Part shown: positions 1-64,000 of the stretch, piece by piece | How the letters are laid out: the number at the start of each line of letters is the position of its first letter | Position numbering within the stretch: position 1 is the first letter of the stretch | DNA from: a virus | DNA: 64,000 bases | Virus record (IMG/VR): IMGVR_UViG_3300032240_000412 | Location: 32,423-96,422 of that record | Strand: one strand, 5' to 3' | Position numbers and translations under genes: made by a program | Notes under the pieces: model-generated | What the model saw: only the letters and a program-made list of their open reading frames with translations | Database searches by the model: none | Told to the model about the DNA's origin: nothing

Positions 1-2
1 AA

Positions 3-1520
3 CAATTTACATTTTATAACCAAAGAAACCCGTATGCACCTAAGGGACAACCAGAAGGTTGGGTCAAAGAATACAACTATATCTACACTGGCAAAAATAA
101 AGATGTAATTGACTTTGACATTGACTTTGACATGTTGTTCTATACTGCACTAACAGCACAAAAAGCCAAAATGGAATCATTGAGTGGTGCGGCTGAAGCT
201 GATGAGTCAAAACTGGCATCTGCCATGCCTACAGCAAATACCAAAACAGGATCTCCAGTGGTTTATAACTTTGTACCTGGTGATATACACAGTACTTCGT
301 TGGGTGACGGTAACCGAGATAGTCAAACAATTACAGCCACAGACGTAGTTAAAAACATCTATAGTTCTGCACGTGGTGATATGATCAACATTAAAATGAA
401 AATCATTGGAGACCCAGAATTAATCAAGCAAGACGATGTATTTTACAATCCAAGCAATGCTGGGTATGACGAAGATCGCAATCAGTTCACACAAAACCAA
501 AGTATAAAGTTTGATCGAGGCGAAGTACACGCAAAGATTACATTCAACACCCCGGTTGATATTGATGAAGCAACAGGCGGTATTGCTTACTTTGCTGGCG
601 ACAAAGTACAAAGTACATTTAGCGGATTGTACAAATTTACCACTGTGGAAAATGAATTCCAACGCGGCGAGTTTACACAAACTCTATCATTGATTCGACT
701 GCCCAATCAACCGGCATTTGACAACGTTGGGCCACTGGCAGGTAGTGCATCGGAAGGTACAAACAGTAAAATCAATAGACAAGAGTCCGACACAGGAAGC
801 ACACGTGGACTTAAAGGGTCAGGAGATTTAACTGAATTGAGCGGAGAGTTAGACAGCTACCCCGAAGATGATAACACCGACATAGACACAACAGAGGACG
901 AAGACAATACAGCAGTAACTGACGAAGAAGATACAGAATTAGACGATACCAGTGAAGCCGATCAAGAAGATGAAACTGGTGATGAATTTGACAACACCGA
1001 AGATGCAGAACTGCAGGATGTTGGCGACAACGCCGACACTATGGACATATCTGAAGCCCAAGATGAAGAAGGTAATGAAACAATTGAATTGTCGTCACCG
1101 AGCCCAGCAGTAGAAAACATTGTTGATGAAGCAGAAGCAATGGCACAGAGAGAAGCAGACCTACGTGCTCAGTACCCGCAACAGGCCGCTTTTGCAGATA
1201 AACTGGCCGCCGACCTTGACAGTCCAGACCCTAGAGTTAAAAAGGCCGCGGCCAAAACAATGATCGAAAGTGTAGGCAAAGGCGCAGTACAAATAGCAGA
1301 AGCCACAGTTACACTAACTGAGGGATTTATTAAGGCAATTAAAAAAGGTCTTGCAAGCAAAGAATTCCAGACCAAAGCAACTGACCAGGAAAAAGAAACT
1401 GCTAAAGCCTTTTTGGCAGAAATGGAAGCTAATCTACCCGGTTACCGGGAAACAGCAAAAAAAGTAAAAGCCGATTATGCAAAAGGTTTAGCAGAAGCCA
1501 AACGAGACGGATTAATATAA
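3..1520 (+). CDS. Baseplate hub/tail protein (5'-truncated), with a long Asp/Glu-rich linker
   Basis: The frame is open from nt 3 (QFTFYNQRNPYAPKGQPEGWVKEYNYIYTGKNKDVIDFDIDFD-M), so the ATG at 132 is internal. The motifs IIGDP...FSGLYKFTTVENEFQRGEFTQTLSL resemble the C-terminus of gp27/GpD-type hubs. It lies directly upstream of the gp5-like gene. Confidence 0.65.
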   Translation, partial: QFTFYNQRNPYAPKGQPEGWVKEYNYIYTGKNKDVIDFDIDFDMLFYTALTAQKAKMESLSGAAEADESKLASAMPTANTKTGSPVVYNFVPGDIHSTSLGDGNRDSQTITATDVVKNIYSSARGDMINIKMKIIGDPELIKQDDVFYNPSNAGYDEDRNQFTQNQSIKFDRGEVHAKITFNTPVDIDEATGGIAYFAGDKVQSTFSGLYKFTTVENEFQRGEFTQTLSLIRLPNQPAFDNVGPLAGSASEGTNSKINRQESDTGSTRGLKGSGDLTELSGELDSYPEDDNTDIDTTEDEDNTAVTDEEDTELDDTSEADQEDETGDEFDNTEDAELQDVGDNADTMDISEAQDEEGNETIELSSPSPAVENIVDEAEAMAQREADLRAQYPQQAAFADKLAADLDSPDPRVKKAAAKTMIESVGKGAVQIAEATVTLTEGFIKAIKKGLASKEFQTKATDQEKETAKAFLAEMEANLPGYRETAKKVKADYAKGLAEAKRDGLI

Positions 1521-1521
1521 C

Positions 1522-3723
1522 ATGACAGACAAATATAGATCAAGAAAAATACCGGAATGGGCAAATACCGCAGGAACCAACGCGGCCATTTTGAACCCAG
1601 GCCCATTTGTTGGTATTGTAAAAAACAATTATGATAATACTCGCAGTGGACGTTTACAGGTATGGATTCCAGATCTAGGCGGTGACGAAAATAATCCCAG
1701 TTACTGGACCACAGTCAGCTATGTTAGCCCTTTCATGGGTGTGACATACGAGCCACAGACTAGTAAAAACAATTCCTACAACTATGTGCAACATGCCTAC
1801 GGCATGTGGTTTGCGGCACCAGACATTGGCAATCAGGTATTATGTATATTTGTCAATGGTGCGGCAGACCGCGGTTACTGGTTTGGTGTTACAAATCCCA
1901 ACCTAAGTCATTACATGATGCCGGCTATTGGATCAAGCCCCAACGTTGACTCGTCTGGCATCAGCAAAGAATTAAAAGACAGTCTAATAGAAGGACAAGT
2001 ATATCCTGTTGCTGAATTTAACGAAAACGACCCTGCACTACAAGTACCGGACTTTGCAGACAATAAAAAACCCATACACGAAGCACAATTTGCAACACTA
2101 CTAACGCAAGGACTGGATAGAGATCCTGTTCGTGGCGCCATCAGTTCCAGTAGTCAGCGCGAAAGTCCTAGTAGGGTTTTTGGTATCAGTACCCCCGGAA
2201 GGCCAATCAAAGATCCAACAACAGATCCGCAGTACGCTAAAAAAGTACAGGACGGATCTGTTACAGAGTCCGACATTGCAGTTCGAGGCCGTCGAGGCGG
2301 TCATACTATTGTCATGGACGATGGTGACATCAACAATGTTGACAACTTAATCAGACTGCGTACAGCAGGTGGGCATCAATTGCTAATGAACGATACCGAA
2401 GGAGTTATGTACATTGCTAACTCGGCAGGTAGTGTCTGGTTAGAATTGGCTAAAAATGGTTCTGTACATTTGTTTAGCCACGGTGGAATCAACATTAGAA
2501 GCAAAGGCGATTTGAATTTGCACAGCGATAAAAACATCAATATGCATGCCAAAGGCAAATTGCAAATGTTTAGTGACGGCAGTATAGGATTAGAATCTAA
2601 AACAATCAATGTTAAAAGCACTGATGCAACTACCCTCTACGGCGGAACAGTTAATGTAGGATCCGAAGGCGCAATCAATCTGGCATCCAGTGGCAGTGGT
2701 AGTTGGCAAGCAGGCGGATCATTGAATTTAACTGGCAAACCAATTAATTTAAATTCTGCCGGCGGGCCAAGTGTTGAAGCACCGGCAGGTATGCACCTGT
2801 ATGATCATACCGAAGCATCATTTAATAAAACATCAAAAACCTGGCACCAAGACGGAGCCAGCGTTAGCAGTATATCAGCAATTTTGCCAACACATGAACC
2901 ATGGGACCGATTAACTGGTAAGCCTAAATCAACACCAGCACAACAGTACGCGGCACCAGTACAAGCCAACAAAGCAGTCAATGAAGGCGAAGCTCCTGTT
3001 GAAACTAGCCAAGCACCTGACTGTATTCCAACAACTTCGCCAGTAACAACCGGAACAGGTGGAACCACAAACTTAGTTACACAAAATCAACTAGATCCTG
3101 GAATACAGGCCGCCAAAGGTCGCCCAGTGTCCAAGCCCTGTCCTAAGAATTGGTTGGACCTGGGTGTCGCACCCAATCCATCGGGCGGTATTGGCCCGTT
3201 GGATCAATTTGCAGTCAAATGCTTGATGGGGCAGATTGGTTATACCGAGAGTGGCTGGAAATACGACATCAAAAATCAGTTAAACTACATTGGCAGATAC
3301 CAATTTGGTGCCGCGGCCTGTACCGATGCAGGTTATATTAAACTTAACTACTTTAAACAATACGGTAACAGAGCCTTTAACTATCCTGATGCATGGACAG
3401 CCAAAGACGGAATTTGCAGTATCGACAACTGGTACAGTGCTCGTGCCGTACAAGAAAAAGCCATGTATAACCTTATTGCATCAAACTACAAAACTCTAGT
3501 TAAAATTGGTGGTATCAAGAGTAGTGATTCAATATGCGAAGTTGGCGGTATGCTGGCAGTGGCACAGCTATTGGGTGCAGGCGGTGCAAAAACCTGGCGC
3601 AATACAGGTGGCGGTGCTGATGCCAATGGAACCACTGGAGAAACATACTTTAACCGCGGCAAGTACGCAATTGATGTGCTGGCCAAAGGTGGTGGTAACG
3701 ATGCTCCACCACCAAAAATCTAA
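1522..3723 (+). CDS. gp5/VgrG-like baseplate spike with a C-terminal lysozyme-like domain
   Basis: N-terminal OB-fold signature (GIVKNNYDNTRSGRLQVWIP...APDIGNQVLCIF), then a beta-helix region (GGHTIVMDDGD, GGHQLLMND, short repeats) and HEPW. The C-terminus has IGYTESG...YIGRYQFG, a lysozyme-like catalytic Glu motif. Confidence 0.85.
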   Translation: MTDKYRSRKIPEWANTAGTNAAILNPGPFVGIVKNNYDNTRSGRLQVWIPDLGGDENNPSYWTTVSYVSPFMGVTYEPQTSKNNSYNYVQHAYGMWFAAPDIGNQVLCIFVNGAADRGYWFGVTNPNLSHYMMPAIGSSPNVDSSGISKELKDSLIEGQVYPVAEFNENDPALQVPDFADNKKPIHEAQFATLLTQGLDRDPVRGAISSSSQRESPSRVFGISTPGRPIKDPTTDPQYAKKVQDGSVTESDIAVRGRRGGHTIVMDDGDINNVDNLIRLRTAGGHQLLMNDTEGVMYIANSAGSVWLELAKNGSVHLFSHGGINIRSKGDLNLHSDKNINMHAKGKLQMFSDGSIGLESKTINVKSTDATTLYGGTVNVGSEGAINLASSGSGSWQAGGSLNLTGKPINLNSAGGPSVEAPAGMHLYDHTEASFNKTSKTWHQDGASVSSISAILPTHEPWDRLTGKPKSTPAQQYAAPVQANKAVNEGEAPVETSQAPDCIPTTSPVTTGTGGTTNLVTQNQLDPGIQAAKGRPVSKPCPKNWLDLGVAPNPSGGIGPLDQFAVKCLMGQIGYTESGWKYDIKNQLNYIGRYQFGAAACTDAGYIKLNYFKQYGNRAFNYPDAWTAKDGICSIDNWYSARAVQEKAMYNLIASNYKTLVKIGGIKSSDSICEVGGMLAVAQLLGAGGAKTWRNTGGGADANGTTGETYFNRGKYAIDVLAKGGGNDAPPPKI

Positions 3724-3725
3724 GG

Positions 3726-3731
3726 TAAATA
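3726..3731 (+). promoter_or_regulatory. T4-like late promoter box TAAATA
   Basis: GTAAATA in a 15-nt intergenic gap, 7 nt before the ATG at 3739; the motif recurs before other structural genes. Confidence 0.6.
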
Positions 3732-3738
3732 CTAGACT

Positions 3739-4119
3739 ATGGCAACAATGTACCGCGGATTTAGCACCTATAACAGGTTAAAGAAGTTTCGTCTAACAGA
3801 CGCAGACTTAGTCAAGCAAGACCTTTTTAATCACTTTAATATTAAGAAGGGGGAAAAGCTAATGAACCCAAACTTTGGCACAATTATTTGGGGTATGTTG
3901 TTTGAAAACCTAACTACAGAAGCAAAAAAAGCCATAACAGACGATATTAAAACCATTGTAAACTACGATCCTAGAGTAAGTGTACAAAACGTAATTGTCA
4001 ATCAATTTGAACACGGAATACAGGTTGAGCTAGAACTCAAGTATGCCCTGACCAATAAAATTGAAAGTATGAAAATGACTTTTGATAGAGGCGCAACCAG
4101 CTTAAAGATATCCGCCTAA
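3739..4119 (+). CDS. gp25-like baseplate wedge/sheath initiator
   Basis: 126 aa with the GPW/gp25 signature KGEKLMNPNFG...LFE...YDPRV; located between gp5-like and gp6-like genes. Confidence 0.9.
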   Translation: MATMYRGFSTYNRLKKFRLTDADLVKQDLFNHFNIKKGEKLMNPNFGTIIWGMLFENLTTEAKKAITDDIKTIVNYDPRVSVQNVIVNQFEHGIQVELELKYALTNKIESMKMTFDRGATSLKISA

Positions 4120-4144
4120 TTAAACTAGCTGTTTTTTTACTTAA

Positions 4145-4150
4145 TAAATA
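4145..4150 (+). promoter_or_regulatory. T4-like late promoter box TAAATA
   Basis: ATAAATA in the intergenic gap, 20 nt upstream of the gp6-like gene. Confidence 0.6.
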
Positions 4151-4170
4151 TAGAATATAGGTAAAAATTC

Positions 4171-7100
4171 ATGGCTATTACAACACGTCAAACCGGATTA
4201 CTAGTACAGCAGGATTGGAAAAAGCTGTATCAGACATTTAAAGATGCTGACTTTCAAAGTTACGACTTTGAAACGTTACGCAAATCAATGATCGATTACC
4301 TCAGACTATACTACCCTGAGGACTTCAACGACTACATTGAATCATCTGAATTTATTGCGTTACTAGACTTAATTGCCTTTATGGGACAGAGTTTAGCGTT
4401 TCGTACTGATTTAAATGCTCGCGAAAACTTCTTGGATACTGCTGAACGACGTGACAGTATCTTAAAGTTGGCTCGACTAATCAGCTACAACCCCAAGCGT
4501 AATATTGCGGCCAGCGGCCTATTAAAATTTGACAGCGTAACCACAACAGAAAACGTAACAGACAGCAATGGATTGAATTTAAGCAATCTAGTTATTAACT
4601 GGAACGACACTGCCAATGACAACTGGGCAGAACAGTTTAACACAGTTTTAAATGCTTCCTTGATCAGTAGCCAAACTGTTGGCGCTCCAAGTAACAGTCA
4701 AGTTATTAACTCTGTTACCAACGACGAGTATACAATTAACCTATTGCCAAACGTGATTCCAGTTTACAAGTTTGAATCGTCAGTTGACGGCAACAACATG
4801 CGTTTTGAAGCAGTTAGTGTTAGTTCTGCAGGAAAAACGTATCTATACGAAACAGATCCTAAGCCACGTAGCGCATTCAACATCTTATACAGAAATGACA
4901 ATTTAGGAAACAACAGCATCAACACAGGATTCTTTTTCTACTTCAAGCAAGGAGAATTATCTGTCAGCAACTTTACTCTAGCAGATGCGTTGCCAAATCG
5001 TGTGGTCAGTATCAAATCCAACAACATCAATAACTCAGACGTGTGGTTATACAACGTATTAACCAGCGGGCTAGCCGGCGACAAATGGACTCAAGTTCCT
5101 GCTATTTCTGGTGTAAACATTGTTTACAATAATACTGCGGACAAAAACATCTACCAAGTCAACAGCAAGTCTGGAGATCAAATTGATTTGGTATTTGGCG
5201 ACGGATCGTTTGCAACCATTCCACAAGGCAATTACCGTTTATTCAGTCGTGTCAGCAACGGTCTAACATACAAGATTACTCCTACAGAAATGCAAAGTAT
5301 TGTTATTCCTATTAACTATGTAAGTCGTACAGGACGAGTTGAAACGCTGACTATTCGTGCCAGCCTGAACTACACTATTGCAAACAGTGCCGCACGTGAG
5401 TCAATTGAAGATATTAGAACCAAAGCACCCCAACAGTATTATACACAAAATCGTATGATCACTGGTGAAGACTATAATACCTTACCCTATACAAACTATG
5501 CCAATGTACTAAAAGTTAAAGCAGTTAATCGTACCAGCTCAGGCGTAAGTCGTTACCTAGATGTGTTGGATGCCACCGGCAAATACTCTAGTACAAACAT
5601 CTTTGCACAAGACGGAATTATTTACAAAAATCAATTTTTAAAATCTGAATATTTTACATTCCAGAGTGCCAACGACATTAAAAAAGTTCTATATGATGTT
5701 GCTATTCCAATATTGAGTACCAAAGAAGCACAACACTTTTTCTATACTAACTATCCTCGTTTTACTAGCCCAGATATTGTTTGGGTGTCTGACATCAACG
5801 CCGACAGCGGATTGTCGGGCGGATTTAGCCGCGATGGTATCAACTTGGTGACTGTGGGAGCAGGTGTTAGTCCAAATTTAAGTTACTTGACTGAAGGAGC
5901 CATTGTGAAATTTCTAGCTCCAACAGGTTATTTCTTCAATGCTCGAGGTGCATTGGTTGCTGGAACTCCAGTATATGATACAGAGTCAACTAGTTTGTAT
6001 GCCAGCATTATGGTACAAAACAGCTCTGCTGTAACCTTAAACATCAAGGTACCAACAGGTGCCAAATTAGACACCATTATTCCTCGTTTTGAAACCAGTA
6101 TACCTGCTACTTTGGTTAATACAATCATTGGCCTGATTCAGGGTCTTCGTAATTTTGGCATAGGATACGACATTGTTAATAATGTTTACTATATTATTGC
6201 CAGAGAAGACCTAGATTTATCCAGCCCGTTTAATTTAACTTACGCAAAAGATACTTCCGGAACGGCAAAAGATGCCAGTTGGATGATGCACTTTTCGTAC
6301 AGTAACCAGCAATACTCTATTAACTATCGAGGATTAGAATATATTTTTGAAAGTAAACTTGAAACCAAGTTTTATTTTGATCCATCAAGAAAAGTATTTG
6401 ACGCTAAAACTGGTTTAACAATCGTTGACCAAATTAAGGTGTTAAAAATGAATTCTTTACCTGACTCGGCATTGCCACTGTCATACGATGTACGTTTTAA
6501 CATTTATGATAATATTGTTGACAGCGATGGATATGTAAACAATAACAAAGTAAAAGTAACATTTACCGATAGCAATAATGATGGAGTTCCAGACAATCCA
6601 GATATTTTTGATACTGTAGTTGCACCAAATTATAATACTATCAAGAAATATGTATTCTTCAAGCAGTATGTTGACTACGGAAGTTTTATTCGTTTACAGC
6701 CTCTATCTGCAGACATGGTAGAAACAGATCTAGTGACACAGGGGCAAATTCAAGTCAACGTAAACATTTATAATGTAGGACAAGTTTTCTATGCTAGCCA
6801 AGATGATATGTTTTATCAGATTCAATTGGTTGGAACTAGTAGAGTAGTTGTTCCAGTTGACGGTTATGTGTATTATATTGGTCGACAAGACTTGTATTTC
6901 CAATATCGTCACAACAGTCCAAACAGTAGTAGAATTGATCCAAGCCCTAATAACATCATGGACCTGTTTTTATTGACCACACAATATGCTACAGACTATA
7001 CAAACTGGATCCAGGATACCACTGGACTGGTATCTCAGCCAACAGCGCCCACCAACGAAGAATTAAAACAACAATTCAGTGGACTGGAAAATTATAAACC

Positions 7101-7530
7101 ATTGAGTGACACGCTGATCTATAACAGTGCCAAGTTTAAACCAATTATTGGAAGTCTAAGTGCCAGTGCGTTACAGGCAACATTTAAGGTTATTAAAAAT
7201 CCCAATGTGGTAATCAGCAATAATGATGTCAAAGTTGCAGTTATTAGCGCAGTTAATACATATTTTGATCTTACCAATTGGGACTTCGGGGAGACCTTCT
7301 ACTTCAGTGAATTGAGTGCTTATCTACACAAACAACTAGCACCCAATGTGTCATCCATCATCATTGTACCAAAAACAAGCGATTTAAAATTTGGTTCTTT
7401 GTATCAGATCAACGCAGAGCCTAATGAAATTATCGTTAGCTGTGCTACAGTGGCCGACGTTGAGATTATTGATGCTATTTCAGCAACACAAATCAACCAG
7501 GTTTTATTAGGCTTAAATACTATAGTATAA
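4171..7530 (+). CDS. gp6-like baseplate wedge subunit
   Basis: T4 gp6/baseplate-J-type motifs: DFETLRKSMIDY...DFND...E.FLDTA.RRDS...ARLISYNP, FGDG, ESIEDIR..AP..Y.TQNRMITGEDY. Confidence 0.9.
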   Translation: MAITTRQTGLLVQQDWKKLYQTFKDADFQSYDFETLRKSMIDYLRLYYPEDFNDYIESSEFIALLDLIAFMGQSLAFRTDLNARENFLDTAERRDSILKLARLISYNPKRNIAASGLLKFDSVTTTENVTDSNGLNLSNLVINWNDTANDNWAEQFNTVLNASLISSQTVGAPSNSQVINSVTNDEYTINLLPNVIPVYKFESSVDGNNMRFEAVSVSSAGKTYLYETDPKPRSAFNILYRNDNLGNNSINTGFFFYFKQGELSVSNFTLADALPNRVVSIKSNNINNSDVWLYNVLTSGLAGDKWTQVPAISGVNIVYNNTADKNIYQVNSKSGDQIDLVFGDGSFATIPQGNYRLFSRVSNGLTYKITPTEMQSIVIPINYVSRTGRVETLTIRASLNYTIANSAARESIEDIRTKAPQQYYTQNRMITGEDYNTLPYTNYANVLKVKAVNRTSSGVSRYLDVLDATGKYSSTNIFAQDGIIYKNQFLKSEYFTFQSANDIKKVLYDVAIPILSTKEAQHFFYTNYPRFTSPDIVWVSDINADSGLSGGFSRDGINLVTVGAGVSPNLSYLTEGAIVKFLAPTGYFFNARGALVAGTPVYDTESTSLYASIMVQNSSAVTLNIKVPTGAKLDTIIPRFETSIPATLVNTIIGLIQGLRNFGIGYDIVNNVYYIIAREDLDLSSPFNLTYAKDTSGTAKDASWMMHFSYSNQQYSINYRGLEYIFESKLETKFYFDPSRKVFDAKTGLTIVDQIKVLKMNSLPDSALPLSYDVRFNIYDNIVDSDGYVNNNKVKVTFTDSNNDGVPDNPDIFDTVVAPNYNTIKKYVFFKQYVDYGSFIRLQPLSADMVETDLVTQGQIQVNVNIYNVGQVFYASQDDMFYQIQLVGTSRVVVPVDGYVYYIGRQDLYFQYRHNSPNSSRIDPSPNNIMDLFLLTTQYATDYTNWIQDTTGLVSQPTAPTNEELKQQFSGLENYKPLSDTLIYNSAKFKPIIGSLSASALQATFKVIKNPNVVISNNDVKVAVISAVNTYFDLTNWDFGETFYFSELSAYLHKQLAPNVSSIIIVPKTSDLKFGSLYQINAEPNEIIVSCATVADVEIIDAISATQINQVLLGLNTIV

Positions 7531-7548
7531 TGTCAACAGGATCATTTA

Positions 7549-10500
7549 ATGGCCGCGGTTAAAACAATTAATTTTTTACCAGAAATTTTTCGCAGTAATG
7601 CAAATACAAAATTTCTAAATGCAACACTAGATCAACTAGTTTCAGAACCTAGTCTGGATAAAATCAACGGCTACGTTGGTCGACAGTTTAGTCCCACATA
7701 CAAAACTTCTGACAACTATATCATTGAACCATCGGCACGCCGACAAGTCTATCAACTTGAACCAACTGTGGTTGTTAACGACCCCAATGGAACTCCACAA
7801 TTCCTGGGCACCTACATTGATTTATTACAAAAACTTGAATACTACGGTGCATATACTGGCAACCAAGACCGATTGTTTGCACAAGAAAATTACAGTTTTA
7901 ATCCGTTAATTGACTTTGATAAGTTCATTAACTTTAGCCAATACTATTGGCTACCCTACGGTCCTAACTTAGTTAGTGTTAGCGCGGCACCAGAAACAGT
8001 GCTAGGTGGTGGAACAGTTACAGCCACAGACTTAATGTATTCCCGTACTGAAAAAGGATTTACTGTTTCTTATAATAATAGTTCAAGTCAAGAAAATCCT
8101 ACTCTTTACCTAGAGCGCGGAATTACCTATACATTTAATCCAATGACTACGGGCACAGAGTTTTGGATTCAGACTGAACCTGGTTTGTCAGGCACTAAAA
8201 AAACACAGCCCGGTGTTTCTACCAGAGATGTACTAGGCGTAAACAACAACGGCGCCACTAACCAAGCAATTACATTCACAGTTCCGTTGGCCACAGCACA
8301 AGACCAGTATGTAAAAATGGCAGTGGCACAACCACTGCCGGGTAAAAATGTTACTTTTGCATGTGAGCTTGCATTTTCTCAAATACACAATCAACTGTTA
8401 AGTCAAATCAATTTAATTGGTGGCATATCTGGAAATACTACTACAAATAAAAATAATATTGATGGCAAGTTTTTGGTATTTTTACCAGTAAACGCAACAA
8501 CACAAGTGTATTCTCCGGATGGCCTGTTTGATTACGATCCAGAGGGATATGATGGCTTCAAGTTTGATGGCGGACGAGCAGTACCCCCTGGCGTACTATC
8601 GGCGTACCAGGTTTTTGATCCATGGGCCATACCAGGAGCTTTTGACAAATATCGATTTGGAGAAGATAATATTGGTTTTGACGAAGGGCTACGCCCAGAC
8701 GTACAGCCCGGTGACGGAGCCGCCGTTGATCCGCAACAACGTTACGGCATATGGAGAATTTCTGCAACACCAACATCAGACGGATTAGACACACTAATAC
8801 AGCTATCCTATGCTGGTGATATCAATTTTAATAACAAAGTTTATATCACCAGTGGTCTATACTCTGGTTTTGAGTTTTACAAAGATTCATCGGGACTACT
8901 GTCAAAAGTTCCTGCAATCACTGCACCGCTAGATACATTTTACTATCAAGACGGTATGAGTGAAATGTTAGCAGGGCAAATTAAAATAATTGATCCACTA
9001 TCGATCAGTCTAGACGTAGAAGAAAAAATACTAGGACAAACAGCCTATACTAGCCCCAACGGTATAGAATTTACCAACGGCATGTTGATTCAATTTGACA
9101 GTACAGTAACTCCTGCCAAATACACCAATGGACTTTTTTATGTTGAGGGTGTTGGTACTGGAATTGTTTTATCTAACTACAATGATTTAGCAACACCAGA
9201 TTCTGGAGTGTTAACTGCCAGTGCGTCGTACGATGCTTCTGCATTTGATGTCACAGGATATGATGCGGCCGCAGGTACAGGTGGCGCACTAGACTATATT
9301 ACAATTAATAGAAGCTCAATTGATGGAAATGCCTGGAGTCGTAGTAATCGCTGGTTCCATATTGATGTTATTAAGAAAACAGCCGAATATAATAAAACAG
9401 TTCCTCTACTAGATCAAGTTAAACGGGCCAACCGACCAATTATTGAATTTAATCCACATGTTCAATTGTTTAACCACGGTCGTCAATTCAAAAGCCCGGT
9501 ACAAATTTTAACAACTACAGTAACAGATGCATTCAACCAAATTGAAAATAAACCAATTGGCACAGAACTGGATGGCACACCTCTAGATGCAGGATTGCGT
9601 ATTATTTTTGCCAATAATGTAGATAAGATCTATAGAAACAAAATTTTTGTTATTAAACAAAAAGAAATTGCTGGCCTCAAAACAATCCACCTGGTACAAG
9701 ATTCAGACAGTGAAATTCTAGAAGGACATCAAGTACTAGTAACTGCCGGCGCAAACATTGGCATGGCCTTTTATTATAATGGAACAGATTGGATAGAAAG
9801 TCAGAAAAAATACGGCGTCAACCAAGCACCACTGTTTGACATGTTTGACCAAGATGGAAATAGTTTTGCTGACGCCAACATCTATTACGGAAGCACCTTT
9901 ACAGGAACTAAAATATTTTCTTATGGTGTAGGATCTGGCACAGTTGACTATAACTTAGGCTTTCCGTTAAAATATAGAAACTTTAATCAAATTGGCGATA
10001 TTGTATTTGACAACAACTACGACATTGACTCATTTACATATCTAGTACAGAACGTGACAGTTCCAGTGAAAATTAATTCTGGATACGCAAAAATCAACAA
10101 CGGACTAGATAAATTTGTCTATAGCAACAACTGGTACACCAACACATACCCAAGTCGTCAATATCAAGTTATTACAAACTTCTATACAGATACAAGATAC
10201 TTTGAAGTTGACATTAATCCAATGTCGGCCACAATGATGATGGGCGGCGGCCATACCAAGGTGTTTGTGAATAACAAATATATTGGAGCAAATTTTACTG
10301 AAACCAATGTCAAGCGAATCAAAACCATTGTTATCAATGACAATGTCACTTTGTCACCCGGTGACAAAATTGATATTTTAATTCACAGTCTTGATGTATC
10401 TAAAATGGGATATTATCAAATACCCGACAACTTGGATTACAATGCCCAGAATCAAAACTTTTCTGAATTGACTTTGGGACAGATGCGAAATCATATCAGT

Positions 10501-13500
10501 ACCAAGGCAACTAATGCATTAACCATTGTTGGGCCAGTTCCTGGTCCAAGCAATTTACGAGATATTGATATTCGTGGTTCCAGCGGCAGTATTTTACAGC
10601 ACTCTAGCAGTATGTTATATCAATCGTTGTTTGTTACCAACAACGATACAAACCTGTTTAACAGCTTAGAGTACGCTGAAAAAGAATACAATAAATTTAA
10701 AAACAAATTTTTAGAATTATCAGTAAAAAACAACTACGATACCACAAATGCCGGCAAGACAGTTGACGCAATCTTGACAGAAATAAACAAGGTCAAAAAC
10801 GCTAGCTATCCGTGGTACTACAGCGACATGGTACCATACGGTGACAACTTTAAGGTAGCAAGACCAACCTATACAATCTACGACAACGGTATTACAGAAA
10901 TTGAAATTAGCAGTATTTTTAACAATTATGTTTCCAGTAATAAAGCCTTGTTGGTTTATTATACCAGTCAGGCTGTTTCTGGCAAAGCCGCGTTCCAGGC
11001 AGGAAGTAATGTTATCGCAGTTGACATTACTTCGTTGTCAAATTACTCACAATTAGCAATACCTACTTATACTCAACGTGCATACATTGGTACTGTTATT
11101 AGTGGTGATGGTATTCCACCTGGTACAACAATTATAGGTGTTGACGTCAATACTTTTACGATAATATTATCTAATCCGGTCACTACAACGGGTGTATTTA
11201 AAATTACTACTACTCCAACCACAAGGCTGTTGGTATTGGGAAATGATTATATATTTAATCAGACTCGTCCTACTATTGTGTTGGACCCCAAGTTTTATTC
11301 ATTGATTGGAGACATGATAGATGTAGTTGAATATACCAGCACAGATGGTAATTACATTCCAGAAACTCCTACTAAATTAGGATTATACCCTAAATTTACT
11401 CCTGGTATTTTCCTAGATGAAACATACCAAACTCCTGTAAAGGTAATTCAAGGTCATGACGGCTCGCTAACTCCAGCATTTGGAGATTTCCGTGACGAAC
11501 TACTGCTAGAATTAGAAACTCGAATCTATAATAATATCAAATTACCATATAGAAGCGACCTATTCAATATTTCAGAATTAACGCCAGGTAAATTCAGAGC
11601 CACTGACTACACGCTAAAAGAATACAATCAAGTATTGACAAGATCATTTTTGCGTTGGGTAGGCGAACAACAAATTGACTTCACTAGCAATAACACATTC
11701 GATGGTGGTAATCCGTGGACTTGGAACTATAGCAAGACCACAGACAGTATAAACGGTGAAAGATTGCCTGGATTCTGGAGGGGTATATTTAAATATTTCT
11801 ACGACACAGATCGTCCGCATACACATCCTTGGGAAATGTTTGGTTTCAGTGAACAACCAGCTTGGTGGTTATATCGTTACGGTGAAGCGCCATACACAGG
11901 AAAAAATTCCCAACTGTGGGAAGATGTGGAAACTGGATTTATTGCAGACCCTGCAAATCCTCGCTACGATATAAAGTTTGCACGTCCGGGCATTTACAAA
12001 AGTATTCATAAAAGCATAAATTTTCTACCGGTTGACGAATTTGGTATTCTAAGACCACCTTCTGGTTTTATATCTGCTGACACAACTGGATTTAATGCCG
12101 GCGGCAGTTTTGCAATTGGCGACTGCGGCCCAGTTGAAGCGGCCTGGCGTCGTAGCAGTAGCTATCCGTATGCAGTACAACGCACAATGGCACTGTTAAA
12201 ACCTGCGGCGTATTTTGGTAAATTAATTAACGTCAACAAATACAGTAATAATAATCCAGTTGGCCAGTTCTTGTTAACAAACACTAATCAACGTATCAAA
12301 TCAACAGACGTAGCAATCAACGGAGAAACAGTCAATGGAACTATCTCTCGAACAGCAGGATACATTAATTATATTTCTGATTATCTAAAAAGTCGCGGCA
12401 TTGATCCATACAACAATACCGGTGTTGGAGTTAGTTTGCGTAACTATCTAGATAATATCACAATTCAGCTTGGATATAAAGTTGGTGGATTCACTGACAA
12501 GAAACTACTAAAAACATTGGCAGAACACAGCAGTCCGAGCAGTACAAACACAAGTATTATTATACCCGACGACAACTATAAGATTATTTTAAACAAATCA
12601 ACGCCAATTAAAAAGTTTGTTTATAGCGCAGTGATAGTTCAAATATCTGAAACAGGATACACAGTCAGCGGGTACAACAGTAAATTTCCGTATTTTACAA
12701 TCATACCAAGTATCACCAATGGCAATGCATATACAATCACTCAGTTGAATGAGTCGGGCATTATCTATAGAGATTATCAGAACTTAAAATTAACAGTTCC
12801 GTATGGCTACGAGTTTAAGACTCGTCAACAGGTTGTTGACTTTTTAGTAAGCTACGGTAGATACTTGACCAGCCAAGGTATAAACTTTGATGACTTTGAT
12901 CCAGAGTTACAACAACGTCCAGACTTTGTTCTAAGCGCAAACGAATTCTTGGCCTGGAGCCAGCAGGGATGGAAAAAAGACAATCTAATTGTTCTTAGCC
13001 CAATTAATAATACTTTGAGTTTAATCACCCGAGATTCTGTTGTTGATGCTATTGATAACTCATTGAACGGTAGTAGACTATTAGACCAACAATTTGGAGT
13101 TATTCGCACAAGCGACTTGTCGGTGGTCAGAGATGACACTAATTTTAGTGTAACAAGCATAAACAAAACACCAATTTGTTTGGCAGAACTAGATTTAGTG
13201 CAGTACGAACACGTACTGTTATTTGATAATACTACAGTGTTCAACGATGTTATCTATTCTCCAGCATTGGGAAATAGACAGTCTCGTCTAAGGCTTGTGG
13301 GATCCAAAACTGCCGACTGGACAGGTAAATTGGCACCACCGGGATTTATTTACAGTAGTGATAAATTCCAAACATGGCAAGTTGGCAGAGACTATCGCAA
13401 AGGCGAACTGGTAGAGTACAAAAATAATTACTATGTTGCATTGGATGATGTAACCGCGACTGACAGATTTAAAGCAACTGAATGGAAATCGTTAGACAAA

Positions 13501-16500
13501 GCGCAAATCAAGTCTGGCTTATTACCTAATTTTGCTACTAATGCTCAACAGTTTGAAAGCTTCTACGATGCCGACGAAAGACCTGTTAGCAGTAGCCTGA
13601 ATAAATTTGGTAGCGGACTAGTAGGGTTCCGTGCAAGAAATTATCTAAGTGATCTAAACATTGATGAAGGAACACAATTAAAATTCTATCAAGGTTTATT
13701 GAAACAAAAAGGTACCAAAAATAGTATTGACGCACTAACAACAGCAACCTTTAGCAATATGCAAGGTGCACTGGATCTCTACGAAGAATGGGCAATACGG
13801 GTTGGCGAATTTGGTGCACTTGACACTAATCAATATTTTGAAGTCAATATAACGCCCGACGTAAGTCAAAAACTTGTTTGGCTCAACAACGATCCTAATC
13901 AAATACAAAAAGATACAGTCATTGTTACAAACGAAACACTGAATAAAAAATCTAATTTGTATCAACCTACATTTTCTAAAAACAGAGATAGAAGTACCTA
14001 TTATCAAGACGATATTGCTACTGCTGGCTTTGTGAATCTGGCCGACATTGATGACACTATTTTTAATCTACAAAATTATAAAAACCTAGATTCTGTTTTG
14101 AGCAAGATGGGATCTGGATATAAAATTTGGACAGCCAAAGACTTTAGTGGAAATTGGAACGTATACCGCGTCAGTGAAACAAATAACTATGTTTCGTCAC
14201 TGAGTTATGCATTAGACAATTTAATGGAATTTGAAACAGTTGCTCCGCATGGACTGACTGTAGGAGAAGTAATTGCTGTTAAAAATCTTGATACAGCATT
14301 TAATGGAGTATACCGAGTAAGTCATGTAACAGACCTAACTCACTTCAATGTATTAACTACAACCGAGCAGGCCAAACAACTTTCTCAATCTGCAATTAAT
14401 GGCAATGGCACATTGTTAAAAATGGAATCAATGAGATTCTCAAACTTGAACGATATCAAAGACTACATCCCAATGAACGGTTGGAAAGCCAAAGATAAGA
14501 TCTGGGTTGAAAATGCAACATCAACAGGCGAGTGGGGAGTGTTTAATAAAACTACTAGTTTCTTGTATAATACCAGTATTGCCAAACGTCGAAGCGACTA
14601 TATCCCACAAGGCAACGAAAACTTTGGTTATGCAGTAGCACTGAATTCTGACAATTCGTTAATGTTTGTTGGTGAACCGGGTAACGCATCTGGCACTGTT
14701 CGTGTTTATTCTAGATCCAAGTCCGGCGACTATGCTTATGCAACAGTATTGTTGCCATCAATTCACGACTTTACTTACTCCGCTACACTAACTCCAAGTT
14801 TGGCTGAGTCTGAAAAATACGGTGCCGCAGTTGCACTAGGACACCTAGTAGGAGTAGTAGGCATTCCAGCGGCCAGCCGAGGCGGTATCCCTGGTATTGG
14901 TGCAGTTGAGATCTATCAACAGGTAGCGGCCAATGTGCTGGCATTGAAACAGACCATTGTTCCTCCAAACTATCGCGGGGACACTAACTATGTGGAATTT
15001 GGTTGGAGTGTGGCAGTCAGTCAAGACGACCGTTGGATATATGTTGGAGCACCTGGCGACAATGCAGTACACTGCTATGGTCTACAGTACGCTGAGGCAA
15101 AAACTGACACACTAGATGTTAATCCCAATCAATCAGTATATACTCTACCTTTTACTCCAGCCAACCCTGACAGTATTACTATCATTAGCAGTCGTCGAGC
15201 ATTGGTTATTAACAATGATTATACATTGAGTGGTAATCGAATCACATTCTTGGTTACTACCTATACAGATACGCTGGTTATTATTCAAAACAGCTACTTT
15301 GCTTATGTAGATTCATTGAAATTAGATGATAACAATTACCAATATAGTCCAACTGACAGATTTGGTCATGTTGTAAAATGCAATGCAGACGGCACTAAGA
15401 TTTTAGTTACTGCGCCTGGAAGAAATGTTTTTAAATCAACCGGCGACGGACTACGTCCTGGTCAAATTGAAAACTCCGACACAGCAGTTGGAGCAGGGCA
15501 AGTCTTTACATTTGATCGTAGTGTTGAAAAATTTGTTGCCAATGGCAAAACAAATGCATTTACACCACGTTATGCAATCCCAACAATTTATTCTGTTAAA
15601 AAGAACGGAGTTACACAACAGGCCGGATTGCAAAATGATTACTACATTGGCAACGGCACAGTATTCTTTTTGAAAACACCCGACAGCGGCGATGTAATTG
15701 AAATTGATACCAATAACTTCAATTTGATTGATGCTATTAGTGCTCCCGAGATCACTCCGTACGCAGAGTTTGGATCAAGTGCAGACATTACAAAAACTGG
15801 AGATAGAATTGTAGTTGGCGCACCTTACTACTCTGAAGGTGCATATAGAAGTGGACTAGCACATACCTATTACGACAGAACAAAAGTTAATGTTATCAAT
15901 GGAATGGTACCTAACCCAGTTTCCTTAGTTGATAGCTCACTTAAAATCAATGGAGCATTTGTTAACTTTCCAATTGGTGCAGATGCATCACGCATGACAA
16001 CATTGATTAATCAAGCACGTATCCCAGGCGTTGTTGCCGCCTTGGTCAATAGAGCTATAACTGTCAACGATTATACTGTTACCAGCAATCACGTCAAAAC
16101 ATCCCCAAGCGCACAGCTTGTTGGCACCTTTGCTAACTTTATACAAATTACCTCAGTATCAGCGTTGGAAGTGTTGCCCGACACCGGTGATGCAATGACT
16201 TGGATAGGTCTACAGTCACATCAATTTGAAAATACACTACTGAAACCTTATACCAGCCAAGAACAAGAGTTCTTTGGAACAGCAGTGGCCATTGCAGAAG
16301 AAACAAATCAAATTTTAGTAAGCAGTGAAGGCGCAACCAATTATTTTGTTGGCAAGTATGATACAGGATTCACTGTTGATCAAGGATCTACAACATTCTT
16401 TGATAGCATAAAAAATAGCGGATCAGTATATTCATACGACTACCTAGAGAATTATAATACCTACTCTGGAGACTATGTGTTTGGCCAACAGCTGATTCCA

Positions 16501-19500
16501 ACAGATCTAATGCCAAATGTGGAATTTGGTAAGAGTGTTGTGGCCAACAAAGGCATGATAATTGTTGGCGCACCAAACGATAGTACCAACGTTGTCAATG
16601 GCGGTATACTGCATAAATTTATTAATTTAGACAACACTAGCAGTTGGCAAAAGATTAGAAGCGAAGAGTCGATAGTCGATGTAAGTAATATTGTTAAGTT
16701 GTTTACATACAAGAACTCAACACAAAAGATACAGTCGTACCTTGACTATATTGATCCTATTAGCGGAAAAATCTTAGGTGTAGCAGAACAAGACCTAGAC
16801 TTTAAAACAGTATTTGACCCAGCGTCTTATAATATTACAACTCGCACAGATGTATCAAATAATGCAGAATACTATTGGACTACCAACTACGTTGGCAAGC
16901 TATGGTGGAATTTGGATTTAATCAAGTATATTGACTATCGACAAGGTGAGTTATTGTACAGAGCGCAAAACTGGGCAAGACCGTTTCCTGGTTCAACAAT
17001 ACAAATTAACGAATGGGTACAGTCAGATGTGCTACCAAGCAAATGGGTATCGAGCGGAAAAGACGGTATTCCATTACATGCCGATGACAGCGCATACGTA
17101 CAAGATGTTTATGTAGATCGTACCACAGGAGTAATTACAACCAAATATTATTTCTGGGTATCTAATAGAACCACTGTGGCAACCGGTAGCAATAAAATTA
17201 ATAGTGCATCCGCGGTTCAAAGTTTAATTGAATCTCCAAGAACACAAGGCATTAATTATGCGGCGTTCTTACGCAACGATGCGTTTAAATTATTTGGTTT
17301 AGAAAATACCACAGACACAGACATTATTCTGCACGTTGACTATTCAATTCAGAATACTGAAAATTTAATTCACACTGAATATAATTTGGTGCAAGAAGGC
17401 AATCCACTGAGTGCTATTCCTCCTAAGATTTATTCCAAGATGGTTGACAGTATCACTGGATTCGATGAGGCAGGCCGAGTAGTACCAGACCCAACATTGT
17501 TGGCGTCAGACAAAATTGGTACAAGTATTCGCCCAAGGCAGACACTAATCAAAGACAATATTGCGGCAACAGAAAACTTTATTAGATATATTAATTCTGT
17601 GTTTATTAAAAATCCAATAGTTGAAAGATTTGATATTGGGCAATTCTTGTCAGAAGAACCTGTGCCAATGGCACCGATTACAGACGATCGTGGATTATTG
17701 GTTGGTGAATGGCACAAACAAGTTGCAGTATACGAGGATTTGAGTTACCTTGACTTAGCTACAATTCCCTACAGTGGTAATCAAATACGAGTACTAGTAA
17801 CAACAGTGACAGCACAAGACAATCTATGGGCAATATATTCATACGATTCGGATACTGCATCTTGGAACTTGTATAGAATACAAGCATACAAAACACCATT
17901 GACATGGGAGTACGCAGATTGGTACGATTCAACGTACAATCCTACTGTGCAACCCACGCATGTTGTTGCAACATACAAAGACGTTAAAACAATCAAAGTG
18001 TCAGTCAATGATACTATTAAAGTAAACAACGACGGCAAAGGTAAGTTTGTTATCTATCGTGTTAACTCTGACTATCGACTTGATCTAGTAGGATACGAAA
18101 ATGCTACTATACAACTTGGATCTTTGTTTTACGATATTGCTACAGCTAAAACAGGATTTGATGGCGCAAACTTTGATACATTACGGTTTGATCACAATAC
18201 CAGTGTTGAGTTGCGTAATATCATGAAAGGTATTCAAGATAATATATTTGTTGGATATCTAGCAAATGAATTTAGTAATTTATTCTTTGTATTGGTCAAT
18301 TATATTTTAAGCGAACAAAACAGCGTTGACTGGATATTTAAAACCAGCTTTATTAGTGTAGTTCATAAACTAAGAAAACTAGCACAATATCCTAGTTATA
18401 TCAGCGATAATCAAACTTACTACGAAGATTACATTAACGAAGTTAAGCCGTATAGAACAAAAATTAGAGAATATCTGTTGAACTACAGCGGAACAGACGT
18501 AGTACCAAACGATATAACTGACTACGATCCTTTGGTAAAATATAATTTTAACACTGGACATTTTTACAAACCAGAGTTGCCAACGGGAGTAGCAGAAGCC
18601 GCAAAATTCAGTATTGCGGAACTACAAATTGCTAAAGCTGGCACAGGATATTCATCAGAACCAGTGATTACAATATCTGCTCCAGGCGGACTTGGTAAGC
18701 AAGCAAAAGCTCGCGTGGTCATTGACTATGTGACAGGAAAGATTATTGATACCATCATAATAGATGCAGGATCAGGATACACTACCACTCCAGTGGTCAC
18801 TGTGGATGGTAATGGTTCGGGTGCAATACTGTATGCCCAATTGGGAAATAGCCCAGTTCGTAGTATGCTGACACATATCAAGTTTGACAGAATTTCTTAT
18901 AACAGCCCAGTCAAACGTTGGCCAGGCACAGGAGAGACTACCACATACCATAATGGAGATATTGTAAGTGCAGAAGGAACTGCTTATCAAGCATACAGTA
19001 CTGTTACAGTTAGCAACAAAGTCTTTAATCCGTCGTTGTTTACCAAAGTTGACGCCAGCACGTTTACAAATGCCAATGACCGAATAACTTCATACTATTA
19101 TAGTTCATTGGGACAACCCGATTTGGATCTAAAACGTTTGGTCTCTGGCGTTGACTACCCTGGTAACTATATCACCGGCTTGAAGTTCTTAGAAAACAAA
19201 GGTGAAATTGAAGTCAACCTTAGTGTCAGATCAGACTCTGTATCTGGTTCCAGAAACTTTGAGTGGTGGGCAGGCAATGCCACAATTACCAATGTTAGTT
19301 TTACAGCAGACGGTACTCAAGCACCAAACTTGCCAACTAAAACATATGGCTCTGGTGACTTGACATTGGTTGCTACACCTAATTTAGGGTATAGAAATCA
19401 AGTTGTGTGGGCGCCATTGACTGGTTATCTTAAAGACCAAGTAGTACGTTTTGAAGGCAAGTACTATACTGCTCGACCTAAATATCCTCCTTATGTTAGT

Positions 19501-20358
19501 CTCTACACAGATAACACCTGTACTACATTCTCTCAGTGTGCAGACGAATTTGTTGAGATATCTTTGTATCCAAATGCTGGAAGCTATCTAGTTGACAGCA
19601 TCAGTAATACTGGTATCACTTTGTTGAACGCCAGCATTAACCAACAGCTAGTTGGTACCAGTCAGACTGATGGTCCTGGATATTTCTTAAAATTAGTCTA
19701 CAATATTCCAGCACCGTATCTAGATCAAGAAGATACTTATATTGATGGTGCTAAGTTCACCGATGGAGAACCAGAAGTAACAGACGTTATTCTAGATGGT
19801 GGCAAGTTTTACGATACCTATAGCAGTCATGCACCAGAAGAACTAATTCCGGGAGTCACATACGACTCGTTGGTGATGAAGGTGTTTACACAAACGCAAA
19901 ACGAAATTCGTTTAACAACCGGTATTGTGATTCCGGCTGGTACATTGCTGGGCTATGTACAAACAATTGACCATGCTGGAAACTTTAAGTTTACTAGAAT
20001 TCGACAATCTAACACTACAACACTAGCGCAAGATTTAAATGCGTTAGATACCAGTATGGTTGTGACTGATGCCACTGTGTTGCCAAATCCGGATACAGTA
20101 TCAGGTAGACCGGGCATAGTATGTGTCAATGGCGAAATTATCAAGTATTTGGAATTAGACAGAGAAACCAATACAATATCACGTTTAATTCGTGGTGCTA
20201 ACAAAACAGGCTGGCAAACAACTGTTACAGCTGGTACAGTAATTACTGATATTGGTGATAATAGACTACTGTTAGATGATAAAAATCTATTTTGGTCAGC
20301 TTTCCAATTGCAGTCTGATCCGGATCCCAGTTATGATCCAGGAACAGCACACATATGA
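7549..20358 (+). CDS. Giant (4,269 aa) baseplate-associated structural/adhesin protein
   Basis: Uninterrupted 12.8 kb ORF after the gp6-like gene. It contains QKGTKNSI, seven FG-GAP-like repeats, three CBM5/12-like repeats, IAKAGTGYSSEP/IIDAGSGYTTTP repeats typical of myovirus wedge proteins, and a C-terminal GEIIKY...RG motif. Confidence 0.75.
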   Translation: MAAVKTINFLPEIFRSNANTKFLNATLDQLVSEPSLDKINGYVGRQFSPTYKTSDNYIIEPSARRQVYQLEPTVVVNDPNGTPQFLGTYIDLLQKLEYYGAYTGNQDRLFAQENYSFNPLIDFDKFINFSQYYWLPYGPNLVSVSAAPETVLGGGTVTATDLMYSRTEKGFTVSYNNSSSQENPTLYLERGITYTFNPMTTGTEFWIQTEPGLSGTKKTQPGVSTRDVLGVNNNGATNQAITFTVPLATAQDQYVKMAVAQPLPGKNVTFACELAFSQIHNQLLSQINLIGGISGNTTTNKNNIDGKFLVFLPVNATTQVYSPDGLFDYDPEGYDGFKFDGGRAVPPGVLSAYQVFDPWAIPGAFDKYRFGEDNIGFDEGLRPDVQPGDGAAVDPQQRYGIWRISATPTSDGLDTLIQLSYAGDINFNNKVYITSGLYSGFEFYKDSSGLLSKVPAITAPLDTFYYQDGMSEMLAGQIKIIDPLSISLDVEEKILGQTAYTSPNGIEFTNGMLIQFDSTVTPAKYTNGLFYVEGVGTGIVLSNYNDLATPDSGVLTASASYDASAFDVTGYDAAAGTGGALDYITINRSSIDGNAWSRSNRWFHIDVIKKTAEYNKTVPLLDQVKRANRPIIEFNPHVQLFNHGRQFKSPVQILTTTVTDAFNQIENKPIGTELDGTPLDAGLRIIFANNVDKIYRNKIFVIKQKEIAGLKTIHLVQDSDSEILEGHQVLVTAGANIGMAFYYNGTDWIESQKKYGVNQAPLFDMFDQDGNSFADANIYYGSTFTGTKIFSYGVGSGTVDYNLGFPLKYRNFNQIGDIVFDNNYDIDSFTYLVQNVTVPVKINSGYAKINNGLDKFVYSNNWYTNTYPSRQYQVITNFYTDTRYFEVDINPMSATMMMGGGHTKVFVNNKYIGANFTETNVKRIKTIVINDNVTLSPGDKIDILIHSLDVSKMGYYQIPDNLDYNAQNQNFSELTLGQMRNHISTKATNALTIVGPVPGPSNLRDIDIRGSSGSILQHSSSMLYQSLFVTNNDTNLFNSLEYAEKEYNKFKNKFLELSVKNNYDTTNAGKTVDAILTEINKVKNASYPWYYSDMVPYGDNFKVARPTYTIYDNGITEIEISSIFNNYVSSNKALLVYYTSQAVSGKAAFQAGSNVIAVDITSLSNYSQLAIPTYTQRAYIGTVISGDGIPPGTTIIGVDVNTFTIILSNPVTTTGVFKITTTPTTRLLVLGNDYIFNQTRPTIVLDPKFYSLIGDMIDVVEYTSTDGNYIPETPTKLGLYPKFTPGIFLDETYQTPVKVIQGHDGSLTPAFGDFRDELLLELETRIYNNIKLPYRSDLFNISELTPGKFRATDYTLKEYNQVLTRSFLRWVGEQQIDFTSNNTFDGGNPWTWNYSKTTDSINGERLPGFWRGIFKYFYDTDRPHTHPWEMFGFSEQPAWWLYRYGEAPYTGKNSQLWEDVETGFIADPANPRYDIKFARPGIYKSIHKSINFLPVDEFGILRPPSGFISADTTGFNAGGSFAIGDCGPVEAAWRRSSSYPYAVQRTMALLKPAAYFGKLINVNKYSNNNPVGQFLLTNTNQRIKSTDVAINGETVNGTISRTAGYINYISDYLKSRGIDPYNNTGVGVSLRNYLDNITIQLGYKVGGFTDKKLLKTLAEHSSPSSTNTSIIIPDDNYKIILNKSTPIKKFVYSAVIVQISETGYTVSGYNSKFPYFTIIPSITNGNAYTITQLNESGIIYRDYQNLKLTVPYGYEFKTRQQVVDFLVSYGRYLTSQGINFDDFDPELQQRPDFVLSANEFLAWSQQGWKKDNLIVLSPINNTLSLITRDSVVDAIDNSLNGSRLLDQQFGVIRTSDLSVVRDDTNFSVTSINKTPICLAELDLVQYEHVLLFDNTTVFNDVIYSPALGNRQSRLRLVGSKTADWTGKLAPPGFIYSSDKFQTWQVGRDYRKGELVEYKNNYYVALDDVTATDRFKATEWKSLDKAQIKSGLLPNFATNAQQFESFYDADERPVSSSLNKFGSGLVGFRARNYLSDLNIDEGTQLKFYQGLLKQKGTKNSIDALTTATFSNMQGALDLYEEWAIRVGEFGALDTNQYFEVNITPDVSQKLVWLNNDPNQIQKDTVIVTNETLNKKSNLYQPTFSKNRDRSTYYQDDIATAGFVNLADIDDTIFNLQNYKNLDSVLSKMGSGYKIWTAKDFSGNWNVYRVSETNNYVSSLSYALDNLMEFETVAPHGLTVGEVIAVKNLDTAFNGVYRVSHVTDLTHFNVLTTTEQAKQLSQSAINGNGTLLKMESMRFSNLNDIKDYIPMNGWKAKDKIWVENATSTGEWGVFNKTTSFLYNTSIAKRRSDYIPQGNENFGYAVALNSDNSLMFVGEPGNASGTVRVYSRSKSGDYAYATVLLPSIHDFTYSATLTPSLAESEKYGAAVALGHLVGVVGIPAASRGGIPGIGAVEIYQQVAANVLALKQTIVPPNYRGDTNYVEFGWSVAVSQDDRWIYVGAPGDNAVHCYGLQYAEAKTDTLDVNPNQSVYTLPFTPANPDSITIISSRRALVINNDYTLSGNRITFLVTTYTDTLVIIQNSYFAYVDSLKLDDNNYQYSPTDRFGHVVKCNADGTKILVTAPGRNVFKSTGDGLRPGQIENSDTAVGAGQVFTFDRSVEKFVANGKTNAFTPRYAIPTIYSVKKNGVTQQAGLQNDYYIGNGTVFFLKTPDSGDVIEIDTNNFNLIDAISAPEITPYAEFGSSADITKTGDRIVVGAPYYSEGAYRSGLAHTYYDRTKVNVINGMVPNPVSLVDSSLKINGAFVNFPIGADASRMTTLINQARIPGVVAALVNRAITVNDYTVTSNHVKTSPSAQLVGTFANFIQITSVSALEVLPDTGDAMTWIGLQSHQFENTLLKPYTSQEQEFFGTAVAIAEETNQILVSSEGATNYFVGKYDTGFTVDQGSTTFFDSIKNSGSVYSYDYLENYNTYSGDYVFGQQLIPTDLMPNVEFGKSVVANKGMIIVGAPNDSTNVVNGGILHKFINLDNTSSWQKIRSEESIVDVSNIVKLFTYKNSTQKIQSYLDYIDPISGKILGVAEQDLDFKTVFDPASYNITTRTDVSNNAEYYWTTNYVGKLWWNLDLIKYIDYRQGELLYRAQNWARPFPGSTIQINEWVQSDVLPSKWVSSGKDGIPLHADDSAYVQDVYVDRTTGVITTKYYFWVSNRTTVATGSNKINSASAVQSLIESPRTQGINYAAFLRNDAFKLFGLENTTDTDIILHVDYSIQNTENLIHTEYNLVQEGNPLSAIPPKIYSKMVDSITGFDEAGRVVPDPTLLASDKIGTSIRPRQTLIKDNIAATENFIRYINSVFIKNPIVERFDIGQFLSEEPVPMAPITDDRGLLVGEWHKQVAVYEDLSYLDLATIPYSGNQIRVLVTTVTAQDNLWAIYSYDSDTASWNLYRIQAYKTPLTWEYADWYDSTYNPTVQPTHVVATYKDVKTIKVSVNDTIKVNNDGKGKFVIYRVNSDYRLDLVGYENATIQLGSLFYDIATAKTGFDGANFDTLRFDHNTSVELRNIMKGIQDNIFVGYLANEFSNLFFVLVNYILSEQNSVDWIFKTSFISVVHKLRKLAQYPSYISDNQTYYEDYINEVKPYRTKIREYLLNYSGTDVVPNDITDYDPLVKYNFNTGHFYKPELPTGVAEAAKFSIAELQIAKAGTGYSSEPVITISAPGGLGKQAKARVVIDYVTGKIIDTIIIDAGSGYTTTPVVTVDGNGSGAILYAQLGNSPVRSMLTHIKFDRISYNSPVKRWPGTGETTTYHNGDIVSAEGTAYQAYSTVTVSNKVFNPSLFTKVDASTFTNANDRITSYYYSSLGQPDLDLKRLVSGVDYPGNYITGLKFLENKGEIEVNLSVRSDSVSGSRNFEWWAGNATITNVSFTADGTQAPNLPTKTYGSGDLTLVATPNLGYRNQVVWAPLTGYLKDQVVRFEGKYYTARPKYPPYVSLYTDNTCTTFSQCADEFVEISLYPNAGSYLVDSISNTGITLLNASINQQLVGTSQTDGPGYFLKLVYNIPAPYLDQEDTYIDGAKFTDGEPEVTDVILDGGKFYDTYSSHAPEELIPGVTYDSLVMKVFTQTQNEIRLTTGIVIPAGTLLGYVQTIDHAGNFKFTRIRQSNTTTLAQDLNALDTSMVVTDATVLPNPDTVSGRPGIVCVNGEIIKYLELDRETNTISRLIRGANKTGWQTTVTAGTVITDIGDNRLLLDDKNLFWSAFQLQSDPDPSYDPGTAHI

Positions 20359-20380
20359 TCCTGAGGGGGTAAATTCGTGA

Positions 20381-20386
20381 TAAATA
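20381..20386 (+). promoter_or_regulatory. T4-like late promoter box TAAATA
   Basis: GATAAATA just downstream of the giant ORF stop. Confidence 0.55.
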
Positions 20387-20418
20387 ACCATATAGATAAT
20401 AAAGAGCTCGAACCCGAA

Positions 20419-21093
20419 ATGACCAACGAAAATACACCTATAAAAAAGAAACCAGACGAAATGCCTGGTATCTATGTACGTGGACACATTAAAATATTTG
20501 ACCCAGAAAACGGCGAAGTATTTGTTGATAAAACTAATGCGATCCACTACGAAAACATTTCAGAAGCTATTGCCCAAACTTTGTCAAATAAAGGTACAAA
20601 CTTTATCGCTGAAATGGTATTTGGCAACGGTGGAACCAACGTTGACCCTACAGGGGTTATTAACTATTTGCCGTCAAATACGTCAACACAGAACGCTGAC
20701 TTGTACAGTCCAGTATTTTTTAAAAACGTAGACGACACTAGTACATTAAACGTTGACCCAGCAAGAAATAAAATGACAATTAATCACACTCCTGGTCAGC
20801 TATACTCTGACATTGTTGTTAGTTGTCTGTTGGACTACGGTGAACCAAACGTAAATAGCCCTGGTAACCTTTTGGGCGTTAATCAGTCTGCATTTGACAG
20901 CAGTGTTTACAATAACGGCGGCTTTGTATTTGACGAGTTGGGACTCAAAGGATTTAGCGCCGCAGGACAAGGTATGGGCAAATTGCTAACCCATGTGGTT
21001 TTTCACCCGGTGCAAAAATCACTAAATCGACTAATTCAAATTGATTATACTGTAAGAATTCAAACACTAACTAACCTTAGTGCAATAGGATAA
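20419..21093 (+). CDS. Virion structural protein (baseplate/tail-fibre attachment)
   Basis: Motifs GHIKIFD...NAIH...MVFGNGG...FDELGL...THVVFHPVQKS...IDYTVRI. ATG 20419 is preferred over GTG 20377, which overlaps the late box. Confidence 0.6.
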   Translation: MTNENTPIKKKPDEMPGIYVRGHIKIFDPENGEVFVDKTNAIHYENISEAIAQTLSNKGTNFIAEMVFGNGGTNVDPTGVINYLPSNTSTQNADLYSPVFFKNVDDTSTLNVDPARNKMTINHTPGQLYSDIVVSCLLDYGEPNVNSPGNLLGVNQSAFDSSVYNNGGFVFDELGLKGFSAAGQGMGKLLTHVVFHPVQKSLNRLIQIDYTVRIQTLTNLSAIG

Positions 21094-21097
21094 TAAA

Positions 21098-23056
21098 ATG
21101 GCCGTAGTAATTAATAAAACAAACGGTACCCAGCTAACATCAGTTCCTGATGGTACAGTAAACGGCCCTGGCCTAACCCAGACCAGCTCAAGTTTATTCT
21201 TGTTGGGCAGAAACTATACCAATTATGGTGAGTTAGTAAATGAAAACTTTGTTAGGTTACTAGAAAATTTTGCATCAGATAACCCACCTGTTGTTCCCAC
21301 AGCATTACTGACAGGTCAACTTTGGTACGATACTGCTAACTCACAACTAAAACTGTATGGAGGCAATGGGTGGAAAACTATTGGTACAGTACAGACTGGT
21401 GGCACACAGCCAACATTGCCAGTTCCACAAGATGGAGACATGTGGTATGATACTGTAAATGCACAGTTAAAGATCTACGGTCTATTAGCACAAACATCTT
21501 CTGGAGTCAAAGGATGGAAAACAGTTGGGCCAGCTTATACATACAGTCAGAGTCAAACTGGGTCTTTTGCAGAAAACATTCAAGATACCAATGGTACAGA
21601 TAGAACCTGTATTGTTTTCAGAGTTAATAATACTCCAATCAGCGTTTTTAGTAAACAAGCATTTACAATATACAATGCAGTTAGACCTCAATATCCGGGT
21701 ATTGGTCCTGGTATTGTTCCGGGACTTAATTTTGTACATAACAACACTATTCCAGGATTTACACTAGCGGCTGACGGACTTGATGCAGTTTCAATTGGCG
21801 GAGTAAGTCTAAACAATTTATTACGCAAAGACCAAAGCGGTACAGTCAACGGCAGTTTGACACTTAATAACAATAACGGATTGATTATTGGAACTGTTGG
21901 TAATGTACAGTTGTCAACTGATGTTCCGGGCGCATTTAATATAAGTAATTCTAACCCCGGTACTTCAATAAATTTGAAAACAACAGGTACAACAGGGTCC
22001 ACGATTACGTTACTTGAAGCTTCCGGTCTTACAACCACAGTCAATATCAACGGAAGTTTAAATGTAGCAGGCAATATCAGTGGCGGCGGCGCAGGTGGTG
22101 CTGGACTAGCAGTCGAGTCAGTTAATACTAGTATGGTCAAAGCATTAAATGGACAAACAACAATCATTGATGCAACCGACAATAACGATGTAATGTTATA
22201 CGGTACCTTTGTTGGTAATGTAGTTGGAAACTTGACTAGTGCATTGGCAACTATCAGTGGCAATGTTGAAATTGGCGGATTGACCACAATAGCTGGCATG
22301 TTATATGCCACGGGCGGTGCTGAAATCAACGGTGGCGTGTTTAATAGCGGTAGATTCGAAGACCCAATCATGCACCACGCTAACATAAATGCGTCAACGT
22401 TAAACAGTCCAACACTAACAGGGACACCAGTTGCACCGACTCAGGATGTGGGAAATAACAGTACAGCAATAGCAACAACGGCATTTGTAAAGACATTTGC
22501 ACAAAACTTATTACCAACTGGTGCTATTATTATGTGGTCTGGTAGCGTAAGCAGTATTCCAGGCGGTTGGTTGCTGTGTGACGGCTCTCAAGGAACCCCA
22601 AATTTGGTTGATAGATTTGTAATTGGTGCTGGTGGTCTTGGTAAAACTCAACCAGCCTCTACCGGTGGATCAAAAGGCATTTCTACAAATACTGGTGCCG
22701 CCGGTGCACACTCGCATAATATCACATTAAACCCACATGCTTTAACTGTTGACGAATTACCACCACATACTCATAATGTGGACCAGCTGTTTGGACAGCT
22801 TGATGACGTGGGCGGCGGCGCGGCAATTGATCGTAACGGAGCCAGTTTCCAGTATTATAACAGCTATGGAAACGACGGTGATAACGATACTGGTGGTCAA
22901 TTGTATTTTTATACCCGTACTTTGTCCCAAGGTGCTGGACAAGCACACTCGCACACTGGACAAGCAAGCTATGCGCCAGATCACAGTCATGCACTAAACA
23001 TAACAGATTCTAGGCCACCGTTTTATGCTTTGTGCTTTATTATGAAGTCAAATTAA
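21098..23056 (+). CDS. Tail fibre protein with tail-collar domain and His-rich tip
   Basis: N-terminus GRNYTNYGELVNENFVRLLENF and GQLWYDT repeats; TPTLTGTPVAPT...IATTAFV; collar motif PTGAIIMWSG..IPGGWLLCDG..TPNLVDRFVIG; HxH motifs; ends PPFYALCFIMK. Confidence 0.85.
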   Translation: MAVVINKTNGTQLTSVPDGTVNGPGLTQTSSSLFLLGRNYTNYGELVNENFVRLLENFASDNPPVVPTALLTGQLWYDTANSQLKLYGGNGWKTIGTVQTGGTQPTLPVPQDGDMWYDTVNAQLKIYGLLAQTSSGVKGWKTVGPAYTYSQSQTGSFAENIQDTNGTDRTCIVFRVNNTPISVFSKQAFTIYNAVRPQYPGIGPGIVPGLNFVHNNTIPGFTLAADGLDAVSIGGVSLNNLLRKDQSGTVNGSLTLNNNNGLIIGTVGNVQLSTDVPGAFNISNSNPGTSINLKTTGTTGSTITLLEASGLTTTVNINGSLNVAGNISGGGAGGAGLAVESVNTSMVKALNGQTTIIDATDNNDVMLYGTFVGNVVGNLTSALATISGNVEIGGLTTIAGMLYATGGAEINGGVFNSGRFEDPIMHHANINASTLNSPTLTGTPVAPTQDVGNNSTAIATTAFVKTFAQNLLPTGAIIMWSGSVSSIPGGWLLCDGSQGTPNLVDRFVIGAGGLGKTQPASTGGSKGISTNTGAAGAHSHNITLNPHALTVDELPPHTHNVDQLFGQLDDVGGGAAIDRNGASFQYYNSYGNDGDNDTGGQLYFYTRTLSQGAGQAHSHTGQASYAPDHSHALNITDSRPPFYALCFIMKSN

Positions 23057-23091
23057 AGGTGTATAAGGATATAACTAGTTTTAAACTATGA

Positions 23092-23097
23092 TAAATA
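23092..23097 (+). promoter_or_regulatory. T4-like late promoter box TAAATA
   Basis: GATAAATA upstream of a GGAG RBS and the ATG at 23119. Confidence 0.6.
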
Positions 23098-23118
23098 AAA
23101 CATAATGGAGTCAAGAGA

Positions 23119-24639
23119 ATGGCATATAATTTAGTCACAACAGCCGGAACAGCACTAGCTACTATTGCTGACGGTACCACAAATACAACCAGCACAAGTA
23201 TCACCTTAATTGGTAAAAACTTTGCGGGCTACGGTGCATTTTTAAACGAAAACTTCGTTAAATTGCTAGAGAATTTTTCTAACAGTTCTGCACCAGCCAA
23301 TCCAATCGAGGGTCAACTTTGGTGGAACAATGCTACTAAAATTTTACAAGTACGCTCTGGTTCAGGAACTGGCGGTATTTGGAAAACAGTTTCAAGTAGC
23401 TCAACTGGTCCAACAACAAATCCTCCAGCAAATCCGGTTGTAGGCGATTTGTGGTGGGATACTACCCTAAGTCAATTGAAAGTTTACCCAGGCGGCGTTG
23501 GCTCCACATGGGTTACAGTAGGCCCAGCATTTAGCGTTGCAACAGGACAGTCCGGTGCATTGGCTGAAACTATTACAGATAGCCAGTCTAGTCCAGTAGA
23601 TCATACTGTGATTAAGTTTTATATTGCTAACACCCTAGTAGGTATCTTTAGCAAGGACTTGACATTTACTCCAAACCCTTCAATTCCAGGCTTCAGCACA
23701 ATTAAGCCAGGTTTGAACTTGTCATCAGCAAACAGCCCAAGTTTAAATTACTGGGGCGATGCCAATAACGCATTGAACTTAGGCGGTATTTCTGCATCCA
23801 ACTACCTACGTGCAGATACCAGCGGCACATTAAACGGTACACTAACAATTAGTCAAAACACAGCATTGGTTGCTGGTGCATCTGGCCAGATCACACTAGG
23901 TGTTGCGGCAGGCGCAGTACAATTTGTTAACACAGCAACTGGTACAAACACCGAAATGTATACTACAGTAAGCGGTGTCAAAACCAAAGTATTGACATTA
24001 TCTGGTGCAGATGGTTCAGTGAGCGTTGCGGCCGATCCAACAACCAACTTGGGCGTTGCTACAAAAGCCTATGTTGATAACCAATTGAGTGGTTCTATTA
24101 CTTCTGTTGTTTTACGTCGTGATGGCACCAACAGCGTAACCGGTGACATGTTGCCAGACACAAACAACACACGTTCGTTCGGTTCTGTGAGCTTGAAATA
24201 TAAATCAGTATACGCAACAACATTCTACGGAACAGCCGTTACAGCACAATACGCTGACTTGGCAGAACGATTTGAAGCCGACTCAGTTTACCAACCTGGT
24301 ACAGTGGTTGAATTGGGTGGCGTAAAAGAAATTACACAAGCCGCAGATGATTTGTCTGAGAATGTATATGGCGTCATAAGTACTAATGCGGCCTTCTTAA
24401 TGAACGGCGGCGCAGGCAACGATAAGACACACCCACCAGTAGCAGTCCAAGGTCGTGTACCAGTTCGAGTAATTGGTAAAATTAAAAAGGGCGATCGTTT
24501 GGTAAGTGCCGGTAACGGCATGGCACGTGCGGCGGCCAAGTCAGAAATTACTCCATGGAACGTGATTGGACGAGCTTTAGCAAGTAAAAATGATTCTGGC
24601 ATTGGCGAAGTTGAAGCTATCGTTAAGCTAAATTCTTAA
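23119..24639 (+). CDS. Tail fibre/spike protein with a C-terminal intramolecular chaperone (autocleavage) domain
   Basis: N-terminus paralogous to 21098 (GKNFAGYG..LNENFVKLLENF); ATKAYVD; C-terminal YADLAERF...PGTVV...VAVQGRVPVRVIG..KKGDRLVS...IGRAL is characteristic of peptidase G2/S74-like chaperones. Confidence 0.8.
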   Translation: MAYNLVTTAGTALATIADGTTNTTSTSITLIGKNFAGYGAFLNENFVKLLENFSNSSAPANPIEGQLWWNNATKILQVRSGSGTGGIWKTVSSSSTGPTTNPPANPVVGDLWWDTTLSQLKVYPGGVGSTWVTVGPAFSVATGQSGALAETITDSQSSPVDHTVIKFYIANTLVGIFSKDLTFTPNPSIPGFSTIKPGLNLSSANSPSLNYWGDANNALNLGGISASNYLRADTSGTLNGTLTISQNTALVAGASGQITLGVAAGAVQFVNTATGTNTEMYTTVSGVKTKVLTLSGADGSVSVAADPTTNLGVATKAYVDNQLSGSITSVVLRRDGTNSVTGDMLPDTNNTRSFGSVSLKYKSVYATTFYGTAVTAQYADLAERFEADSVYQPGTVVELGGVKEITQAADDLSENVYGVISTNAAFLMNGGAGNDKTHPPVAVQGRVPVRVIGKIKKGDRLVSAGNGMARAAAKSEITPWNVIGRALASKNDSGIGEVEAIVKLNS

Positions 24640-24656
24640 TATTGGATTAACAAAAT

Positions 24657-25649
24657 ATGACATACGCACAAAGCTCAGTAATTGTAGGAACAGACTATAA
24701 CACTTTTGTACAAGGTGGTGATACAGTTAATCACAACGTTGCAAACATTAACAGTGTTTGGGGTGTTGGCAACGGTAACAAAGGTTATGGTCAAAGTACT
24801 ACACTAGCATCAGTTGCTAGCACAAATACTATTACTGCTACACAGTGGTCAAATTTGATCGCTCGTTTAAACAGTATTTTAACACACCAAGCCGGTTCTG
24901 GATCAGGCATTAGTGCTCCTACTTCTGGTACAACTATTGCATATCTAAGTGCGTTGTCTGGCAGTATCACGACCGGTTACAACAATCGTTTAACAGCGGC
25001 AACAAACGGTACAGATATTACAAACACCACACTAACAACAGCATGGAATACAGCTACTCCAACTACATTTACAGTTACTCGTACTGCGACATTTGCATCA
25101 GCTGATGCCGCACGTTATTTCTTTAATGCTGGTGGCAAATTAATCATCAACTTGAGCGGAACAGATAACCTAAGCAACAGCAAGGGCACTGACTGGGTCA
25201 GCTTGTTGGGTACAAAGTTTGCTAGCTTGACATTTGGTGCAACCACAAACGGACGCAACGGTAGCGGTGGTACAGTAAGTTCAAGTAATACATCATTGGG
25301 CTACTGGAATTTAACCACAAGCGATCAAGCTATTTTAACTCTGACATCTGCGTCAGGAACCGCTGACTACAGTAGCAACAACATTGTAGTCAACGTTAAA
25401 TCAAACGGTGTTCAAGGTTCTAACGGTGACGTTGGTAGCGTTATCACTTTCACTATCACCTTAAACGATCCAGCCGCTGATACTAACACAGCACCTCCTG
25501 GGATTCCAGCTTACACACCAGCTGGTACAGCACCATCACAAGGTAACTTTAACGATGCAATTAACTTAACTGTTAGCTCTTCGATCACAGTTCGCCCACC
25601 TGAATCAACCAACATAACAAACACCTGGGGTACAGTTACTCAAGGTTAA
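24657..25649 (+). CDS. Ser/Thr/Gly/Asn-rich virion structural protein (short fibre/whisker-like)
   Basis: 330 aa, beta-rich composition, GYGQ and ARYFFNAGG motifs; last gene of the tail module. Confidence 0.55.
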   Translation: MTYAQSSVIVGTDYNTFVQGGDTVNHNVANINSVWGVGNGNKGYGQSTTLASVASTNTITATQWSNLIARLNSILTHQAGSGSGISAPTSGTTIAYLSALSGSITTGYNNRLTAATNGTDITNTTLTTAWNTATPTTFTVTRTATFASADAARYFFNAGGKLIINLSGTDNLSNSKGTDWVSLLGTKFASLTFGATTNGRNGSGGTVSSSNTSLGYWNLTTSDQAILTLTSASGTADYSSNNIVVNVKSNGVQGSNGDVGSVITFTITLNDPAADTNTAPPGIPAYTPAGTAPSQGNFNDAINLTVSSSITVRPPESTNITNTWGTVTQG

Positions 25650-25655
25650 TATTTC

Positions 25656-25684
25656 TTGACATTTGGCAGTAGAGCATATATAAT
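25656..25684 (+). promoter_or_regulatory. Consensus sigma70 promoter driving the modification island
   Basis: TTGACA (25656-25661), 17-nt spacer, TATAAT (25679-25684); the predicted +1 coincides with the ATG at 25691. Confidence 0.8.
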
Positions 25685-25704
25685 GTTTATATGTCTACTG
25701 CCAA
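25663..25704. repeat. 17-bp inverted repeat covering the promoter spacer, the -10 box and the start codon
   Basis: TTGGCAGTAGA-g-CATATA / loop TAATGTT / TATATG-TCTACTGCCAA. Confidence 0.85.
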
Positions 25705-26005
25705 TCAACTTGTCGAGCAAATAAAACTCTCAACCGATTTCCAACTAAACAAAAAACGGTTAAAGGAAAAGATCCTAACCGATTTGCACATTCCGTACAA
25801 TAACGGATTGTTCTTGGTTGATCGATCACTTATAGCCTTCCTTAATTCTTGGGAAGATGAAATAATTTATATTGAAGATGTATATCAAAATCCTGTTCAG
25901 GTTAATAGGATTGAATTGTTGACATTGGCCAAACAGCATTATCAACTAGTTATGAATCAATGGCATCAAGAATATGACCAACTTCGTCGAGTTAGAAAAA
26001 TCTAA
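25691..26005 (+). CDS. Hypothetical protein (possibly a tail-fibre assembly chaperone-like protein)
   Basis: 104-aa ORF; first gene of a tightly overlapping operon. Confidence 0.6.
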   Translation: MSTANQLVEQIKLSTDFQLNKKRLKEKILTDLHIPYNNGLFLVDRSLIAFLNSWEDEIIYIEDVYQNPVQVNRIELLTLAKQHYQLVMNQWHQEYDQLRRVRKI

Positions 26006-26798
26006 AGGTGTATTGTATTTTGTATTTGATACTAAAGAATTTAAGTATTCTGAGATTGCCAAAACAAATGTACAATTAATTAACCATTTTTTAAAACTGC
26101 CTGTTACTGTGGTAACGGACAGCGAAACACCAATTGATTTTGCAGTCGATCGAGTGATACGACTAGATACAAGCAACGAAGTCATAAACACCAGATACTC
26201 CAGTACACACAGGACAAGAACACAGTGGCGCAATGGATTTAGACATCAAAGCTATCAGCTGAGTCCTTATACTGAAACATACGTAATTGATGTTGACTAC
26301 GTGGTGCTCAATGACAACTTGCTAAAACTTCCTGTACAGGACTATTGCCTTTACAAGAGTAATGTTTACTTAAACAATAGTGATGCTCATGAAACAATGG
26401 GTATATACAGTTTACCATTTCTTTGGGCCACTGTGTTATTTTTTAAAAAATGTCCTAGAACAGAGTTGATGTTTGGGTTAGTAGAACGCATACAGAGTAA
26501 CTATAATTATTATCGTGCCCTGTACAACATACCAGACCCAGCATTTAGAAATGACTATGCATTTGCCATAGCCGATAACATAGTTGAAGGCTACGCCGAT
26601 AGCGTAAAGCATATACCTTGGTCGTTGACCACAGTAGATAACACCGTCAGTTCTATAGAAGTTAAAGGCAGTAAAGTTTATGTCAAGCAACACAACACAG
26701 CCCATGTGTTGCCAATGATGGATCTACATATATTAGACAAAGTGTATTTGCAGTCAACTCAGCACAAAGATTTTGTAACATCTATTTTAAATGCGTAA
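25974..26798 (+). CDS. Putative GT-A fold glycosyltransferase (GT8-like)
   Basis: SPYTETYVIDVDY (DxD motif after a hydrophobic strand), WATVLFFKK, FRNDYAFAIA. Confidence 0.6.
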   Translation: MTNFVELEKSKGVLYFVFDTKEFKYSEIAKTNVQLINHFLKLPVTVVTDSETPIDFAVDRVIRLDTSNEVINTRYSSTHRTRTQWRNGFRHQSYQLSPYTETYVIDVDYVVLNDNLLKLPVQDYCLYKSNVYLNNSDAHETMGIYSLPFLWATVLFFKKCPRTELMFGLVERIQSNYNYYRALYNIPDPAFRNDYAFAIADNIVEGYADSVKHIPWSLTTVDNTVSSIEVKGSKVYVKQHNTAHVLPMMDLHILDKVYLQSTQHKDFVTSILNA

Positions 26799-27654
26799 AC
26801 ATCCACATCAAGCACAGCAAGGCTTTTTTACTTTTGCTCAGAACAATACTACAACAGATTATCTAGCAATGGCCTACGTGCAAGCAATGAGCGTTAAGTT
26901 AGCCATGCCCGGATCGTTGTATGCAGTAGCGGTAGATAAAGATACATTGTCGTTGATAACAGATCAACACCGACAAGTATTTGATTATGTAATTGAAATT
27001 GATGAAGACTATGCCAAGGATGACGAATGGAAGCTGGCCAACGAGTGGCAGGCTTTTTGGCTGACTCCTTTTAAAGAAACCATCAAACTAGAAGCAGATT
27101 TACTAATACCTGCAGATATATCACATTGGTGGAATGGTTTTAGACTGCGTGATGTAGTATTAAGCACAAACTGCCAAACATATATGGGCACTACTGTTAC
27201 AAGTGACACGCTACATAGAAAAATTTTCATTGACAACAACTTGCCCAATGTCTATAACGGACTAATGTATTTTAGATATAGTCAAATATCCAATTACTTT
27301 TTTAGTGTGGCGAGAGACATATATCAAGATTGGGACAGCGTTAGAAATACGTTAAAGAATTTACACAATATCAAACCGTCTACAGATCTAGTATATGCCA
27401 TCACTGCCATGTTTGTAGGACCAGAGTTTGTTACTCTACCCACCTTGAACTTTATTAACTTTGTTCACATGAAGCCGTCATTGCAAGGATGGAAGCAAGA
27501 TGACGATTGGACTGACTCGGTCATGACAGAATTTGATTTACCAATAATACGAATCAACAACAGGAATCAATATCATCCAATACACTACCATCAGAAAAAT
27601 TTTATAAAAAAGGAGGTTGTAGATGAATACCAACGAAGACTTGGCATTAGCTGA
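26791..27654 (+). CDS. Putative GT-A fold glycosyltransferase (GT8-like), paralog of the upstream gene
   Basis: TPFKETIKLEADLL (ExD), NVYNGLMYF, STDLVYAI, FVHMK. Confidence 0.55.
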   Translation: MRKHPHQAQQGFFTFAQNNTTTDYLAMAYVQAMSVKLAMPGSLYAVAVDKDTLSLITDQHRQVFDYVIEIDEDYAKDDEWKLANEWQAFWLTPFKETIKLEADLLIPADISHWWNGFRLRDVVLSTNCQTYMGTTVTSDTLHRKIFIDNNLPNVYNGLMYFRYSQISNYFFSVARDIYQDWDSVRNTLKNLHNIKPSTDLVYAITAMFVGPEFVTLPTLNFINFVHMKPSLQGWKQDDDWTDSVMTEFDLPIIRINNRNQYHPIHYHQKNFIKKEVVDEYQRRLGIS

Positions 27655-27988
27655 AGCATTTGCCAGCATAGTCCCACAGCCAGAGTACAAAATAGAATAT
27701 AGACTCTACTATGACAACGCAGGCAAGCCCACTTGCATGAGTTCAAATAATCATCCAGAGGGTCAATATGTCATAATAGACAAAGCCACATACGATCGAG
27801 CAATATATAATAATCTCAAAGTGGTAAACGGAACACTAATTACCATTGACACTAGCTCCCAACATCGTGTACAATTACAAAAGGTGGAGTCTGGGCCTTT
27901 TCGCACAGCAAAGAATAACGCTGGCATATTACTAACCAAAGACGAACAAGTAGAACAAACAGATTACTATGACCACAGAAATAATTGA
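27623..27988 (+). CDS. Hypothetical protein
   Basis: 121-aa ORF overlapping both neighbours. Confidence 0.6.
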   Translation: MNTNEDLALAEAFASIVPQPEYKIEYRLYYDNAGKPTCMSSNNHPEGQYVIIDKATYDRAIYNNLKVVNGTLITIDTSSQHRVQLQKVESGPFRTAKNNAGILLTKDEQVEQTDYYDHRNN

Positions 27989-28865
27989 TGTAGCAGACTT
28001 AGACTGCATATACTTAACATATGATGAACCTAAGAAAGAAGAGTTTTGGATCAAGATTCAAAACATGGTGCCATGGGCCAAGCGAGTTGATGGAGTCAAG
28101 GGCAGTGATGCCGCACACAAAGCCGCGGCTGATGCTAGTGATACTGATAGATTTGTTCTTATTGATGGCGATAACATTCCTGATGCTGAATTTTTTAATC
28201 TACAACTATCCCTGGATGATCACAATCGTGATTGTGTATTTCGTTGGCGAGCACGTAATGTGGTTAATGGACTAATGTATGGCAACGGAGGTATGAGTTG
28301 TTGGACCAAGGACTTTGTACACGATATGAAAACTCATGAATCCAGCGACGGATCATCTGCCAATGATGTGGAGTTTTGTTTCTACCCCAACTACTGGGCA
28401 ATGAATGACTGCTACAGCACTACATATCCCAATGGTAGCCCACTACATGCTTGGCGTGCCGGCTTCCGCGAAGGAGTTAAGATGTGTTTGGACAGAGGAG
28501 TTAAGCCCACTGTTGCAGAGTTTGAAAGTCGTGTTAACAATCGTAATTACGATAATCTATGTATTTGGCAAACTGTTGGAGCCGATTCTGATAATGGGTT
28601 TTGGTCAATTTATGGAGCACGTCTCGGCACATACCTTACCATGATCGAAGGGTGGGATTATAAAAAAGTACAAGACTTTGACGAGTTAAAAGCATTGTGG
28701 ACACAATATGAAAATCATGATGCTGACCACTGCACAGAAATTGGACAAGTATTACGTACAAGACTAGGTTTGCCGATTGTGGATATGGATCCAGACGAAA
28801 GCCGGTTTTTCAAACATCATTATCGTAGCAACTTTAAAAATAAAGGACCAATGATTTGTGAGTAA
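27969..28865 (+). CDS. Putative GT-A fold glycosyltransferase
   Basis: AHKAAADASDTDRFVLIDGDN resembles the GT2 'N..A......D.D' pattern; also NGLMYGNGG and AWRAGFREGVK. Confidence 0.6.
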   Translation: MTTEIIDVADLDCIYLTYDEPKKEEFWIKIQNMVPWAKRVDGVKGSDAAHKAAADASDTDRFVLIDGDNIPDAEFFNLQLSLDDHNRDCVFRWRARNVVNGLMYGNGGMSCWTKDFVHDMKTHESSDGSSANDVEFCFYPNYWAMNDCYSTTYPNGSPLHAWRAGFREGVKMCLDRGVKPTVAEFESRVNNRNYDNLCIWQTVGADSDNGFWSIYGARLGTYLTMIEGWDYKKVQDFDELKALWTQYENHDADHCTEIGQVLRTRLGLPIVDMDPDESRFFKHHYRSNFKNKGPMICE

Positions 28866-30243
28866 ATCAGATTTCATGACCGATGCTGAAAACATGCGAG
28901 ACCTATTGGGTCCTGCTCTTTGTTTGGCCAAATGGAAACAACTAAGCCTGCATTTACCAACTGGTTTAAACAATAGCTGTTACCACCCGCCGTTGCACTC
29001 AATAGACCCAGACGAAGTAAAAATCAATCCTGGCGCACTACATAATACAGCACATAAAAAAGAACAGCGTAAGATTATGTTACGCAACGAAAAACCCAGC
29101 GAATGCAGTTATTGTTGGAACATGGAAGCCAATGGTCAATTAAGTGATCGACACTATCGCAGTGGTGAGCCTTGGGCCTCTGAAGACTATGAAAAAATTA
29201 AAAATTCAACAGGAGATGAAAATGAAGTTGTTCCGTCCTACGTCGAGGTTAACTTTAACCATGCGTGTAATCTCAAATGTAGTTATTGCAGTCCTCAGTT
29301 TAGTAGCACTTGGGGTCAAGAAGTTGACAAGTTTGGCGGATTCCCAACAACGCCTATTCACAACGATCCTAGCCATTTTACTGGTCGCAATCGTCCTATA
29401 CCACATTCCCACGATAATCCTTATGTTGATGCATTCTGGCAATGGTGGCCAAGTCTTTATCCGCATCTAAAACATTTCCGCATGACCGGTGGTGAGCCAC
29501 TAATGGATCGGAATACATATAAAGTGTTTGACTATGTACTAGCGTTACCTAAGCCAGACCTGCACTTGAATGTGACCAGCAACTTCAGCGTAGAGCCGCA
29601 ATTATGGAACAAGTACTTTGACTATGTAAAAAAATTATGTAATACCAATATTGAGCATTTCATGCAGTATGTTAGTCTTGACACTGGTATTCCCGAACAG
29701 GCCGAGTATGTTCGTAGTGGCATGAACTACCATAGAGTTATGAGTCGTGTCAATCATTACCTAACAGACATTCCTTATAGGAATAGTCTGACGTTTATCA
29801 TTACAATGAATAACCTCAGTGTACTTGGCCTACAAAGATTACTGGATAGAATCTTGGAATTACGTAAAGCACATAGCACTACATACCAAAGAGTTTGGTT
29901 TGATACACCAGTGCTACGTAAACCAGAATGGCAAAGTCTACAGATACTTCCATCGGTATACAGCGAGCATTTAGAACGTATTGCAGACTGGATGGAACTA
30001 AATTTAGAAACACCAGAACGCCCATTCCAGGGATTTAAGGATTACGAAGTACAACGTCTAAGAAGAGACATTGCCTGGATGAAAAAAGGCAGTGAATTGG
30101 ACCCTGAATATGTTAAACTGCAACGTGCTAACTTTTACAGGTTCTTTAACGAGCACGATAAACGACGTGGAACCAACTTTGAAAAGACATTCCCACAGAT
30201 GATTGAATTTTGGAAAGAATGTAGATACTATGCACAGCAATAA
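28858..30243 (+). CDS. Radical SAM protein 1 (N-terminal twitch/SPASM-like Cys cluster)
   Basis: CNLKCSYC and GGEP; N-terminal C...SCYH...CSYCW. Confidence 0.9.
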   Translation: MSKSDFMTDAENMRDLLGPALCLAKWKQLSLHLPTGLNNSCYHPPLHSIDPDEVKINPGALHNTAHKKEQRKIMLRNEKPSECSYCWNMEANGQLSDRHYRSGEPWASEDYEKIKNSTGDENEVVPSYVEVNFNHACNLKCSYCSPQFSSTWGQEVDKFGGFPTTPIHNDPSHFTGRNRPIPHSHDNPYVDAFWQWWPSLYPHLKHFRMTGGEPLMDRNTYKVFDYVLALPKPDLHLNVTSNFSVEPQLWNKYFDYVKKLCNTNIEHFMQYVSLDTGIPEQAEYVRSGMNYHRVMSRVNHYLTDIPYRNSLTFIITMNNLSVLGLQRLLDRILELRKAHSTTYQRVWFDTPVLRKPEWQSLQILPSVYSEHLERIADWMELNLETPERPFQGFKDYEVQRLRRDIAWMKKGSELDPEYVKLQRANFYRFFNEHDKRRGTNFEKTFPQMIEFWKECRYYAQQ

Positions 30244-31390
30244 CTGTCCGTTGTATAGCAAAGGCTTGTATGTTGAAAAAATAAACAGCACAGAATCACG
30301 AGTGAGTATGTGCTGTTATCAATCAATGAGTCCGCAAGTATATACCAACATAGATTTTGATAACAATGACTATCTGATTAAGTTACGCAACGATGCAGAG
30401 TCTGGAGAGAAAATTCCCGAGTGCCAGGGTTGTTGGACAGCAGAAAAGTTTGGTATTAAAAGCTATAGACAAGGACAGATCGAATCTTTTAATTTTCAAA
30501 ACATCCCCGTTGATAAAACTGTAGAATTAATTAGCTTGTTATACAACTGTGAAAATACCTGTAATTTGAAATGTATCACATGCGGTCCACGTTACAGTTC
30601 GGCCTGGAGACAAGAGTACCAAAAATTAAATAAACTTGGTGAGTGGGACATTGTATCATCTAAGCAGACTTCTTTAAAAAATGATATTAGTTGTACATTG
30701 GATTTATCTAAAACAAAACTAATACATTTTCAAGGCGGCGAGCCATTACTAACCAAGGATCACGAAGCGGTATTACAGCAGGCATTAGATCAACACAATC
30801 TAACAGAAACTATTGTTAGCTACAACACCAATGGCACAGTATTCCCTAGTGCTAATACACAACAGCTTTGGAAAAATGCAAAGCTGGTAAAATTATACTT
30901 TAGTATTGATGCCATTAAAGATCAATTTGAATATGTTAGATACCCAGGCAACTGGCAAGCAGTTGAGGAAAATTTACTAAAGATTAAAAACACTATTCCC
31001 AATGTTTGGATTGAAATAGGTGTAACAGTGGGACTTGCTAACATATTCTATTTAAAAGATATTTTAGATTGGAGAGAAGCTAATTTTAATACTACCTTGT
31101 CTGGAGATCCAATCGGAATATACTTTAATCTGGTCAGTGATATAGAACCTGGAACAAGCGGACTAATGAAATTAGAAAATGCCAGTGGTAAAATCAAGGA
31201 TCAAGCATTGGAGTATATTGATTCGTTAAGATCATACAGTAATGTCACAGGCATAAACGAAATGAAGAATGCGCTAATTGATGCAACAGAAAACAACAAG
31301 TGGATTGACTTTTTAAACCAATTGGATAAAATTAGGAACACCAATTGGAATAAATCGTTGAGTAAATTACATAGATGTGTTACAATATAA
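30230..31390 (+). CDS. Radical SAM protein 2
   Basis: CNLKCITC, GGEP, YNTNGT, SIDA; N-terminal C...CC...CQGCW. ATG 30230 is preferred over TTG 30203. Confidence 0.9.
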   Translation: MHSNNCPLYSKGLYVEKINSTESRVSMCCYQSMSPQVYTNIDFDNNDYLIKLRNDAESGEKIPECQGCWTAEKFGIKSYRQGQIESFNFQNIPVDKTVELISLLYNCENTCNLKCITCGPRYSSAWRQEYQKLNKLGEWDIVSSKQTSLKNDISCTLDLSKTKLIHFQGGEPLLTKDHEAVLQQALDQHNLTETIVSYNTNGTVFPSANTQQLWKNAKLVKLYFSIDAIKDQFEYVRYPGNWQAVEENLLKIKNTIPNVWIEIGVTVGLANIFYLKDILDWREANFNTTLSGDPIGIYFNLVSDIEPGTSGLMKLENASGKIKDQALEYIDSLRSYSNVTGINEMKNALIDATENNKWIDFLNQLDKIRNTNWNKSLSKLHRCVTI

Positions 31391-31396
31391 AATATT

Positions 31397-32746
31397 ATGC
31401 CCAAATTTAACAACGAAACAGATTTAGAATATAAGCGCAGAGTAATTGACATCAAGTCAAGTAGCTTCTGCGGAGCAAAATGGTATAACGCTACTATTTG
31501 GTTAGGTAGCGGTATGACCACAAGTTGTCATCATCCGTTGCCACACAAGGTTGATGTTGATGACGTAATACGAAACCCTAAAGCATTGCACAACACGCAA
31601 AAGAAAAAAATGGAGCGTGAACAGATGCAGAAAGGAGAACGCCCAGCAGGTTGTGAGTATTGCTGGAAGATCGAAGATATTGGCAGAGACAATATCTCAG
31701 ACAGAGTCTACAAAACAGTTATATACACAGATGAGGAACTAAAACATGCCCATGCTAGGCCATCACGCGATGATGTGGATTTACGAACGCTTGAAATTGC
31801 TTTTGATCGTACATGTAATTTTGGGTGTAGTTACTGTAACCCTGCTTTCAGTAGCACTTGGGTTAGGGATATCGACACTAGAGGTCCTTATACCGGCCTC
31901 ACTTCAGACGGTAGGAATCATTTTACTCATAATCATGGAAGCAGTCAGTTGTACCGTTTTGGTGAACACAATCCGTATGTTGAAGCGTTCTTTAAGTGGT
32001 GGGACACGTCTTTAAGTAAAACCTTAACCGAGTTACGACTCACCGGCGGCGAGCCATTGATGTCAGGCGATACCTGGAAACTGTTAGAATGGTTCAAGAC
32101 ACACGATACAGACATGAAGTTTGCCATGAACAGCAATCTTGGTGCCAAGGACGAGCTAATAGATCGATTGATTGACGCTAGTCATAGTATCAAACATTTT
32201 CATCTGTATACCAGCAATGAATCAGTAAGTCAGCAAAGCGAGTATATTCGAGATGGACTAGTTTGGGATGACTGGGCCAATAATGTAGAGAAAGTATTGT
32301 CTAACGGAAACTTAGAAGGTTTTCATATGATGTGTACTATCAATGCATTATGTTTAGACTCCCTGGATAGTCTATTAGACTGTTGCCTAAACTGGAAACG
32401 CGAGTACGGAAAAGACTTTCCTACATTTTCACTAAATATATTGCGCTTTCCAAGTTTTCAATCACCTCTGGTCCTGCCAGACAACATACGCAATACCTAC
32501 AAACTTAAACTACAAGCATGGTTTGATGCAAACAAGGACGATCCTATGTTACATCAATTTGAGTTAAATCAATTGCAACGACTTATTGATTATTTGGACG
32601 TAGTTAAAACTCCGCATGTTGGTGCGGCAGAGCAAACAGTATTACAGCAAGACTTTAAAAAGTTCTACACACAATACGACGAGCGTAGAGGTAAAAACTT
32701 TACAGAAACGTTCCCTACACTAGCAGAATGGTATAACACACTATGA
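31397..32746 (+). CDS. Radical SAM protein 3 (paralog of protein 1)
   Basis: CNFGCSYC and GGEP; N-terminal CGAKW...SCHHP...CEYCW. Confidence 0.9.
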   Translation: MPKFNNETDLEYKRRVIDIKSSSFCGAKWYNATIWLGSGMTTSCHHPLPHKVDVDDVIRNPKALHNTQKKKMEREQMQKGERPAGCEYCWKIEDIGRDNISDRVYKTVIYTDEELKHAHARPSRDDVDLRTLEIAFDRTCNFGCSYCNPAFSSTWVRDIDTRGPYTGLTSDGRNHFTHNHGSSQLYRFGEHNPYVEAFFKWWDTSLSKTLTELRLTGGEPLMSGDTWKLLEWFKTHDTDMKFAMNSNLGAKDELIDRLIDASHSIKHFHLYTSNESVSQQSEYIRDGLVWDDWANNVEKVLSNGNLEGFHMMCTINALCLDSLDSLLDCCLNWKREYGKDFPTFSLNILRFPSFQSPLVLPDNIRNTYKLKLQAWFDANKDDPMLHQFELNQLQRLIDYLDVVKTPHVGAAEQTVLQQDFKKFYTQYDERRGKNFTETFPTLAEWYNTL

Positions 32747-34077
32747 CAGACAAATTAGAAAACTATTACGAGAACTATGACTATGGTGCTCGTAAACCTG
32801 TATACATTAAACAAGAAGATTTAAGACCAGATCAATTTGATAGGTTAATTAAAAGCGATAAATTCTGCATGTTGCCGTGGACGCACATGCATGCCTTTCC
32901 AGATGGTCGCGCATATAGTTGCTGTTTGTCAGAGATTGATCAATCAATTGGCAACTTAAAGAATAACACGCTACGTGAAATATGGAACGGCAAAGAATAC
33001 AAGACCATGCGCCTTAATATGCTGAATGAACAATCCAGTGCCGCATGTGAACGTTGTTACGAGCAAGAATCCAACGGGTTCTTTAGTATGCGTAATAGTG
33101 CAAATAAAAACTTTGGTCACCATATTGGACTAGTAGATGACACCAAAGAAGACGGTACCTACGAAGATTTCAAACTACGTTACTACGACATTCGATTCAG
33201 TAACCTATGTAACTTCAGTTGTCGTACTTGCGGCAGTATTTTTAGCAGTAACTGGTACAAGGACGAAGTTAAAGCAGGCTGGAAACCAAATCATCCTCAG
33301 ATCATGTACGCTGGCAAAAACGAAGACGACATGTGGGAGCAGATGCAAGAACATATTCCTCACCTGGAACAAATTTACTTTGCCGGCGGCGAACCACTTA
33401 TCATGAAAGAACACTGGAACGTACTGGACGAATTGGTTAAACGAGAAATGTTTCATGTACGATTGATCTACAACACTAACTTCTCAGAAATGAAGTTTAA
33501 AGGCCGTGACGTATTTGAAATGTGGAAACTGTTTGATTGTGTTAGCGTTGGCGCCAGCTTAGATGGCAGTTATGAGCGCGGCGAATACATTCGTAAAGGA
33601 CAGGATTGGCGACAAACAGTTGAAAATCGTGAACGTATGTTGCAAGTATGTCCTAATGTGGACTTTTATGTTAGCAGTACACTAAGTCTTTACAATGCAT
33701 TGCATATTACAGACTTCCATCGAGAATGGACAGACTTGGGGCTGGTTCGCCCACAAGATTGGAATATTAACATTTTACAAGATCCTCCTAGAGATCGTAT
33801 TGATGCGTTACCTTATCAGCTCAAACTCAGAGTTAAAGAAAAATTTGAAAAACATCTAGAGTGGTTAGAGCCGTTGGACACTTTGTCGAGGGCAACTCAA
33901 GGTTATAAGAGCGCCATTAATTTTATGATGCAAAACGATGGCACAGATGAGTTGGCTAACTTCTTTAGAACTAACAACAGACTTGACAAGATCCGCAACG
34001 AAGACTTTTTTGCAATTTTCCCAGAGTTGGCAGATTTACAAACCAATTGGAAAACATTAAATGAGCGACCTGCCTAA
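32743..34077 (+). CDS. Radical SAM protein 4
   Basis: CNFSCRTC, GGEP, YNTN, ASLDG; N-terminal CMLPW...CC...IGNL....L.EIWN...CERC. Confidence 0.92.
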   Translation: MTDKLENYYENYDYGARKPVYIKQEDLRPDQFDRLIKSDKFCMLPWTHMHAFPDGRAYSCCLSEIDQSIGNLKNNTLREIWNGKEYKTMRLNMLNEQSSAACERCYEQESNGFFSMRNSANKNFGHHIGLVDDTKEDGTYEDFKLRYYDIRFSNLCNFSCRTCGSIFSSNWYKDEVKAGWKPNHPQIMYAGKNEDDMWEQMQEHIPHLEQIYFAGGEPLIMKEHWNVLDELVKREMFHVRLIYNTNFSEMKFKGRDVFEMWKLFDCVSVGASLDGSYERGEYIRKGQDWRQTVENRERMLQVCPNVDFYVSSTLSLYNALHITDFHREWTDLGLVRPQDWNINILQDPPRDRIDALPYQLKLRVKEKFEKHLEWLEPLDTLSRATQGYKSAINFMMQNDGTDELANFFRTNNRLDKIRNEDFFAIFPELADLQTNWKTLNERPA

Positions 34078-35278
34078 GACGATTTGTATGCTTCCTTGGA
34101 TTAGTATCGAAACTAGTCCAATCGGAAATGCAAGACCCTGTTGTCTTGCACATGACGAAATTAAAAAACCTGATGGCACAATGTACGACTTGAATGTTGA
34201 TACTTTGAGTACCATGTACCGCAGTGAGTATATGCAAGACTTACGTAGGCAATTTCGTGCAGGGGAAAAACCTGCAACCTGTAGTCGTTGTTGGGAAGAA
34301 GAAGATGCTGGACGTACAAGTAAACGCATGAATACTCGTGTGCGTTTTAAACACGAGTTTGATAAAGTGGACTTTGATAACGACATACCAGATCAACTTT
34401 GGTTTGTTGATCTTAAGTTGGGTAACATCTGTAATCTTAAATGTCGTATTTGCGGTTCCTGGTCTAGTAGCCAATGGGCGCAAGAAGAAATGGCCTACAT
34501 CAAAGGGCGTGCCAAACCCAAGACACACATTGCCTATCAATGGTTAAAACAAGGACAATGGCCACGCAACGACAACAGTGGGACATTTTGGAACGACATG
34601 CGAGAGTTGTTGCCACATATCAAGTACTTTGAGTTCACTGGTGGTGAACCATTTATGATTCCTGAACACTTTGAATTACTACAATATGCCGTAGATCAAG
34701 GCCACAGTCAGAACATAGAAATACACTACAACACCAATGGCACACAGTACCCAGAAAAGTACATACACCTTTGGAAATCTTTTAAGTATGTTGAGATTGC
34801 ATTTAGTATCGACAACGTAGGTCAACGCTTTGAATACGAACGTTACGGTGCCAAATGGAACGAAGTAGAAGCAAACATTGCTAAATTTAAAGAACTAAGA
34901 CAAGCAAACAATAATATCACATTGCAAGTTTGTATGACTATCAATGCACAAAACGTTTACTATCTAGAAGACCTATGCAACTGGGTAAGTCAACAAGGAT
35001 TCAATTATGAATACTTTAATATGTTACATGATCCAAAGTATCACAACATTGGGCACATGACACCTGCCGCACAGCGACTTGTCATTGAACGTCTTGAATC
35101 AGGAACTTTTAGTACCAAGCACAGACAAGAAATTGATAAACTGATACAATTTATAAAAAATGGCCCTGGCAGTGACGGCAGTAGATTCTTGTTTGAAATG
35201 AAACAAACTGATGCCTATCGTAAACAGAATTTTGCAGAAACTCACCCGGAAATAGCAAAGGCCATGGGCTATGAGTAA
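34061..35278 (+). CDS. Radical SAM protein 5
   Basis: CNLKCRIC, GGEP, YNTNGT; N-terminal CMLPW...PCC...CSRCW. Confidence 0.92.
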   Translation: MSDLPKTICMLPWISIETSPIGNARPCCLAHDEIKKPDGTMYDLNVDTLSTMYRSEYMQDLRRQFRAGEKPATCSRCWEEEDAGRTSKRMNTRVRFKHEFDKVDFDNDIPDQLWFVDLKLGNICNLKCRICGSWSSSQWAQEEMAYIKGRAKPKTHIAYQWLKQGQWPRNDNSGTFWNDMRELLPHIKYFEFTGGEPFMIPEHFELLQYAVDQGHSQNIEIHYNTNGTQYPEKYIHLWKSFKYVEIAFSIDNVGQRFEYERYGAKWNEVEANIAKFKELRQANNNITLQVCMTINAQNVYYLEDLCNWVSQQGFNYEYFNMLHDPKYHNIGHMTPAAQRLVIERLESGTFSTKHRQEIDKLIQFIKNGPGSDGSRFLFEMKQTDAYRKQNFAETHPEIAKAMGYE

Positions 35279-36590
35279 ACCCGCTACACTATGCATGGCT
35301 CCTTGGGTACACACATACCTAAGTCCGCAGACCGAGCGCAGAATGTGTTGCGCCAGTAGAGAGCCTGCACAAAACTTTCAGCAGTATATCGACACCAGCG
35401 CCGGTTCTGGCAAGTATATACCTATCACCTTGGACGAACATTGGAACGGTGACCACATGCGCTCTGTGCGAAAACGCATGATGTCCGGCGAAACACTACC
35501 CGAGTGCGAAGTATGTAATGATCGACTGCTGAATACTTCTGTTTACCGTAGTTATTTTAACAGCCTGTTTGGTCATAAGTACAATGACGCTATGTCAGCC
35601 ACAGACGACACAGGTTTTACAACGCTAAAGCCTGTTTCATGGGATTATAGATTTAGCAATCTTTGTAATTTCAAATGTCGTATGTGCGGAGATATGTTGT
35701 CTAGTGCTTGGGAAAGTGAGCAACGGCAACATAATATGATTAATTGGCAGGATCCAAAAAATAATTGGATGGACCCTGATATCAAAAAACAAATTGAACA
35801 ATTCCAATCTCAACAAATCGAACAAGAGTTCTCTCTTGCTGTTGAAGAGCACCGTGTTGAAGAAGTGTATTGGGTAGGCGGCGAGCCACTAATGTACGAA
35901 CAACACTGGCGCTATATGAAGCGCATTATTGAATTGGGAGACGGACAGAATGTTTATGCTAGGTACAATACAAATCTCAGTAGGGTCGATTATAGGGGTA
36001 TTAATCTCTATAGCGATATTCTTAACAGGCTACGCGACTGGCAAATATGTGCGAGCCTGGACGGTACAGGACCAATTGGTGAATACATTAGAACTGGCCT
36101 TAAATACGATGAGTGGCATGAGAACTTCAATCAAGCGGTTGCAATCAGACGTCACGCACGTCAAGTCAGAATTGACTTTACGCTCACTTTGCCCGGAATG
36201 TTCGAAGTTACACGTATTGAACAACTCGCAAGACGATTCGGAGTCGACGTTCTTGCAAAAGTAATTTTTAGTTTTAGCCCGGACATAGTTATGAGCCCGT
36301 TAGCACTACCCAGAGATGTGTTACATCCTTGGATAGATGAAATATTGGGTGACACCCCAGGGGGTATTAACCATGTACCTGATAACAGTCCTCTACGAGA
36401 CATACTTGTCCAGCTAAAAACTAGACCTACTTTTGAAGAACAATGGCCCACAGAATATCAATCAGCCATTGCTCGCGGTAAAGCCCGTGTGCTAAAATTA
36501 GAACAAATCCGTACTCAAGCTGTCACTATGACAGACATATTGAGTGAGCGTCCGGATGTATTGAAATGGTGGATGTCAATTGAAAGTTAA
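35271..36590 (+). CDS. Radical SAM protein 6
   Basis: CNFKCRMC, GGEP, YNTN, ASLDG; N-terminal CMAPW...CC...CEVC. Confidence 0.92.
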   Translation: MSKPATLCMAPWVHTYLSPQTERRMCCASREPAQNFQQYIDTSAGSGKYIPITLDEHWNGDHMRSVRKRMMSGETLPECEVCNDRLLNTSVYRSYFNSLFGHKYNDAMSATDDTGFTTLKPVSWDYRFSNLCNFKCRMCGDMLSSAWESEQRQHNMINWQDPKNNWMDPDIKKQIEQFQSQQIEQEFSLAVEEHRVEEVYWVGGEPLMYEQHWRYMKRIIELGDGQNVYARYNTNLSRVDYRGINLYSDILNRLRDWQICASLDGTGPIGEYIRTGLKYDEWHENFNQAVAIRRHARQVRIDFTLTLPGMFEVTRIEQLARRFGVDVLAKVIFSFSPDIVMSPLALPRDVLHPWIDEILGDTPGGINHVPDNSPLRDILVQLKTRPTFEEQWPTEYQSAIARGKARVLKLEQIRTQAVTMTDILSERPDVLKWWMSIES

Positions 36591-37716
36591 AGTAATATTA
36601 CGCAACCCGTTAGATAAAAAAGATCTAGTAGACTACAACATAGAGTCAACAGATTCTGCATTGTCACGTGACTGGGTACAAGCATTAAAGTTGACTCTGC
36701 AACATGGTAATTTAATAGAAAAAAACTTTTGCTTCATGGGCTTTCCACGTACAGCAAGAAATCTTGCTTACTTGTGCAACGAACTCAATGCTAATATCTA
36801 CAAAATTAATCTGTTTAATAGAACACAAGAGTGGCAACGGGCTGGACTTAAATCTTATGTGATTGAAGAATATTTTACACCCGACGTTGTTAGGTTTGGT
36901 GACGAGTATCCATTGGGTTATGATGATAGTAACTTGGGACTTGGGTTGAAGCACGAAGTAATGAACAAGTTACACAATCACTTTGAAATTCTTCAAGGCA
37001 CAGTTTGGGGACTAAGCGACTACTATAAGATTGCTGACTACGAAACCAAATATGCTATTCGTCAGTTAAACAACTTATGCCATGAAATGGAGAATCTTGT
37101 ACTAAGTCAACGCAAGCAAATCATTGCACCCGAGTGGACACGCCCTAGTCAAATTACAACATTCCTACACGCAGAACGTCACGAGTTAACAATGGAACAC
37201 CGGCAAGGATTTAGTACCAACGGATATGATCGCAAGTTTGGTCACGTCTATATGCATTGGACACAAATTGGCAAAACCTTGTATGAAGTATTCCGGGACG
37301 AAAACGCACCTAAGTTAACAGACACAGTATGCGAAGCAATCAACGAACTTAAATTCTACAGCGGAGAGTTTGATGTAGAATGGGGCAGAGATCTAACACA
37401 CGGTGGCGACAATCAATGGTACACTGATATGATGGATGGCTTTTATGCTTGGCTAGAACGCAACGGCAAAGATCGTAACGACCCAATGCTGAGTCTGGGA
37501 CATTTAGAGCTAGGCTACATTCCCCTTAAAGAAAACTTTGGTGCAGTCGAGCACGATACTGTTTGGAATATACTAAGCAATCACTTAGACATCTTCAAGA
37601 TTGAAGTAGATGGTGTTAGCAACACATTTGAATATTGCTGGAATGACCTAGACTACAAACAAAAACAAATTGACATGATGAGGCCCGGATATGATTACAG
37701 TAGCAGGCGGCGATAG
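36580..37716 (+). CDS. Hypothetical protein in the radical SAM operon
   Basis: 378-aa ORF with a TTG start overlapping the previous stop; conserved-looking motifs NKLHNHFE, LNNLCHEME and QIGKT. Confidence 0.65.
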   Translation: MKVKVILRNPLDKKDLVDYNIESTDSALSRDWVQALKLTLQHGNLIEKNFCFMGFPRTARNLAYLCNELNANIYKINLFNRTQEWQRAGLKSYVIEEYFTPDVVRFGDEYPLGYDDSNLGLGLKHEVMNKLHNHFEILQGTVWGLSDYYKIADYETKYAIRQLNNLCHEMENLVLSQRKQIIAPEWTRPSQITTFLHAERHELTMEHRQGFSTNGYDRKFGHVYMHWTQIGKTLYEVFRDENAPKLTDTVCEAINELKFYSGEFDVEWGRDLTHGGDNQWYTDMMDGFYAWLERNGKDRNDPMLSLGHLELGYIPLKENFGAVEHDTVWNILSNHLDIFKIEVDGVSNTFEYCWNDLDYKQKQIDMMRPGYDYSSRRR

Positions 37717-38494
37717 TTTTGTTTTTGGCAGTGAGCTACACGACTGTGGTCCACACTGGAGTAGCAGTACTTTTCCTGCACTGCTAGCAAATGATGGCTA
37801 CTTGTGTGTGGCATGGCCCGGATATGGCAATGACTCTATAGCACGTTCTATAATACACACCTGCGAGCGTTTACGTAACGAAGAAAAAATGGTAATAGTA
37901 TCGTGGACTTTTCCTGGGAGGTACGAGTTTAGATTTGCTTACGACACAGGACAAAAAACAAGTCCCTGGTATACAATTAATTCTTGGACTATAGAAGAAG
38001 ATTCGTCAGTGATAGAAAAAGAATTTATCACAAAAAATGACAGTATTCTAAAGCACCAACTTGACACAATAGAAAAAGCCAAGTCTACTGGTGTGCAAGA
38101 TTTTGCCAAAACATTTTATCGACATGTAGGCTCAACAGAGTACTGGGAAATTTACAGCAGTCTTAAAGAAATTGTCTACCTGCAAAACTATCTTAAAGTA
38201 AACAATATTCCTTATATGTTTACCTGTGCCGACAATATACTATTTGAAAACCATACTGTAAGAAAAGCCGACGGAACCATATCAAGTCTTGTTAACCAAA
38301 TTGATCAAGACAATTGGTTTTGGTTTCCAGCTGGTACTAGCAAATTCGACACACGAAAACCAAGAGGTTTTTATCAATGGGCAGTGGAAAATAAATACCC
38401 TATAGGAACCACACATCCCTTAGAGCAAGCCCATGCTGATGCGGCACAATTAATGAAAGACAAATTCAATGAACTGGTTAAAAAATCTGTATAA
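37691..38494 (+). CDS. SGNH/GDSL-like hydrolase or acyltransferase
   Basis: Block I GDSFVFG, block II G.GND, and C-terminal HPLEQAH. Confidence 0.65.
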   Translation: MITVAGGDSFVFGSELHDCGPHWSSSTFPALLANDGYLCVAWPGYGNDSIARSIIHTCERLRNEEKMVIVSWTFPGRYEFRFAYDTGQKTSPWYTINSWTIEEDSSVIEKEFITKNDSILKHQLDTIEKAKSTGVQDFAKTFYRHVGSTEYWEIYSSLKEIVYLQNYLKVNNIPYMFTCADNILFENHTVRKADGTISSLVNQIDQDNWFWFPAGTSKFDTRKPRGFYQWAVENKYPIGTTHPLEQAHADAAQLMKDKFNELVKKSV

Positions 38495-38570
38495 TCGTAT
38501 CATGTTAGAAATACGTTACCGCAAGAAACTCAAAGAACTACGCAAACGCGACCCGTTTATCTACAAATGA
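38469..38570 (+). CDS. 33-aa basic peptide MNWLKNLYNRIMLEIRYRKKLKELRKRDPFIYK (not in the ORF track)
   Basis: It fills the gap between the two SGNH genes, and its TGA overlaps the next ATG (ATGA at 38567-38570). Confidence 0.7.
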   Translation: MNWLKNLYNRIMLEIRYRKKLKELRKRDPFIYK

Positions 38571-39100
38571 TATTTGTAAACGGTGATAGTTTTACTTTTG
38601 GTGAAGAGTCATCTGTAGCATGGCCTAGTATTTTGCCAACGACAGTAAACATTGCTGTGCCTGGAGCAAGCAATGATTATATTGTACGTAGTACCGTCGA
38701 GTATCTTGAAAATAATGTTATAGACAAAGCAATAATAGCGTGGACTACACCCGATAGGATTGAACTAGGAAAAAAACATTTAACACCAACTAGTCAAGGG
38801 CGTTATGGAGCGATCTGCGATCAAGTATTCGGAGACTGGGACAATGATTGGGCAGTAGCAAAATTCCATGCTCAAGAAACGATGCTACATGGTTACTTGT
38901 CTAGCAAAGGAATACAGCACATATTTGTAAAAACATTTAACGTACCCAGCGTTGATAAAGAATATTGGATAATGAGTAGCATGGTAGAATGGATGGGCGA
39001 TTGCCCCAAGGGCCCAGGCGGACATCCGCTAGAACTAGGGCATCAAAGAATAGCAAAGAAGATCAATGAACATATTAGGCATCTCGGCTGGATTTCATGA
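38567..39100 (+). CDS. SGNH/GDSL-like protein
   Basis: NGDSFTFG, NIAVPGASND, GGHPLELGHQRIA. Confidence 0.7.
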   Translation: MIFVNGDSFTFGEESSVAWPSILPTTVNIAVPGASNDYIVRSTVEYLENNVIDKAIIAWTTPDRIELGKKHLTPTSQGRYGAICDQVFGDWDNDWAVAKFHAQETMLHGYLSSKGIQHIFVKTFNVPSVDKEYWIMSSMVEWMGDCPKGPGGHPLELGHQRIAKKINEHIRHLGWIS

Positions 39101-40565
39101 TGCGGCCGTTACAGTAATCAAAGACAATGAAATAGTCTTTGCTGGACACGCAGAACGATACAGTAAAATAAAAAACGATCCTCACATTAATGATAAATTA
39201 ATTGGAGAGGCATTGGAATTTGGCAAACCAGATGTGGTGGCGTATTACGAACGACCCTGGGTGAAAAAACTACAACAACTATATTCCGGACAATACAATG
39301 AAGCGTTCAGTGTTACTAATTATACTTTGGGTCAGTATCTGCGTCAACATATATCTAATCCTGTTTATCTCAAGCAATTACTACGATGCCCTCGAAAATA
39401 TATGTCCCATCATCATAGTCACGCCGCAGGAGGATTCCAGACCAGCCCCTACACGAGAGCCACTGTGGTTGTAATTGATGCTATTGGAGAACTAGACACT
39501 ATATCAATCTGGGGTGCAGAATACGTAAATGGTCAAGCCAAGTATACAAAACTGTGGGGACAACGCTACCCACACAGTATTGGATTGTTTTACAGCGCAA
39601 TGACCAAACGTGTGGGACTCAGGCCCTTGGACGAAGAATACATAATGATGGGCATGGCGGCCTATGGTGAATCGGGATTTGGTGATCTACTGTTGAAAGA
39701 TTTTGTATCCAACGAATCAGAAATTGAGTTTAAAGACAATTTGCATTTGGGTGTTGCGCCTGGATATTTAGATTATGTATCAGATATGGATTTGGCCGCA
39801 GGCGCACAAGATGTCTGCGAACAGTTGGTATATAATGTAATGAAACGTGCCAGAGACTTTAAATGGAGCAACAACTTAGTTTATATGGGCGGTGTGGCAC
39901 TTAATTGTTTAGCCAATAGACGTTTAGGAGAATATTTTGAAAACATTTGGATTATGCCTAATCCTGGCGATGCTGGTAGTAGCCTTGGGTCTGCCGCTTT
40001 GGTTCATGGAGGTAGAATTAACTGGACAAGTGCTTATCTCGGTACTGACATTCCTGGTGATTACCCCGTTATGGATATTGTGGATCAGTTACTTGCTACA
40101 CAAATTGTTGGAGTGGCATCCGGACGAGCCGAATTTGGCCCAAGAGCTTTGGGCAACCGCAGTCTCTTGGCGGACCCGAGAGGAAAAGAAATAAAGGATC
40201 GAGTAAATGAAATCAAACGAAGACAACAATTCAGACCATTTGCGCCAGTCATTCTGGAGGAGCATGTTAGCGATTATTTTGTTATGCCTAACGGCTTCAG
40301 TGACAGCGGGTATATGCAAGTCGTCGGTGATTGTAGGTATCCTGACTTATTTCCTGCTATCGTTCACGCTGATGGGACTAGTCGTATACAGACAGTTGCA
40401 AAAAATGGATCAGGAATAAGACAACTATTAGAAGCATGGTATAGCAAAACAGGCTGTCCAATGTTATTGAACACTTCATTAAACATTAGAGGAGAGCCAA
40501 TGGTAAATGATCGTAGCGATGCAGATCGTTTTGAGCAGTTGTATAAAATAAAGGTAATGTCATGA
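39066..40565 (+). CDS. O-carbamoyltransferase (NodU/CmcH/TobZ family)
   Basis: ILGIS..HDAA, ERYS..K, HHHSHA, DAIGE, MGMAAYG, GGVALNC, GDAG, EFGPRALGNRS, RPFAP, HADGTSRIQTV, LLNTSLNIRGEPMV. Confidence 0.95.
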   Translation: MNILGISAGFHDAAVTVIKDNEIVFAGHAERYSKIKNDPHINDKLIGEALEFGKPDVVAYYERPWVKKLQQLYSGQYNEAFSVTNYTLGQYLRQHISNPVYLKQLLRCPRKYMSHHHSHAAGGFQTSPYTRATVVVIDAIGELDTISIWGAEYVNGQAKYTKLWGQRYPHSIGLFYSAMTKRVGLRPLDEEYIMMGMAAYGESGFGDLLLKDFVSNESEIEFKDNLHLGVAPGYLDYVSDMDLAAGAQDVCEQLVYNVMKRARDFKWSNNLVYMGGVALNCLANRRLGEYFENIWIMPNPGDAGSSLGSAALVHGGRINWTSAYLGTDIPGDYPVMDIVDQLLATQIVGVASGRAEFGPRALGNRSLLADPRGKEIKDRVNEIKRRQQFRPFAPVILEEHVSDYFVMPNGFSDSGYMQVVGDCRYPDLFPAIVHADGTSRIQTVAKNGSGIRQLLEAWYSKTGCPMLLNTSLNIRGEPMVNDRSDADRFEQLYKIKVMS

Positions 40566-41422
40566 CACAAAGAATTTTAATTATGGGCCTACCAGGTTCA
40601 GGTAAAACCACACTAGCAGGCGCACTTAAACGCTATTTAGAAGAACACGGCGATTTAGAAAAAATTAATCCTCAGCGAATACTAAACTACGAAGGAATCG
40701 CAGGGCCTGATTTTTATAAGGTAGGAGTAGATTGGTTCAATGCCGATGATGTACGTAGAAAATTCAATGATTGGGACTTTAGTAAAGAAGGTCGCATACG
40801 TCAAAGTTTACGTATGTTGCAATTTGCAATTGAATGTTCTGGCGAGTTTGTAATCTGCGACTTTGTCGCGCCCCTAGTTGAAATGCGTAACAACTTCAAA
40901 GCAGACTGGACCATATGGGTAGACACTATTCGTGAAGGTCGCTATGCTGATACCAACGCGGCCTTTGTTGAACCTGAGGTGTATGACTTCCGTGTAACAG
41001 AACAAGATTGTGAAAAATGGGCTGAATTTATTGGCAACCACATTATTGAAAATCGTAGACGCCCTGTATTTGATTGGAAGCGAGAAACAGTACAGATGTT
41101 GGGTCGTTGGCAACCTTGGCATGATGGACACCGTGCCTTGTTTGAACGCTTAATACAACGTACAGGGCAGGTAGTTATTCAGATACGCGATGTTCAAGGT
41201 TGGCAAGGATCAAATCCGTTTGAAGTAGAAAAAGTTAAGAAGTTTATTCGACGCGATTTAGATCCTATCTATCAAGGACAGTATGAAATACAAGTAGTGC
41301 CTAATATTGTACACATTGGTTGGGGTCGTGGTGTAGGTTATACTAGCGGTGAAGAAACGTTTGATGAAACAATTACTGATATCAGTGCTACCAAGATTAG
41401 AAAAAGCCTAGGGTTAAAATAA
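40562..41422 (+). CDS. Fusion of an APS-kinase-like P-loop kinase and an HxGH nucleotidyltransferase
   Basis: N-terminal GLPGSGKTT, NADDVR, DFS.EGR.RQ, FVAP; C-terminal MLGRWQPWHDGH and ISATKIR. Confidence 0.8.
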   Translation: MTQRILIMGLPGSGKTTLAGALKRYLEEHGDLEKINPQRILNYEGIAGPDFYKVGVDWFNADDVRRKFNDWDFSKEGRIRQSLRMLQFAIECSGEFVICDFVAPLVEMRNNFKADWTIWVDTIREGRYADTNAAFVEPEVYDFRVTEQDCEKWAEFIGNHIIENRRRPVFDWKRETVQMLGRWQPWHDGHRALFERLIQRTGQVVIQIRDVQGWQGSNPFEVEKVKKFIRRDLDPIYQGQYEIQVVPNIVHIGWGRGVGYTSGEETFDETITDISATKIRKSLGLK

Positions 41423-41643
41423 TGGAAGAGATTATAATTAGATTCAATACCAAGTTTGCAGACACACAGACATATTGGCGTGTGATTGTTAACGGTCAAG
41501 AGCACCTGGCTGAGGATCTAATTATATATGCCAGTCCTGTTTATACAAAAGAAACAATGGAAAATGGTTTTCCTAAGTGGAACATTGCTTGCCGCGGCAG
41601 AGTAGAATGGCAAGATCGTGTGGCTATAATACACAGCTCTTGA
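41422..41643 (+). CDS. Hypothetical protein
   Basis: 73-aa ORF coupled to the upstream gene by a TAATG overlap. Confidence 0.6.
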   Translation: MEEIIIRFNTKFADTQTYWRVIVNGQEHLAEDLIIYASPVYTKETMENGFPKWNIACRGRVEWQDRVAIIHSS

Positions 41644-42763
41644 GTTTGACCTGCAACTCATTCCAACAATATTCCAGAAATGACGGATCTTTAAATCTAT
41701 TGTAGTTGTGTTGTAACACATGATCCATCTTGGCTTGCATGAGCAATAGTTCTCCTTTGTTTAGAGAACATATATATTTCAATTGCTTAACTACTGCTTG
41801 TATACGTAGTACAGGATCTTCTATAGTGTCATAGCTTTCGTCCCAGAAGTTGCTGAATGTTTTAAATCCGTAACTTTGCAGATATTCTAAGTTATGAGCA
41901 CAACCTACCAGCATAAAAGGTTGTTTGAGCAGTATAGGTTTAAAAATCTTTTCAGTTAAGTGTTTCTTTTGTTCCCAGAAGCAGGTTTCTGTTACTACTT
42001 GCAAGAAGCTTTCTTGACATTGTACTATTGGTTCTAGACTAAAACTCTGATTGGGAATTTCGTCAGGAAAGTCTATTCTAAACGAATGTGTACAAGATTC
42101 AATATTGGCCACCGCTTCATCTGCCAACTGCCTTGATACCAAATTGGGTTCTGCGTACAAGTTTGCTCTAAGGTCCGAGTTGTTGATACAGTTCTTGTTG
42201 TAACTTATGTGCCCTTCGTCTAACAAGTTGTTTTTGATTAGCTCGTTTACAAACAGAGTTCTATAGACTCTAGGGCCACTGGTAATTCTATTAAATGTAA
42301 TAAACTTTTTGTTGATAGGGCGTAGGTTAGGTTCTATCTGTTGACTGTTAAACTCGGCGCCTCTAAACCAATCGTGTGCCGCAAATGCATGATGGAAGTA
42401 GTCAATAACAGGCCAGCCATAGCGTTCTTTGAGTGCCTGTACTGGTAGACTATCTTGTTCGGTTGTTACAATAGCATAAGGGCCTAGGAAGTTGTCTCGT
42501 ATGTGATCAAAGAACTTGTAATTAAATTCTCCGTAGATGGGCTCTTGGTCATAAAATATAAAAAGAGTTCCTTCTTTTATTGTGGCCGGGTCAATCAGCT
42601 TGCGATAACATTCTTGGTGCAGTTTATCTAGGTTGTCCGAAATAGTTTCAATGTTTTTTGGTTGAGTTGATCCATAAGGCAGTAGATAAAGTAGACGCCG
42701 ATGTGCTACAATACGTTTCAAGGAGTGAAATATATTTTCGTAATGAAGATGGATATTATACAT
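41624..42763 (-). CDS. Putative GT-B-like glycosyltransferase (GT10/exostosin-like C-terminus)
   Basis: VVTET.....HLTEKIFKPI....PF.LVG.....YLQSYGF resembles the 'ENS..YITEK...P' motif of GT10-like enzymes. It is the only minus-strand gene in 1-45 kb. Confidence 0.5.
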   Translation of the reverse strand: MYNIHLHYENIFHSLKRIVAHRRLLYLLPYGSTQPKNIETISDNLDKLHQECYRKLIDPATIKEGTLFIFYDQEPIYGEFNYKFFDHIRDNFLGPYAIVTTEQDSLPVQALKERYGWPVIDYFHHAFAAHDWFRGAEFNSQQIEPNLRPINKKFITFNRITSGPRVYRTLFVNELIKNNLLDEGHISYNKNCINNSDLRANLYAEPNLVSRQLADEAVANIESCTHSFRIDFPDEIPNQSFSLEPIVQCQESFLQVVTETCFWEQKKHLTEKIFKPILLKQPFMLVGCAHNLEYLQSYGFKTFSNFWDESYDTIEDPVLRIQAVVKQLKYICSLNKGELLLMQAKMDHVLQHNYNRFKDPSFLEYCWNELQVKLKSCVL

Positions 42764-44981
42764 GTTTGATGTTTTTTACTTTGGACCCAAGCCAGGACTG
42801 TTTGCATTTGAACAACATGCTGACAGTATTGAGTCAGCGGCCGAGCAAAGTAGAACTCGACACTTCTGGTATATTTATGGTGGCAATGACTACACTGGTT
42901 TTGATTTTAGTTGTAAGCCGGTACCGTGGGAAGCACACCAAATACATGTATGGCCTAGCCAATGGCAAAAAGACGGCGGGGTGTATCTAGCACCTAAACA
43001 GTTTACAGAAAAGATCTGGAACTTTCATAACAACAGTCCTGTGCGTAGACTGCCCAATCAAGCCAATTGGGTAGTGCCAGCAGAGTTTGATGCTGACTTT
43101 GATTTTAGTTGGCATCCAGACCCACACAGTCCCGCTTACGAATATCATTTCAGTAGCCAGTGGCAACGTAGCAGTGGTATCAAGTATATGTTGCCCAACA
43201 GTCAAGGTATCAAGTTTGTTGACGACTTTAAGATTGCTACCAATAGTTTAGCAGATATCTTTTTTATTGACTATGGTAACGCATTGTCGGACACCAGATT
43301 TGAACAGATAAAGCAACGCTACCCACATGTAAAGAGAACACGCTTTGTGGGCGACACCTACTCGGTGATGAAACGTTGTGCAACCAAGTCACGTGGGCGC
43401 TTTTGGTTCATCAGCAGTCGCATAGACTACACAGACTTTGATTTTGATTGGCATAGCGAAAGTTGGCAAACACAAATGATTCATGTGTTTGGCAGTCGCT
43501 GGCAAAAGTGGACAGATACATTCTTAGTCAGTGTGCCCACATTCCTACATCATGCCACATGGTGCACGGATCTCAAAGACTTTCCAGACTTGAATTATGT
43601 CACAGATCAAACTGTTTCTGTTGACCAAACAGAAATATATCTAATAGATCATTTATGTGGTCTAGATGCTGTTGACGAGATACGTCAGCAAGTTCCTACT
43701 GTAAAGGTAACTCGTTTTGTAGAAAGCTACCTTGAAACTTTTAAAAGAATTTTGAATACTGTTGAAACAGATTATATCTGGATTATCAGTAGTGTATGCG
43801 AATACAAAGATTTTGACTTTAGTTGGCATCCGGAGCCATGGCAACGAGAAATGATACATGTATTTCCTAACTATACCAACAAGTACGGTGATACGTTTTA
43901 CATACATGTAGAATCTTTTAAAAAGCAAATGTACGATTTAGAGTTGCTTGATTGGTTTAACGTCATTAACTATTGTACCGACCAATATGTAACACGTAGA
44001 CCTATGCCAGTGCATTACTACAATTCAGACGATTTAATAACCGAGATCAAGAACTATCAATTTACTGCACCATATGCAATCTTTACCAATCAATCAGATT
44101 GTAATTTACGTTGTTACCCAACACTATGGTCGCCCAAGGATCGTACAGTTTCGCGATTTAGCAGGTCAGGTGCTACTACGCTAGTACCTCGTGAAATCAA
44201 GGCACATTTGAACCAACAAATATACGATTATCCCTATCTTGAGACCTCGAAAACACAGATTCATGACTGTTATTTGCACAAAAATTTTCCAATACTTGAC
44301 ATCATTTACATAAGCAATGGAGAACCAGATGAGGAACGCTGGTACAATCATTTGTGCCAAATGAGCAACAGTAGTCCACAGAATATTCCTTGGGTACGTG
44401 GCATAAACGGACGTACCGCGGCATACCAAGAAGCCGCACGACGCAGTGAAACTCCATGGTTCTTTGCAGTGTTTGCCAAATTGGAAGTTGTTGATTTTGA
44501 TTGGCGTTGGATGCCAGATTATTGGCAAGGCCCTAAACACTACATCTTTAATAGTCGTAATCCTGTTAACGGATTGGAATACGGGCACCAAGGTATGATT
44601 GCTTACAATAAACAATTGGTATTGGAAAACAACACTCCCGGAATTGACTTTACACTGAGTCAACCACACGAAGCAGTGCCTATCTTAAGTGGCATCGCTC
44701 ACTTTAATCAAAGTGCTTGGATGACCTGGCGTACTGCTTTCCGCGAAGTAGTTAAGCTAAAACACTTTATGGCTACACAGCCCACACTAGAAACCAGTCA
44801 TAGACTAGCAACTTGGTGTGAAGTTGCTGAAGGTGAATTTGCAGAATATTGTTTGGCCGGAGCCCGTGATGCGGTATTGTACTACAATCAAGTTGGGGGA
44901 GATTACGAAAAGCTAAAACTCAGCTTTGATTGGGCTTGGCTAAAAGAATATTATGATAATAAATATTCTTATGAACCCTGA
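42762..44981 (+). CDS. Multi-repeat GT-A-like protein (degenerate glycosyltransferase repeats)
   Basis: Four copies of (D)FDF(S/D)(W/C)..(E)PW..H(V)(F/W)....W; the C-terminal unit is paralogous to 27969-28865. Confidence 0.6.
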   Translation: MFDVFYFGPKPGLFAFEQHADSIESAAEQSRTRHFWYIYGGNDYTGFDFSCKPVPWEAHQIHVWPSQWQKDGGVYLAPKQFTEKIWNFHNNSPVRRLPNQANWVVPAEFDADFDFSWHPDPHSPAYEYHFSSQWQRSSGIKYMLPNSQGIKFVDDFKIATNSLADIFFIDYGNALSDTRFEQIKQRYPHVKRTRFVGDTYSVMKRCATKSRGRFWFISSRIDYTDFDFDWHSESWQTQMIHVFGSRWQKWTDTFLVSVPTFLHHATWCTDLKDFPDLNYVTDQTVSVDQTEIYLIDHLCGLDAVDEIRQQVPTVKVTRFVESYLETFKRILNTVETDYIWIISSVCEYKDFDFSWHPEPWQREMIHVFPNYTNKYGDTFYIHVESFKKQMYDLELLDWFNVINYCTDQYVTRRPMPVHYYNSDDLITEIKNYQFTAPYAIFTNQSDCNLRCYPTLWSPKDRTVSRFSRSGATTLVPREIKAHLNQQIYDYPYLETSKTQIHDCYLHKNFPILDIIYISNGEPDEERWYNHLCQMSNSSPQNIPWVRGINGRTAAYQEAARRSETPWFFAVFAKLEVVDFDWRWMPDYWQGPKHYIFNSRNPVNGLEYGHQGMIAYNKQLVLENNTPGIDFTLSQPHEAVPILSGIAHFNQSAWMTWRTAFREVVKLKHFMATQPTLETSHRLATWCEVAEGEFAEYCLAGARDAVLYYNQVGGDYEKLKLSFDWAWLKEYYDNKYSYEP
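44960..44965 (+). promoter_or_regulatory. Late promoter box TAAATA ahead of a small ORF
   Basis: ATAAATA ends 5 nt before the ATG at 44971. Confidence 0.45.
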
Positions 44982-45048
44982 TCAATACCCAGTATATCCT
45001 GAGGATGATGGTTACGATAGATTTCGTAACCCTTACAGTCCTGTTTAA
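44971..45048 (+). CDS. 25-aa peptide MNPDQYPVYPEDDGYDRFRNPYSPV (not in the ORF track)
   Basis: It exactly fills the convergence gap, is preceded by TAAATA, and its TAA shares the TTAA palindrome with the stop of the convergent DegT gene. Confidence 0.55.
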   Translation: MNPDQYPVYPEDDGYDRFRNPYSPV

Positions 45049-46169
45049 TAGTTTAAAGAGCCATTGCGGCAAAATCCTTGTACTGCACTGGCAATACGTT
45101 CTACTTCTTCGTCTGACAATTCGGGATATATTGGTAAACTAAGCGCAGTACGACTGAGAGTCTCTGAATTACTTACATCGGTTAGTTTAGGAGTATGATG
45201 ATTTCCTGCCACTGGATAATCGTACAACGGATGTTCGTAGTGTATTTTTGTTTCTATGCCAGATGCTTCTAACCATTGTTGGCAGTGATTACGATCATCA
45301 AGTTTGATAACATACTTGTGCCAGGCATGTTCTACATCTTTATCTACCCACGGAGTAGTAGCAAAGTCAGACAGTTCAGTTGTGTAGTATTTGGCTATTT
45401 CAGTTCTACGTCTTTGCCATGCATCAAAATGATCTAGCTTTACTAGCATTTGAGCACAGTCGCTTTCGCTCATTTTACTGTTGGTACCAGTTTCATAATG
45501 ATCCAATGCTTTACCGTTGTTGCGTAAACTGAGCAATCTTGTATATACATCAAAGTCATCAGTTAGTATCATACCGCCTGACCCATAGTTGGGCAAGTTC
45601 TTTGTAGGATCAAAACTCAGCAAACTGATGTCACCAAAACTGCCACTAGGGCGACCTTTATACCGTGCGCCAAAACTCTGTGCCGCATCTTCAATTACGC
45701 AAAGGCCAGAATTCCAAAAATCCACAACAAGAGAAAATCTATCGTAGTTGATCATGTTACCGTACAAGTTAACATACATGACAGCATCAACCATGTCATC
45801 AAGTTTACCGTAGACTGTTTCTACATCTAGAATATTGTTGTCGGGATTGATGTCGCAGAATATAGGATTGTTGCCAGAGCGCAATACACTATTCAACGTG
45901 GCAATAAAGCTCTGTCCAGGAATCAAGATATTGCTTTGCGTTAGTTCCAATGCTTCTAAAGCAAATATCAATCCCTGTGTGCAACTATTAACAGCAACAG
46001 CATATTTGCGTTGACACCGATGTGCAATTTGACGTTCAAATTCGCGAGTGTACTCGCCATCTAACACCTGTCCACTTTGATAGACAGTGTCAGCGGCGTT
46101 GAGAAGTTCTTCTCTGAGATCGTTATACTGTCTTGGTAGACCAGTAAACGGAATTTTTAAGCCACTCAT
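45045..46169 (-). CDS. DegT/DnrJ/EryC1/StrS PLP-dependent sugar aminotransferase
   Basis: VNSCTQGL, VIEDAAQSFGA, SFDPTKNL (PLP lysine), RNNG, GTNSKM, LSLPIYP. Confidence 0.95.
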   Translation of the reverse strand: MSGLKIPFTGLPRQYNDLREELLNAADTVYQSGQVLDGEYTREFERQIAHRCQRKYAVAVNSCTQGLIFALEALELTQSNILIPGQSFIATLNSVLRSGNNPIFCDINPDNNILDVETVYGKLDDMVDAVMYVNLYGNMINYDRFSLVVDFWNSGLCVIEDAAQSFGARYKGRPSGSFGDISLLSFDPTKNLPNYGSGGMILTDDFDVYTRLLSLRNNGKALDHYETGTNSKMSESDCAQMLVKLDHFDAWQRRRTEIAKYYTTELSDFATTPWVDKDVEHAWHKYVIKLDDRNHCQQWLEASGIETKIHYEHPLYDYPVAGNHHTPKLTDVSNSETLSRTALSLPIYPELSDEEVERIASAVQGFCRNGSLNY

Positions 46170-47094
46170 AATAAATTTGGAATCCTTCTTCTACATCAAC
46201 TTTAGGGTCATACCCAAAATCTCTACGTGCCGCATCAATGTTCAATGCACCACGACTAGGGAAGTCTTTGTCTTTGTCTTTGACTACCAATGTTCCGCCA
46301 CCTGCCAGCTTCAGCGCCAGTTGTGCGGCTTCTAACAATGTACGACTATGGCTCTTGGTAATATTGTATGTTTTGTTTTTGGTATTGTCGCTTAATGCGG
46401 CGGCAACAATGCCATCTGCGGCATCATCTACATAAGTAAAGTCTAATGTTTCGTCTGCACCATTAACATTCAATGTGCCGCCCCGCATTGCTGTTAACAT
46501 AAACTTGGCAATCACACGATCCTCAACATCAAGTGGTCCATATACAGCACTGGGTCGAATGATGGTGTGAACAAGTTTGGACTTGCGTGAATAATCTTTA
46601 ACTAACCATTCGCCGGCCAGTTTCATAATACCATATTGTCCTTGTGGTTTGCAAACAGCATCTTCAGTTACATCGTCAGTGAAGTCACCGTACACCATCG
46701 AACTACTGATATAGATAAACTTCTTAACATCATACTTGTTGCTAGCTTCTAGTAAATTGAGCAATCCTTCGCTCATAACACGACTTCCCCAGGCAGGATC
46801 TGCGTTAACTACTTTTTGCCTTGGGAAGCTGGCCATATGTATAACAATCTCGGGCTGTTCTACATTGAACACATAATCAACTGATTTACTATCACTGATA
46901 TCACGTTCATGAACATAACTATCTACTGCAATTTTCTTCCTACGTTCGGTCATTAGGTAATCAACTTCTGCTTGAGGAATGATTCCGTAGTTTGTTTTAA
47001 TATCCATAATAGATACTAGATGGCCCTGATCTTGCAATCTCTTAACTATGTTGTGACCAATTAAACCTAGGCCACCTGTTACTAAAATTCTCAT
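46123..47094 (-). CDS. NAD-dependent NDP-sugar epimerase/dehydratase (extended SDR)
   Basis: ILVTGGLGLIG, SSSMVYG, YGIMK (YxxxK), RPSAVYGP, DFTYVDD. Confidence 0.95.
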   Translation of the reverse strand: MRILVTGGLGLIGHNIVKRLQDQGHLVSIMDIKTNYGIIPQAEVDYLMTERRKKIAVDSYVHERDISDSKSVDYVFNVEQPEIVIHMASFPRQKVVNADPAWGSRVMSEGLLNLLEASNKYDVKKFIYISSSMVYGDFTDDVTEDAVCKPQGQYGIMKLAGEWLVKDYSRKSKLVHTIIRPSAVYGPLDVEDRVIAKFMLTAMRGGTLNVNGADETLDFTYVDDAADGIVAAALSDNTKNKTYNITKSHSRTLLEAAQLALKLAGGGTLVVKDKDKDFPSRGALNIDAARRDFGYDPKVDVEEGFQIYYEWLKNSVYWSTKTV

Positions 47095-47333
47095 TTAAAA
47101 TCACTCCACTTTAATTTAAAATATGTTAGATCTGATCCTTCAAGTTTACCGTAGACGTCAACTCTATACCCATACGTTAGAGGGTCAGATGTTATACGAA
47201 AACTAGGGGTCTCTATGGCATGCTCCATTACCCACTTGCCGGCTTCGGTTTGTTGCCATTCCCATATGGGATGTGCCGCATAGATTTCAGGATCTTCGCA
47301 GTCTCCTAGTAGGAAAGATTTAAAAACAATCAT
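47091..47333 (-). CDS. Hypothetical protein
   Basis: 80-aa ORF with 4-nt overlaps on both sides; GDCEDPEIYAAHP...YFKLKW. Confidence 0.65.
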   Translation of the reverse strand: MIVFKSFLLGDCEDPEIYAAHPIWEWQQTEAGKWVMEHAIETPSFRITSDPLTYGYRVDVYGKLEGSDLTYFKLKWSDFK

Positions 47334-48241
47334 ACCGCCATTTCGGCTTGAATAGGATCGTGATGTGTATAGTCGTCAAGCCTAATGTCAGACATAGTAA
47401 ACTTGTCAATTTCTGTAACATCAGGATTAAGCCAAAGAGTTGCGGCAGGTAATGGTTCACGAGTTAATTGTTCTTTTACCTGTTCAACATGATTTAGGTA
47501 GATGTGTGCATCGCCGAGTACATGAACAAACTCACCAACCGCTAGGCCGCACACTTGAGCTATCATCGCCGTTAGAAGGGAGTAGCTTGCGATATTAAAT
47601 GGGACTCCTAAAAACATGTCACAACTTCTTTGATACATCTGACAACTTAGTCGGCCATCTGCAACATAAAACTGGGCCAAGGTATGACACGGTGGGAGAG
47701 CCATGGCATCTAATTCGCCAGGGTTCCATGCTGATAATATATGACGTCGTCCGTGTGGGTCCTTTTTAATGCCCGCAATTAAATCTTTTAATTGATCTGT
47801 TTCTTTGAAATGAACATAGCCATCGCGTTGGTACCAACTACCGCAGTCGTCTTTGTATGTTTCTGCTTTGTGTTCTACAGGAGTGCGCCACTTGCGCCAC
47901 TGTACGCCGTAGACACGACCAAGGTCACCTTTGAACTTAGCTTTCGGCGCCCAGTAAGGTGCTGTGGCATTGGCAGTCCAAATGGTACTCTTTTCAGAGT
48001 CCCTACTACCATATAATATCTCTCGTAGGCGCTTTTCATCACCTGAACCTTCAATGAACCATAGCAGTTCTGAGACTACGCTTTTCCAGGCCAGCTTCTT
48101 TGTAGTTACAGCAGGAAACCCATCTGCTAAGTTATATCTTTGTTGCATACCAAACAAGCTGATAGTGCCTGTGCCTGTTCGGTCATCTCGTGTGGTGCCT
48201 TGTTCAAGGACTTGTTGGAGGGCGTTTAAATATGGCTTCAT
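47330..48241 (-). CDS. thyA: Thymidylate synthase
   Basis: DRTGTGT, TTKKLAW, ELLWF, LGRVYGVQWR, MALPPCH, YQRSCDMFLGVPFNIASY, GDAHIY. Confidence 0.97.
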   Translation of the reverse strand: MKPYLNALQQVLEQGTTRDDRTGTGTISLFGMQQRYNLADGFPAVTTKKLAWKSVVSELLWFIEGSGDEKRLREILYGSRDSEKSTIWTANATAPYWAPKAKFKGDLGRVYGVQWRKWRTPVEHKAETYKDDCGSWYQRDGYVHFKETDQLKDLIAGIKKDPHGRRHILSAWNPGELDAMALPPCHTLAQFYVADGRLSCQMYQRSCDMFLGVPFNIASYSLLTAMIAQVCGLAVGEFVHVLGDAHIYLNHVEQVKEQLTREPLPAATLWLNPDVTEIDKFTMSDIRLDDYTHHDPIQAEMAV

Positions 48242-48719
48242 ATCTTACAAATGTACATGATTTGCCTGAGCTAGCATATCGTTCAGTAAATCCGCTCAGG
48301 AAGTTTTTTAAATGGATTCTAGTATCTATTCTATAGTTTCCACGTAGATAAGTCAAATAGACTTTATCCAAAATTCCTTTGCAGTCTTCAAGTATTTGTT
48401 TGCCACCTATTACAAACACATCTTGTCCTGGATTTGCATCGTGTAGTTTAACTATCTGATCCACATAGTCACCTCCGCCAATTACTTGAGTCTGGTAATA
48501 ATTACCTCCTAGCGGTGAATTGCTAACTACATAATTTTTTCTGCCAAATAGTGGTTTGGGCATTTTTGGATCGTCCCAGGTACGTCGACCCATGACTACA
48601 ATATGCCCAGAAGTCATGCGCTGAAATTGCGCCATGTCCTCTGAATTATGTGGCCAGGGTAGGGTACCTTCGAATCCTAAACCACCGTTTAAGTCGGTGG
48701 CGAATATAGCATTAATCAT
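48204..48719 (-). CDS. folA: Dihydrofolate reductase
   Basis: GLGFEGTLPWP..SEDMAQF, VVMGRRTW, PL.GRKNYVVS, VFVIGG. Confidence 0.93.
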   Translation of the reverse strand: MINAIFATDLNGGLGFEGTLPWPHNSEDMAQFQRMTSGHIVVMGRRTWDDPKMPKPLFGRKNYVVSNSPLGGNYYQTQVIGGGDYVDQIVKLHDANPGQDVFVIGGKQILEDCKGILDKVYLTYLRGNYRIDTRIHLKNFLSGFTERYASSGKSCTFVRYEAIFKRPPTSP

Positions 48720-49057
48720 AAGTTTTTTAATAATGCATCAGTGATGGGCTGTACAGTACTAGCTACTTGTTCAATGTTGATATAAAAATCAACATCTTCG
48801 ATATAATTGTCAAGGTTGTCTAATTTTTCAGTTAACTCTTTTTGCAAGTCACCTGGATCATATCCCTCGGCTAGTAACTGCTTAATGTTCACTTCAACTT
48901 TAGTACTGTCTTTGAGGTTAACTACTACACAATCAAGTACAGTAATTGGAACATCATTTTTTTCAACAGTCTTTAGAATTTTTTCCCATTGAGCCCTAAC
49001 ACTAACATTAAGCCGCTTGCTTCTTCGCGGCGGTCTTTTTGGTTTTTGTTGTGACAT
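48716..49057 (-). CDS. Hypothetical protein
   Basis: ORF with a basic N-terminus; ATG 49057 is preferred; 4-nt overlap with DHFR. Confidence 0.6.
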   Translation of the reverse strand: MSQQKPKRPPRRSKRLNVSVRAQWEKILKTVEKNDVPITVLDCVVVNLKDSTKVEVNIKQLLAEGYDPGDLQKELTEKLDNLDNYIEDVDFYINIEQVASTVQPITDALLKNL

Positions 49058-49703
49058 TTTTCTTAGAGCCCGCATCTAATGTTTGTGCCTCGTCTTCAAG
49101 ACGTTTAGCTTCTGCTAACAGTTGTTCGGCTTGTTGTTTAAAAGTTTTTGCTTGTGCCAGTCTAGAGATAGCAATATCAGAATCTGTCAGGATAGTGTTT
49201 GCCACATATTCTTCAGCACTGGTGTTGCCTTGAACTCCGGCATTTGCTCTACTGTTATTAGGAGCACCAACTTCACGAGCCTCGGGTAAACGAGTTTTCT
49301 TCTTGTTCATGCCACGACTGCTGTCCATATCGGCCAAACGTCGAACAGCTTCCTCGCCTTGTTCCATTTGCTTTAAAATGTCGTTTAGTTCGTCTAACCG
49401 CACACTTGAACCTTGCTTGGGTGTTACCAAGACTTGGTTGGCTGGAACTTTTTTAATGAATCCGTTAACATGCAAACTGTGCAATGCATTATTTCCGTCG
49501 GCCATTGTTTGTCTAAACAAAGCGTCGGAAAACTCTTTGGCATTCTGTCCAATTGGACTTTCTAGGCAGTGCATGAGCTCGTCATGAATCATTCTAGGCA
49601 ATGTCTCGGTATAGGTTACCAAACACATGTGCTCGTCATCAGGAACAGTACGGTAAAGAATAACTACTTTTTTGTTGTTGTGTCGTCCAACGTGTTTAAT
49701 CAT
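49008..49703 (-). CDS. Hypothetical protein (C-terminal coiled coil and basic tail)
   Basis: 231 aa with a good RBS (AAGGAG). Confidence 0.7.
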   Translation of the reverse strand: MIKHVGRHNNKKVVILYRTVPDDEHMCLVTYTETLPRMIHDELMHCLESPIGQNAKEFSDALFRQTMADGNNALHSLHVNGFIKKVPANQVLVTPKQGSSVRLDELNDILKQMEQGEEAVRRLADMDSSRGMNKKKTRLPEAREVGAPNNSRANAGVQGNTSAEEYVANTILTDSDIAISRLAQAKTFKQQAEQLLAEAKRLEDEAQTLDAGSKKNVTTKTKKTAAKKQAA

Positions 49704-49718
49704 TTTTTTTCTCCTTGA

Positions 49719-49988
49719 TTAACCTTGCTGATCAGCTTCTGAGCTGTCTGCAGGTTCTTGTGTTTGCGGTACTGGCGCAATGGCACCCGTGGTCTTTAAG
49801 AACGCAATTAAACGATCATAGAGGCCGCCAATTTGCGACATTTCTTCTGCTTTGAAAGCACCGCGTGATGCAGATAATTGTACAGCGTGTACTAGACCCA
49901 CTAGGTCTTGTAACTGTAGGTTACCAGCCGCTGGCGCTTGAGCTGGTACTGTAGTTTCTGCTGTATTTTCGGTATTAGTAATAGACAT
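49719..49988 (-). CDS. Hypothetical protein, probably late-expressed
   Basis: 89 aa (ASRGAFKAEEM..IG..YD); GGAG RBS and a TAAATA box at 50015-50020 (-). Confidence 0.7.
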   Translation of the reverse strand: MSITNTENTAETTVPAQAPAAGNLQLQDLVGLVHAVQLSASRGAFKAEEMSQIGGLYDRLIAFLKTTGAIAPVPQTQEPADSSEADQQG

Positions 49989-50014
49989 TTAATTCTCCGT
50001 TAAAATGTACAAAG

Positions 50015-50020
50015 TATTTA
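50015..50020 (-). promoter_or_regulatory. Late promoter box TAAATA
   Basis: GTAAATA on the minus strand in the intergenic gap before 49988. Confidence 0.5.
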
Positions 50021-50067
50021 CTCGAGTTAACTACCCAGTAAATATTTTTTTAACAGAGAAATCGAAA

Positions 50068-50364
50068 CTACCAAGAAGCTTCGCTCTTGTTGATTTCTTG
50101 AAGCTGTAGTGTAAAGTAGCTGGCTTCGTGTGCTGTTTCAAAAGCCACACACTTGCTCATTTCGTTTTTATTTGTGGTTGGATTTTTATGATACCAGTCA
50201 CCGTAGTAAAAACGACCTTCTAGGTTTTCAAAGATCCAATCGGATACGTTTTTCTCTTGTGTACGTAAATCAAAAACCACAGTCGTGAAATGCGGAGGGC
50301 AAAACTCCAGCCTCCGCAGTCCATGCACATTAAGTGGATTAACAATTTTGTGATGTAAACTCAT
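50068..50364 (-). CDS. Hypothetical protein
   Basis: 98-aa ORF with a 4-nt overlap. Confidence 0.65.
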   Translation of the reverse strand: MSLHHKIVNPLNVHGLRRLEFCPPHFTTVVFDLRTQEKNVSDWIFENLEGRFYYGDWYHKNPTTNKNEMSKCVAFETAHEASYFTLQLQEINKSEASW

Positions 50365-50618
50365 TCGTAAATTCGAATCTTCATATCAACAGGTTCTTTT
50401 TCGGCAATGCGAAGTTTATCTTCCATTGCTTCCTGTACCTGTATTACCTGTTCTTTTCCATATGGTGTATCGGAAGTGGCATGAATGATTTCAATTGCAT
50501 ACAACAAGTCATCACAGCATTGTTCAACTCGTGCAAGACGAGTTTGAAGTGTTGCAACCAGCTCACGTGCCTGCTTGGGCTTTAGAGCTGTAATTTCTTC
50601 TGCGGTAAGAATAATCAT
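50361..50618 (-). CDS. Hypothetical protein
   Basis: 85-aa ORF with 4-nt overlaps. Confidence 0.6.
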   Translation of the reverse strand: MIILTAEEITALKPKQARELVATLQTRLARVEQCCDDLLYAIEIIHATSDTPYGKEQVIQVQEAMEDKLRIAEKEPVDMKIRIYE

Positions 50619-51886
50619 TTTGCAACCTCGTCATAATTGGCCCATACACCAAACTCAGGTTCGGCATCACGATTGTTTTTAATAATCCAAACAGTCTCAC
50701 AGTAGTCGCGTACACGGTCGGGTTCCCAACCAAAGAAGCAATAGTCAGTGAACATAATCAGCTTCTTGGGTTCCATACCTTTGTCTTGCAAGTATTCCCA
50801 AACACAATGTGGATCTGTTCCGCCGCCACCCATAGGTTGGTAACTGGCAATGTCTTCCATGTTGTCGCTAGTAAAGTCTTGTGGATTATATGTGTCAGTA
50901 TCCCAACATAGTACATGAATTTTGTACTCATCGTAGGATTCCATGATACCTTTAACTTCACTCAAGAATATTTTACTGTCCTCGTCACTGATACTGCCGG
51001 ACATGTCAATGGCAACAACAACATCAATTTGTTGTCCTGGAACCATGCCAGGAAAGACTGCATCCATGTGCCAACTACGACGGCTTGGACGCATCCAAGT
51101 AAAGTCGCTTTTAACTGTACTTTGGATTTGTTGTTGCAACAGTTCTCGCCAGTCCATAACAGGAGCAGTAAGGTCTTTGACCATACGTTTGACATTACCA
51201 GGCAAGTCTCCGGCACCGGCAGTCTGAGCCGCAGTAATAACAGCCTGTTTAATTTCATCACGGATTTGCTGTTTCTCTGCATCAGTCAAACGTGGTCGGC
51301 CATTGCCTTCTTTGTTGCCATCACCATTGCTGTCGCCTTCGCTGTCGCCTTCGTCACCGTCCAAGTGTTCGTCCAACAGTTGTTTGGCCAACTTGTCGAT
51401 ATCAATTTTTTCTGCGTTCTTGTACAGTAAGTCGTAGACTTCTTCTGCACTCATGCCTTTATACTTTGGATCGTACAAACAGCCAACCTTGGTAATCTTC
51501 TCACCAATTTTGTGTTCAATTAAGTCTGCGTTAACACAATAGTCGTCGGCAATGTTCCACAAACGTGGCTCACGATCACCACGGCGACCCATGTGGTCGT
51601 AAATGGCATGTAGCACTTCGTGTCCAAACAAGAACTCTACTTCACGCAAGCTCAACCTGTCTACAAATGCACTATTGTAATAGAAATGGCGTCCATCTGT
51701 CGCCGCAGTAGGGCACCAGTCGTCGGCATTTAGAATTTTAAAACGAGTAGCCATGTTGCCAAAGAACGGAGCCTTAAGCAACAGAGCAACACGAGCAGTG
51801 ATCAATTTATCACGTACACGGGCATCTACCTTGGGATCAGTTACAGTAACAACTTTGCTTTTTTCGGCTAGTGTAGTATCAGACAT
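50615..51886 (-). CDS. DUF2201-like metallopeptidase-vWA domain protein
   Basis: TAATDG, HEVLH (HExxH), WNIADD..VN; vWA MIDAS motif DMSGS, GGGT, FTD. Confidence 0.88.
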   Translation of the reverse strand: MSDTTLAEKSKVVTVTDPKVDARVRDKLITARVALLLKAPFFGNMATRFKILNADDWCPTAATDGRHFYYNSAFVDRLSLREVEFLFGHEVLHAIYDHMGRRGDREPRLWNIADDYCVNADLIEHKIGEKITKVGCLYDPKYKGMSAEEVYDLLYKNAEKIDIDKLAKQLLDEHLDGDEGDSEGDSNGDGNKEGNGRPRLTDAEKQQIRDEIKQAVITAAQTAGAGDLPGNVKRMVKDLTAPVMDWRELLQQQIQSTVKSDFTWMRPSRRSWHMDAVFPGMVPGQQIDVVVAIDMSGSISDEDSKIFLSEVKGIMESYDEYKIHVLCWDTDTYNPQDFTSDNMEDIASYQPMGGGGTDPHCVWEYLQDKGMEPKKLIMFTDYCFFGWEPDRVRDYCETVWIIKNNRDAEPEFGVWANYDEVAK

Positions 51887-51909
51887 TTGAGCTCCTTATT
51901 AATATATGT

Positions 51910-51938
51910 ATTGTATATTTTAATGAATTAACAGTCAA
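51910..51938 (-). promoter_or_regulatory. Early sigma70-type promoter
   Basis: TTGACT-gttAATTCattaaaata(17)-TACAAT, followed by an AAGGAG RBS. Confidence 0.7.
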
Positions 51939-51972
51939 TAAAAAGAGGACTTACGGATTGCTCCTGCCTCTG
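51939..51972 (-). terminator. Putative intrinsic terminator after the MoxR gene
   Basis: Minus strand reads AGAGG-ca-GGA-GCAA-TCC-gtaagt-CCTCT-TTTT: an interrupted stem with a GNRA loop and a U-tract. Confidence 0.45.
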
Positions 51973-51992
51973 CCCGTGACTAGCGGAACCTT

Positions 51993-53096
51993 TTACTTAG
52001 CCGCCGCGGCAATTACATACTTGCCAAAACGTTTGTGGAACTCTTCAAAGCTGGGCAGTTTGCCTGGCAACAGTTTCAAATTGTAAGTGGTCAATGCAAC
52101 ACGAGCACCCATAACTACCAATTCTGTGGTAAAATTATCCATCATAAAGCGCAAGAAGTTCTCGCATTGGGCATGCCACGGATCCATTTTATTAGATGCA
52201 GTTGCAGTCTTGAACGAGTCCTGAAGCTCGTAGCACATACTAACAGTAAGCGAGTACATGGCAGAGATGTCCTTGGTCTTGAGCTCCTTGACCTTGCCTG
52301 CCAAAATATCTTCTGGCTTGGGCATCTGTCCGGCAACCTTGCGGTGAGCCATGAACTTGACAGCAAGACCTTCTCCCACTGTACCTGCAATAAGATCGGT
52401 AAGTGTGTCGTCTGCAATGGTATCGTCCTCAAGGAAGCGACTGACAAAGGTCCATGAACGTGGAGTAGCAAAACTACGTGAGCTCGAACGTGGGTCAAAG
52501 TCAAACAAGTCTTGTTTGGCAAAACTAATATAACCTACCACGTCTTTGTGTACACGGTTAGTAACAGCCCACTTTTCCCACGATGGAAAGTCCACACGCA
52601 TCTCTTGGTGAATGAAACGATTGCTCAGCGGAGTGGGCATACGATAGGTAACACCTTTGTCACTCTCGCGATTACCTGCGGCAACGATCACCACATTGTC
52701 TGGCAGTTTATATTTGCCTACACGACGGTTCAAAATAAGTTGATAACCTGACGCCTGTACAGCCGGAGCGGCCGCATTCATTTCGTCCAGGAACAAGACC
52801 ACAATAGGATACTGGCTGGCAGTTTCCTCGTCGGGCAAGTCAATTGGCGGTGCCCAATCCATAATGTTTTTCTCTTTGTGGTAGAACGGAATACCACGCA
52901 AGTCGGTTGGCTCCAACAAAGGCATACGCAGGTCGATCATCAAGCCACCAAGTTCTTCGGTAATGCCTGCTACCAATTCTGATTTACCAATACCAGGAGG
53001 ACCCCAAAGGAACACTGGCAGTTTGGCATTGAAGCATCGCAAAATGCTATTACGGGCGGATGTAGCAGTAACACTACGATTCTCAGTCACGGACAT
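51993..53096 (-). CDS. MoxR-family AAA+ ATPase
   Basis: Walker A GPPGIGKS, DLRGIP, Walker B LFLDEMN, AAGNR, L.NRF, TPRSW. Confidence 0.9.
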   Translation of the reverse strand: MSVTENRSVTATSARNSILRCFNAKLPVFLWGPPGIGKSELVAGITEELGGLMIDLRMPLLEPTDLRGIPFYHKEKNIMDWAPPIDLPDEETASQYPIVVLFLDEMNAAAPAVQASGYQLILNRRVGKYKLPDNVVIVAAGNRESDKGVTYRMPTPLSNRFIHQEMRVDFPSWEKWAVTNRVHKDVVGYISFAKQDLFDFDPRSSSRSFATPRSWTFVSRFLEDDTIADDTLTDLIAGTVGEGLAVKFMAHRKVAGQMPKPEDILAGKVKELKTKDISAMYSLTVSMCYELQDSFKTATASNKMDPWHAQCENFLRFMMDNFTTELVVMGARVALTTYNLKLLPGKLPSFEEFHKRFGKYVIAAAAK

Positions 53097-53125
53097 AAAA
53101 ACTCCTTTAGTTAATTTGAATATGT

Positions 53126-53154
53126 ATTATAAAATTAATTGAATTGTTCAGCAA
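53126..53154 (-). promoter_or_regulatory. Early sigma70-type promoter
   Basis: TTGCTG-aacAATTCaattaattt(17)-TATAAT, followed by AAGGAG. Confidence 0.6.
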
Positions 53155-53608
53155 GTTCTTTTTCGAGCACTTGGCTCAAACGAACCAGACGACCTTTGAA
53201 CTCGCCATAAGTACTGCCAACAAACCATTCGCCATCTTCCATGACATAGTAGTAGTCAGCACCACAGTTGTCGCATTGTTCCAAGAACTCGTCGAACGTC
53301 TGTGCTACTTTCCACTCAGTCTCGGTTTCACCACGGTCACGGCCGTAAAACGTGCATGAATCTCCATGGTCCAACTCGTATTGCTCACGCTCTTCTTCGG
53401 AGATGTCCAAAGAGCTGAAGGCATGTTTTTCTCCGATGTTTTTGCGAAGGCTACTGAGGTCCCCAAGGGCCACGAGCTGGTTTGCTTTGGTGCTGTCATA
53501 AAACTTCTCCAAGATTTCGCCATTGTGTGCAATATAACCATCCCAGTGGCAATACACAGATTTGCATTTGTCACCGTGCATAACGCCAATTCTTGAACGA
53601 GTACCCAT
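53135..53608 (-). CDS. Conserved phage hypothetical protein (MGTRSRIG...YCHWDGY)
   Basis: 157 aa with its own promoter and an AAGGA RBS. Confidence 0.75.
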   Translation of the reverse strand: MGTRSRIGVMHGDKCKSVYCHWDGYIAHNGEILEKFYDSTKANQLVALGDLSSLRKNIGEKHAFSSLDISEEEREQYELDHGDSCTFYGRDRGETETEWKVAQTFDEFLEQCDNCGADYYYVMEDGEWFVGSTYGEFKGRLVRLSQVLEKELAEQFN

Positions 53609-53639
53609 TTGCTGATTCCTTTTTAATTACAATAAAAGT

Positions 53640-53668
53640 ATTATACAATAATTCGAATTAATGGTCAA
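53640..53668 (-). promoter_or_regulatory. Early sigma70-type promoter
   Basis: TTGACC-attAATTCgaattattg(17)-TATAAT, with a TG extended -10. Confidence 0.8.
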
Positions 53669-53669
53669 A

Positions 53670-53951
53670 TTACATTGACCAGTAAGTTTCGCTAGCAGGG
53701 TTACAGCACCATGGAGTATCTGCGTCAATGGTTACGTCTTTGCCTGTCATCAAGTTCTTGACAGTGACCTTGGGAGCCGTGTAAGTGTCACGAGCAACAA
53801 TGCTCAGTTCACCAGCACTCCAACCTGCTTTTTTGCAAAGACGGGTACGAGTAGCACGAGCGGCACCATAAGTTTTGTATGCACGGCTCTTGTTAGGACC
53901 GTCTGTGACAATTAAACCTGTACCTTTTGCAACGATTACATATGATGACAT
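53670..53951 (-). CDS. Hypothetical early protein (C-terminal TPWCCNPASETYWSM)
   Basis: ATG 53951 follows a GGAG RBS and a promoter. Confidence 0.7.
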   Translation of the reverse strand: MSSYVIVAKGTGLIVTDGPNKSRAYKTYGAARATRTRLCKKAGWSAGELSIVARDTYTAPKVTVKNLMTGKDVTIDADTPWCCNPASETYWSM

Positions 53952-53981
53952 TTTCTGGCTCCGTTTTGTTACTGTTCTTAT

Positions 53982-54010
53982 AGTATACATTAAACGGAAT
54001 TATGGGTCAA
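53982..54010 (-). promoter_or_regulatory. Early sigma70-type promoter (duplicated cassette, copy 1)
   Basis: TTGACC-catAATTCcgtttaatg(17)-TATACT. Confidence 0.75.
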
Positions 54011-54037
54011 CCGAAAGATTCTGCCTGTTTTTTAAGC

Positions 54038-54065
54038 AAAAAAGCCCTATTTTTGGGGCTTTTTT
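54038..54065. terminator. Bidirectional intrinsic terminator
   Basis: AAAAAAGCCC-tatttttg-GGGCTTTTTT. Confidence 0.75.
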
Positions 54066-54084
54066 CTGTTGTTTTTAAGCAACA

Positions 54085-54318
54085 TTATCCATAGAAATGC
54101 TTGTAGGACATACCACCAACATAAATGGATAGCAGTACAGCATTAGACGTGATCATGGAAGGATGTCGCATTTGCAGACTTACTATTAGCCACAATCCAG
54201 TTTCTAAGAAACACATAATGGCACCAAGAGGATAGTAGTCCAATGATACACATACAGCTCCGGCGATAGAAATCGCTGAAGCAGTCCATTCAATTATTGC
54301 TTGTTTATCAAACTTCAT
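54085..54318 (-). CDS. Small membrane protein (about 3 TM, weakly PnuC-like)
   Basis: 77 aa with three hydrophobic segments and an IEW.A start motif. Confidence 0.55.
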   Translation of the reverse strand: MKFDKQAIIEWTASAISIAGAVCVSLDYYPLGAIMCFLETGLWLIVSLQMRHPSMITSNAVLLSIYVGGMSYKHFYG

Positions 54319-54557
54319 TCACGCCCAACATCAGGAAAATGACTAATAATTAAATCTAATGCTTCGATAGTTCGTATATTTCCTGCTACATCTTCGGGGT
54401 GTAACCAGTAACCATCTGGATTGGAATCTGTCTTAGGATTCTTCTTCCATTGTTTTAATTCTTTCTTTAGATACGCACGATAGTCTTTTAAGTTAAGACT
54501 GGTAATGCGATCCGCAGTTTCACTGTCAATGGTTAATGGCCCAATTCGTTTGTTCAT
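54315..54557 (-). CDS. Hypothetical protein
   Basis: 80 aa with 4-nt overlaps. Confidence 0.6.
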   Translation of the reverse strand: MNKRIGPLTIDSETADRITSLNLKDYRAYLKKELKQWKKNPKTDSNPDGYWLHPEDVAGNIRTIEALDLIISHFPDVGRE

Positions 54558-54787
54558 TCTTCAACTCCAAATCCTAAGTTAGTTGCATATTCTCGAATGG
54601 TGGGTGCGCCGTTCAGGCCATCTTCATCCGTGAACACAGGGTTGTTGGTATGAGTATACCCATCATAAAACGAGATGAACCAAGCGGGTCGACCATAACT
54701 CACACAAGGTGTGGCCTGCCCTACCCGCCGGCCATTCACATAAGGTGGTCGATCAATGCTGATCAGATACTGACTGATCTGGTTCAT
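54554..54787 (-). CDS. Hypothetical protein
   Basis: 77 aa with 4-nt overlaps. Confidence 0.55.
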   Translation of the reverse strand: MNQISQYLISIDRPPYVNGRRVGQATPCVSYGRPAWFISFYDGYTHTNNPVFTDEDGLNGAPTIREYATNLGFGVEE

Positions 54788-54987
54788 TCCGCAACTCCAA
54801 AATGTTTTAGCAAATCATCGCAATGTTCGCCTTGTCTTGATTCCCAATAGTCTATTCTTTTAGCACATTCCCGAACAATCAACTCGGCGAACTTTGTGTG
54901 ATAAACTTCAAGCCATTGTTCTGGTGCTAGCCCAGTTGGCACACTTTGCTTTGCCTGTTCAACAAGAGTTTGAATTTGTTGTTTCAT
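54784..54987 (-). CDS. Hypothetical protein (KFAELIVRECA...HFGV type)
   Basis: ATG 54987 overlaps the upstream stop (ATGA). Confidence 0.6.
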   Translation of the reverse strand: MKQQIQTLVEQAKQSVPTGLAPEQWLEVYHTKFAELIVRECAKRIDYWESRQGEHCDDLLKHFGVAE

Positions 54988-55217
54988 ATTTTTAATGTTT
55001 CCCAAAACAGAGTAGGGTCATTCTTAGGAACCGTAGCCACAGTCTCTATCCATCCGCACTCAATTGCTTTAATAAGTTGTTTGGCAACATGCTCTGGACA
55101 ACTGCTATTGATCTGCACTCCTGCGCGATCTGCCACTACCATAGTTCCCTGCAATTGGAAACTTGGGTCTCCTTTGCGTAAAGTAACCCAAGGACTTTCT
55201 TGTACAGTAAAAGACAT
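54984..55217 (-). CDS. Hypothetical protein
   Basis: 77-aa ORF in a chain of coupled genes. Confidence 0.55.
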   Translation of the reverse strand: MSFTVQESPWVTLRKGDPSFQLQGTMVVADRAGVQINSSCPEHVAKQLIKAIECGWIETVATVPKNDPTLFWETLKI

Positions 55218-55219
55218 GC

Positions 55220-55420
55220 TTAGTCAGTATCAATAGGCATGCACCGTGTGGGGAATATCAATCCATACTGTACATACATGTTTTCTTTTTTGTCTTTTGT
55301 CATCACAACACCATCAAGGCACACTTTGGCTACGGGCGGTTCAGTGATCAGCTGAAACAGGCCCACAACAATACAAGCCCACAAAAGGCCTGTAAGTACT
55401 ATATACGTCCATTTACTCAT
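55220..55420 (-). CDS. Small membrane-anchored protein
   Basis: N-terminal hydrophobic helix; ATG 55420 follows GGAG. Confidence 0.55.
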   Translation of the reverse strand: MSKWTYIVLTGLLWACIVVGLFQLITEPPVAKVCLDGVVMTKDKKENMYVQYGLIFPTRCMPIDTD

Positions 55421-55619
55421 TGCAATCTCCACAATCAATTCTCCACGGACAACGAACCAGTATCATTGTACTGCAATCGTCATGTCCCCAACACGCCGGG
55501 GCCTCAGTTCCTCTTAGGTTCTTGATGTCTTTCAGGATGCTCAGTCTTTCGGGACTGTTCAGTTGTCCAGCATTGCCCAACATAGCTTCTTTGTCTAAGA
55601 GGTCTTGAATTAAGTTCAT
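55413..55619 (-). CDS. Small Cys-rich hypothetical protein
   Basis: C-terminal CWGHDDCS...CPWRIDCGDC. Confidence 0.55.
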   Translation of the reverse strand: MNLIQDLLDKEAMLGNAGQLNSPERLSILKDIKNLRGTEAPACWGHDDCSTMILVRCPWRIDCGDCNE

Positions 55620-55633
55620 ACTGCATTATAGCA

Positions 55634-55852
55634 TTAAGCTGATAATTTATCAAGCAGATATCCGTGGATGATATCCATCTCACTCTGCTCAACATAGAAG
55701 TCTGTGGTTGGATCATAGTACTGGCCCGCCTTGTTGTCATAATACAACACACGGCCAGAAAAGTTAAAAGGCCCTTCTAGGCCCCGGCGTGGACCATACT
55801 TGACACGCATCTGGTCCATTTGATTCTTGTCTGCTAGTACAGCATATCCCAT
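55634..55852 (-). CDS. Conserved phage hypothetical protein (GLEGPF...VLYYD..GQYYDPTTDFY)
   Basis: 72 aa with a GAGG RBS. Confidence 0.7.
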   Translation of the reverse strand: MGYAVLADKNQMDQMRVKYGPRRGLEGPFNFSGRVLYYDNKAGQYYDPTTDFYVEQSEMDIIHGYLLDKLSA

Positions 55853-55863
55853 GTTGTTGCCTC

Positions 55864-56001
55864 TTAGAAATGTAAAGGGTTACGTCGGCGCAAGTGTGCC
55901 AATGCAGATTCTTTGGTGTCAAAGCGACCTGAGATTGGTGTTTGATGTGCGCCACGCACAATGTACCATCCACCCAATAGACCGTTGTATACGACTTTCA
56001 T
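55864..56001 (-). CDS. 45-aa hypothetical protein MKVVYNGLLGGWYIVRGAHQTPISGRFDTKESALAHLRRRNPLHF (not in the ORF track)
   Basis: Strong AAGGAG RBS; fills the gap between its neighbours. Confidence 0.65.
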   Translation of the reverse strand: MKVVYNGLLGGWYIVRGAHQTPISGRFDTKESALAHLRRRNPLHF

Positions 56002-56010
56002 AATGACTCC

Positions 56011-56286
56011 TTAGACCAGATCAACTTGAACTTGAAATTTGCCTTCTGTGCATCCTAGGCCAGTTTCTAGATTGCGCTGACCTGCTTTCTTAGAAATGTG
56101 ACGAATGGCGCTAAGACGTTCTAATGCATTCCAAACAGCGGTGCGAGCGTTAACAGTGGCCATGGATTCTGACATCTGCTTGATAGTCATGTACATGCCA
56201 ACATCGTATTCGGAGCCACCCTGTTTAAAGATAACACGAAATTTTTGGCTGTTCTTAAAGCCTGGGATAATTGTTTTCATACGCAT
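56011..56286 (-). CDS. Hypothetical protein
   Basis: 91 aa; TAATG coupling and a GGAGG RBS. Confidence 0.6.
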   Translation of the reverse strand: MRMKTIIPGFKNSQKFRVIFKQGGSEYDVGMYMTIKQMSESMATVNARTAVWNALERLSAIRHISKKAGQRNLETGLGCTEGKFQVQVDLV

Positions 56287-56570
56287 TATACAGCCTCCAG
56301 CATGTTAGCAGGCACATTGTACCGACCTTGTGGAGTGTTCACAAGTACATATTTGATCTTGACTTTGTCAACTGTACCGGTGTAGGTCATGCCGTTGCGG
56401 TTGCTGGTAAACTTCACAGTGTCACCAACTCGCAGGGCACGAGCTTGTTGCTTGGTCATTTGAGCTCTAGCAAATTTCACAGCATCAATCACGCTGGCCA
56501 GCTCGGTATTAGTCAAATTACCAAACATGATGGTAGAATTGATTTGTTGGATGGTGCTAAGTCGTTCCAT
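56286..56570 (-). CDS. Hypothetical protein with a C-terminal SH3/KOW-like domain
   Basis: LRVGDTVKF....YTGTVDKVKIKYVLV...YNVPANML; ATG 56570 follows AAGGA. Confidence 0.65.
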   Translation of the reverse strand: MERLSTIQQINSTIMFGNLTNTELASVIDAVKFARAQMTKQQARALRVGDTVKFTSNRNGMTYTGTVDKVKIKYVLVNTPQGRYNVPANMLEAV

Positions 56571-56601
56571 TTCAAGTTCCTTTTTAAGTTTCAATACAAG
56601 T

Positions 56602-56630
56602 ATTGTACATTAATTCGAATTACTGGTCAA
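56602..56630 (-). promoter_or_regulatory. Early sigma70-type promoter
   Basis: TTGACC-agtAATTCgaattaatg(17)-TACAAT; a near copy of 53640-53668. Confidence 0.75.
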
Positions 56631-57019
56631 ATGCCTGCCAGACTTTTCATAAATTTAGCACGTTCCTCTGCTGGCGTTAGTACTTTCTTAGTACGTTTAA
56701 CCAACATGGAAGTGGGCCTAATCACAGGCTTCTTGACAGTAACCTTGACAGTTTTCTTGGGGGTAGCAAACGGATTTTCGTCCTTGACCATTGCAGTCAG
56801 TAAAGCCTCGGCTTCTTTGGTATCAACTTGAAAACGTCCCAGGTTAGTGAGCACATACTTAATCGCTTCATTCTTGAACATTGGAATAGGCAATTTATCC
56901 ATGTCAACTTCAGTGTCACCCAGCTTCTCAAGTTGAGTAGCACGATTCTTGTTGGTGGCAACGCGAAATTTCAGTACGCCATTGACACGGCTAAAGCCGG
57001 CAAAAGTAATCAAAGCCAT
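56627..57019 (-). CDS. Hypothetical basic protein
   Basis: 130 aa with an AAGGAG RBS and a Lys-rich C-terminus. Confidence 0.65.
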   Translation of the reverse strand: MALITFAGFSRVNGVLKFRVATNKNRATQLEKLGDTEVDMDKLPIPMFKNEAIKYVLTNLGRFQVDTKEAEALLTAMVKDENPFATPKKTVKVTVKKPVIRPTSMLVKRTKKVLTPAEERAKFMKSLAGI

Positions 57020-57029
57020 TTTTATCTCC

Positions 57030-57347
57030 TTAAACTGTATAAGAGTGACCAGTTAACACATTCACCACCTTGGCGCCCGGACCAAATGCGGCTCGCATTT
57101 CAAACAATTCTTCTTCGCTTGGGCCTTTGTAGTTTCGAGCATAAGCCTCAAGAGCAATACGGTCTTCAATTTTGCGTTGAGCCAAACTGTTAGAAAGTTC
57201 TTGGTTTCCAATCCAACCAGCGGTTACAAATTCTTGCAACATGTCTTCAAAAGGAATACGATCGTTGCTGTTCCAACGAACCACTGGGCCAGACTCGCTG
57301 TTGGTTTCATCAATGTAAAACTGGGTTTTGTATTTTGCATCTACCAT
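57030..57347 (-). CDS. Conserved phage hypothetical protein (EMRAAFG.G..VVNV.TG)
   Basis: 105 aa with an AGGAG RBS and its own promoter. Confidence 0.7.
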   Translation of the reverse strand: MVDAKYKTQFYIDETNSESGPVVRWNSNDRIPFEDMLQEFVTAGWIGNQELSNSLAQRKIEDRIALEAYARNYKGPSEEELFEMRAAFGPGAKVVNVLTGHSYTV

Positions 57348-57377
57348 TTTCTGCTCCTGTTTGCTTACTGTTCTTAT

Positions 57378-57406
57378 AGTATAGATTAAATGGATTTTTG
57401 TGTCAA
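57378..57406 (-). promoter_or_regulatory. Early sigma70-type promoter (duplicated cassette, copy 2)
   Basis: TTGACA-caaaaatccatttaatc(17)-TATACT; the leader is nearly identical to that of 53951. Confidence 0.75.
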
Positions 57407-57429
57407 GTTTTGGGCTAAAAAGCTCAAAA

Positions 57430-57509
57430 AAAAAGTGTTGCTAAAAAACAACACTTTTTAGGGTAAAATCTGCTTAATTTTTAAGCAATTTTTGCTTGAT
57501 TTTTAAGCA
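57430..57509. repeat. Cluster of palindromes (terminator and/or operator sites)
   Basis: AAAAAGTGTTG-ctaaaaaa-CAACACTTTTT (57430-57459); TGCTTAAtttTTAAGCA (57471-57487); TGCTTGAtttTTAAGCA (57493-57509). Confidence 0.7.
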
Positions 57510-57511
57510 GG

Positions 57512-58345
57512 TTAAGTCCAAAGCCCGTGGCGTATCTTGATAAGGCGGATCATCATAGCCTCGTCTTCTTTTTCATAATTTGCTTCGATCTTTTGAAGTG
57601 ACTTGAGGGCTTTGTCGCTCATCTTCTTAAGCTCGGGACTTTTGTCATTGCCCCAGCTTAGTCGACCATTATTGGCAATACGACTGGCTTCACAGTAGGC
57701 ACTCCATCCACTGGCTTCGTGAGGGTCTGGTCGGTTACGATATGTAGTGGTCCACCATGTGTACAAATCTAGTATTTCTTGTGCCTTGACTGCCTGTGGA
57801 GTCAGTTCGCCGAGACCTTCAAAGTCTGCACCAACTTCATCTTCTTTCCAACGAAGATTACGTTGCCATTCCAAGTTGTCAAGACCAGCTTGTGGACAGC
57901 GCCATGTACGGATACGCCACCAGCCCACAGCCCACCAAGGCATATTGTATTTGGACCTTTCTTCTTCGTTCCAGGCAAGGTGCCACCAGGCTAGTTCCAC
58001 TTCAACAAAATCCACAAGTTCATTAAAAAGACAGGGAAGAAAACGATTTCCCACATCACACCATTCACCACGAGCAATGTCCCGAGGATGGGCAGTAAGA
58101 GCATGTGTGCGAGTAACCCAGCGGTTGTTAAGGTAGTATTTGATAGCATAGATTTTATCTGGAATATAGTATACAAAGTTTTGAACATAATCAAGTCCTT
58201 CTTCGGCTAGCCAATAACGTACAGGATTGTAACGTTTTGCTTTATCTTCCCACTCGTTCCAGCCTTCGCCAGTTTTAGCACCACCCTTGGCAGTACCGCG
58301 AAGCCAGTCGGCAAATTTACTGCAACTCCAGTAATGATTTCTCAT
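57512..58345 (-). CDS. Trp-rich hypothetical protein
   Basis: 277 aa; C-terminal EKEDEAMMIRLIKIRHGLWT. Confidence 0.7.
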   Translation of the reverse strand: MRNHYWSCSKFADWLRGTAKGGAKTGEGWNEWEDKAKRYNPVRYWLAEEGLDYVQNFVYYIPDKIYAIKYYLNNRWVTRTHALTAHPRDIARGEWCDVGNRFLPCLFNELVDFVEVELAWWHLAWNEEERSKYNMPWWAVGWWRIRTWRCPQAGLDNLEWQRNLRWKEDEVGADFEGLGELTPQAVKAQEILDLYTWWTTTYRNRPDPHEASGWSAYCEASRIANNGRLSWGNDKSPELKKMSDKALKSLQKIEANYEKEDEAMMIRLIKIRHGLWT

Positions 58346-58680
58346 GATGTAAATTCCTTAATTGATAAATGGTCGGGATTGTTAGAAATTGGCGTTACCA
58401 GCAATCCTGTATTTTCAGGAAATCGCTCTTTGAACATAGAGCACATTTCTTCTAGTGTGTTACCATGTGCTAGATAATTGCCTTTTTTAGCATTATAGGC
58501 AAATAGTCCAGCTTCATTTCGCTCAATCACAATCCAGATGTATTTTGGGTCTGTGTGTACTGCGGGAGCATCTAACTTTAGTTCTTTGTCTTTGTTAGGC
58601 CAAACAACACGAGACGCCCACCAAAGACATCCCACTAATAATACCAAGTCCCAAAAATCAAAACTCATTTTATGCTCCAA
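58342..58680 (-). CDS. Hypothetical protein with an N-terminal membrane anchor
   Basis: 112 aa, hydrophobic N-terminus, overlapping both neighbours. Confidence 0.55.
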   Translation of the reverse strand: MEHKMSFDFWDLVLLVGCLWWASRVVWPNKDKELKLDAPAVHTDPKYIWIVIERNEAGLFAYNAKKGNYLAHGNTLEEMCSMFKERFPENTGLLVTPISNNPDHLSIKEFTS

Positions 58681-59431
58681 GCAAAACTTTATTGTACATT
58701 AAACGGCTTACTAGGTCAACACGTTGCTTGATCGAACGAGCGCCTAATACCACTACACTATATAGGTGATTGTTCTTTTCAACCAACAAGGTAACACAGT
58801 ATCCGGCAGGATTGGTAAATCCTGTCTTGCCCAACACAATGTTATCAAATTTTTCCAACAACACATGGTTAGTACTGTTAAGAGTAATAACCTGAGACTT
58901 TTTCTTTCGCTTGCTGACAACTTGAAAATTCTTTTTGGTACTGGTAGTACGTATAAAATTATATCCATAGGCGGCAAGAGCCAGTATACCAACTTCTCTC
59001 GCAGTTGATTTATTTTCAATGTTCAATCCAGAAGCATCTGCAAACGTGGAATTATACATACCAATGGTACGAGCCTTGATATTCATTAATAACATAAAAG
59101 TATCTCTACCACCAGGGAATGTGTCAGCCAAGGTCTCTGCCGCACCATTATCGCTTTTGACAAGCATGGCCGTTAGCAGTTCTTCTACAGTATAAGTCTT
59201 ACTGGGCAATTGACTGCCCAGTTTGGTTTTGTATTCTATGGGTTTAGTCAAGTCACTGTAGTGATCCAACACAACCATAGCAGTCATTAATTTTGTAATG
59301 CTTGCAATGCTTCTTACTTCATCGGCATTCTGTTCTACCACAGTAGAGTGTTGATTTTGATCATACACTAACACAGTTTCTGCAAAAGCCGATGACACCA
59401 CAAACATCATCAGTATGATTAAATAGCGCAT
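58670..59431 (-). CDS. Secreted D-Ala-D-Ala carboxypeptidase/endopeptidase (peptidase S11, PBP5/PBP7-like)
   Basis: Signal peptide (MRYLIILMMFVVSSAFA), SxxK (ASITK), SxN (SDN) and KTG (GKTGFT). Confidence 0.92.
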   Translation of the reverse strand: MRYLIILMMFVVSSAFAETVLVYDQNQHSTVVEQNADEVRSIASITKLMTAMVVLDHYSDLTKPIEYKTKLGSQLPSKTYTVEELLTAMLVKSDNGAAETLADTFPGGRDTFMLLMNIKARTIGMYNSTFADASGLNIENKSTAREVGILALAAYGYNFIRTTSTKKNFQVVSKRKKKSQVITLNSTNHVLLEKFDNIVLGKTGFTNPAGYCVTLLVEKNNHLYSVVVLGARSIKQRVDLVSRLMYNKVLLGA

Positions 59432-59435
59432 TTAC

Positions 59436-59441
59436 TATTTA
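59436..59441 (-). promoter_or_regulatory. Late promoter box TAAATA
   Basis: Minus strand reads TAAATA-GTAA-ATG, directly before the S11 peptidase start. Confidence 0.45.
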
Positions 59442-59951
59442 TTCGTTCATTCCCATCTCAATGCGTAGGATTTTCTCCACATATTTGTTCAAAGTCATGT
59501 CGTTTTCGTGTGCCAACAGCATCAATTGGTGCAGAGATTCCTTGTCAAGGTTTAGCGGTACACTGATGCTTGTATCGTAATCTTCGCCATCACGGATAGC
59601 AAGACACTTTTGGATAAAGTCATCGTCGACTTCTAAATCCGTATAGTTGACACCATCCCAGGCTTCGTTTAAATCAACATTACGCAAAAACGATTCTTCA
59701 CTGTGCTTTTTACGCTTGTTTTCGACGATCATGCGATAGGCACGATCGTTGGTATAATCACTTACTGTAACTTCGTAGACCTTTTGAGTCTTGGTACTAA
59801 ACACAATGCTAAAACTGTATCCACCTTTACCATGGACACCATTCCATGAGTCTAAGCAATAGGCATTAGCGCCATAACATTGCCAACCATAGTCACCGCC
59901 TTCGGTGATCTTGTAGTCAACCAATTCCATCCATTCTTTCATTGAGATCAT
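59439..59951 (-). CDS. Hypothetical protein (C-terminal RHH-like segment)
   Basis: ATG 59951 follows GAAGG; ends LMLLAHENDMTLNKYVEKIL. Confidence 0.65.
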   Translation of the reverse strand: MISMKEWMELVDYKITEGGDYGWQCYGANAYCLDSWNGVHGKGGYSFSIVFSTKTQKVYEVTVSDYTNDRAYRMIVENKRKKHSEESFLRNVDLNEAWDGVNYTDLEVDDDFIQKCLAIRDGEDYDTSISVPLNLDKESLHQLMLLAHENDMTLNKYVEKILRIEMGMNE

Positions 59952-59968
59952 TTTATACCTTTCGAAGA

Positions 59969-60214
59969 TTAATAACCACGCTTCATACGTTCGCTTGCTT
60001 CTTGACAGAAGATGCATAATTCGCATCCTTTAACGGCCAATTGTCGTGCTTCAGGAATGTCCTCGCCGCATTCCACACAATGACTCAAGCTCGGTCCAGT
60101 CTTTATTTTAGCACGAACTGCTTCAAGTGCGCGATCGTTAAAGATCATTACGGACATCTGTGCCTGTTCTGTTTCTTCGGATGTTTCACGTTGGATGTTG
60201 ACTATTTCGTTCAT
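59969..60214 (-). CDS. TraR/DksA C4 zinc-finger protein
   Basis: CVECGEDIPEARQLAVKGCELCIFCQ; ATG 60214 is preferred; TAAATA box at 60241-60246 (-). Confidence 0.88.
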   Translation of the reverse strand: MNEIVNIQRETSEETEQAQMSVMIFNDRALEAVRAKIKTGPSLSHCVECGEDIPEARQLAVKGCELCIFCQEASERMKRGY

Positions 60215-60255
60215 ATTGATACTTTCAAAAAATACTGAGTTATTTACCAATTCGT

Positions 60256-60813
60256 TTACAAAACCAGGTGCTTGAAGTACGTGTAATGTTTTTCCAATGT
60301 CCAAGTCTTTGGATCAATTACAGTACCGTCATGTGTTTGATACTGGGCCGCAAACACATTGGTGTAACGTTCAAACGGCAACCACATATTAGGAGTCTTA
60401 CTAGCCCAGCCTGCATCCTTAAGAGCCATGTGTTTAGCACGGCTCAGGCGCACAGTAGGAGTGTTAAGTGCCTGCTCTACAGAGATCTTGCCTGCTAACA
60501 ACAAATCACGAATACGACTTGCAGGAATTAGGTGCTCAAAGTCGCATTCTTCATCTGCCCCAACTTCGTGGTAGTGTGCTAACATACCGTCACGTTGTTG
60601 GATACAGTACTCGTGATATCGACGCAGGTAGTAATCAATGTCGTTACGAATCTCTCGCAACAACTGTTGGTCATTACGTACAGCCGCATACTCTGCAACT
60701 AAACGAGTTAGGTTGCGAGTACAGTAACTGGCTACAGTTTGATAAGTCTCGGCAGTACGCTTGGTCTTACCATAAACTGGAGCCGTAAATTGTTCGAGAG
60801 ATTCTTTTAACAT
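60256..60813 (-). CDS. Hypothetical protein with an EHxxP (His-Me/HNH-like) motif
   Basis: DFEHLIP followed by a downstream His (AKH) and ERY; starts 1 nt after the stop of the ParB-like gene. Confidence 0.55.
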   Translation of the reverse strand: MLKESLEQFTAPVYGKTKRTAETYQTVASYCTRNLTRLVAEYAAVRNDQQLLREIRNDIDYYLRRYHEYCIQQRDGMLAHYHEVGADEECDFEHLIPASRIRDLLLAGKISVEQALNTPTVRLSRAKHMALKDAGWASKTPNMWLPFERYTNVFAAQYQTHDGTVIDPKTWTLEKHYTYFKHLVL

Positions 60814-60814
60814 A

Positions 60815-61873
60815 TTATGCCTCTACGGTAGGAAACAAACCTTTTGCTACATTGCCTTCTTCAATGCCCATTTTGCTACCTTCACCGTGATATGGCAGTT
60901 TCAATGTACCGCCACTGATGATGTGCAGTTCGCGCATGAAGTTAGCCATAGCGTCCGGAGCAGACCAGCTGGCACCCGGGCGTACATGCGCCCATTGTGT
61001 TTTACATTTGGCGTGAACTAGCGAGCTAGACTTATAGCAGTTATCCTTGATACTCTTAAGTAAAGTTTTCATCCACCCTGCAGGTAACTTGTCTGCTGGA
61101 TTTGTACTAGAGATGCGATGCAACTCATACAATCCAATAAACACACCTTGATCAATTTCTTCTTGCAACGGAAATACAGTTTGTATGGCATCTAAGATAG
61201 CATACAAGGTATTTCCTGTGTCATCAACTTCAATTGCCTTCTGTGCATACTTAAAGTGACTAAAGAATCGGTCGTTGTCGCCACGCAGATTGTCGCTATT
61301 GCGTGAGTTCTTATCTTGAAGGTCAATGCCAGCGGCATCAAACTTGTCCTGCATTGTCTTGGCACGAACTACCTTGACATCACGACTACCATTCTTGTAG
61401 CGTACCAGAGCATTACGGTGCAAGTCACCAGGAGTCAGTCGTTTAACACCAGTGTCATTCAGCAGTTCAAACGCATAGCTGGCAAAGTTAGGATCATCGG
61501 TTTCTACCACAGCACAAGGCACTTCAGTAAAACCTAATAGGCCAGCCGCAATGGTACGGTGTTGTGCGTCATACAAATAAATTGTAGGCTTGCTAAGAAC
61601 ACGACAAGCACTACCGGTACTGCAAATACGTGGATCCCATTTTGACATGATATTGATAATATGCTTGTGAATCACATCACGTTGCACTTCGTAGTCAATC
61701 CAAAGATCTTCAATCTTGATCATTGAACTGTTAGGGAATTTATGTGATAGAGCCCGAGCACGAGCTCGCCATGCATCAAGGTGTTGTTGTGTCACACCAT
61801 AGTGTGCTTTGAGTTGTTTCTCGACTTCTGTAATAACATCAGTCAGTTTTCGTGTAAGGCGTTTTGCGGCCAT
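60815..61873 (-). CDS. ParB/Srx-superfamily (DGQHR/DUF262-like) protein
   Basis: L.IDYEVQR, YLYDAQHR (D[G/A]QHR), VPCAVV, A.YAFELLN..VKRLTPGD. Confidence 0.7.
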   Translation of the reverse strand: MAAKRLTRKLTDVITEVEKQLKAHYGVTQQHLDAWRARARALSHKFPNSSMIKIEDLWIDYEVQRDVIHKHIINIMSKWDPRICSTGSACRVLSKPTIYLYDAQHRTIAAGLLGFTEVPCAVVETDDPNFASYAFELLNDTGVKRLTPGDLHRNALVRYKNGSRDVKVVRAKTMQDKFDAAGIDLQDKNSRNSDNLRGDNDRFFSHFKYAQKAIEVDDTGNTLYAILDAIQTVFPLQEEIDQGVFIGLYELHRISSTNPADKLPAGWMKTLLKSIKDNCYKSSSLVHAKCKTQWAHVRPGASWSAPDAMANFMRELHIISGGTLKLPYHGEGSKMGIEEGNVAKGLFPTVEA

Positions 61874-61898
61874 AAAGTTTCTCCTTGGGGTTAAGACA

Positions 61899-61961
61899 GA
61901 GCACTATGCTCCTACCGCTAATTGAACTAATGTTGCACTATGCAACCGGTGTTCGCCTAGC
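61899..61961 (-). promoter_or_regulatory. Structured 5' leader with two hairpins sharing the core GCATAGTGC
   Basis: Minus strand GTTGCA-TAG-TGCAAC (61932-61946) and GAGCA-TAG-TGCTC (61899-61911), between the promoter and the AAGGAG RBS. Confidence 0.6.
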
Positions 61962-61971
61962 AAGTATATGG

Positions 61972-62000
61972 ATTATACAGGATAATTTGTTTATTGTCAA
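61972..62000 (-). promoter_or_regulatory. Consensus sigma70 promoter for the ParB-like/HNH-like operon
   Basis: TTGACA-17-TATAAT with a TG extension. Confidence 0.8.
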
Positions 62001-62015
62001 CCTAATACACAAGTA

Positions 62016-62375
62016 CTACATTTGGTTGTTTAGGTACTGTACAAGATTGCCTGCATGTAACTGAATCATTACAGCATCGCGGTCGTCAAATACTTCTAGT
62101 GTTTTGAGATTTTGAATAAAGTATGGACTGGCAAAGCATCGTTCCAGTTGAAGTAATTGCTTTGGCAGTATCTTGGCATCAAGCGCCACTGTCCAATAAG
62201 GTAGTTTGGAATTTTTATGTGCGTGATCAAACCCACGCTGAGTTAATCTTAAGCTTCGTGGATTTAAGGGATTGTACCACCAAACATGTTCTACACCTGG
62301 CCAATCGGCGCCAGGCTGAACAGCATCAATCATCAGCTGTTGCCAGTATGCTTGACTATGGGTAGATTCGGTCAC
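62016..62375 (-). CDS. Hypothetical protein
   Basis: 119 aa; WW.NP...SLRLT..G. Confidence 0.6.
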   Translation of the reverse strand: MTESTHSQAYWQQLMIDAVQPGADWPGVEHVWWYNPLNPRSLRLTQRGFDHAHKNSKLPYWTVALDAKILPKQLLQLERCFASPYFIQNLKTLEVFDDRDAVMIQLHAGNLVQYLNNQM

Positions 62376-62643
62376 CTTGTTTTAGTAACACCACAGTAAA
62401 CTTGTCTGTCTTGAATAAGACATTTAATTTTTTAGCTAGATTGATAGCATGGCCAGGATTACTAAAGCTGACCTTCTTGTACTTTGGCCCAGGGTATGCA
62501 ACCAATATATTATGTGACTTTAAGTTAATGGGTTGGTTGTCGTAGAAGACTGCCCAGATACCTTCACTACTAAGAACTTGGTCGCTCTTATAGTTGTTTT
62601 TGTTTACATACTCTAATAGAACATTTGGTTTTGGTCTTGACAT
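62356..62643 (-). CDS. Conserved phage hypothetical protein (MSRPKP...GPKYKKVSFSNPGHA)
   Basis: 95 aa with a TAAGGA RBS and a late box upstream. Confidence 0.7.
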   Translation of the reverse strand: MSRPKPNVLLEYVNKNNYKSDQVLSSEGIWAVFYDNQPINLKSHNILVAYPGPKYKKVSFSNPGHAINLAKKLNVLFKTDKFTVVLLKQGDRIYP

Positions 62644-62656
62644 ATCAACTATTTCC

Positions 62657-62680
62657 TTACGTCTTTTATTTATGACGTAA
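62657..62680 (-). promoter_or_regulatory. Late promoter TAAATA inside the loop of a hairpin that overlaps the RBS
   Basis: Minus strand reads TTACGTC-ATAAATAAAA-GACGTAA-GGA...ATG. Confidence 0.6.
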
Positions 62681-62693
62681 TATACGTAGTTTA

Positions 62694-62900
62694 TTAAAAA
62701 TTTCCACCATCTAAACTTGAAGGAGTTTCTACTGTAGGCGATGTAACCGCTTGATTTGTAAGCATGGCCAACAGTTGAAATATTTCTGCATGAAGATTTC
62801 TTGCTTCTTCTGCTTGCAAAACCAAGGTTCTACTATTGGTTTGATTCATTACACGTACTCGATCATTGAAATTTTTTACATGCAGACTGATGTTACTCAT
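62694..62900 (-). CDS. Hypothetical protein (C-terminal DGGNF)
   Basis: 68-aa ORF overlapping the upstream gene. Confidence 0.6.
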   Translation of the reverse strand: MSNISLHVKNFNDRVRVMNQTNSRTLVLQAEEARNLHAEIFQLLAMLTNQAVTSPTVETPSSLDGGNF

Positions 62901-63378
62901 TTTCTAAATCCTTTAAGTGCGCTACCATTTCTTCTTTTGAAGTAAATGGACCACGGTATTCGTAACGTTGTAGTGTAATTAGTTTGGGGCATACTGCCTT
63001 GGTCCAGCAGTTAGAAAACTTTACCAGGTAATGACCAGCACAGAAATAACTTTTACTTTTTGCAGTTTTGGTAAAAATAGGCAGTTTCTTTTTTACATCG
63101 TACAGCTTGTTATGTGTCCTAAAGTTACTAGGATAGCCATAGACATCGTAAGTATCTTCGGATGCAGATTTTGTCTTTTTAAACTTATCAAAAACAATGT
63201 TATGCTTTTGTCCAAGTACCTTGACACTAGGAAAAAAAGACCTAGCATTGTCTTCAACATAGACCACACCGCCTGTTTCGTCAATGGTCTGAATAGTAGC
63301 AACTTTGTTGCCGTCTTGTTCAACAATCCAAAATTTATTTTTTACTACAGGTTTTGCCAGTAAGTTAGTCATAATCAT
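62893..63378 (-). CDS. Hypothetical protein
   Basis: 161 aa; LPIFTK..KSKS.FCAG...CPKLITLQRY..GPF. Confidence 0.7.
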   Translation of the reverse strand: MIMTNLLAKPVVKNKFWIVEQDGNKVATIQTIDETGGVVYVEDNARSFFPSVKVLGQKHNIVFDKFKKTKSASEDTYDVYGYPSNFRTHNKLYDVKKKLPIFTKTAKSKSYFCAGHYLVKFSNCWTKAVCPKLITLQRYEYRGPFTSKEEMVAHLKDLENE

Positions 63379-63584
63379 TCTCTTTCGTCCACCTTATCTA
63401 AAGTTATTTTGGCATGCCACCCCATCCGACCGTCAGAGTCCATGCGTTGTATATCTTCTAATGCAGTACGCATAATTTCGTTTTGATCTTTAAGAATATA
63501 CATTTGATTGCGTAAATTAGTGGCTTGTAGCCAACTGAGTATGGTTCCAAACAGTCTGGCAAATAATAGCCCCCAGTTTATCAT
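63375..63584 (-). CDS. Hypothetical protein
   Basis: 69 aa, coupled to both neighbours. Confidence 0.5.
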   Translation of the reverse strand: MINWGLLFARLFGTILSWLQATNLRNQMYILKDQNEIMRTALEDIQRMDSDGRMGWHAKITLDKVDERE

Positions 63585-64000
63585 TATTTGGCATCAGGAT
63601 AGCTTGCGGTTAAAAATTCTACATAGCTCTGTGCATGATCACTGATACGAGTCAGTTCATACTTGCCACAGAACTTTAGAAACTTGGTACCAACTTGGCT
63701 AACAGACTTGGGAACCGATCCAGTGGCAATAGTTTCAGCAATCTTGACCTTGACGTCTTCGGGCTGTGCTGTCAAGTCAACCAAGGTAACATTACGATTG
63801 TAATCGTCTAACACACGATGCTCGGCACCATTATGGTCGGTCCAACGCTGAAGCATGAGATTGTTCCACGCGAAGCCTTTTTTATTGCGGTCTTCAAATG
63901 CTTCTTCAAGGCCTACTTTGTTCTTGGTGCCTTTGGTACGCACACCCGGATAGGCCGAGAACACATTGTCGCTGGGATCGCCACGCATACACTTCTCAAA
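63584..64000 (-). CDS. rnh: T4 RNase H-like 5'-3' exonuclease (FEN1 family), C-terminal part; 5' end lies outside the window
   Basis: The frame is open to the window edge (FEKCMRGDPSDNVFSAYPG, H3TH motif GDxSDN); also YNRNVTLVDL..QP. Confidence 0.85.
   Translation of the reverse strand, partial: FEKCMRGDPSDNVFSAYPGVRTKGTKNKVGLEEAFEDRNKKGFAWNNLMLQRWTDHNGAEHRVLDDYNRNVTLVDLTAQPEDVKVKIAETIATGSVPKSVSQVGTKFLKFCGKYELTRISDHAQSYVEFLTASYPDAK

Follow-up and report, generated by a model that had tools for sequence, protein, structure and literature searches.

Gene content and promoter of the block

The window analysed here is a stretch of 64,000 nt from a giant uncultured phage (IMG/VR record IMGVR_UViG_3300032240_000412, record positions 32,423 to 96,422). 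Twenty open reading frames, labelled A to T, fill about 21 kb of it, from 25691 to 47094, and most junctions between them are overlaps of 4-40 nt. The last fibre-like gene (24657-25649) ends 41 nt before the start of A, as in the first-pass annotation, which had described about 20 tight genes following the last tail gene at this distance. The fibre-like protein itself consists to 51% of Ser, Thr, Asn and Gly, with Thr at 17.9%. No membrane helix was found in any of the proteins A to T. The features of the region are:

25656..25684, +: perfect sigma-70-type promoter, TTGACA-17-TATAAT, the sole 12/12 match in 20-57 kb
25691..26005, +: A, conserved 104-aa protein, no function assigned, present in 69 of 88 loci
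25974..26798, +: B, candidate GT8-like (glycogenin-like) GT-A glycosyltransferase, DxD = D106/D108
26791..27654, +: C, candidate GT8-like glycosyltransferase, ExD where DxD is expected
27623..27988, +: D, 121-aa protein, no function assigned
27969..28865, +: E, putative N-terminal GT-A / nucleotide-diphospho-sugar-transferase fold with DGDN, helical C-terminal half
28858..30243, +: F, N_Twi radical SAM 1 (NF033640, 308 bits)
30203..31390, +: G, N_Twi radical SAM 2 (NF033640, 216 bits)
31397..32746, +: H, N_Twi radical SAM 3 (NF033640)
32743..34077, +: I, N_Twi radical SAM 4 (405 bits), N-terminal SPASM/twitch domain at residues 42-106
34061..35278, +: J, N_Twi radical SAM 5 (359 bits)
35271..36590, +: K, N_Twi radical SAM 6 (282 bits)
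36580..37716, +: L, conserved 378-aa protein
37691..38494, +: M, SGNH-like protein with GGDSF, GxND and HPLExAH motifs, weak DUF6071 match
38567..39100, +: N, SGNH-like paralog of M (hhalign, 99.8%)
39066..40565, +: O, NodU/CmcH/TobZ-family carbamoyltransferase, both Pfam halves
40562..41422, +: P, fusion of a P-loop kinase and an HxGH/ISxTxxR nucleotidyltransferase
41624..42763, -: Q, conserved 379-aa protein, GT10-like as a lead only
42762..44981, +: R, 739 aa, several N-terminal repeats and an E-like C-terminal domain without DGDN
45045..46169, -: S, DegT/DnrJ/EryC1 sugar aminotransferase, closest to PseC and DesI
46123..47094, -: T, extended SDR, similar to NDP-sugar 4,6-dehydratases/epimerases
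47330..48719, -: flank outside the block, canonical thymidylate synthase (PCH; PFNIASY = Asn177) and DHFR

The block does have a consensus promoter of its own, as had been claimed, and 41 of 68 relatives have a promoter with at least 10 of the 12 positions at the equivalent place; a terminator hairpin lies ahead of the block in many relatives. In the window, the -10 box ends 6 nt before the ATG of A, so the transcript is probably leaderless. The structural genes have TAAATA boxes upstream instead, and a promoter of the sigma-70 type is more suggestive of early than of late expression of the block, which would fit a role directed at DNA or at the host at least as well as decoration of the virion. 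The earlier statement that the block is attached to the tail-fibre genes is correct as to adjacency, but not as to anything beyond position, since the block has its own conserved promoter.

Protein families

F, G, H, I, J and K are six radical SAM paralogs, confirmed by Pfam, and all of them score above the cut-off (170 bits) of NCBIfam NF033640 (N_Twi_rSAM), a catalogued family of twitch radical SAM proteins, with 216-405 bits. They have in common a CNxxCxxC cluster, a GGEP motif and an N-terminal Cys-rich twitch/SPASM segment. Identity between the paralogs is only 22-29% and each ortholog group is conserved, which points to distinct, non-redundant steps. G occupies a variable slot (present in 3 of 88 loci), and viral contigs contain at least 598 relatives of H. 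With 6-12 copies per phage genome, the family is expanded here; complete relatives have up to seven extra copies outside the block, so it may not serve one single pathway. Among solved chains, the closest match reaches only E 3.5e-4, and a literature search found no biochemical study of any N_Twi_rSAM protein.

Among the glycosyltransferase-like proteins, B and C are paralogs (hhalign against the C family, 98.8%), and the C profile matches PDB glycogenin-1 at E 1.2e-4 with the DxD position aligned. Conservation within the block is highest in E (mean column identity 74%). The match of E to the GT-A / nucleotide-diphospho-sugar-transferase fold has Z 6-7.9, i.e., under Z 8, its top Foldseek match is the chlorovirus PBCV-1 capsid glycosyltransferase A64R (PDB 2p6w), weak at E 0.019, and Glycos_transf_2 is present in some of its longer homologs. 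R shares homology with E in its C-terminus (98.7%) and has about four FDFSW...PWEP...HxFGxQW repeats in its N-terminal part (family consensus). Q as a GT10-like protein is an Atlas lead (0.79) that Pfam does not confirm; neither Pfam Glyco_transf_8 nor Glyco_transf_10 matched any of the block proteins searched. Glycosyltransferase assignments at the family level are therefore weak, and of the four to five such proteins originally counted, two to four (B, C, E and the C-terminus of R) are supported, with no firm fifth.

The rest of the original inventory, i.e., six radical SAM enzymes, two SGNH-like proteins, a NodU/CmcH carbamoyltransferase, a kinase-nucleotidyltransferase fusion and a DegT and SDR pair, is borne out by family matches and motifs. 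M and N both have the GDSF block, and their matches to Pfam DUF6071 are weak. O matches the two Pfam halves at E 1.5e-48 and 8.8e-36, and among solved chains it is closest to the novobiocin, GdmN and TobZ carbamoyltransferases. P has Walker A, WHDGH and ISATKIRK motifs; family scores for its nucleotidyltransferase half are under the cut-off. S matches DegT at E 2.5e-86 and T matches SDR/Epimerase at E 5.8e-43, a pair that follows the logic of NDP-amino-deoxy-sugar synthesis. No clear PDB match was obtained for the model of L, which is confident (pLDDT 85); it resembles a cyclophilin-like barrel carrying a helical insert, with Z values that do not exceed 8.

Conservation in phages and context in bacteria

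We compared 88 fetched phage loci. The order A-B-C-D-E-F-H-I-J-K-L-(M-N)-O-P-Q-R-S-T recurs in about 70-80 of them, and E, F, H and K have 60-86% identity across loci, above the conservation of the fibre genes. The genes are thus not scattered in relatives, as the first reading had allowed they might be, and its term "island" is a misnomer, because the block is core and vertically conserved in this phage clade, not mobile. The cultured Ralstonia phage RsoM2USA keeps the order fibre-like gene - B - C - x - E - F - E-like, with its F ortholog adjoining its E homolog and core-gene identity to the block of 28-39%; its H-M-N-O genes lie elsewhere in its genome, and the H counterpart has 53% identity.

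Bacterial relatives of the radical SAM proteins are found in O-antigen/polysaccharide loci, one of which reads RmlD - Wzm - Wzt(Wzt_C) - 4 N_Twi_rSAM - TylF methyltransferase - methyltransferase - WbsX GT. Recurrent neighbours, in a raw tally of 126 neighbours at 20 loci without background control, are Glycos_transf_2, Acyl_transf_3, Wzt_C, GDP-mannose dehydratase, GT4 and sulfotransferase. Both the block and the bacterial Wzm/Wzt O-polysaccharide loci place tandem N_Twi_rSAM genes beside glycosyltransferases, sugar nucleotide enzymes and O-modifying enzymes; the phage block, however, has no Wzm/Wzt or membrane component, and glycosyltransferases of the B, C, E and R types, the SGNH pair and the carbamoyltransferase were not found in the two bacterial loci compared.

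Possible roles of the block

The established part of the picture consists of the enzyme families, their paralogy and synteny, the promoter, the solubility of the proteins and the bacterial context, and glycan tailoring is the best supported reading of these sequences. For this reading, we infer the acceptor, each reaction and the sequence of the reactions. Some 20 soluble cytoplasmic enzymes, separately transcribed, would act as one conserved set that builds an activated amino-deoxy-sugar and a short glycan, with heavy editing, on a cytoplasmic acceptor, most likely a virion surface protein; we put the chances of this proposal at about even. T and S may convert an NDP-hexose to an NDP-4-amino-4,6-dideoxy-type sugar, P may activate a further building block, and GT8-like B and C, GT-A-fold E and its relative R could transfer the sugars. 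Each of the six N-terminal-twitch radical SAM enzymes (five core, one variable) would make a different radical edit at sugar C-H positions, possibly oxidation, epimerisation, dehydration or C-C chemistry; M and N would add or remove O-acyl groups, and O would carbamoylate a hydroxyl. The Thr/Ser/Asn-rich fibre proteins encoded directly upstream would be the likeliest acceptor, with a glycan intermediate of the host envelope close behind in plausibility. The inventory for sugar activation and tailoring, the bacterial polysaccharide context and the synteny uphold the glycan part of the first-pass annotation, but not its "complete pathway", as sequence analysis of the block, with its lack of membrane helices, identified no initiating transferase, acceptor, exporter or product.

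Virus-encoded glycosylation of virions is known for chlorovirus PBCV-1 (A64R), giant-virus fibrils and mycobacteriophage virions. The block is similar to such systems in that its candidate GT-A glycosyltransferases and NDP-amino-sugar enzymes adjoin structural genes, and differs from them in its radical SAM enzymes, SGNH pair and carbamoyltransferase, which none of those systems is known to use.

The soluble enzymes might instead edit host lipid-linked O-antigen or capsule units in the cytoplasm, to be exported by host transporters, so that the cell surface changes during a long infection, with superinfection exclusion or avoidance of progeny adsorption to debris as the benefit. This is unlikely in our judgement, even though the bacterial homologs belong to O-antigen loci of the Wzm/Wzt type, which assemble the chain in the cytoplasm, the early-type promoter fits, a host exporter would make a phage one unnecessary, and carbamoyltransferases are common in cyanophage and pelagiphage. 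The block encodes no polyprenyl-phosphate transferase, flippase, ligase or any membrane protein, adjacency to a fibre gene is kept even in RsoM2USA, and the fact that the enzymes are very highly conserved among phages with probably different hosts argues for a phage-internal substrate. We likewise doubt that the carbamoyltransferase, kinase, glycosyltransferases and radical SAM enzymes decorate a hydroxymethyl-pyrimidine or other genome base (or dNTP). P-loop kinases take part in known thymidine hypermodification, and the kinase in the block can be counted in favour of such a role, together with the sigma-70-type, presumably early, promoter and the ThyA and DHFR genes 2-3 genes away; RsoM2USA, which carries H-M-N-O, has a second thymidylate synthase homolog in which Asp replaces Asn177 and Thr replaces His147. 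There is also a real precedent in phage NodU/TobZ-family carbamoyltransferases that convert 5hmC to 5-carbamoyloxymethylcytosine and are found together with thymidylate-synthase homologs (Yang et al. 2021, eLife, PMC8670742), much as O lies near a gene of that family. The ThyA of the window, however, has the canonical PCH and PFNIASY motifs (His147, Asn177) of a true dTMP synthase, and PF00303 matches exactly once, with a canonical score, in each of four relatives of 98-100% completeness, in which Tet_JBP has no match (a search without positive control). The context of sugar enzymes and radical SAM proteins is absent from the description of the 5hmC system; DegT and SDR, GT8-like and SGNH proteins belong to sugar pathways, and polysaccharide genes adjoin bacterial N_Twi_rSAM. 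DNA modification had been called less likely from the start, which gave the precedent too little weight but agrees with the failure of its key test here (canonical ThyA, no second homolog in the four relatives).

Aminoglycoside tailoring employs the twitch radical SAM dehydrogenase BtrN, DegT-family aminotransferases and the O-carbamoyltransferase TobZ, and the BtrN/BtrS logic is a twitch radical SAM enzyme plus DegT. The block mirrors this logic and likewise has a TobZ-like carbamoyltransferase, in a combination of enzymes for sugars. Twitch radical SAM oxidation, DegT transamination, glycosylation and carbamoylation could yield a diffusible aminoglycoside-, aminocyclitol- or nucleoside-like natural product. 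The antibiotic carbamoyltransferases nearest to O, the presence of a kinase and the lack of an evident acceptor protein agree with this, yet we consider it quite improbable: the twitch domain is N-terminal in the block proteins and C-terminal in BtrN-type enzymes, BtrN gave no match at E 0.01 for the block radical SAM proteins, and, unlike aminoglycoside clusters, the block has no aminocyclitol or other scaffold synthase, exporter or self-resistance gene. Moreover, it is core to a lytic phage clade, and the bacterial context of N_Twi_rSAM is polysaccharide, not antibiotic clusters. Very improbable, finally, is that the twitch/SPASM proteins act by cross-linking or epimerisation on a small precursor peptide or on a protein of the phage, the sugar enzymes being secondary. 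Peptide maturation is the role of most SPASM-domain radical SAM enzymes, and small ORFs (A, D and tiny ones within the block) are at hand, but the weak NCBIfam matches to sactipeptide and ranthipeptide maturases are far under their cut-offs, the block showed neither a precursor-like repeat nor a leader, five conserved distinct paralogs without a RiPP recognition element are atypical for peptide maturation, and the bacterial neighbours of N_Twi_rSAM are glycan genes.

Conservation and expression of the gene block

The first-pass annotation described about 20 tightly overlapping genes that start 41 nt behind the last tail gene and are read from a consensus promoter of their own, and proposed synteny across related phage contigs as a check on this arrangement. 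All three points are borne out. Twenty ORFs (A to T) occupy positions 25691-47094, most of their junctions overlap, and the 41-nt gap that separates them from the preceding fibre-like gene contains a TTGACA-17-TATAAT sequence (25656-25684), the sole 12/12 sigma-70 match of the region. A recurrent order is seen across 88 loci fetched from related viral sequences: (fibre genes)-A-B-C-D-E-F-H-I-J-K-L-M-N-O-P-Q-R-S-T-(ThyA). A to L are found in 52-82 of the 88, and G alone is variable. An ortholog of H is present in at least 598 viral stretches (598 of the 599 matches listed). Part of the order can be followed into the distant cultured Ralstonia phage RsoM2USA, where a fibre-like gene is followed by B, C, one other gene, E, F and an E-like gene at 28-39% identity, and where H-M-N-O are also kept together, at another position in the genome. 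Queried as a whole by megablast, the block had no match among 50,697 phage records.

We considered a mobile island or a recent acquisition and rejected it, as the GC content is no different from that of the flanks and the gene order is kept down to 28-39% identity. On these comparative grounds the block is part of the core of a phage clade, not an island. Proteins E, F, H and K retain 60-86% identity across loci, more than the adjoining fibre genes do, and the 20-gene block must therefore be important to the phages that carry it.

The window makes up the final 64 kb of its viral contig, which measures 96.4 kb and is 27% complete as estimated by CheckV. Judged by its gene content, the source phage is a jumbo T4-like myophage, encoding fibre-like proteins, an ORF of 4,269 aa and both the hub and the wedge of a baseplate; it is distantly related to the group of Atu_ph07, Rak2/GAP32 and RsoM2USA, with a gp6-like wedge protein that is 33-36% identical. 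Three further features of the window were recorded.

7549-20358 (+): the 4,269-aa ORF, with the baseplate wedge gene on one side and the fibre-like genes on the other; a presumed structural protein, either a giant fibre or associated with the baseplate
50615-53096 (-): DUF2201 putative metallopeptidase/VWA protein adjoining an AAA ATPase, a MoxR/VWA-like pair
58670-59431 (-): D-alanyl-D-alanine carboxypeptidase (Peptidase_S11, E 2.7e-39)

The end of the -10 box lies 6 nt ahead of the ATG of A, and 25656-25693 contains no Shine-Dalgarno sequence; the mRNA from which A is translated may therefore be leaderless. A promoter scoring at least 10/12 is found at the same spot in 41 of 68 relatives, often preceded by a terminator-like hairpin; relatives of a second group have their -10 box about 25 nt upstream, within a perfect operator-like palindrome. 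The window has no copy of TATAAATA, the late-promoter octamer of T4 (0 vs 4.4 expected), and a shorter TAAATA box stands ahead of several structural genes (3739, 4171, 7549 and 23119). The block is probably a separate, early transcription unit, as far as promoter sequences can tell.

Radical SAM enzymes and their bacterial relatives

The presence of six radical SAM enzymes, noticed in the first reading of the sequence, is confirmed by the N_Twi_rSAM family model (NCBIfam NF033640): F, G, H, I, J and K score 308, 216, 303, 405, 359 and 282 bits, respectively, all above the curated whole-protein cut-off of 170 bits. Pairwise identity among the six is just 22-29%, and what they keep is C61, C102, C105, CNxxCxxC, FSSxW and GGEP. 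The CX3CX2C cluster motif (C156/C160/C163) is invariant, with the auxiliary-cluster cysteines C61, C102 and C105 upstream of it; the SPASM/twitch segment precedes the radical SAM core, and Pfam locates it at residues 42-106 in I and 9-78 in J. A joint profile of the six paralogs proved too divergent to serve as a scan query, and the first contig scan, with I as the query, retrieved C-terminal SPASM proteins only and no N_Twi members.

The family is abundant in metagenomes, with more than 7,500 proteins matching one block radical SAM other than H at E 1e-10 or better. The four complete relatives (354-374 kb) each encode 6-12 N_Twi_rSAM copies, five of them inside the block; up to seven lie outside it, dispersed among minus-strand genes. 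In T4-like marine genomes, as many as 12 radical SAM genes have been reported, with the function not given (Nishimura et al. 2017, PMC5332604). We found no paper on the N_Twi_rSAM family or on the block, and no known reaction for any member; literature leads on Xanthomonas radical SAM proteins turned out to be irrelevant.

In bacteria the family is rare (2 of 401 sampled Pseudomonadota genomes). One of the two carrier genomes has four tandem copies, in a locus that reads RmlD - Wzm - Wzt (with Wzt_C) - four N_Twi_rSAM - TylF-type methyltransferase - methyltransferase - WbsX glycosyltransferase. A related-locus search combined with a pooled Pfam scan extended the survey to 126 neighbours in 20 further loci. 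In this raw tally, which has no background control, the commonest neighbour families besides radical SAMs are GT2, methyltransferases, Acyl_transf_3 and ABC_tran/Wzt_C, and GDP-mannose dehydratase, GT4 and sulfotransferase also recur. This bacterial context, together with the enzyme inventory of the block, is evidence for sugar or glycan chemistry.

Glycosyltransferase-like and predicted sugar-tailoring proteins

The block had been credited with four or five glycosyltransferase-like proteins, and two to four are supported. Family alignments for these proteins were built from related loci. B and C are paralogs (98.8%), and the C profile matches glycogenin-1 (GT8) over 110 residues with E 1.2e-4; the position of the DxD motif is aligned, and is occupied by ExD in C and DxD in B. 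The Pfam GT8 model (PF01501, Glyco_transf_8) gave nothing above cut-off across five genomes. Conservation within the block is highest in E, which has an invariant DGDN motif. In its AlphaFold model (pLDDT 76), residues 5-157 match solely GT-A glycosyltransferases and sugar-1-phosphate nucleotidyltransferases (Z 6-7.9, VIA-align), and the best Foldseek match is the capsid-glycosylating A64R of PBCV-1 (E 0.019), the rest being weaker. Some longer E homologs carry a Glycos_transf_2 domain. Protein R (42762-44981, +) has a C-terminus homologous to E (98.7%) in which DGDN is missing, and an N-terminus made of several, about four, FDFSW...PWEP...HxFGxQW repeats, as judged on the family consensus; R-like genes are tandemly multiplied in some relatives (loci L010 and L068). 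Q is listed as GT10-like in Atlas, a label reduced to a lead because the Pfam model Glyco_transf_10 had no match above cut-off across five genomes.

The Q and R families, scanned member by member with Pfam, yielded noise only, profiles of E, B, L, M, Q and R found nothing among PDB sequences, and comparison of the unknown block proteins with PHROGs gave nothing useful. No membrane helices are predicted in the block proteins. Protein L (36580-37716, +) is modelled with confidence (pLDDT 85, pTM 0.83); Foldseek found no PDB match for it, and VIA-align only a cyclophilin-like-barrel similarity (Z <=8); a confident model with no convincing PDB match suggests that L may be a new fold arrangement.

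Among the enzymes expected to act on sugars, the NodU/CmcH carbamoyltransferase and the DegT and SDR pair were correctly recognized at the outset. O is a two-domain NodU/CmcH/TobZ carbamoyltransferase that exceeds the gathering score for both Carbam_trans_N (124.5 bits) and Carbam_trans_C (165 bits); its nearest solved relatives in the PDB are the novobiocin (E 5e-52), GdmN and TobZ (E 1.4e-31) carbamoyltransferases. S matches the Pfam DegT/DnrJ/EryC1 family over its full length (290.6 bits, profile positions 2-360 of 360) and is closest to PseC and DesI, yet it scores under the cut-off of every equivalog model. T is, by its sequence, an extended SDR of the NDP-sugar dehydratase/epimerase type, and does not reach the cut-off for RmlB-type NDP-sugar 4,6-dehydratases (TIGR01181, 119.6 bits vs 365). 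Like S, T falls under every equivalog cut-off. The proposed kinase-nucleotidyltransferase fusion, P, a candidate bifunctional enzyme of the HldE/NadR-like kind (kinase plus cytidylyl/adenylyltransferase), displays the motifs of both halves, GLPGSGKTT (Walker A) in the kinase half and WHDGH and ISATKIRK in the nucleotidyltransferase half; family scores for the latter half are at most 24.5 bits vs cut-offs above 127.

M and N are mutual paralogs (hhalign 99.8%) that contain the GGDSF and GxND blocks of SGNH-like proteins; block V is HPLExAH, not DxxH, their DUF6071 matches are below cut-off, and M had no match in a profile search of PDB sequences. A third, clearer DUF6071 (SGNH-like) gene is found upstream of the window, at 22-26 kb of the contig, with two radical SAM genes outside the N_Twi group; genes for gp46/gp47-like recombination nucleases and for a PDDEXK endonuclease lie in between.

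Locus L002, 7077-9001 and 10755-11459: two non-N_Twi radical SAM genes and the clear DUF6071 gene

Acceptor of the block product

Two candidate acceptors each have their own line of evidence. The case for virion fibres is the position of the block beside a fibre gene, a position that RsoM2USA shares, together with the composition of the adjoining fibre-like protein (51% S+T+N+G); host lipid-linked glycans have the bacterial context and the type of promoter in their favour. In its most specific form, the proposal that the block attaches a radical-SAM-edited, O-acylated and O-carbamoylated amino-sugar glycan to Thr/Ser-rich tail fibres seems to us rather unlikely. Were it correct, the block would be the first example in a bacteriophage of virion glycosylation with radical SAM tailoring, the system would be conserved over a very large clade of jumbo phages from water and soil, and the chemistry of the N_Twi_rSAM family would be defined. 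Identification of the product, whatever its acceptor, would assign a chemistry to a radical SAM subfamily shared with bacterial O-antigen loci, tell whether phages have a new route to the glycosylation of virions, hosts or DNA, and possibly provide new sugar-editing biocatalysts. RsoM2USA has the core of the block (B-C-E-F and H-M-N-O; genes 348-353 and 199-204) and thus offers a cultured system for testing its function.

The carbamoyltransferase could instead belong to a pathway that modifies a DNA base of the 5hmC type, as phage carbamoyltransferases are known to make 5-carbamoyloxymethylcytosine and to co-occur with thymidylate synthase (TS) homologs bearing Asp177 (PMC8670742). The ThyA of the window, adjoined by DHFR, argues against this, with PCH and PFNIASY motifs that correspond to His147 and Asn177; no partner TS of the Asp177, dCMP-hydroxymethylase type or other source of 5hmC was found for this phage, of whose genome the contig covers 27%, and the four complete relatives have one canonical TS each. 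A search of these four genomes for Tet_JBP, run without a positive control, returned no match, and Pfam scans of small ORFs near ThyA revealed no MazG or dCMP-deaminase partners. For the phage studied here, glycan chemistry is the best-supported reading. DNA modification stays alive for RsoM2USA, because this phage, which also encodes a carbamoyltransferase, has a second TS homolog in which the Asn177 position is occupied by Asp and the His147 position by Thr.

RsoM2USA record 7607-8443 (L187:208-1044): gene 10, the second TS homolog

Gene 10 is a candidate dCMP hydroxymethylase or methylase, and the DNA of RsoM2USA may carry a modified cytosine.

Follow-up and report, generated by a model that had tools for sequence, protein, structure and literature searches.

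Six radical SAM genes, p1-p6, stand in a row within a conserved operon behind the tail-fibre genes of an uncultured jumbo phage; each encodes an enzyme whose twitch domain precedes the catalytic core, and we hold it somewhat probable that these enzymes use radical chemistry to tailor the sugars of a glycan made by the phage. The six co-directional, overlapping genes (ORF calls) fill positions 28858-36590 on the + strand of the window, that is, of the whole 64,000-nucleotide stretch analysed (Table 1). The first-pass annotation had described six tandem radical SAM genes with CxxxCxxC, GGEP and N-terminal cysteines, and coordinates, alignment and profile scores agree with it. What is shown here is the family to which the proteins belong, the homology of their domains, the conservation of their cysteines and the structure, synteny and gene partners of the operon; the binding of clusters, a sugar as substrate, the kind of chemistry, a sequential mode of action and the eventual target are inferred.

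Table 1. Features of the operon and of the far edge of the island, in window coordinates.
Feature	Position	Strand	Assignment	Evidence or remark
Promoter-like site	25656..25684	+	Perfect sigma-70 consensus TTGACA-17-TATAAT	Operon entrance; 12/12 match
o104	25691..26005	+	Small conserved protein, first operon gene	42-58% in 22 related loci
gtA1	25974..26798	+	gtA2 paralog, tentatively GT-A/GT8-like	hhalign vs gtA2 98.4%, E 6.6e-15
gtA2	26791..27654	+	Tentatively GT8-like glycosyltransferase	Marginal glycogenin (GT8) profile match
o121	27623..27988	+	Conserved small protein	30-49% in 20 loci
gtA3	27969..28865	+	Probable GT-A-fold transferase	Invariant DxD; p1 start overlapped by 8 nt
p1	28858..30243	+	N-terminal-twitch radical SAM enzyme, clade A	NF033640 308 bits
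p2	30230..31390	+	N-terminal-twitch radical SAM, variable slot, rare sub-lineage, clade B	NF033640 216 bits
p3	31397..32746	+	N-terminal-twitch radical SAM enzyme, clade A	NF033640 303 bits
p4	32743..34077	+	N-terminal-twitch radical SAM enzyme, clade B	NF033640 405 bits
p5	34061..35278	+	N-terminal-twitch radical SAM enzyme, clade B	NF033640 359 bits
p6	35271..36590	+	N-terminal-twitch radical SAM enzyme, clade B	NF033640 282 bits
o378	36580..37716	+	Conserved protein	Overlaps p6 stop; 35-88% in 20 loci
sgnh1	37691..38494	+	SGNH/DUF6071-like, GDS motif	Weak DUF6071 match, E 0.006
33-aa microprotein	38469..38570	+	Ends in RKRDPFIYK	In 19 related loci
sgnh2	38567..39100	+	SGNH/DUF6071-like	Weak DUF6071 match, E 0.0012
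carbT	39066..40565	+	NodU/CmcH-type carbamoyltransferase	Carbam_trans_N E 9e-36, Carbam_trans_C E 1.5e-48
kinNT	40562..41422	+	P-loop kinase fused to HxGH nucleotidyltransferase domain	PHROG 10255 'kinase' E 4e-42
Aminotransferase and epimerase	45045..47094	-	DegT-family aminotransferase and NDP-sugar epimerase/dehydratase	Island far edge; few relatives only

Each of the six proteins is matched over its full length by the NCBIfam model NF033640 (N_Twi_rSAM, twitch domain-containing radical SAM protein; curated cut-off 170 bits) at 216-405 bits and E 1e-64 to 3e-121, which places the six-gene observation far beyond chance; this membership is also confirmed on the contig. They carry the superfamily's CxxxCxxC and its GGEP SAM-binding motif, and, in the p5 model, its partial TIM-barrel core. 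Both motifs and four N-terminal cysteines are invariant in the six-sequence alignment: in p1, C22, C41, C83 and C86 (spacing about C-x19-C-x41-C-x2-C) precede the core C137/C141/C144, and the full 4+3 cysteine pattern, together with GGEP, is retained by 112 of 112 orthologs in related loci. The p2 ORF has two possible starts, 30203 or 30230; the ATG at 30230, giving 386 residues, is the most likely one, since in sub-lineage homologs the first cysteine lies 6-10 residues past the methionine. The proteins are not housekeeping enzymes: their best scores, 31 bits for MoaA (cut-off 284), 24 for QueE (260) and 20 for NrdG (131), all fall far short, and an identity with viperin or prokaryotic viperin is likewise rejected (at most 37 bits against 180 for NF038283). 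NF033640 members occur in none of the control genomes, and a literature search found no characterised member of the family and no paper on it.

The auxiliary-cluster domain is, by its profile, a true twitch homolog placed N-terminally. The only PDB sequence matched by a profile of this domain is the twitch region of BtrN (residues 165-237, E 2.6e-4), where the four N-terminal cysteines align with C169, C187, C232 and C235, bearing out the N-terminal auxiliary domain proposed in the first-pass annotation. The domain stands ahead of the core in p1-p6 and throughout the 97-sequence family alignment, and in p4, p5 and p6 Pfam recognises a SPASM-type domain ahead of Radical_SAM (in p4 at residues 42-106, E 8e-13). 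A SPASM domain with two auxiliary clusters is rejected, as it needs seven or eight cysteines and only four are conserved outside the core motif, in the six- as in the 97-sequence alignment. SPASM and twitch domains are described as C-terminal extensions, and the four-cysteine auxiliary cluster of BtrN has been proposed as electron acceptor in a two-electron oxidation (PMC9012708). The layout, which the first-pass annotation had called permuted, is thus genuine at the level of sequence, but it is not new: with all six proteins above the curated cut-off, it is already catalogued as NF033640, and N-terminal conserved cysteines have been noted in the SPASM/twitch megacluster by RadicalSAM.org (PMC9477430).

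The AF2 model of p5 (pLDDT 95.1, pTM 0.92) has a canonical radical SAM core, which many solved radical SAM structures match at Z >8; the closest in the fold search, at Z 11.7-12.7, are BlsE, viperin, SkfB, anSME and CteB, the likeness to viperin (Z 12.3) being confined to the generic core. The search thus ties the sugar-acting BlsE and DesII with the peptide- or protein-acting SkfB, anSME and CteB and with viperin, which counts against a sugar substrate, as does the fact that most of the studied SPASM/twitch relatives are peptide maturases. The p1-p6 enzymes might accordingly be maturases that epimerise, cross-link or otherwise modify the tail-fibre proteins, neighbouring proteins or the 33-residue peptide of the operon, a reading that we consider unlikely; beyond the structural matches, it draws on the position of the operon directly behind the fibre genes and on family members fused to TPR, Sel1 or S8 subtilase domains, but the sole PDB sequence match of the N-terminal domain is a cyclitol dehydrogenase, BtrN, and Pfam detects no peptide-recognition domain.

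The six copies are, to judge from their divergence, old paralogs spread over the family tree. Their pairwise identity is only 18-32% and they are scattered over the 97-sequence tree, so that recent local duplication is rejected; the first-pass annotation's expanded family stands in so far as there are six paralogs, but these are ancient rather than local duplicates, and five are fixed while one occupies a variable slot. The tree shows a deep, fully supported split between clade A (p1 and p3) and clade B (p2, p4, p5 and p6), with p2 on a long branch, and so reproduces the subtypes recognised at first sight (1 and 3; 4, 5 and 6; 2 divergent). The row p1-p3-p4-p5-p6 is fixed in at least 24 related jumbo-phage contigs, p1 orthologs being 62-77% identical in 23 loci and p6 orthologs 71-81%; p3 is 53% identical to RsoM2USA_202, and a further 120 viral loci were found with that ortholog. 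The p2 position is the variable slot: none of the related loci L001-L024 has a p2 ortholog, searches for related loci with p2 and with an alignment of its sub-lineage found no viral locus, and p2 has only 119 homologs, at most 51% identical. For p4, more than 7500 homologs were found. A megablast search of the array against cultured phages found no close DNA relative.

The fixed row forms part of a conserved operon of about 16 kb behind the tail-fibre genes, which L001-L024 keep in the order fib-o104-gtA1-gtA2-o121-gtA3-p1-[slot]-p3-p4-p5-p6-o378-sgnh-peptide-sgnh-carbT-kinNT; from gtA3 to kinNT, neighbouring genes always overlap or are separated by no more than 6 nt. The exact-consensus promoter-like site at its entrance recurs near the same position in 9 related loci, the total count of such sites in the region being not above that in shuffles. 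Several genes lack recognised relatives: o104 has no significant Pfam match, o121 no family match, o378 no match in Pfam, PHROGs, NCBIfam, Atlas or PDB sequences, and o379 and o739 none in any library searched. The RsoM2USA counterparts of sgnh1 are significant DUF6071 members. At the far edge of the island, the aminotransferase and epimerase genes match Pfam DegT (E 2e-86), Epimerase (E 6e-43) and GDP_Man_Dehyd (E 4.5e-34); a 25-residue ORF at 44971-45048 has no family match and no look-alike in related loci, most of which end before it. Thymidylate synthase and DHFR genes lie just beyond the island, and two more radical SAM genes and one DUF6071 gene lie amid DNA-repair genes upstream on the same contig.

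The 33-residue peptide also speaks for a maturase system: it is strongly conserved, with an invariant C-terminal DPFIYK, and recurs in Ralstonia phage RsoM2USA, upstream of the carbamoyltransferase there. Against this, the peptide is free of cysteine, is encoded between sgnh1 and sgnh2, shortly before carbT and some 1.9 kb away from the array, and was not found in the array-bearing locus of Vibrio phage K566 or in an array-bearing MAG contig, and the steadiest partners of the arrays are GT-A-like proteins. A relation of the peptide to SxtK/DUF5989 is unsupported, there being no Pfam match even at E 10.

These partners, gtA1/gtA2 and gtA3, occur together with the arrays in 37 of the 48 wider loci. 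The gtA3 protein has more than 8000 homologs, the best 120 of which are all viral and at least 77% identical; its AF2 model (pLDDT 80.8; D66 and D68 invariant) finds fold matches that are weak but nearly all of GT-A type (BcsA Z 6.7, chlorovirus hyaluronan synthase Z 6.5, SunS Z 5.6), and the PBCV-1 capsid glycosyltransferase is matched in Foldseek at E 0.02. The gtA2 protein matches glycogenin marginally over residues 3-108 (E 0.004-0.007), and gtA1 has no Pfam, NCBIfam or PDB sequence match. The glycosyltransferase calls for gtA1-3 are therefore weak (Z <8; E 0.004; no Pfam or NCBIfam match), which tells against the sugar reading. In Vibrio phage K566, family members are interleaved with two Pfam-significant GT8 genes, though gtA1 and gtA2 have no detectable homology to these and are not supported as their homologs; a fusion of the family to GT2 also exists (P0148).

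The carbamoyltransferase lies within +/-8 kb in only 3 of the 48 wider loci (a count limited by the flanks), which also tells against the sugar reading; it falls at 135 bits on the NodU-like model, far below the equivalog cut-off. Family members adjoin a carbamoyltransferase 48% identical to carbT in RsoM2USA and a carbT homolog (43%) on a MAG contig. Besides the carbamoyltransferase, this contig holds about 10 radical SAM genes and a PP-loop ATPase, and none of its scanned ORFs was recognised as a glycosyltransferase. Such a gene set would suit an operon making a free small molecule, an aminoglycoside-like or cofactor-like metabolite used in infection, rather than a polymer-attached glycan, the more so as carbamoyltransferases of the NodU/CmcH/TobZ type act on small molecules, and as the twitch enzyme BtrN and the sugar-acting BlsE, DesII and AprD4 belong to antibiotic pathways; with GT-A-like genes as the steadiest partners of the arrays, a conserved position behind fibre genes and no scaffold-forming enzyme (cyclase, NRPS or PKS) recognised in the operon, we regard this as improbable. 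The family is present in only 2 of 301 sampled Verrucomicrobiota genomes, and the family-bearing MAG contigs may be mis-binned phage DNA.

To kinNT, which has weak APS-kinase, NMNAT and cytidylyltransferase matches, attaches an equally improbable proposal, namely that the operon serves to make a modified nucleotide or to hypermodify bases of the phage DNA with a sugar or carbamoyl group, the radical SAM enzymes acting on a nucleotide-linked moiety. A kinase-nucleotidyltransferase fusion would fit this, as would the thymidylate synthase and DHFR past the island, the radical SAM and DUF6071 genes among the upstream repair genes and the viperin-like core; thymidylate synthase beside DHFR, however, points to ordinary dTMP synthesis, none of the viperin, QueE and MoaA models comes near its cut-off, the block keeps its synteny with fibre genes and not with replication genes, and the operon has no recognised DNA glycosyltransferase, hydroxymethylase-kinase pair or DpdA-like gene.

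The sugar-tailoring reading draws on the family and domain evidence, on the operon and its synteny, on the recurrence of family members beside sugar-handling genes (here, with DegT and the NDP-sugar dehydratase at the island's edge, and in K566, RsoM2USA and the MAG contig), and on what is published on BtrN and on pelagimyophages. In this reading, each paralog would carry two [4Fe-4S] clusters, the SAM-cleaving one on CxxxCxxC and another, ligated by cysteines throughout, on the twitch domain homologous to that of BtrN. A single translationally coupled operon would co-express p1-p6 with the GT-A-like transferases, the SGNH/DUF6071 proteins, the carbamoyltransferase and the kinase-nucleotidyltransferase. 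The site of hydrogen abstraction on the sugar or sugar chain, be it a position or a residue, would differ from paralog to paralog, the second electron passing to the auxiliary cluster as in BtrN. The net outcome would be an oxidation, or else an epimerisation, deoxygenation or decarboxylation that follows on from it; that the enzymes act one after another on a single substrate is plausible in view of the operon structure and the conserved order. What results would be a glycan with many edits, carbamoylated and possibly also acylated, carried by a surface component of the phage or the host. In a more specific form, which we put forward only tentatively and think more doubtful than not, the five conserved paralogs and the slot copies would be a radical 'assembly line' that rebuilds the sugars of a virion glycan, most likely on the fibre proteins encoded upstream, to yield a non-canonical carbamoylated glycan. 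If so, this glycan would tune host recognition or shield the fibres, and the system would provide the first function for NF033640 and the first viral radical-SAM-dependent glycan tailoring; reaction types new to the superfamily could well be involved. The family is very large (at least 6,557 clusters at 50% identity, E <1e-30) and appears concentrated in big aquatic phages, with 5-8 diverged copies kept in fixed order, both Fe-S sites intact, beside host-recognition genes. Once the substrate is identified, thousands of genes that lack annotation would gain a chemistry, and it could also become clear by what chemistry large phages decorate themselves or their hosts; the question can be taken to the bench in cultured carriers (Ralstonia phage RsoM2USA, Vibrio phages nt-1 and K566).

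Among known systems, NF033640 itself is indistinguishable from p1-p6, its curated model being silent on phage arrays and function. BtrN, a 2-deoxy-scyllo-inosamine dehydrogenase and twitch radical SAM enzyme (PDB 4M7S/4M7T), shares the homologous twitch domain and the CxxxCxxC core, and the auxiliary cluster of p1-p6 is, as in BtrN, probably fully ligated and suited to electron acceptance; in BtrN, however, the twitch domain is C-terminal, the similarity of the cores is generic only, and p1-p6 are 130-190 residues longer, with an additional C-terminal helical region. The sugar-tailoring enzymes BlsE, DesII and AprD4 have a comparable setting among sugar-handling genes, and BlsE is the top core match (Z 12.7, tied with viperin, SkfB, anSME and CteB); sequence matches to them are nevertheless far below family cut-offs, and they work singly in bacterial antibiotic pathways, not in arrays of 5-8 paralogs in phages. 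The SPASM maturases anSME, SkfB, CteB and PqqE belong to the same superfamily branch, as reflected in a core Z of about 12 and in the recognition of the N-terminal domain by Pfam SPASM, but p1-p6 have one auxiliary-cluster motif (four cysteines, not seven or eight), a reversed domain order, no recognised peptide-binding domain and no adjacent cysteine-bearing precursor. Similar in genomic setting are the T4-like aquatic pelagimyophages, whose host-recognition clusters likewise contain glycosyltransferases and radical SAM cassettes beside the tail-fibre module (PMC7029224); that report mentions the cassettes without analysing the family, the twitch domain or a conserved row, and the present phage, unlike the pelagimyophages, belongs to a jumbo lineage of about 330-350 kb.

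The six consecutive radical SAM genes p1 to p6 lie exactly at the coordinates assigned to them in the first-pass annotation, and their products are all full-length matches to the NCBIfam family NF033640 ('N_Twi_rSAM, twitch domain-containing radical SAM protein'), at 216-405 bits where the cut-off is 170 bits; among 14 control genomes no protein exceeds this cut-off. Housekeeping identities (MoaA, QueE, NrdG) are not seen, all scores being far below the model cut-offs. Viperin and the named SPASM maturases were also rejected as identities, since these and all remaining radical SAM models score far under their respective cut-offs.

The six proteins share four invariant N-terminal cysteines (C22, C41, C83 and C86 in p1 numbering), the CxxxCxxC triad and the GGEP motif; in a 97-sequence alignment of the family, no member deviates in the CxxC pair or the triad, and conservation of the first two cysteines is at least 90%. 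In p4, p5 and p6, Pfam recognizes a domain of SPASM type N-terminal to Radical_SAM, and N-terminal positions 13-87 of the whole-family profile match the C-terminal twitch region of BtrN, which is the only significant match of the N-terminal-domain profile among PDB sequences (E 2.6e-4). In the profile alignment the four cysteines fall on BtrN residues 169, 187, 232 and 235, which are reported to be the ligands of its auxiliary cluster. Judged by this homology, the N-terminal domain of p1-p6 is a real twitch domain, as the first-pass annotation had proposed; the novelty attached to it does not hold. The architecture is already curated as NF033640, and p1-p6 thus add members to a family that is known yet biochemically blank. 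The BtrN auxiliary cluster has four Cys ligands, and SPASM/twitch domains were defined as C-terminal extensions (PMC9012708); RadicalSAM.org lists some members of the SPASM/twitch megacluster with conserved cysteines N-terminal to the barrel, without solved structures (PMC9477430). AF2 models p5 with high confidence (pLDDT 95.1, pTM 0.92), and its predicted core (residues ~110-370) matches BlsE, viperin, SkfB, anSME and CteB at Z 11.7-12.7, a tie that singles out no specific function.

A search with the six-paralog profile shows how large the family is: at E <=1e-3 it hits 25,457 clusters (50% identity), at E <=1e-30 still 6,557. Many of the hits contain two or three fused copies; among the top representatives (P0121-P0147, P0240), many predicted proteins of 800-1466 aa carry two or three complete N_Twi_rSAM units, which may be true fusions or overlapping neighbor genes merged by gene callers. 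Other fusion partners are mixed (GT2, GNAT, TPR, Sel1, S8 subtilase).

Pairwise identity among p1-p6 is only 18-32%, and no two of them are nearest neighbors in a maximum-likelihood tree built from 97 sequences of the family. A fully supported deep branch of this tree parts p1 and p3 from p2, p4, p5 and p6, bearing out the subtypes drawn earlier from motifs. Thirty viral loci were found with p4, 24 of them close relatives. These 24 retain the order p1-[slot]-p3-p4-p5-p6, at 57-86% identity; in the slot there are none, one or two divergent members of the family, and some loci have additional copies between p5 and p6. Both cysteine sets and GGEP are retained in 112 of 112 orthologs and in 13 of 15 divergent extra copies, and complete relatives carry 6-8 family members per genome. 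By these comparisons p1-p6 are old paralogs, five of them (all but p2) kept in a fixed row. The window's slot is occupied by p2, whose ortholog is absent from the close relative loci found with p4 and whose sub-lineage is rare (119 homologs, identity <=51%). The public p2 gene call (P0392, 379 aa) begins after the first twitch cysteine; since this cysteine follows soon after the Met in all p2 homologs, the start is best placed at the upstream ATG (see table), and the public call probably cuts off a cluster ligand.

Coordinates of the features discussed (window positions unless a contig or locus handle is given)
Feature	Position	Strand	Remarks
4269-aa single ORF	7549-20358	+	between baseplate wedge gene and fiber genes
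Candidate sigma-70 site	25656-25684	+	perfect consensus TTGACA-17-TATAAT; 7 nt ahead of the ATG of o104, first operon gene
p1-p6	28858-36590	+	six ORFs
Public p2 call, start region	30203-30260	+	best-placed start ATG 30230
33-aa ORF	38469-38570	+	unannotated; invariant C-terminal RKRDPFIYK; between two SGNH-like genes, shortly upstream of carbamoyltransferase
33-aa ORF, further occurrence	L032:11168-11278
Kinase-nucleotidyltransferase	40562-41422	+	P-loop (APS-kinase-like) and HxGH nucleotidyltransferase domains, fused
25-aa ORF	44971-45048	+	Tyr/Pro-rich candidate of the first-pass annotation
Two extra radical SAM genes	G000:C1:22077-24000 (L044:8077-9998)	-	other subfamilies; upstream of window, among gp46/gp47-like DNA-repair genes and a PDDEXK nuclease

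The window covers bases 32423-96422 of a linear 96.4-kb IMG/VR viral contig (CheckV completeness ~27%), whose baseplate wedge protein shares 33-35% identity with its counterparts in jumbo myoviruses such as Atu_ph07, Phosso, SCTP-2, CBB and GAP32; near-complete relatives measure 320-354 kb. PHROGs place baseplate and tail-fiber proteins upstream of the array, and a very long ORF lies between them (see table). The extra radical SAM genes further upstream have a significant DUF6071 gene wedged with them among the DNA-repair genes, and the far edge of the island carries a DegT aminotransferase and an NDP-sugar dehydratase/epimerase, then thymidylate synthase and DHFR. A role of p1-p6 in nucleotide or DNA modification is improbable.

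In related loci the conserved block runs from the fiber genes through o104, gtA1, gtA2, o121, gtA3 and the radical SAM row to o378, an SGNH/DUF6071-like gene, the 33-aa ORF, a second SGNH/DUF6071-like gene, a carbamoyltransferase and the kinase-nucleotidyltransferase gene; from gtA3 to this last gene, all junctions overlap or leave gaps of <=6 nt. Exact-consensus sites like the candidate promoter occur near the same position in 9 related loci, and the site, if used, could let host RNA polymerase read the operon independently of the late fiber genes. The gtA genes are tentative glycosyltransferases: gtA1 and gtA2 are homologous to each other, gtA2 marginally matching glycogenin (GT8), and gtA3 is very abundant, at least 77% conserved across its best 120 homologs with an invariant DxD, the fold matches of its model being weak and almost all to GT-A glycosyltransferases. 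The carbamoyltransferase is clearly of NodU/CmcH type. As specific family matches of the kinase-nucleotidyltransferase all fall far below cut-off, its role could be the activation of a sugar phosphate or the synthesis of an activated sulfate; the neighborhood shows no recognizable sulfotransferase. That the operon makes a free small molecule is likewise improbable.

A protein or peptide as the substrate of p1-p6 is unlikely, though less so than the two alternatives above. The 33-aa ORF is conserved across 19 related loci as well as in the cultured Ralstonia phage RsoM2USA; its product is free of cysteine and without a Pfam match up to E 10, so that a link to SxtK/DUF5989 is unsupported. The 25-aa ORF matches no family and resembles nothing in the fetched loci, of which few extend that far.

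We favor, by a modest degree, a role in which p1-p6 tailor the sugars of a phage-made glycan by radical chemistry, with a separate site for each paralog. The genes found most steadily with the array encode sugar-transferase-like and sugar-decorating enzymes, the nearest relative of the twitch domain belongs to a cyclitol dehydrogenase, and auxiliary clusters with full Cys ligation are the kind proposed as electron acceptors in two-electron oxidations (PMC9012708). For the target of the presumed glycan (virion fibers, host envelope or other), the sole pointer is the conserved position behind the fiber genes. Among 48 further viral loci (each >=15 kb, centered on p3-type genes with 8-kb flanks), all 48 hold 2-8 family members, 37 the gtA1/gtA2 pair and 37 gtA3, the carbamoyltransferase lying mostly outside the flank.

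The Verrucomicrobiales MAG contig NYWG01000227.1 (18.3 kb) carries six NF033640 members above cut-off, four other radical SAM genes, one of them 39% identical to one of the two extras upstream of the window, a carbamoyltransferase and a PP-loop ATPase; of 301 genomes sampled from that phylum only 2 have the family, so the contig may represent mis-binned phage DNA or have arrived by recent transfer. Among phages, the p3 ortholog of RsoM2USA (53% identity) stands in the series DUF6071, radical SAM, DUF6071, a peptide ending in DPFIYK, DUF6071 and carbamoyltransferase (48% identity), Vibrio phage K566 interleaves two Pfam-significant GT8 genes with family members, and a paper on pelagimyophages briefly notes a comparable arrangement (PMC7029224).
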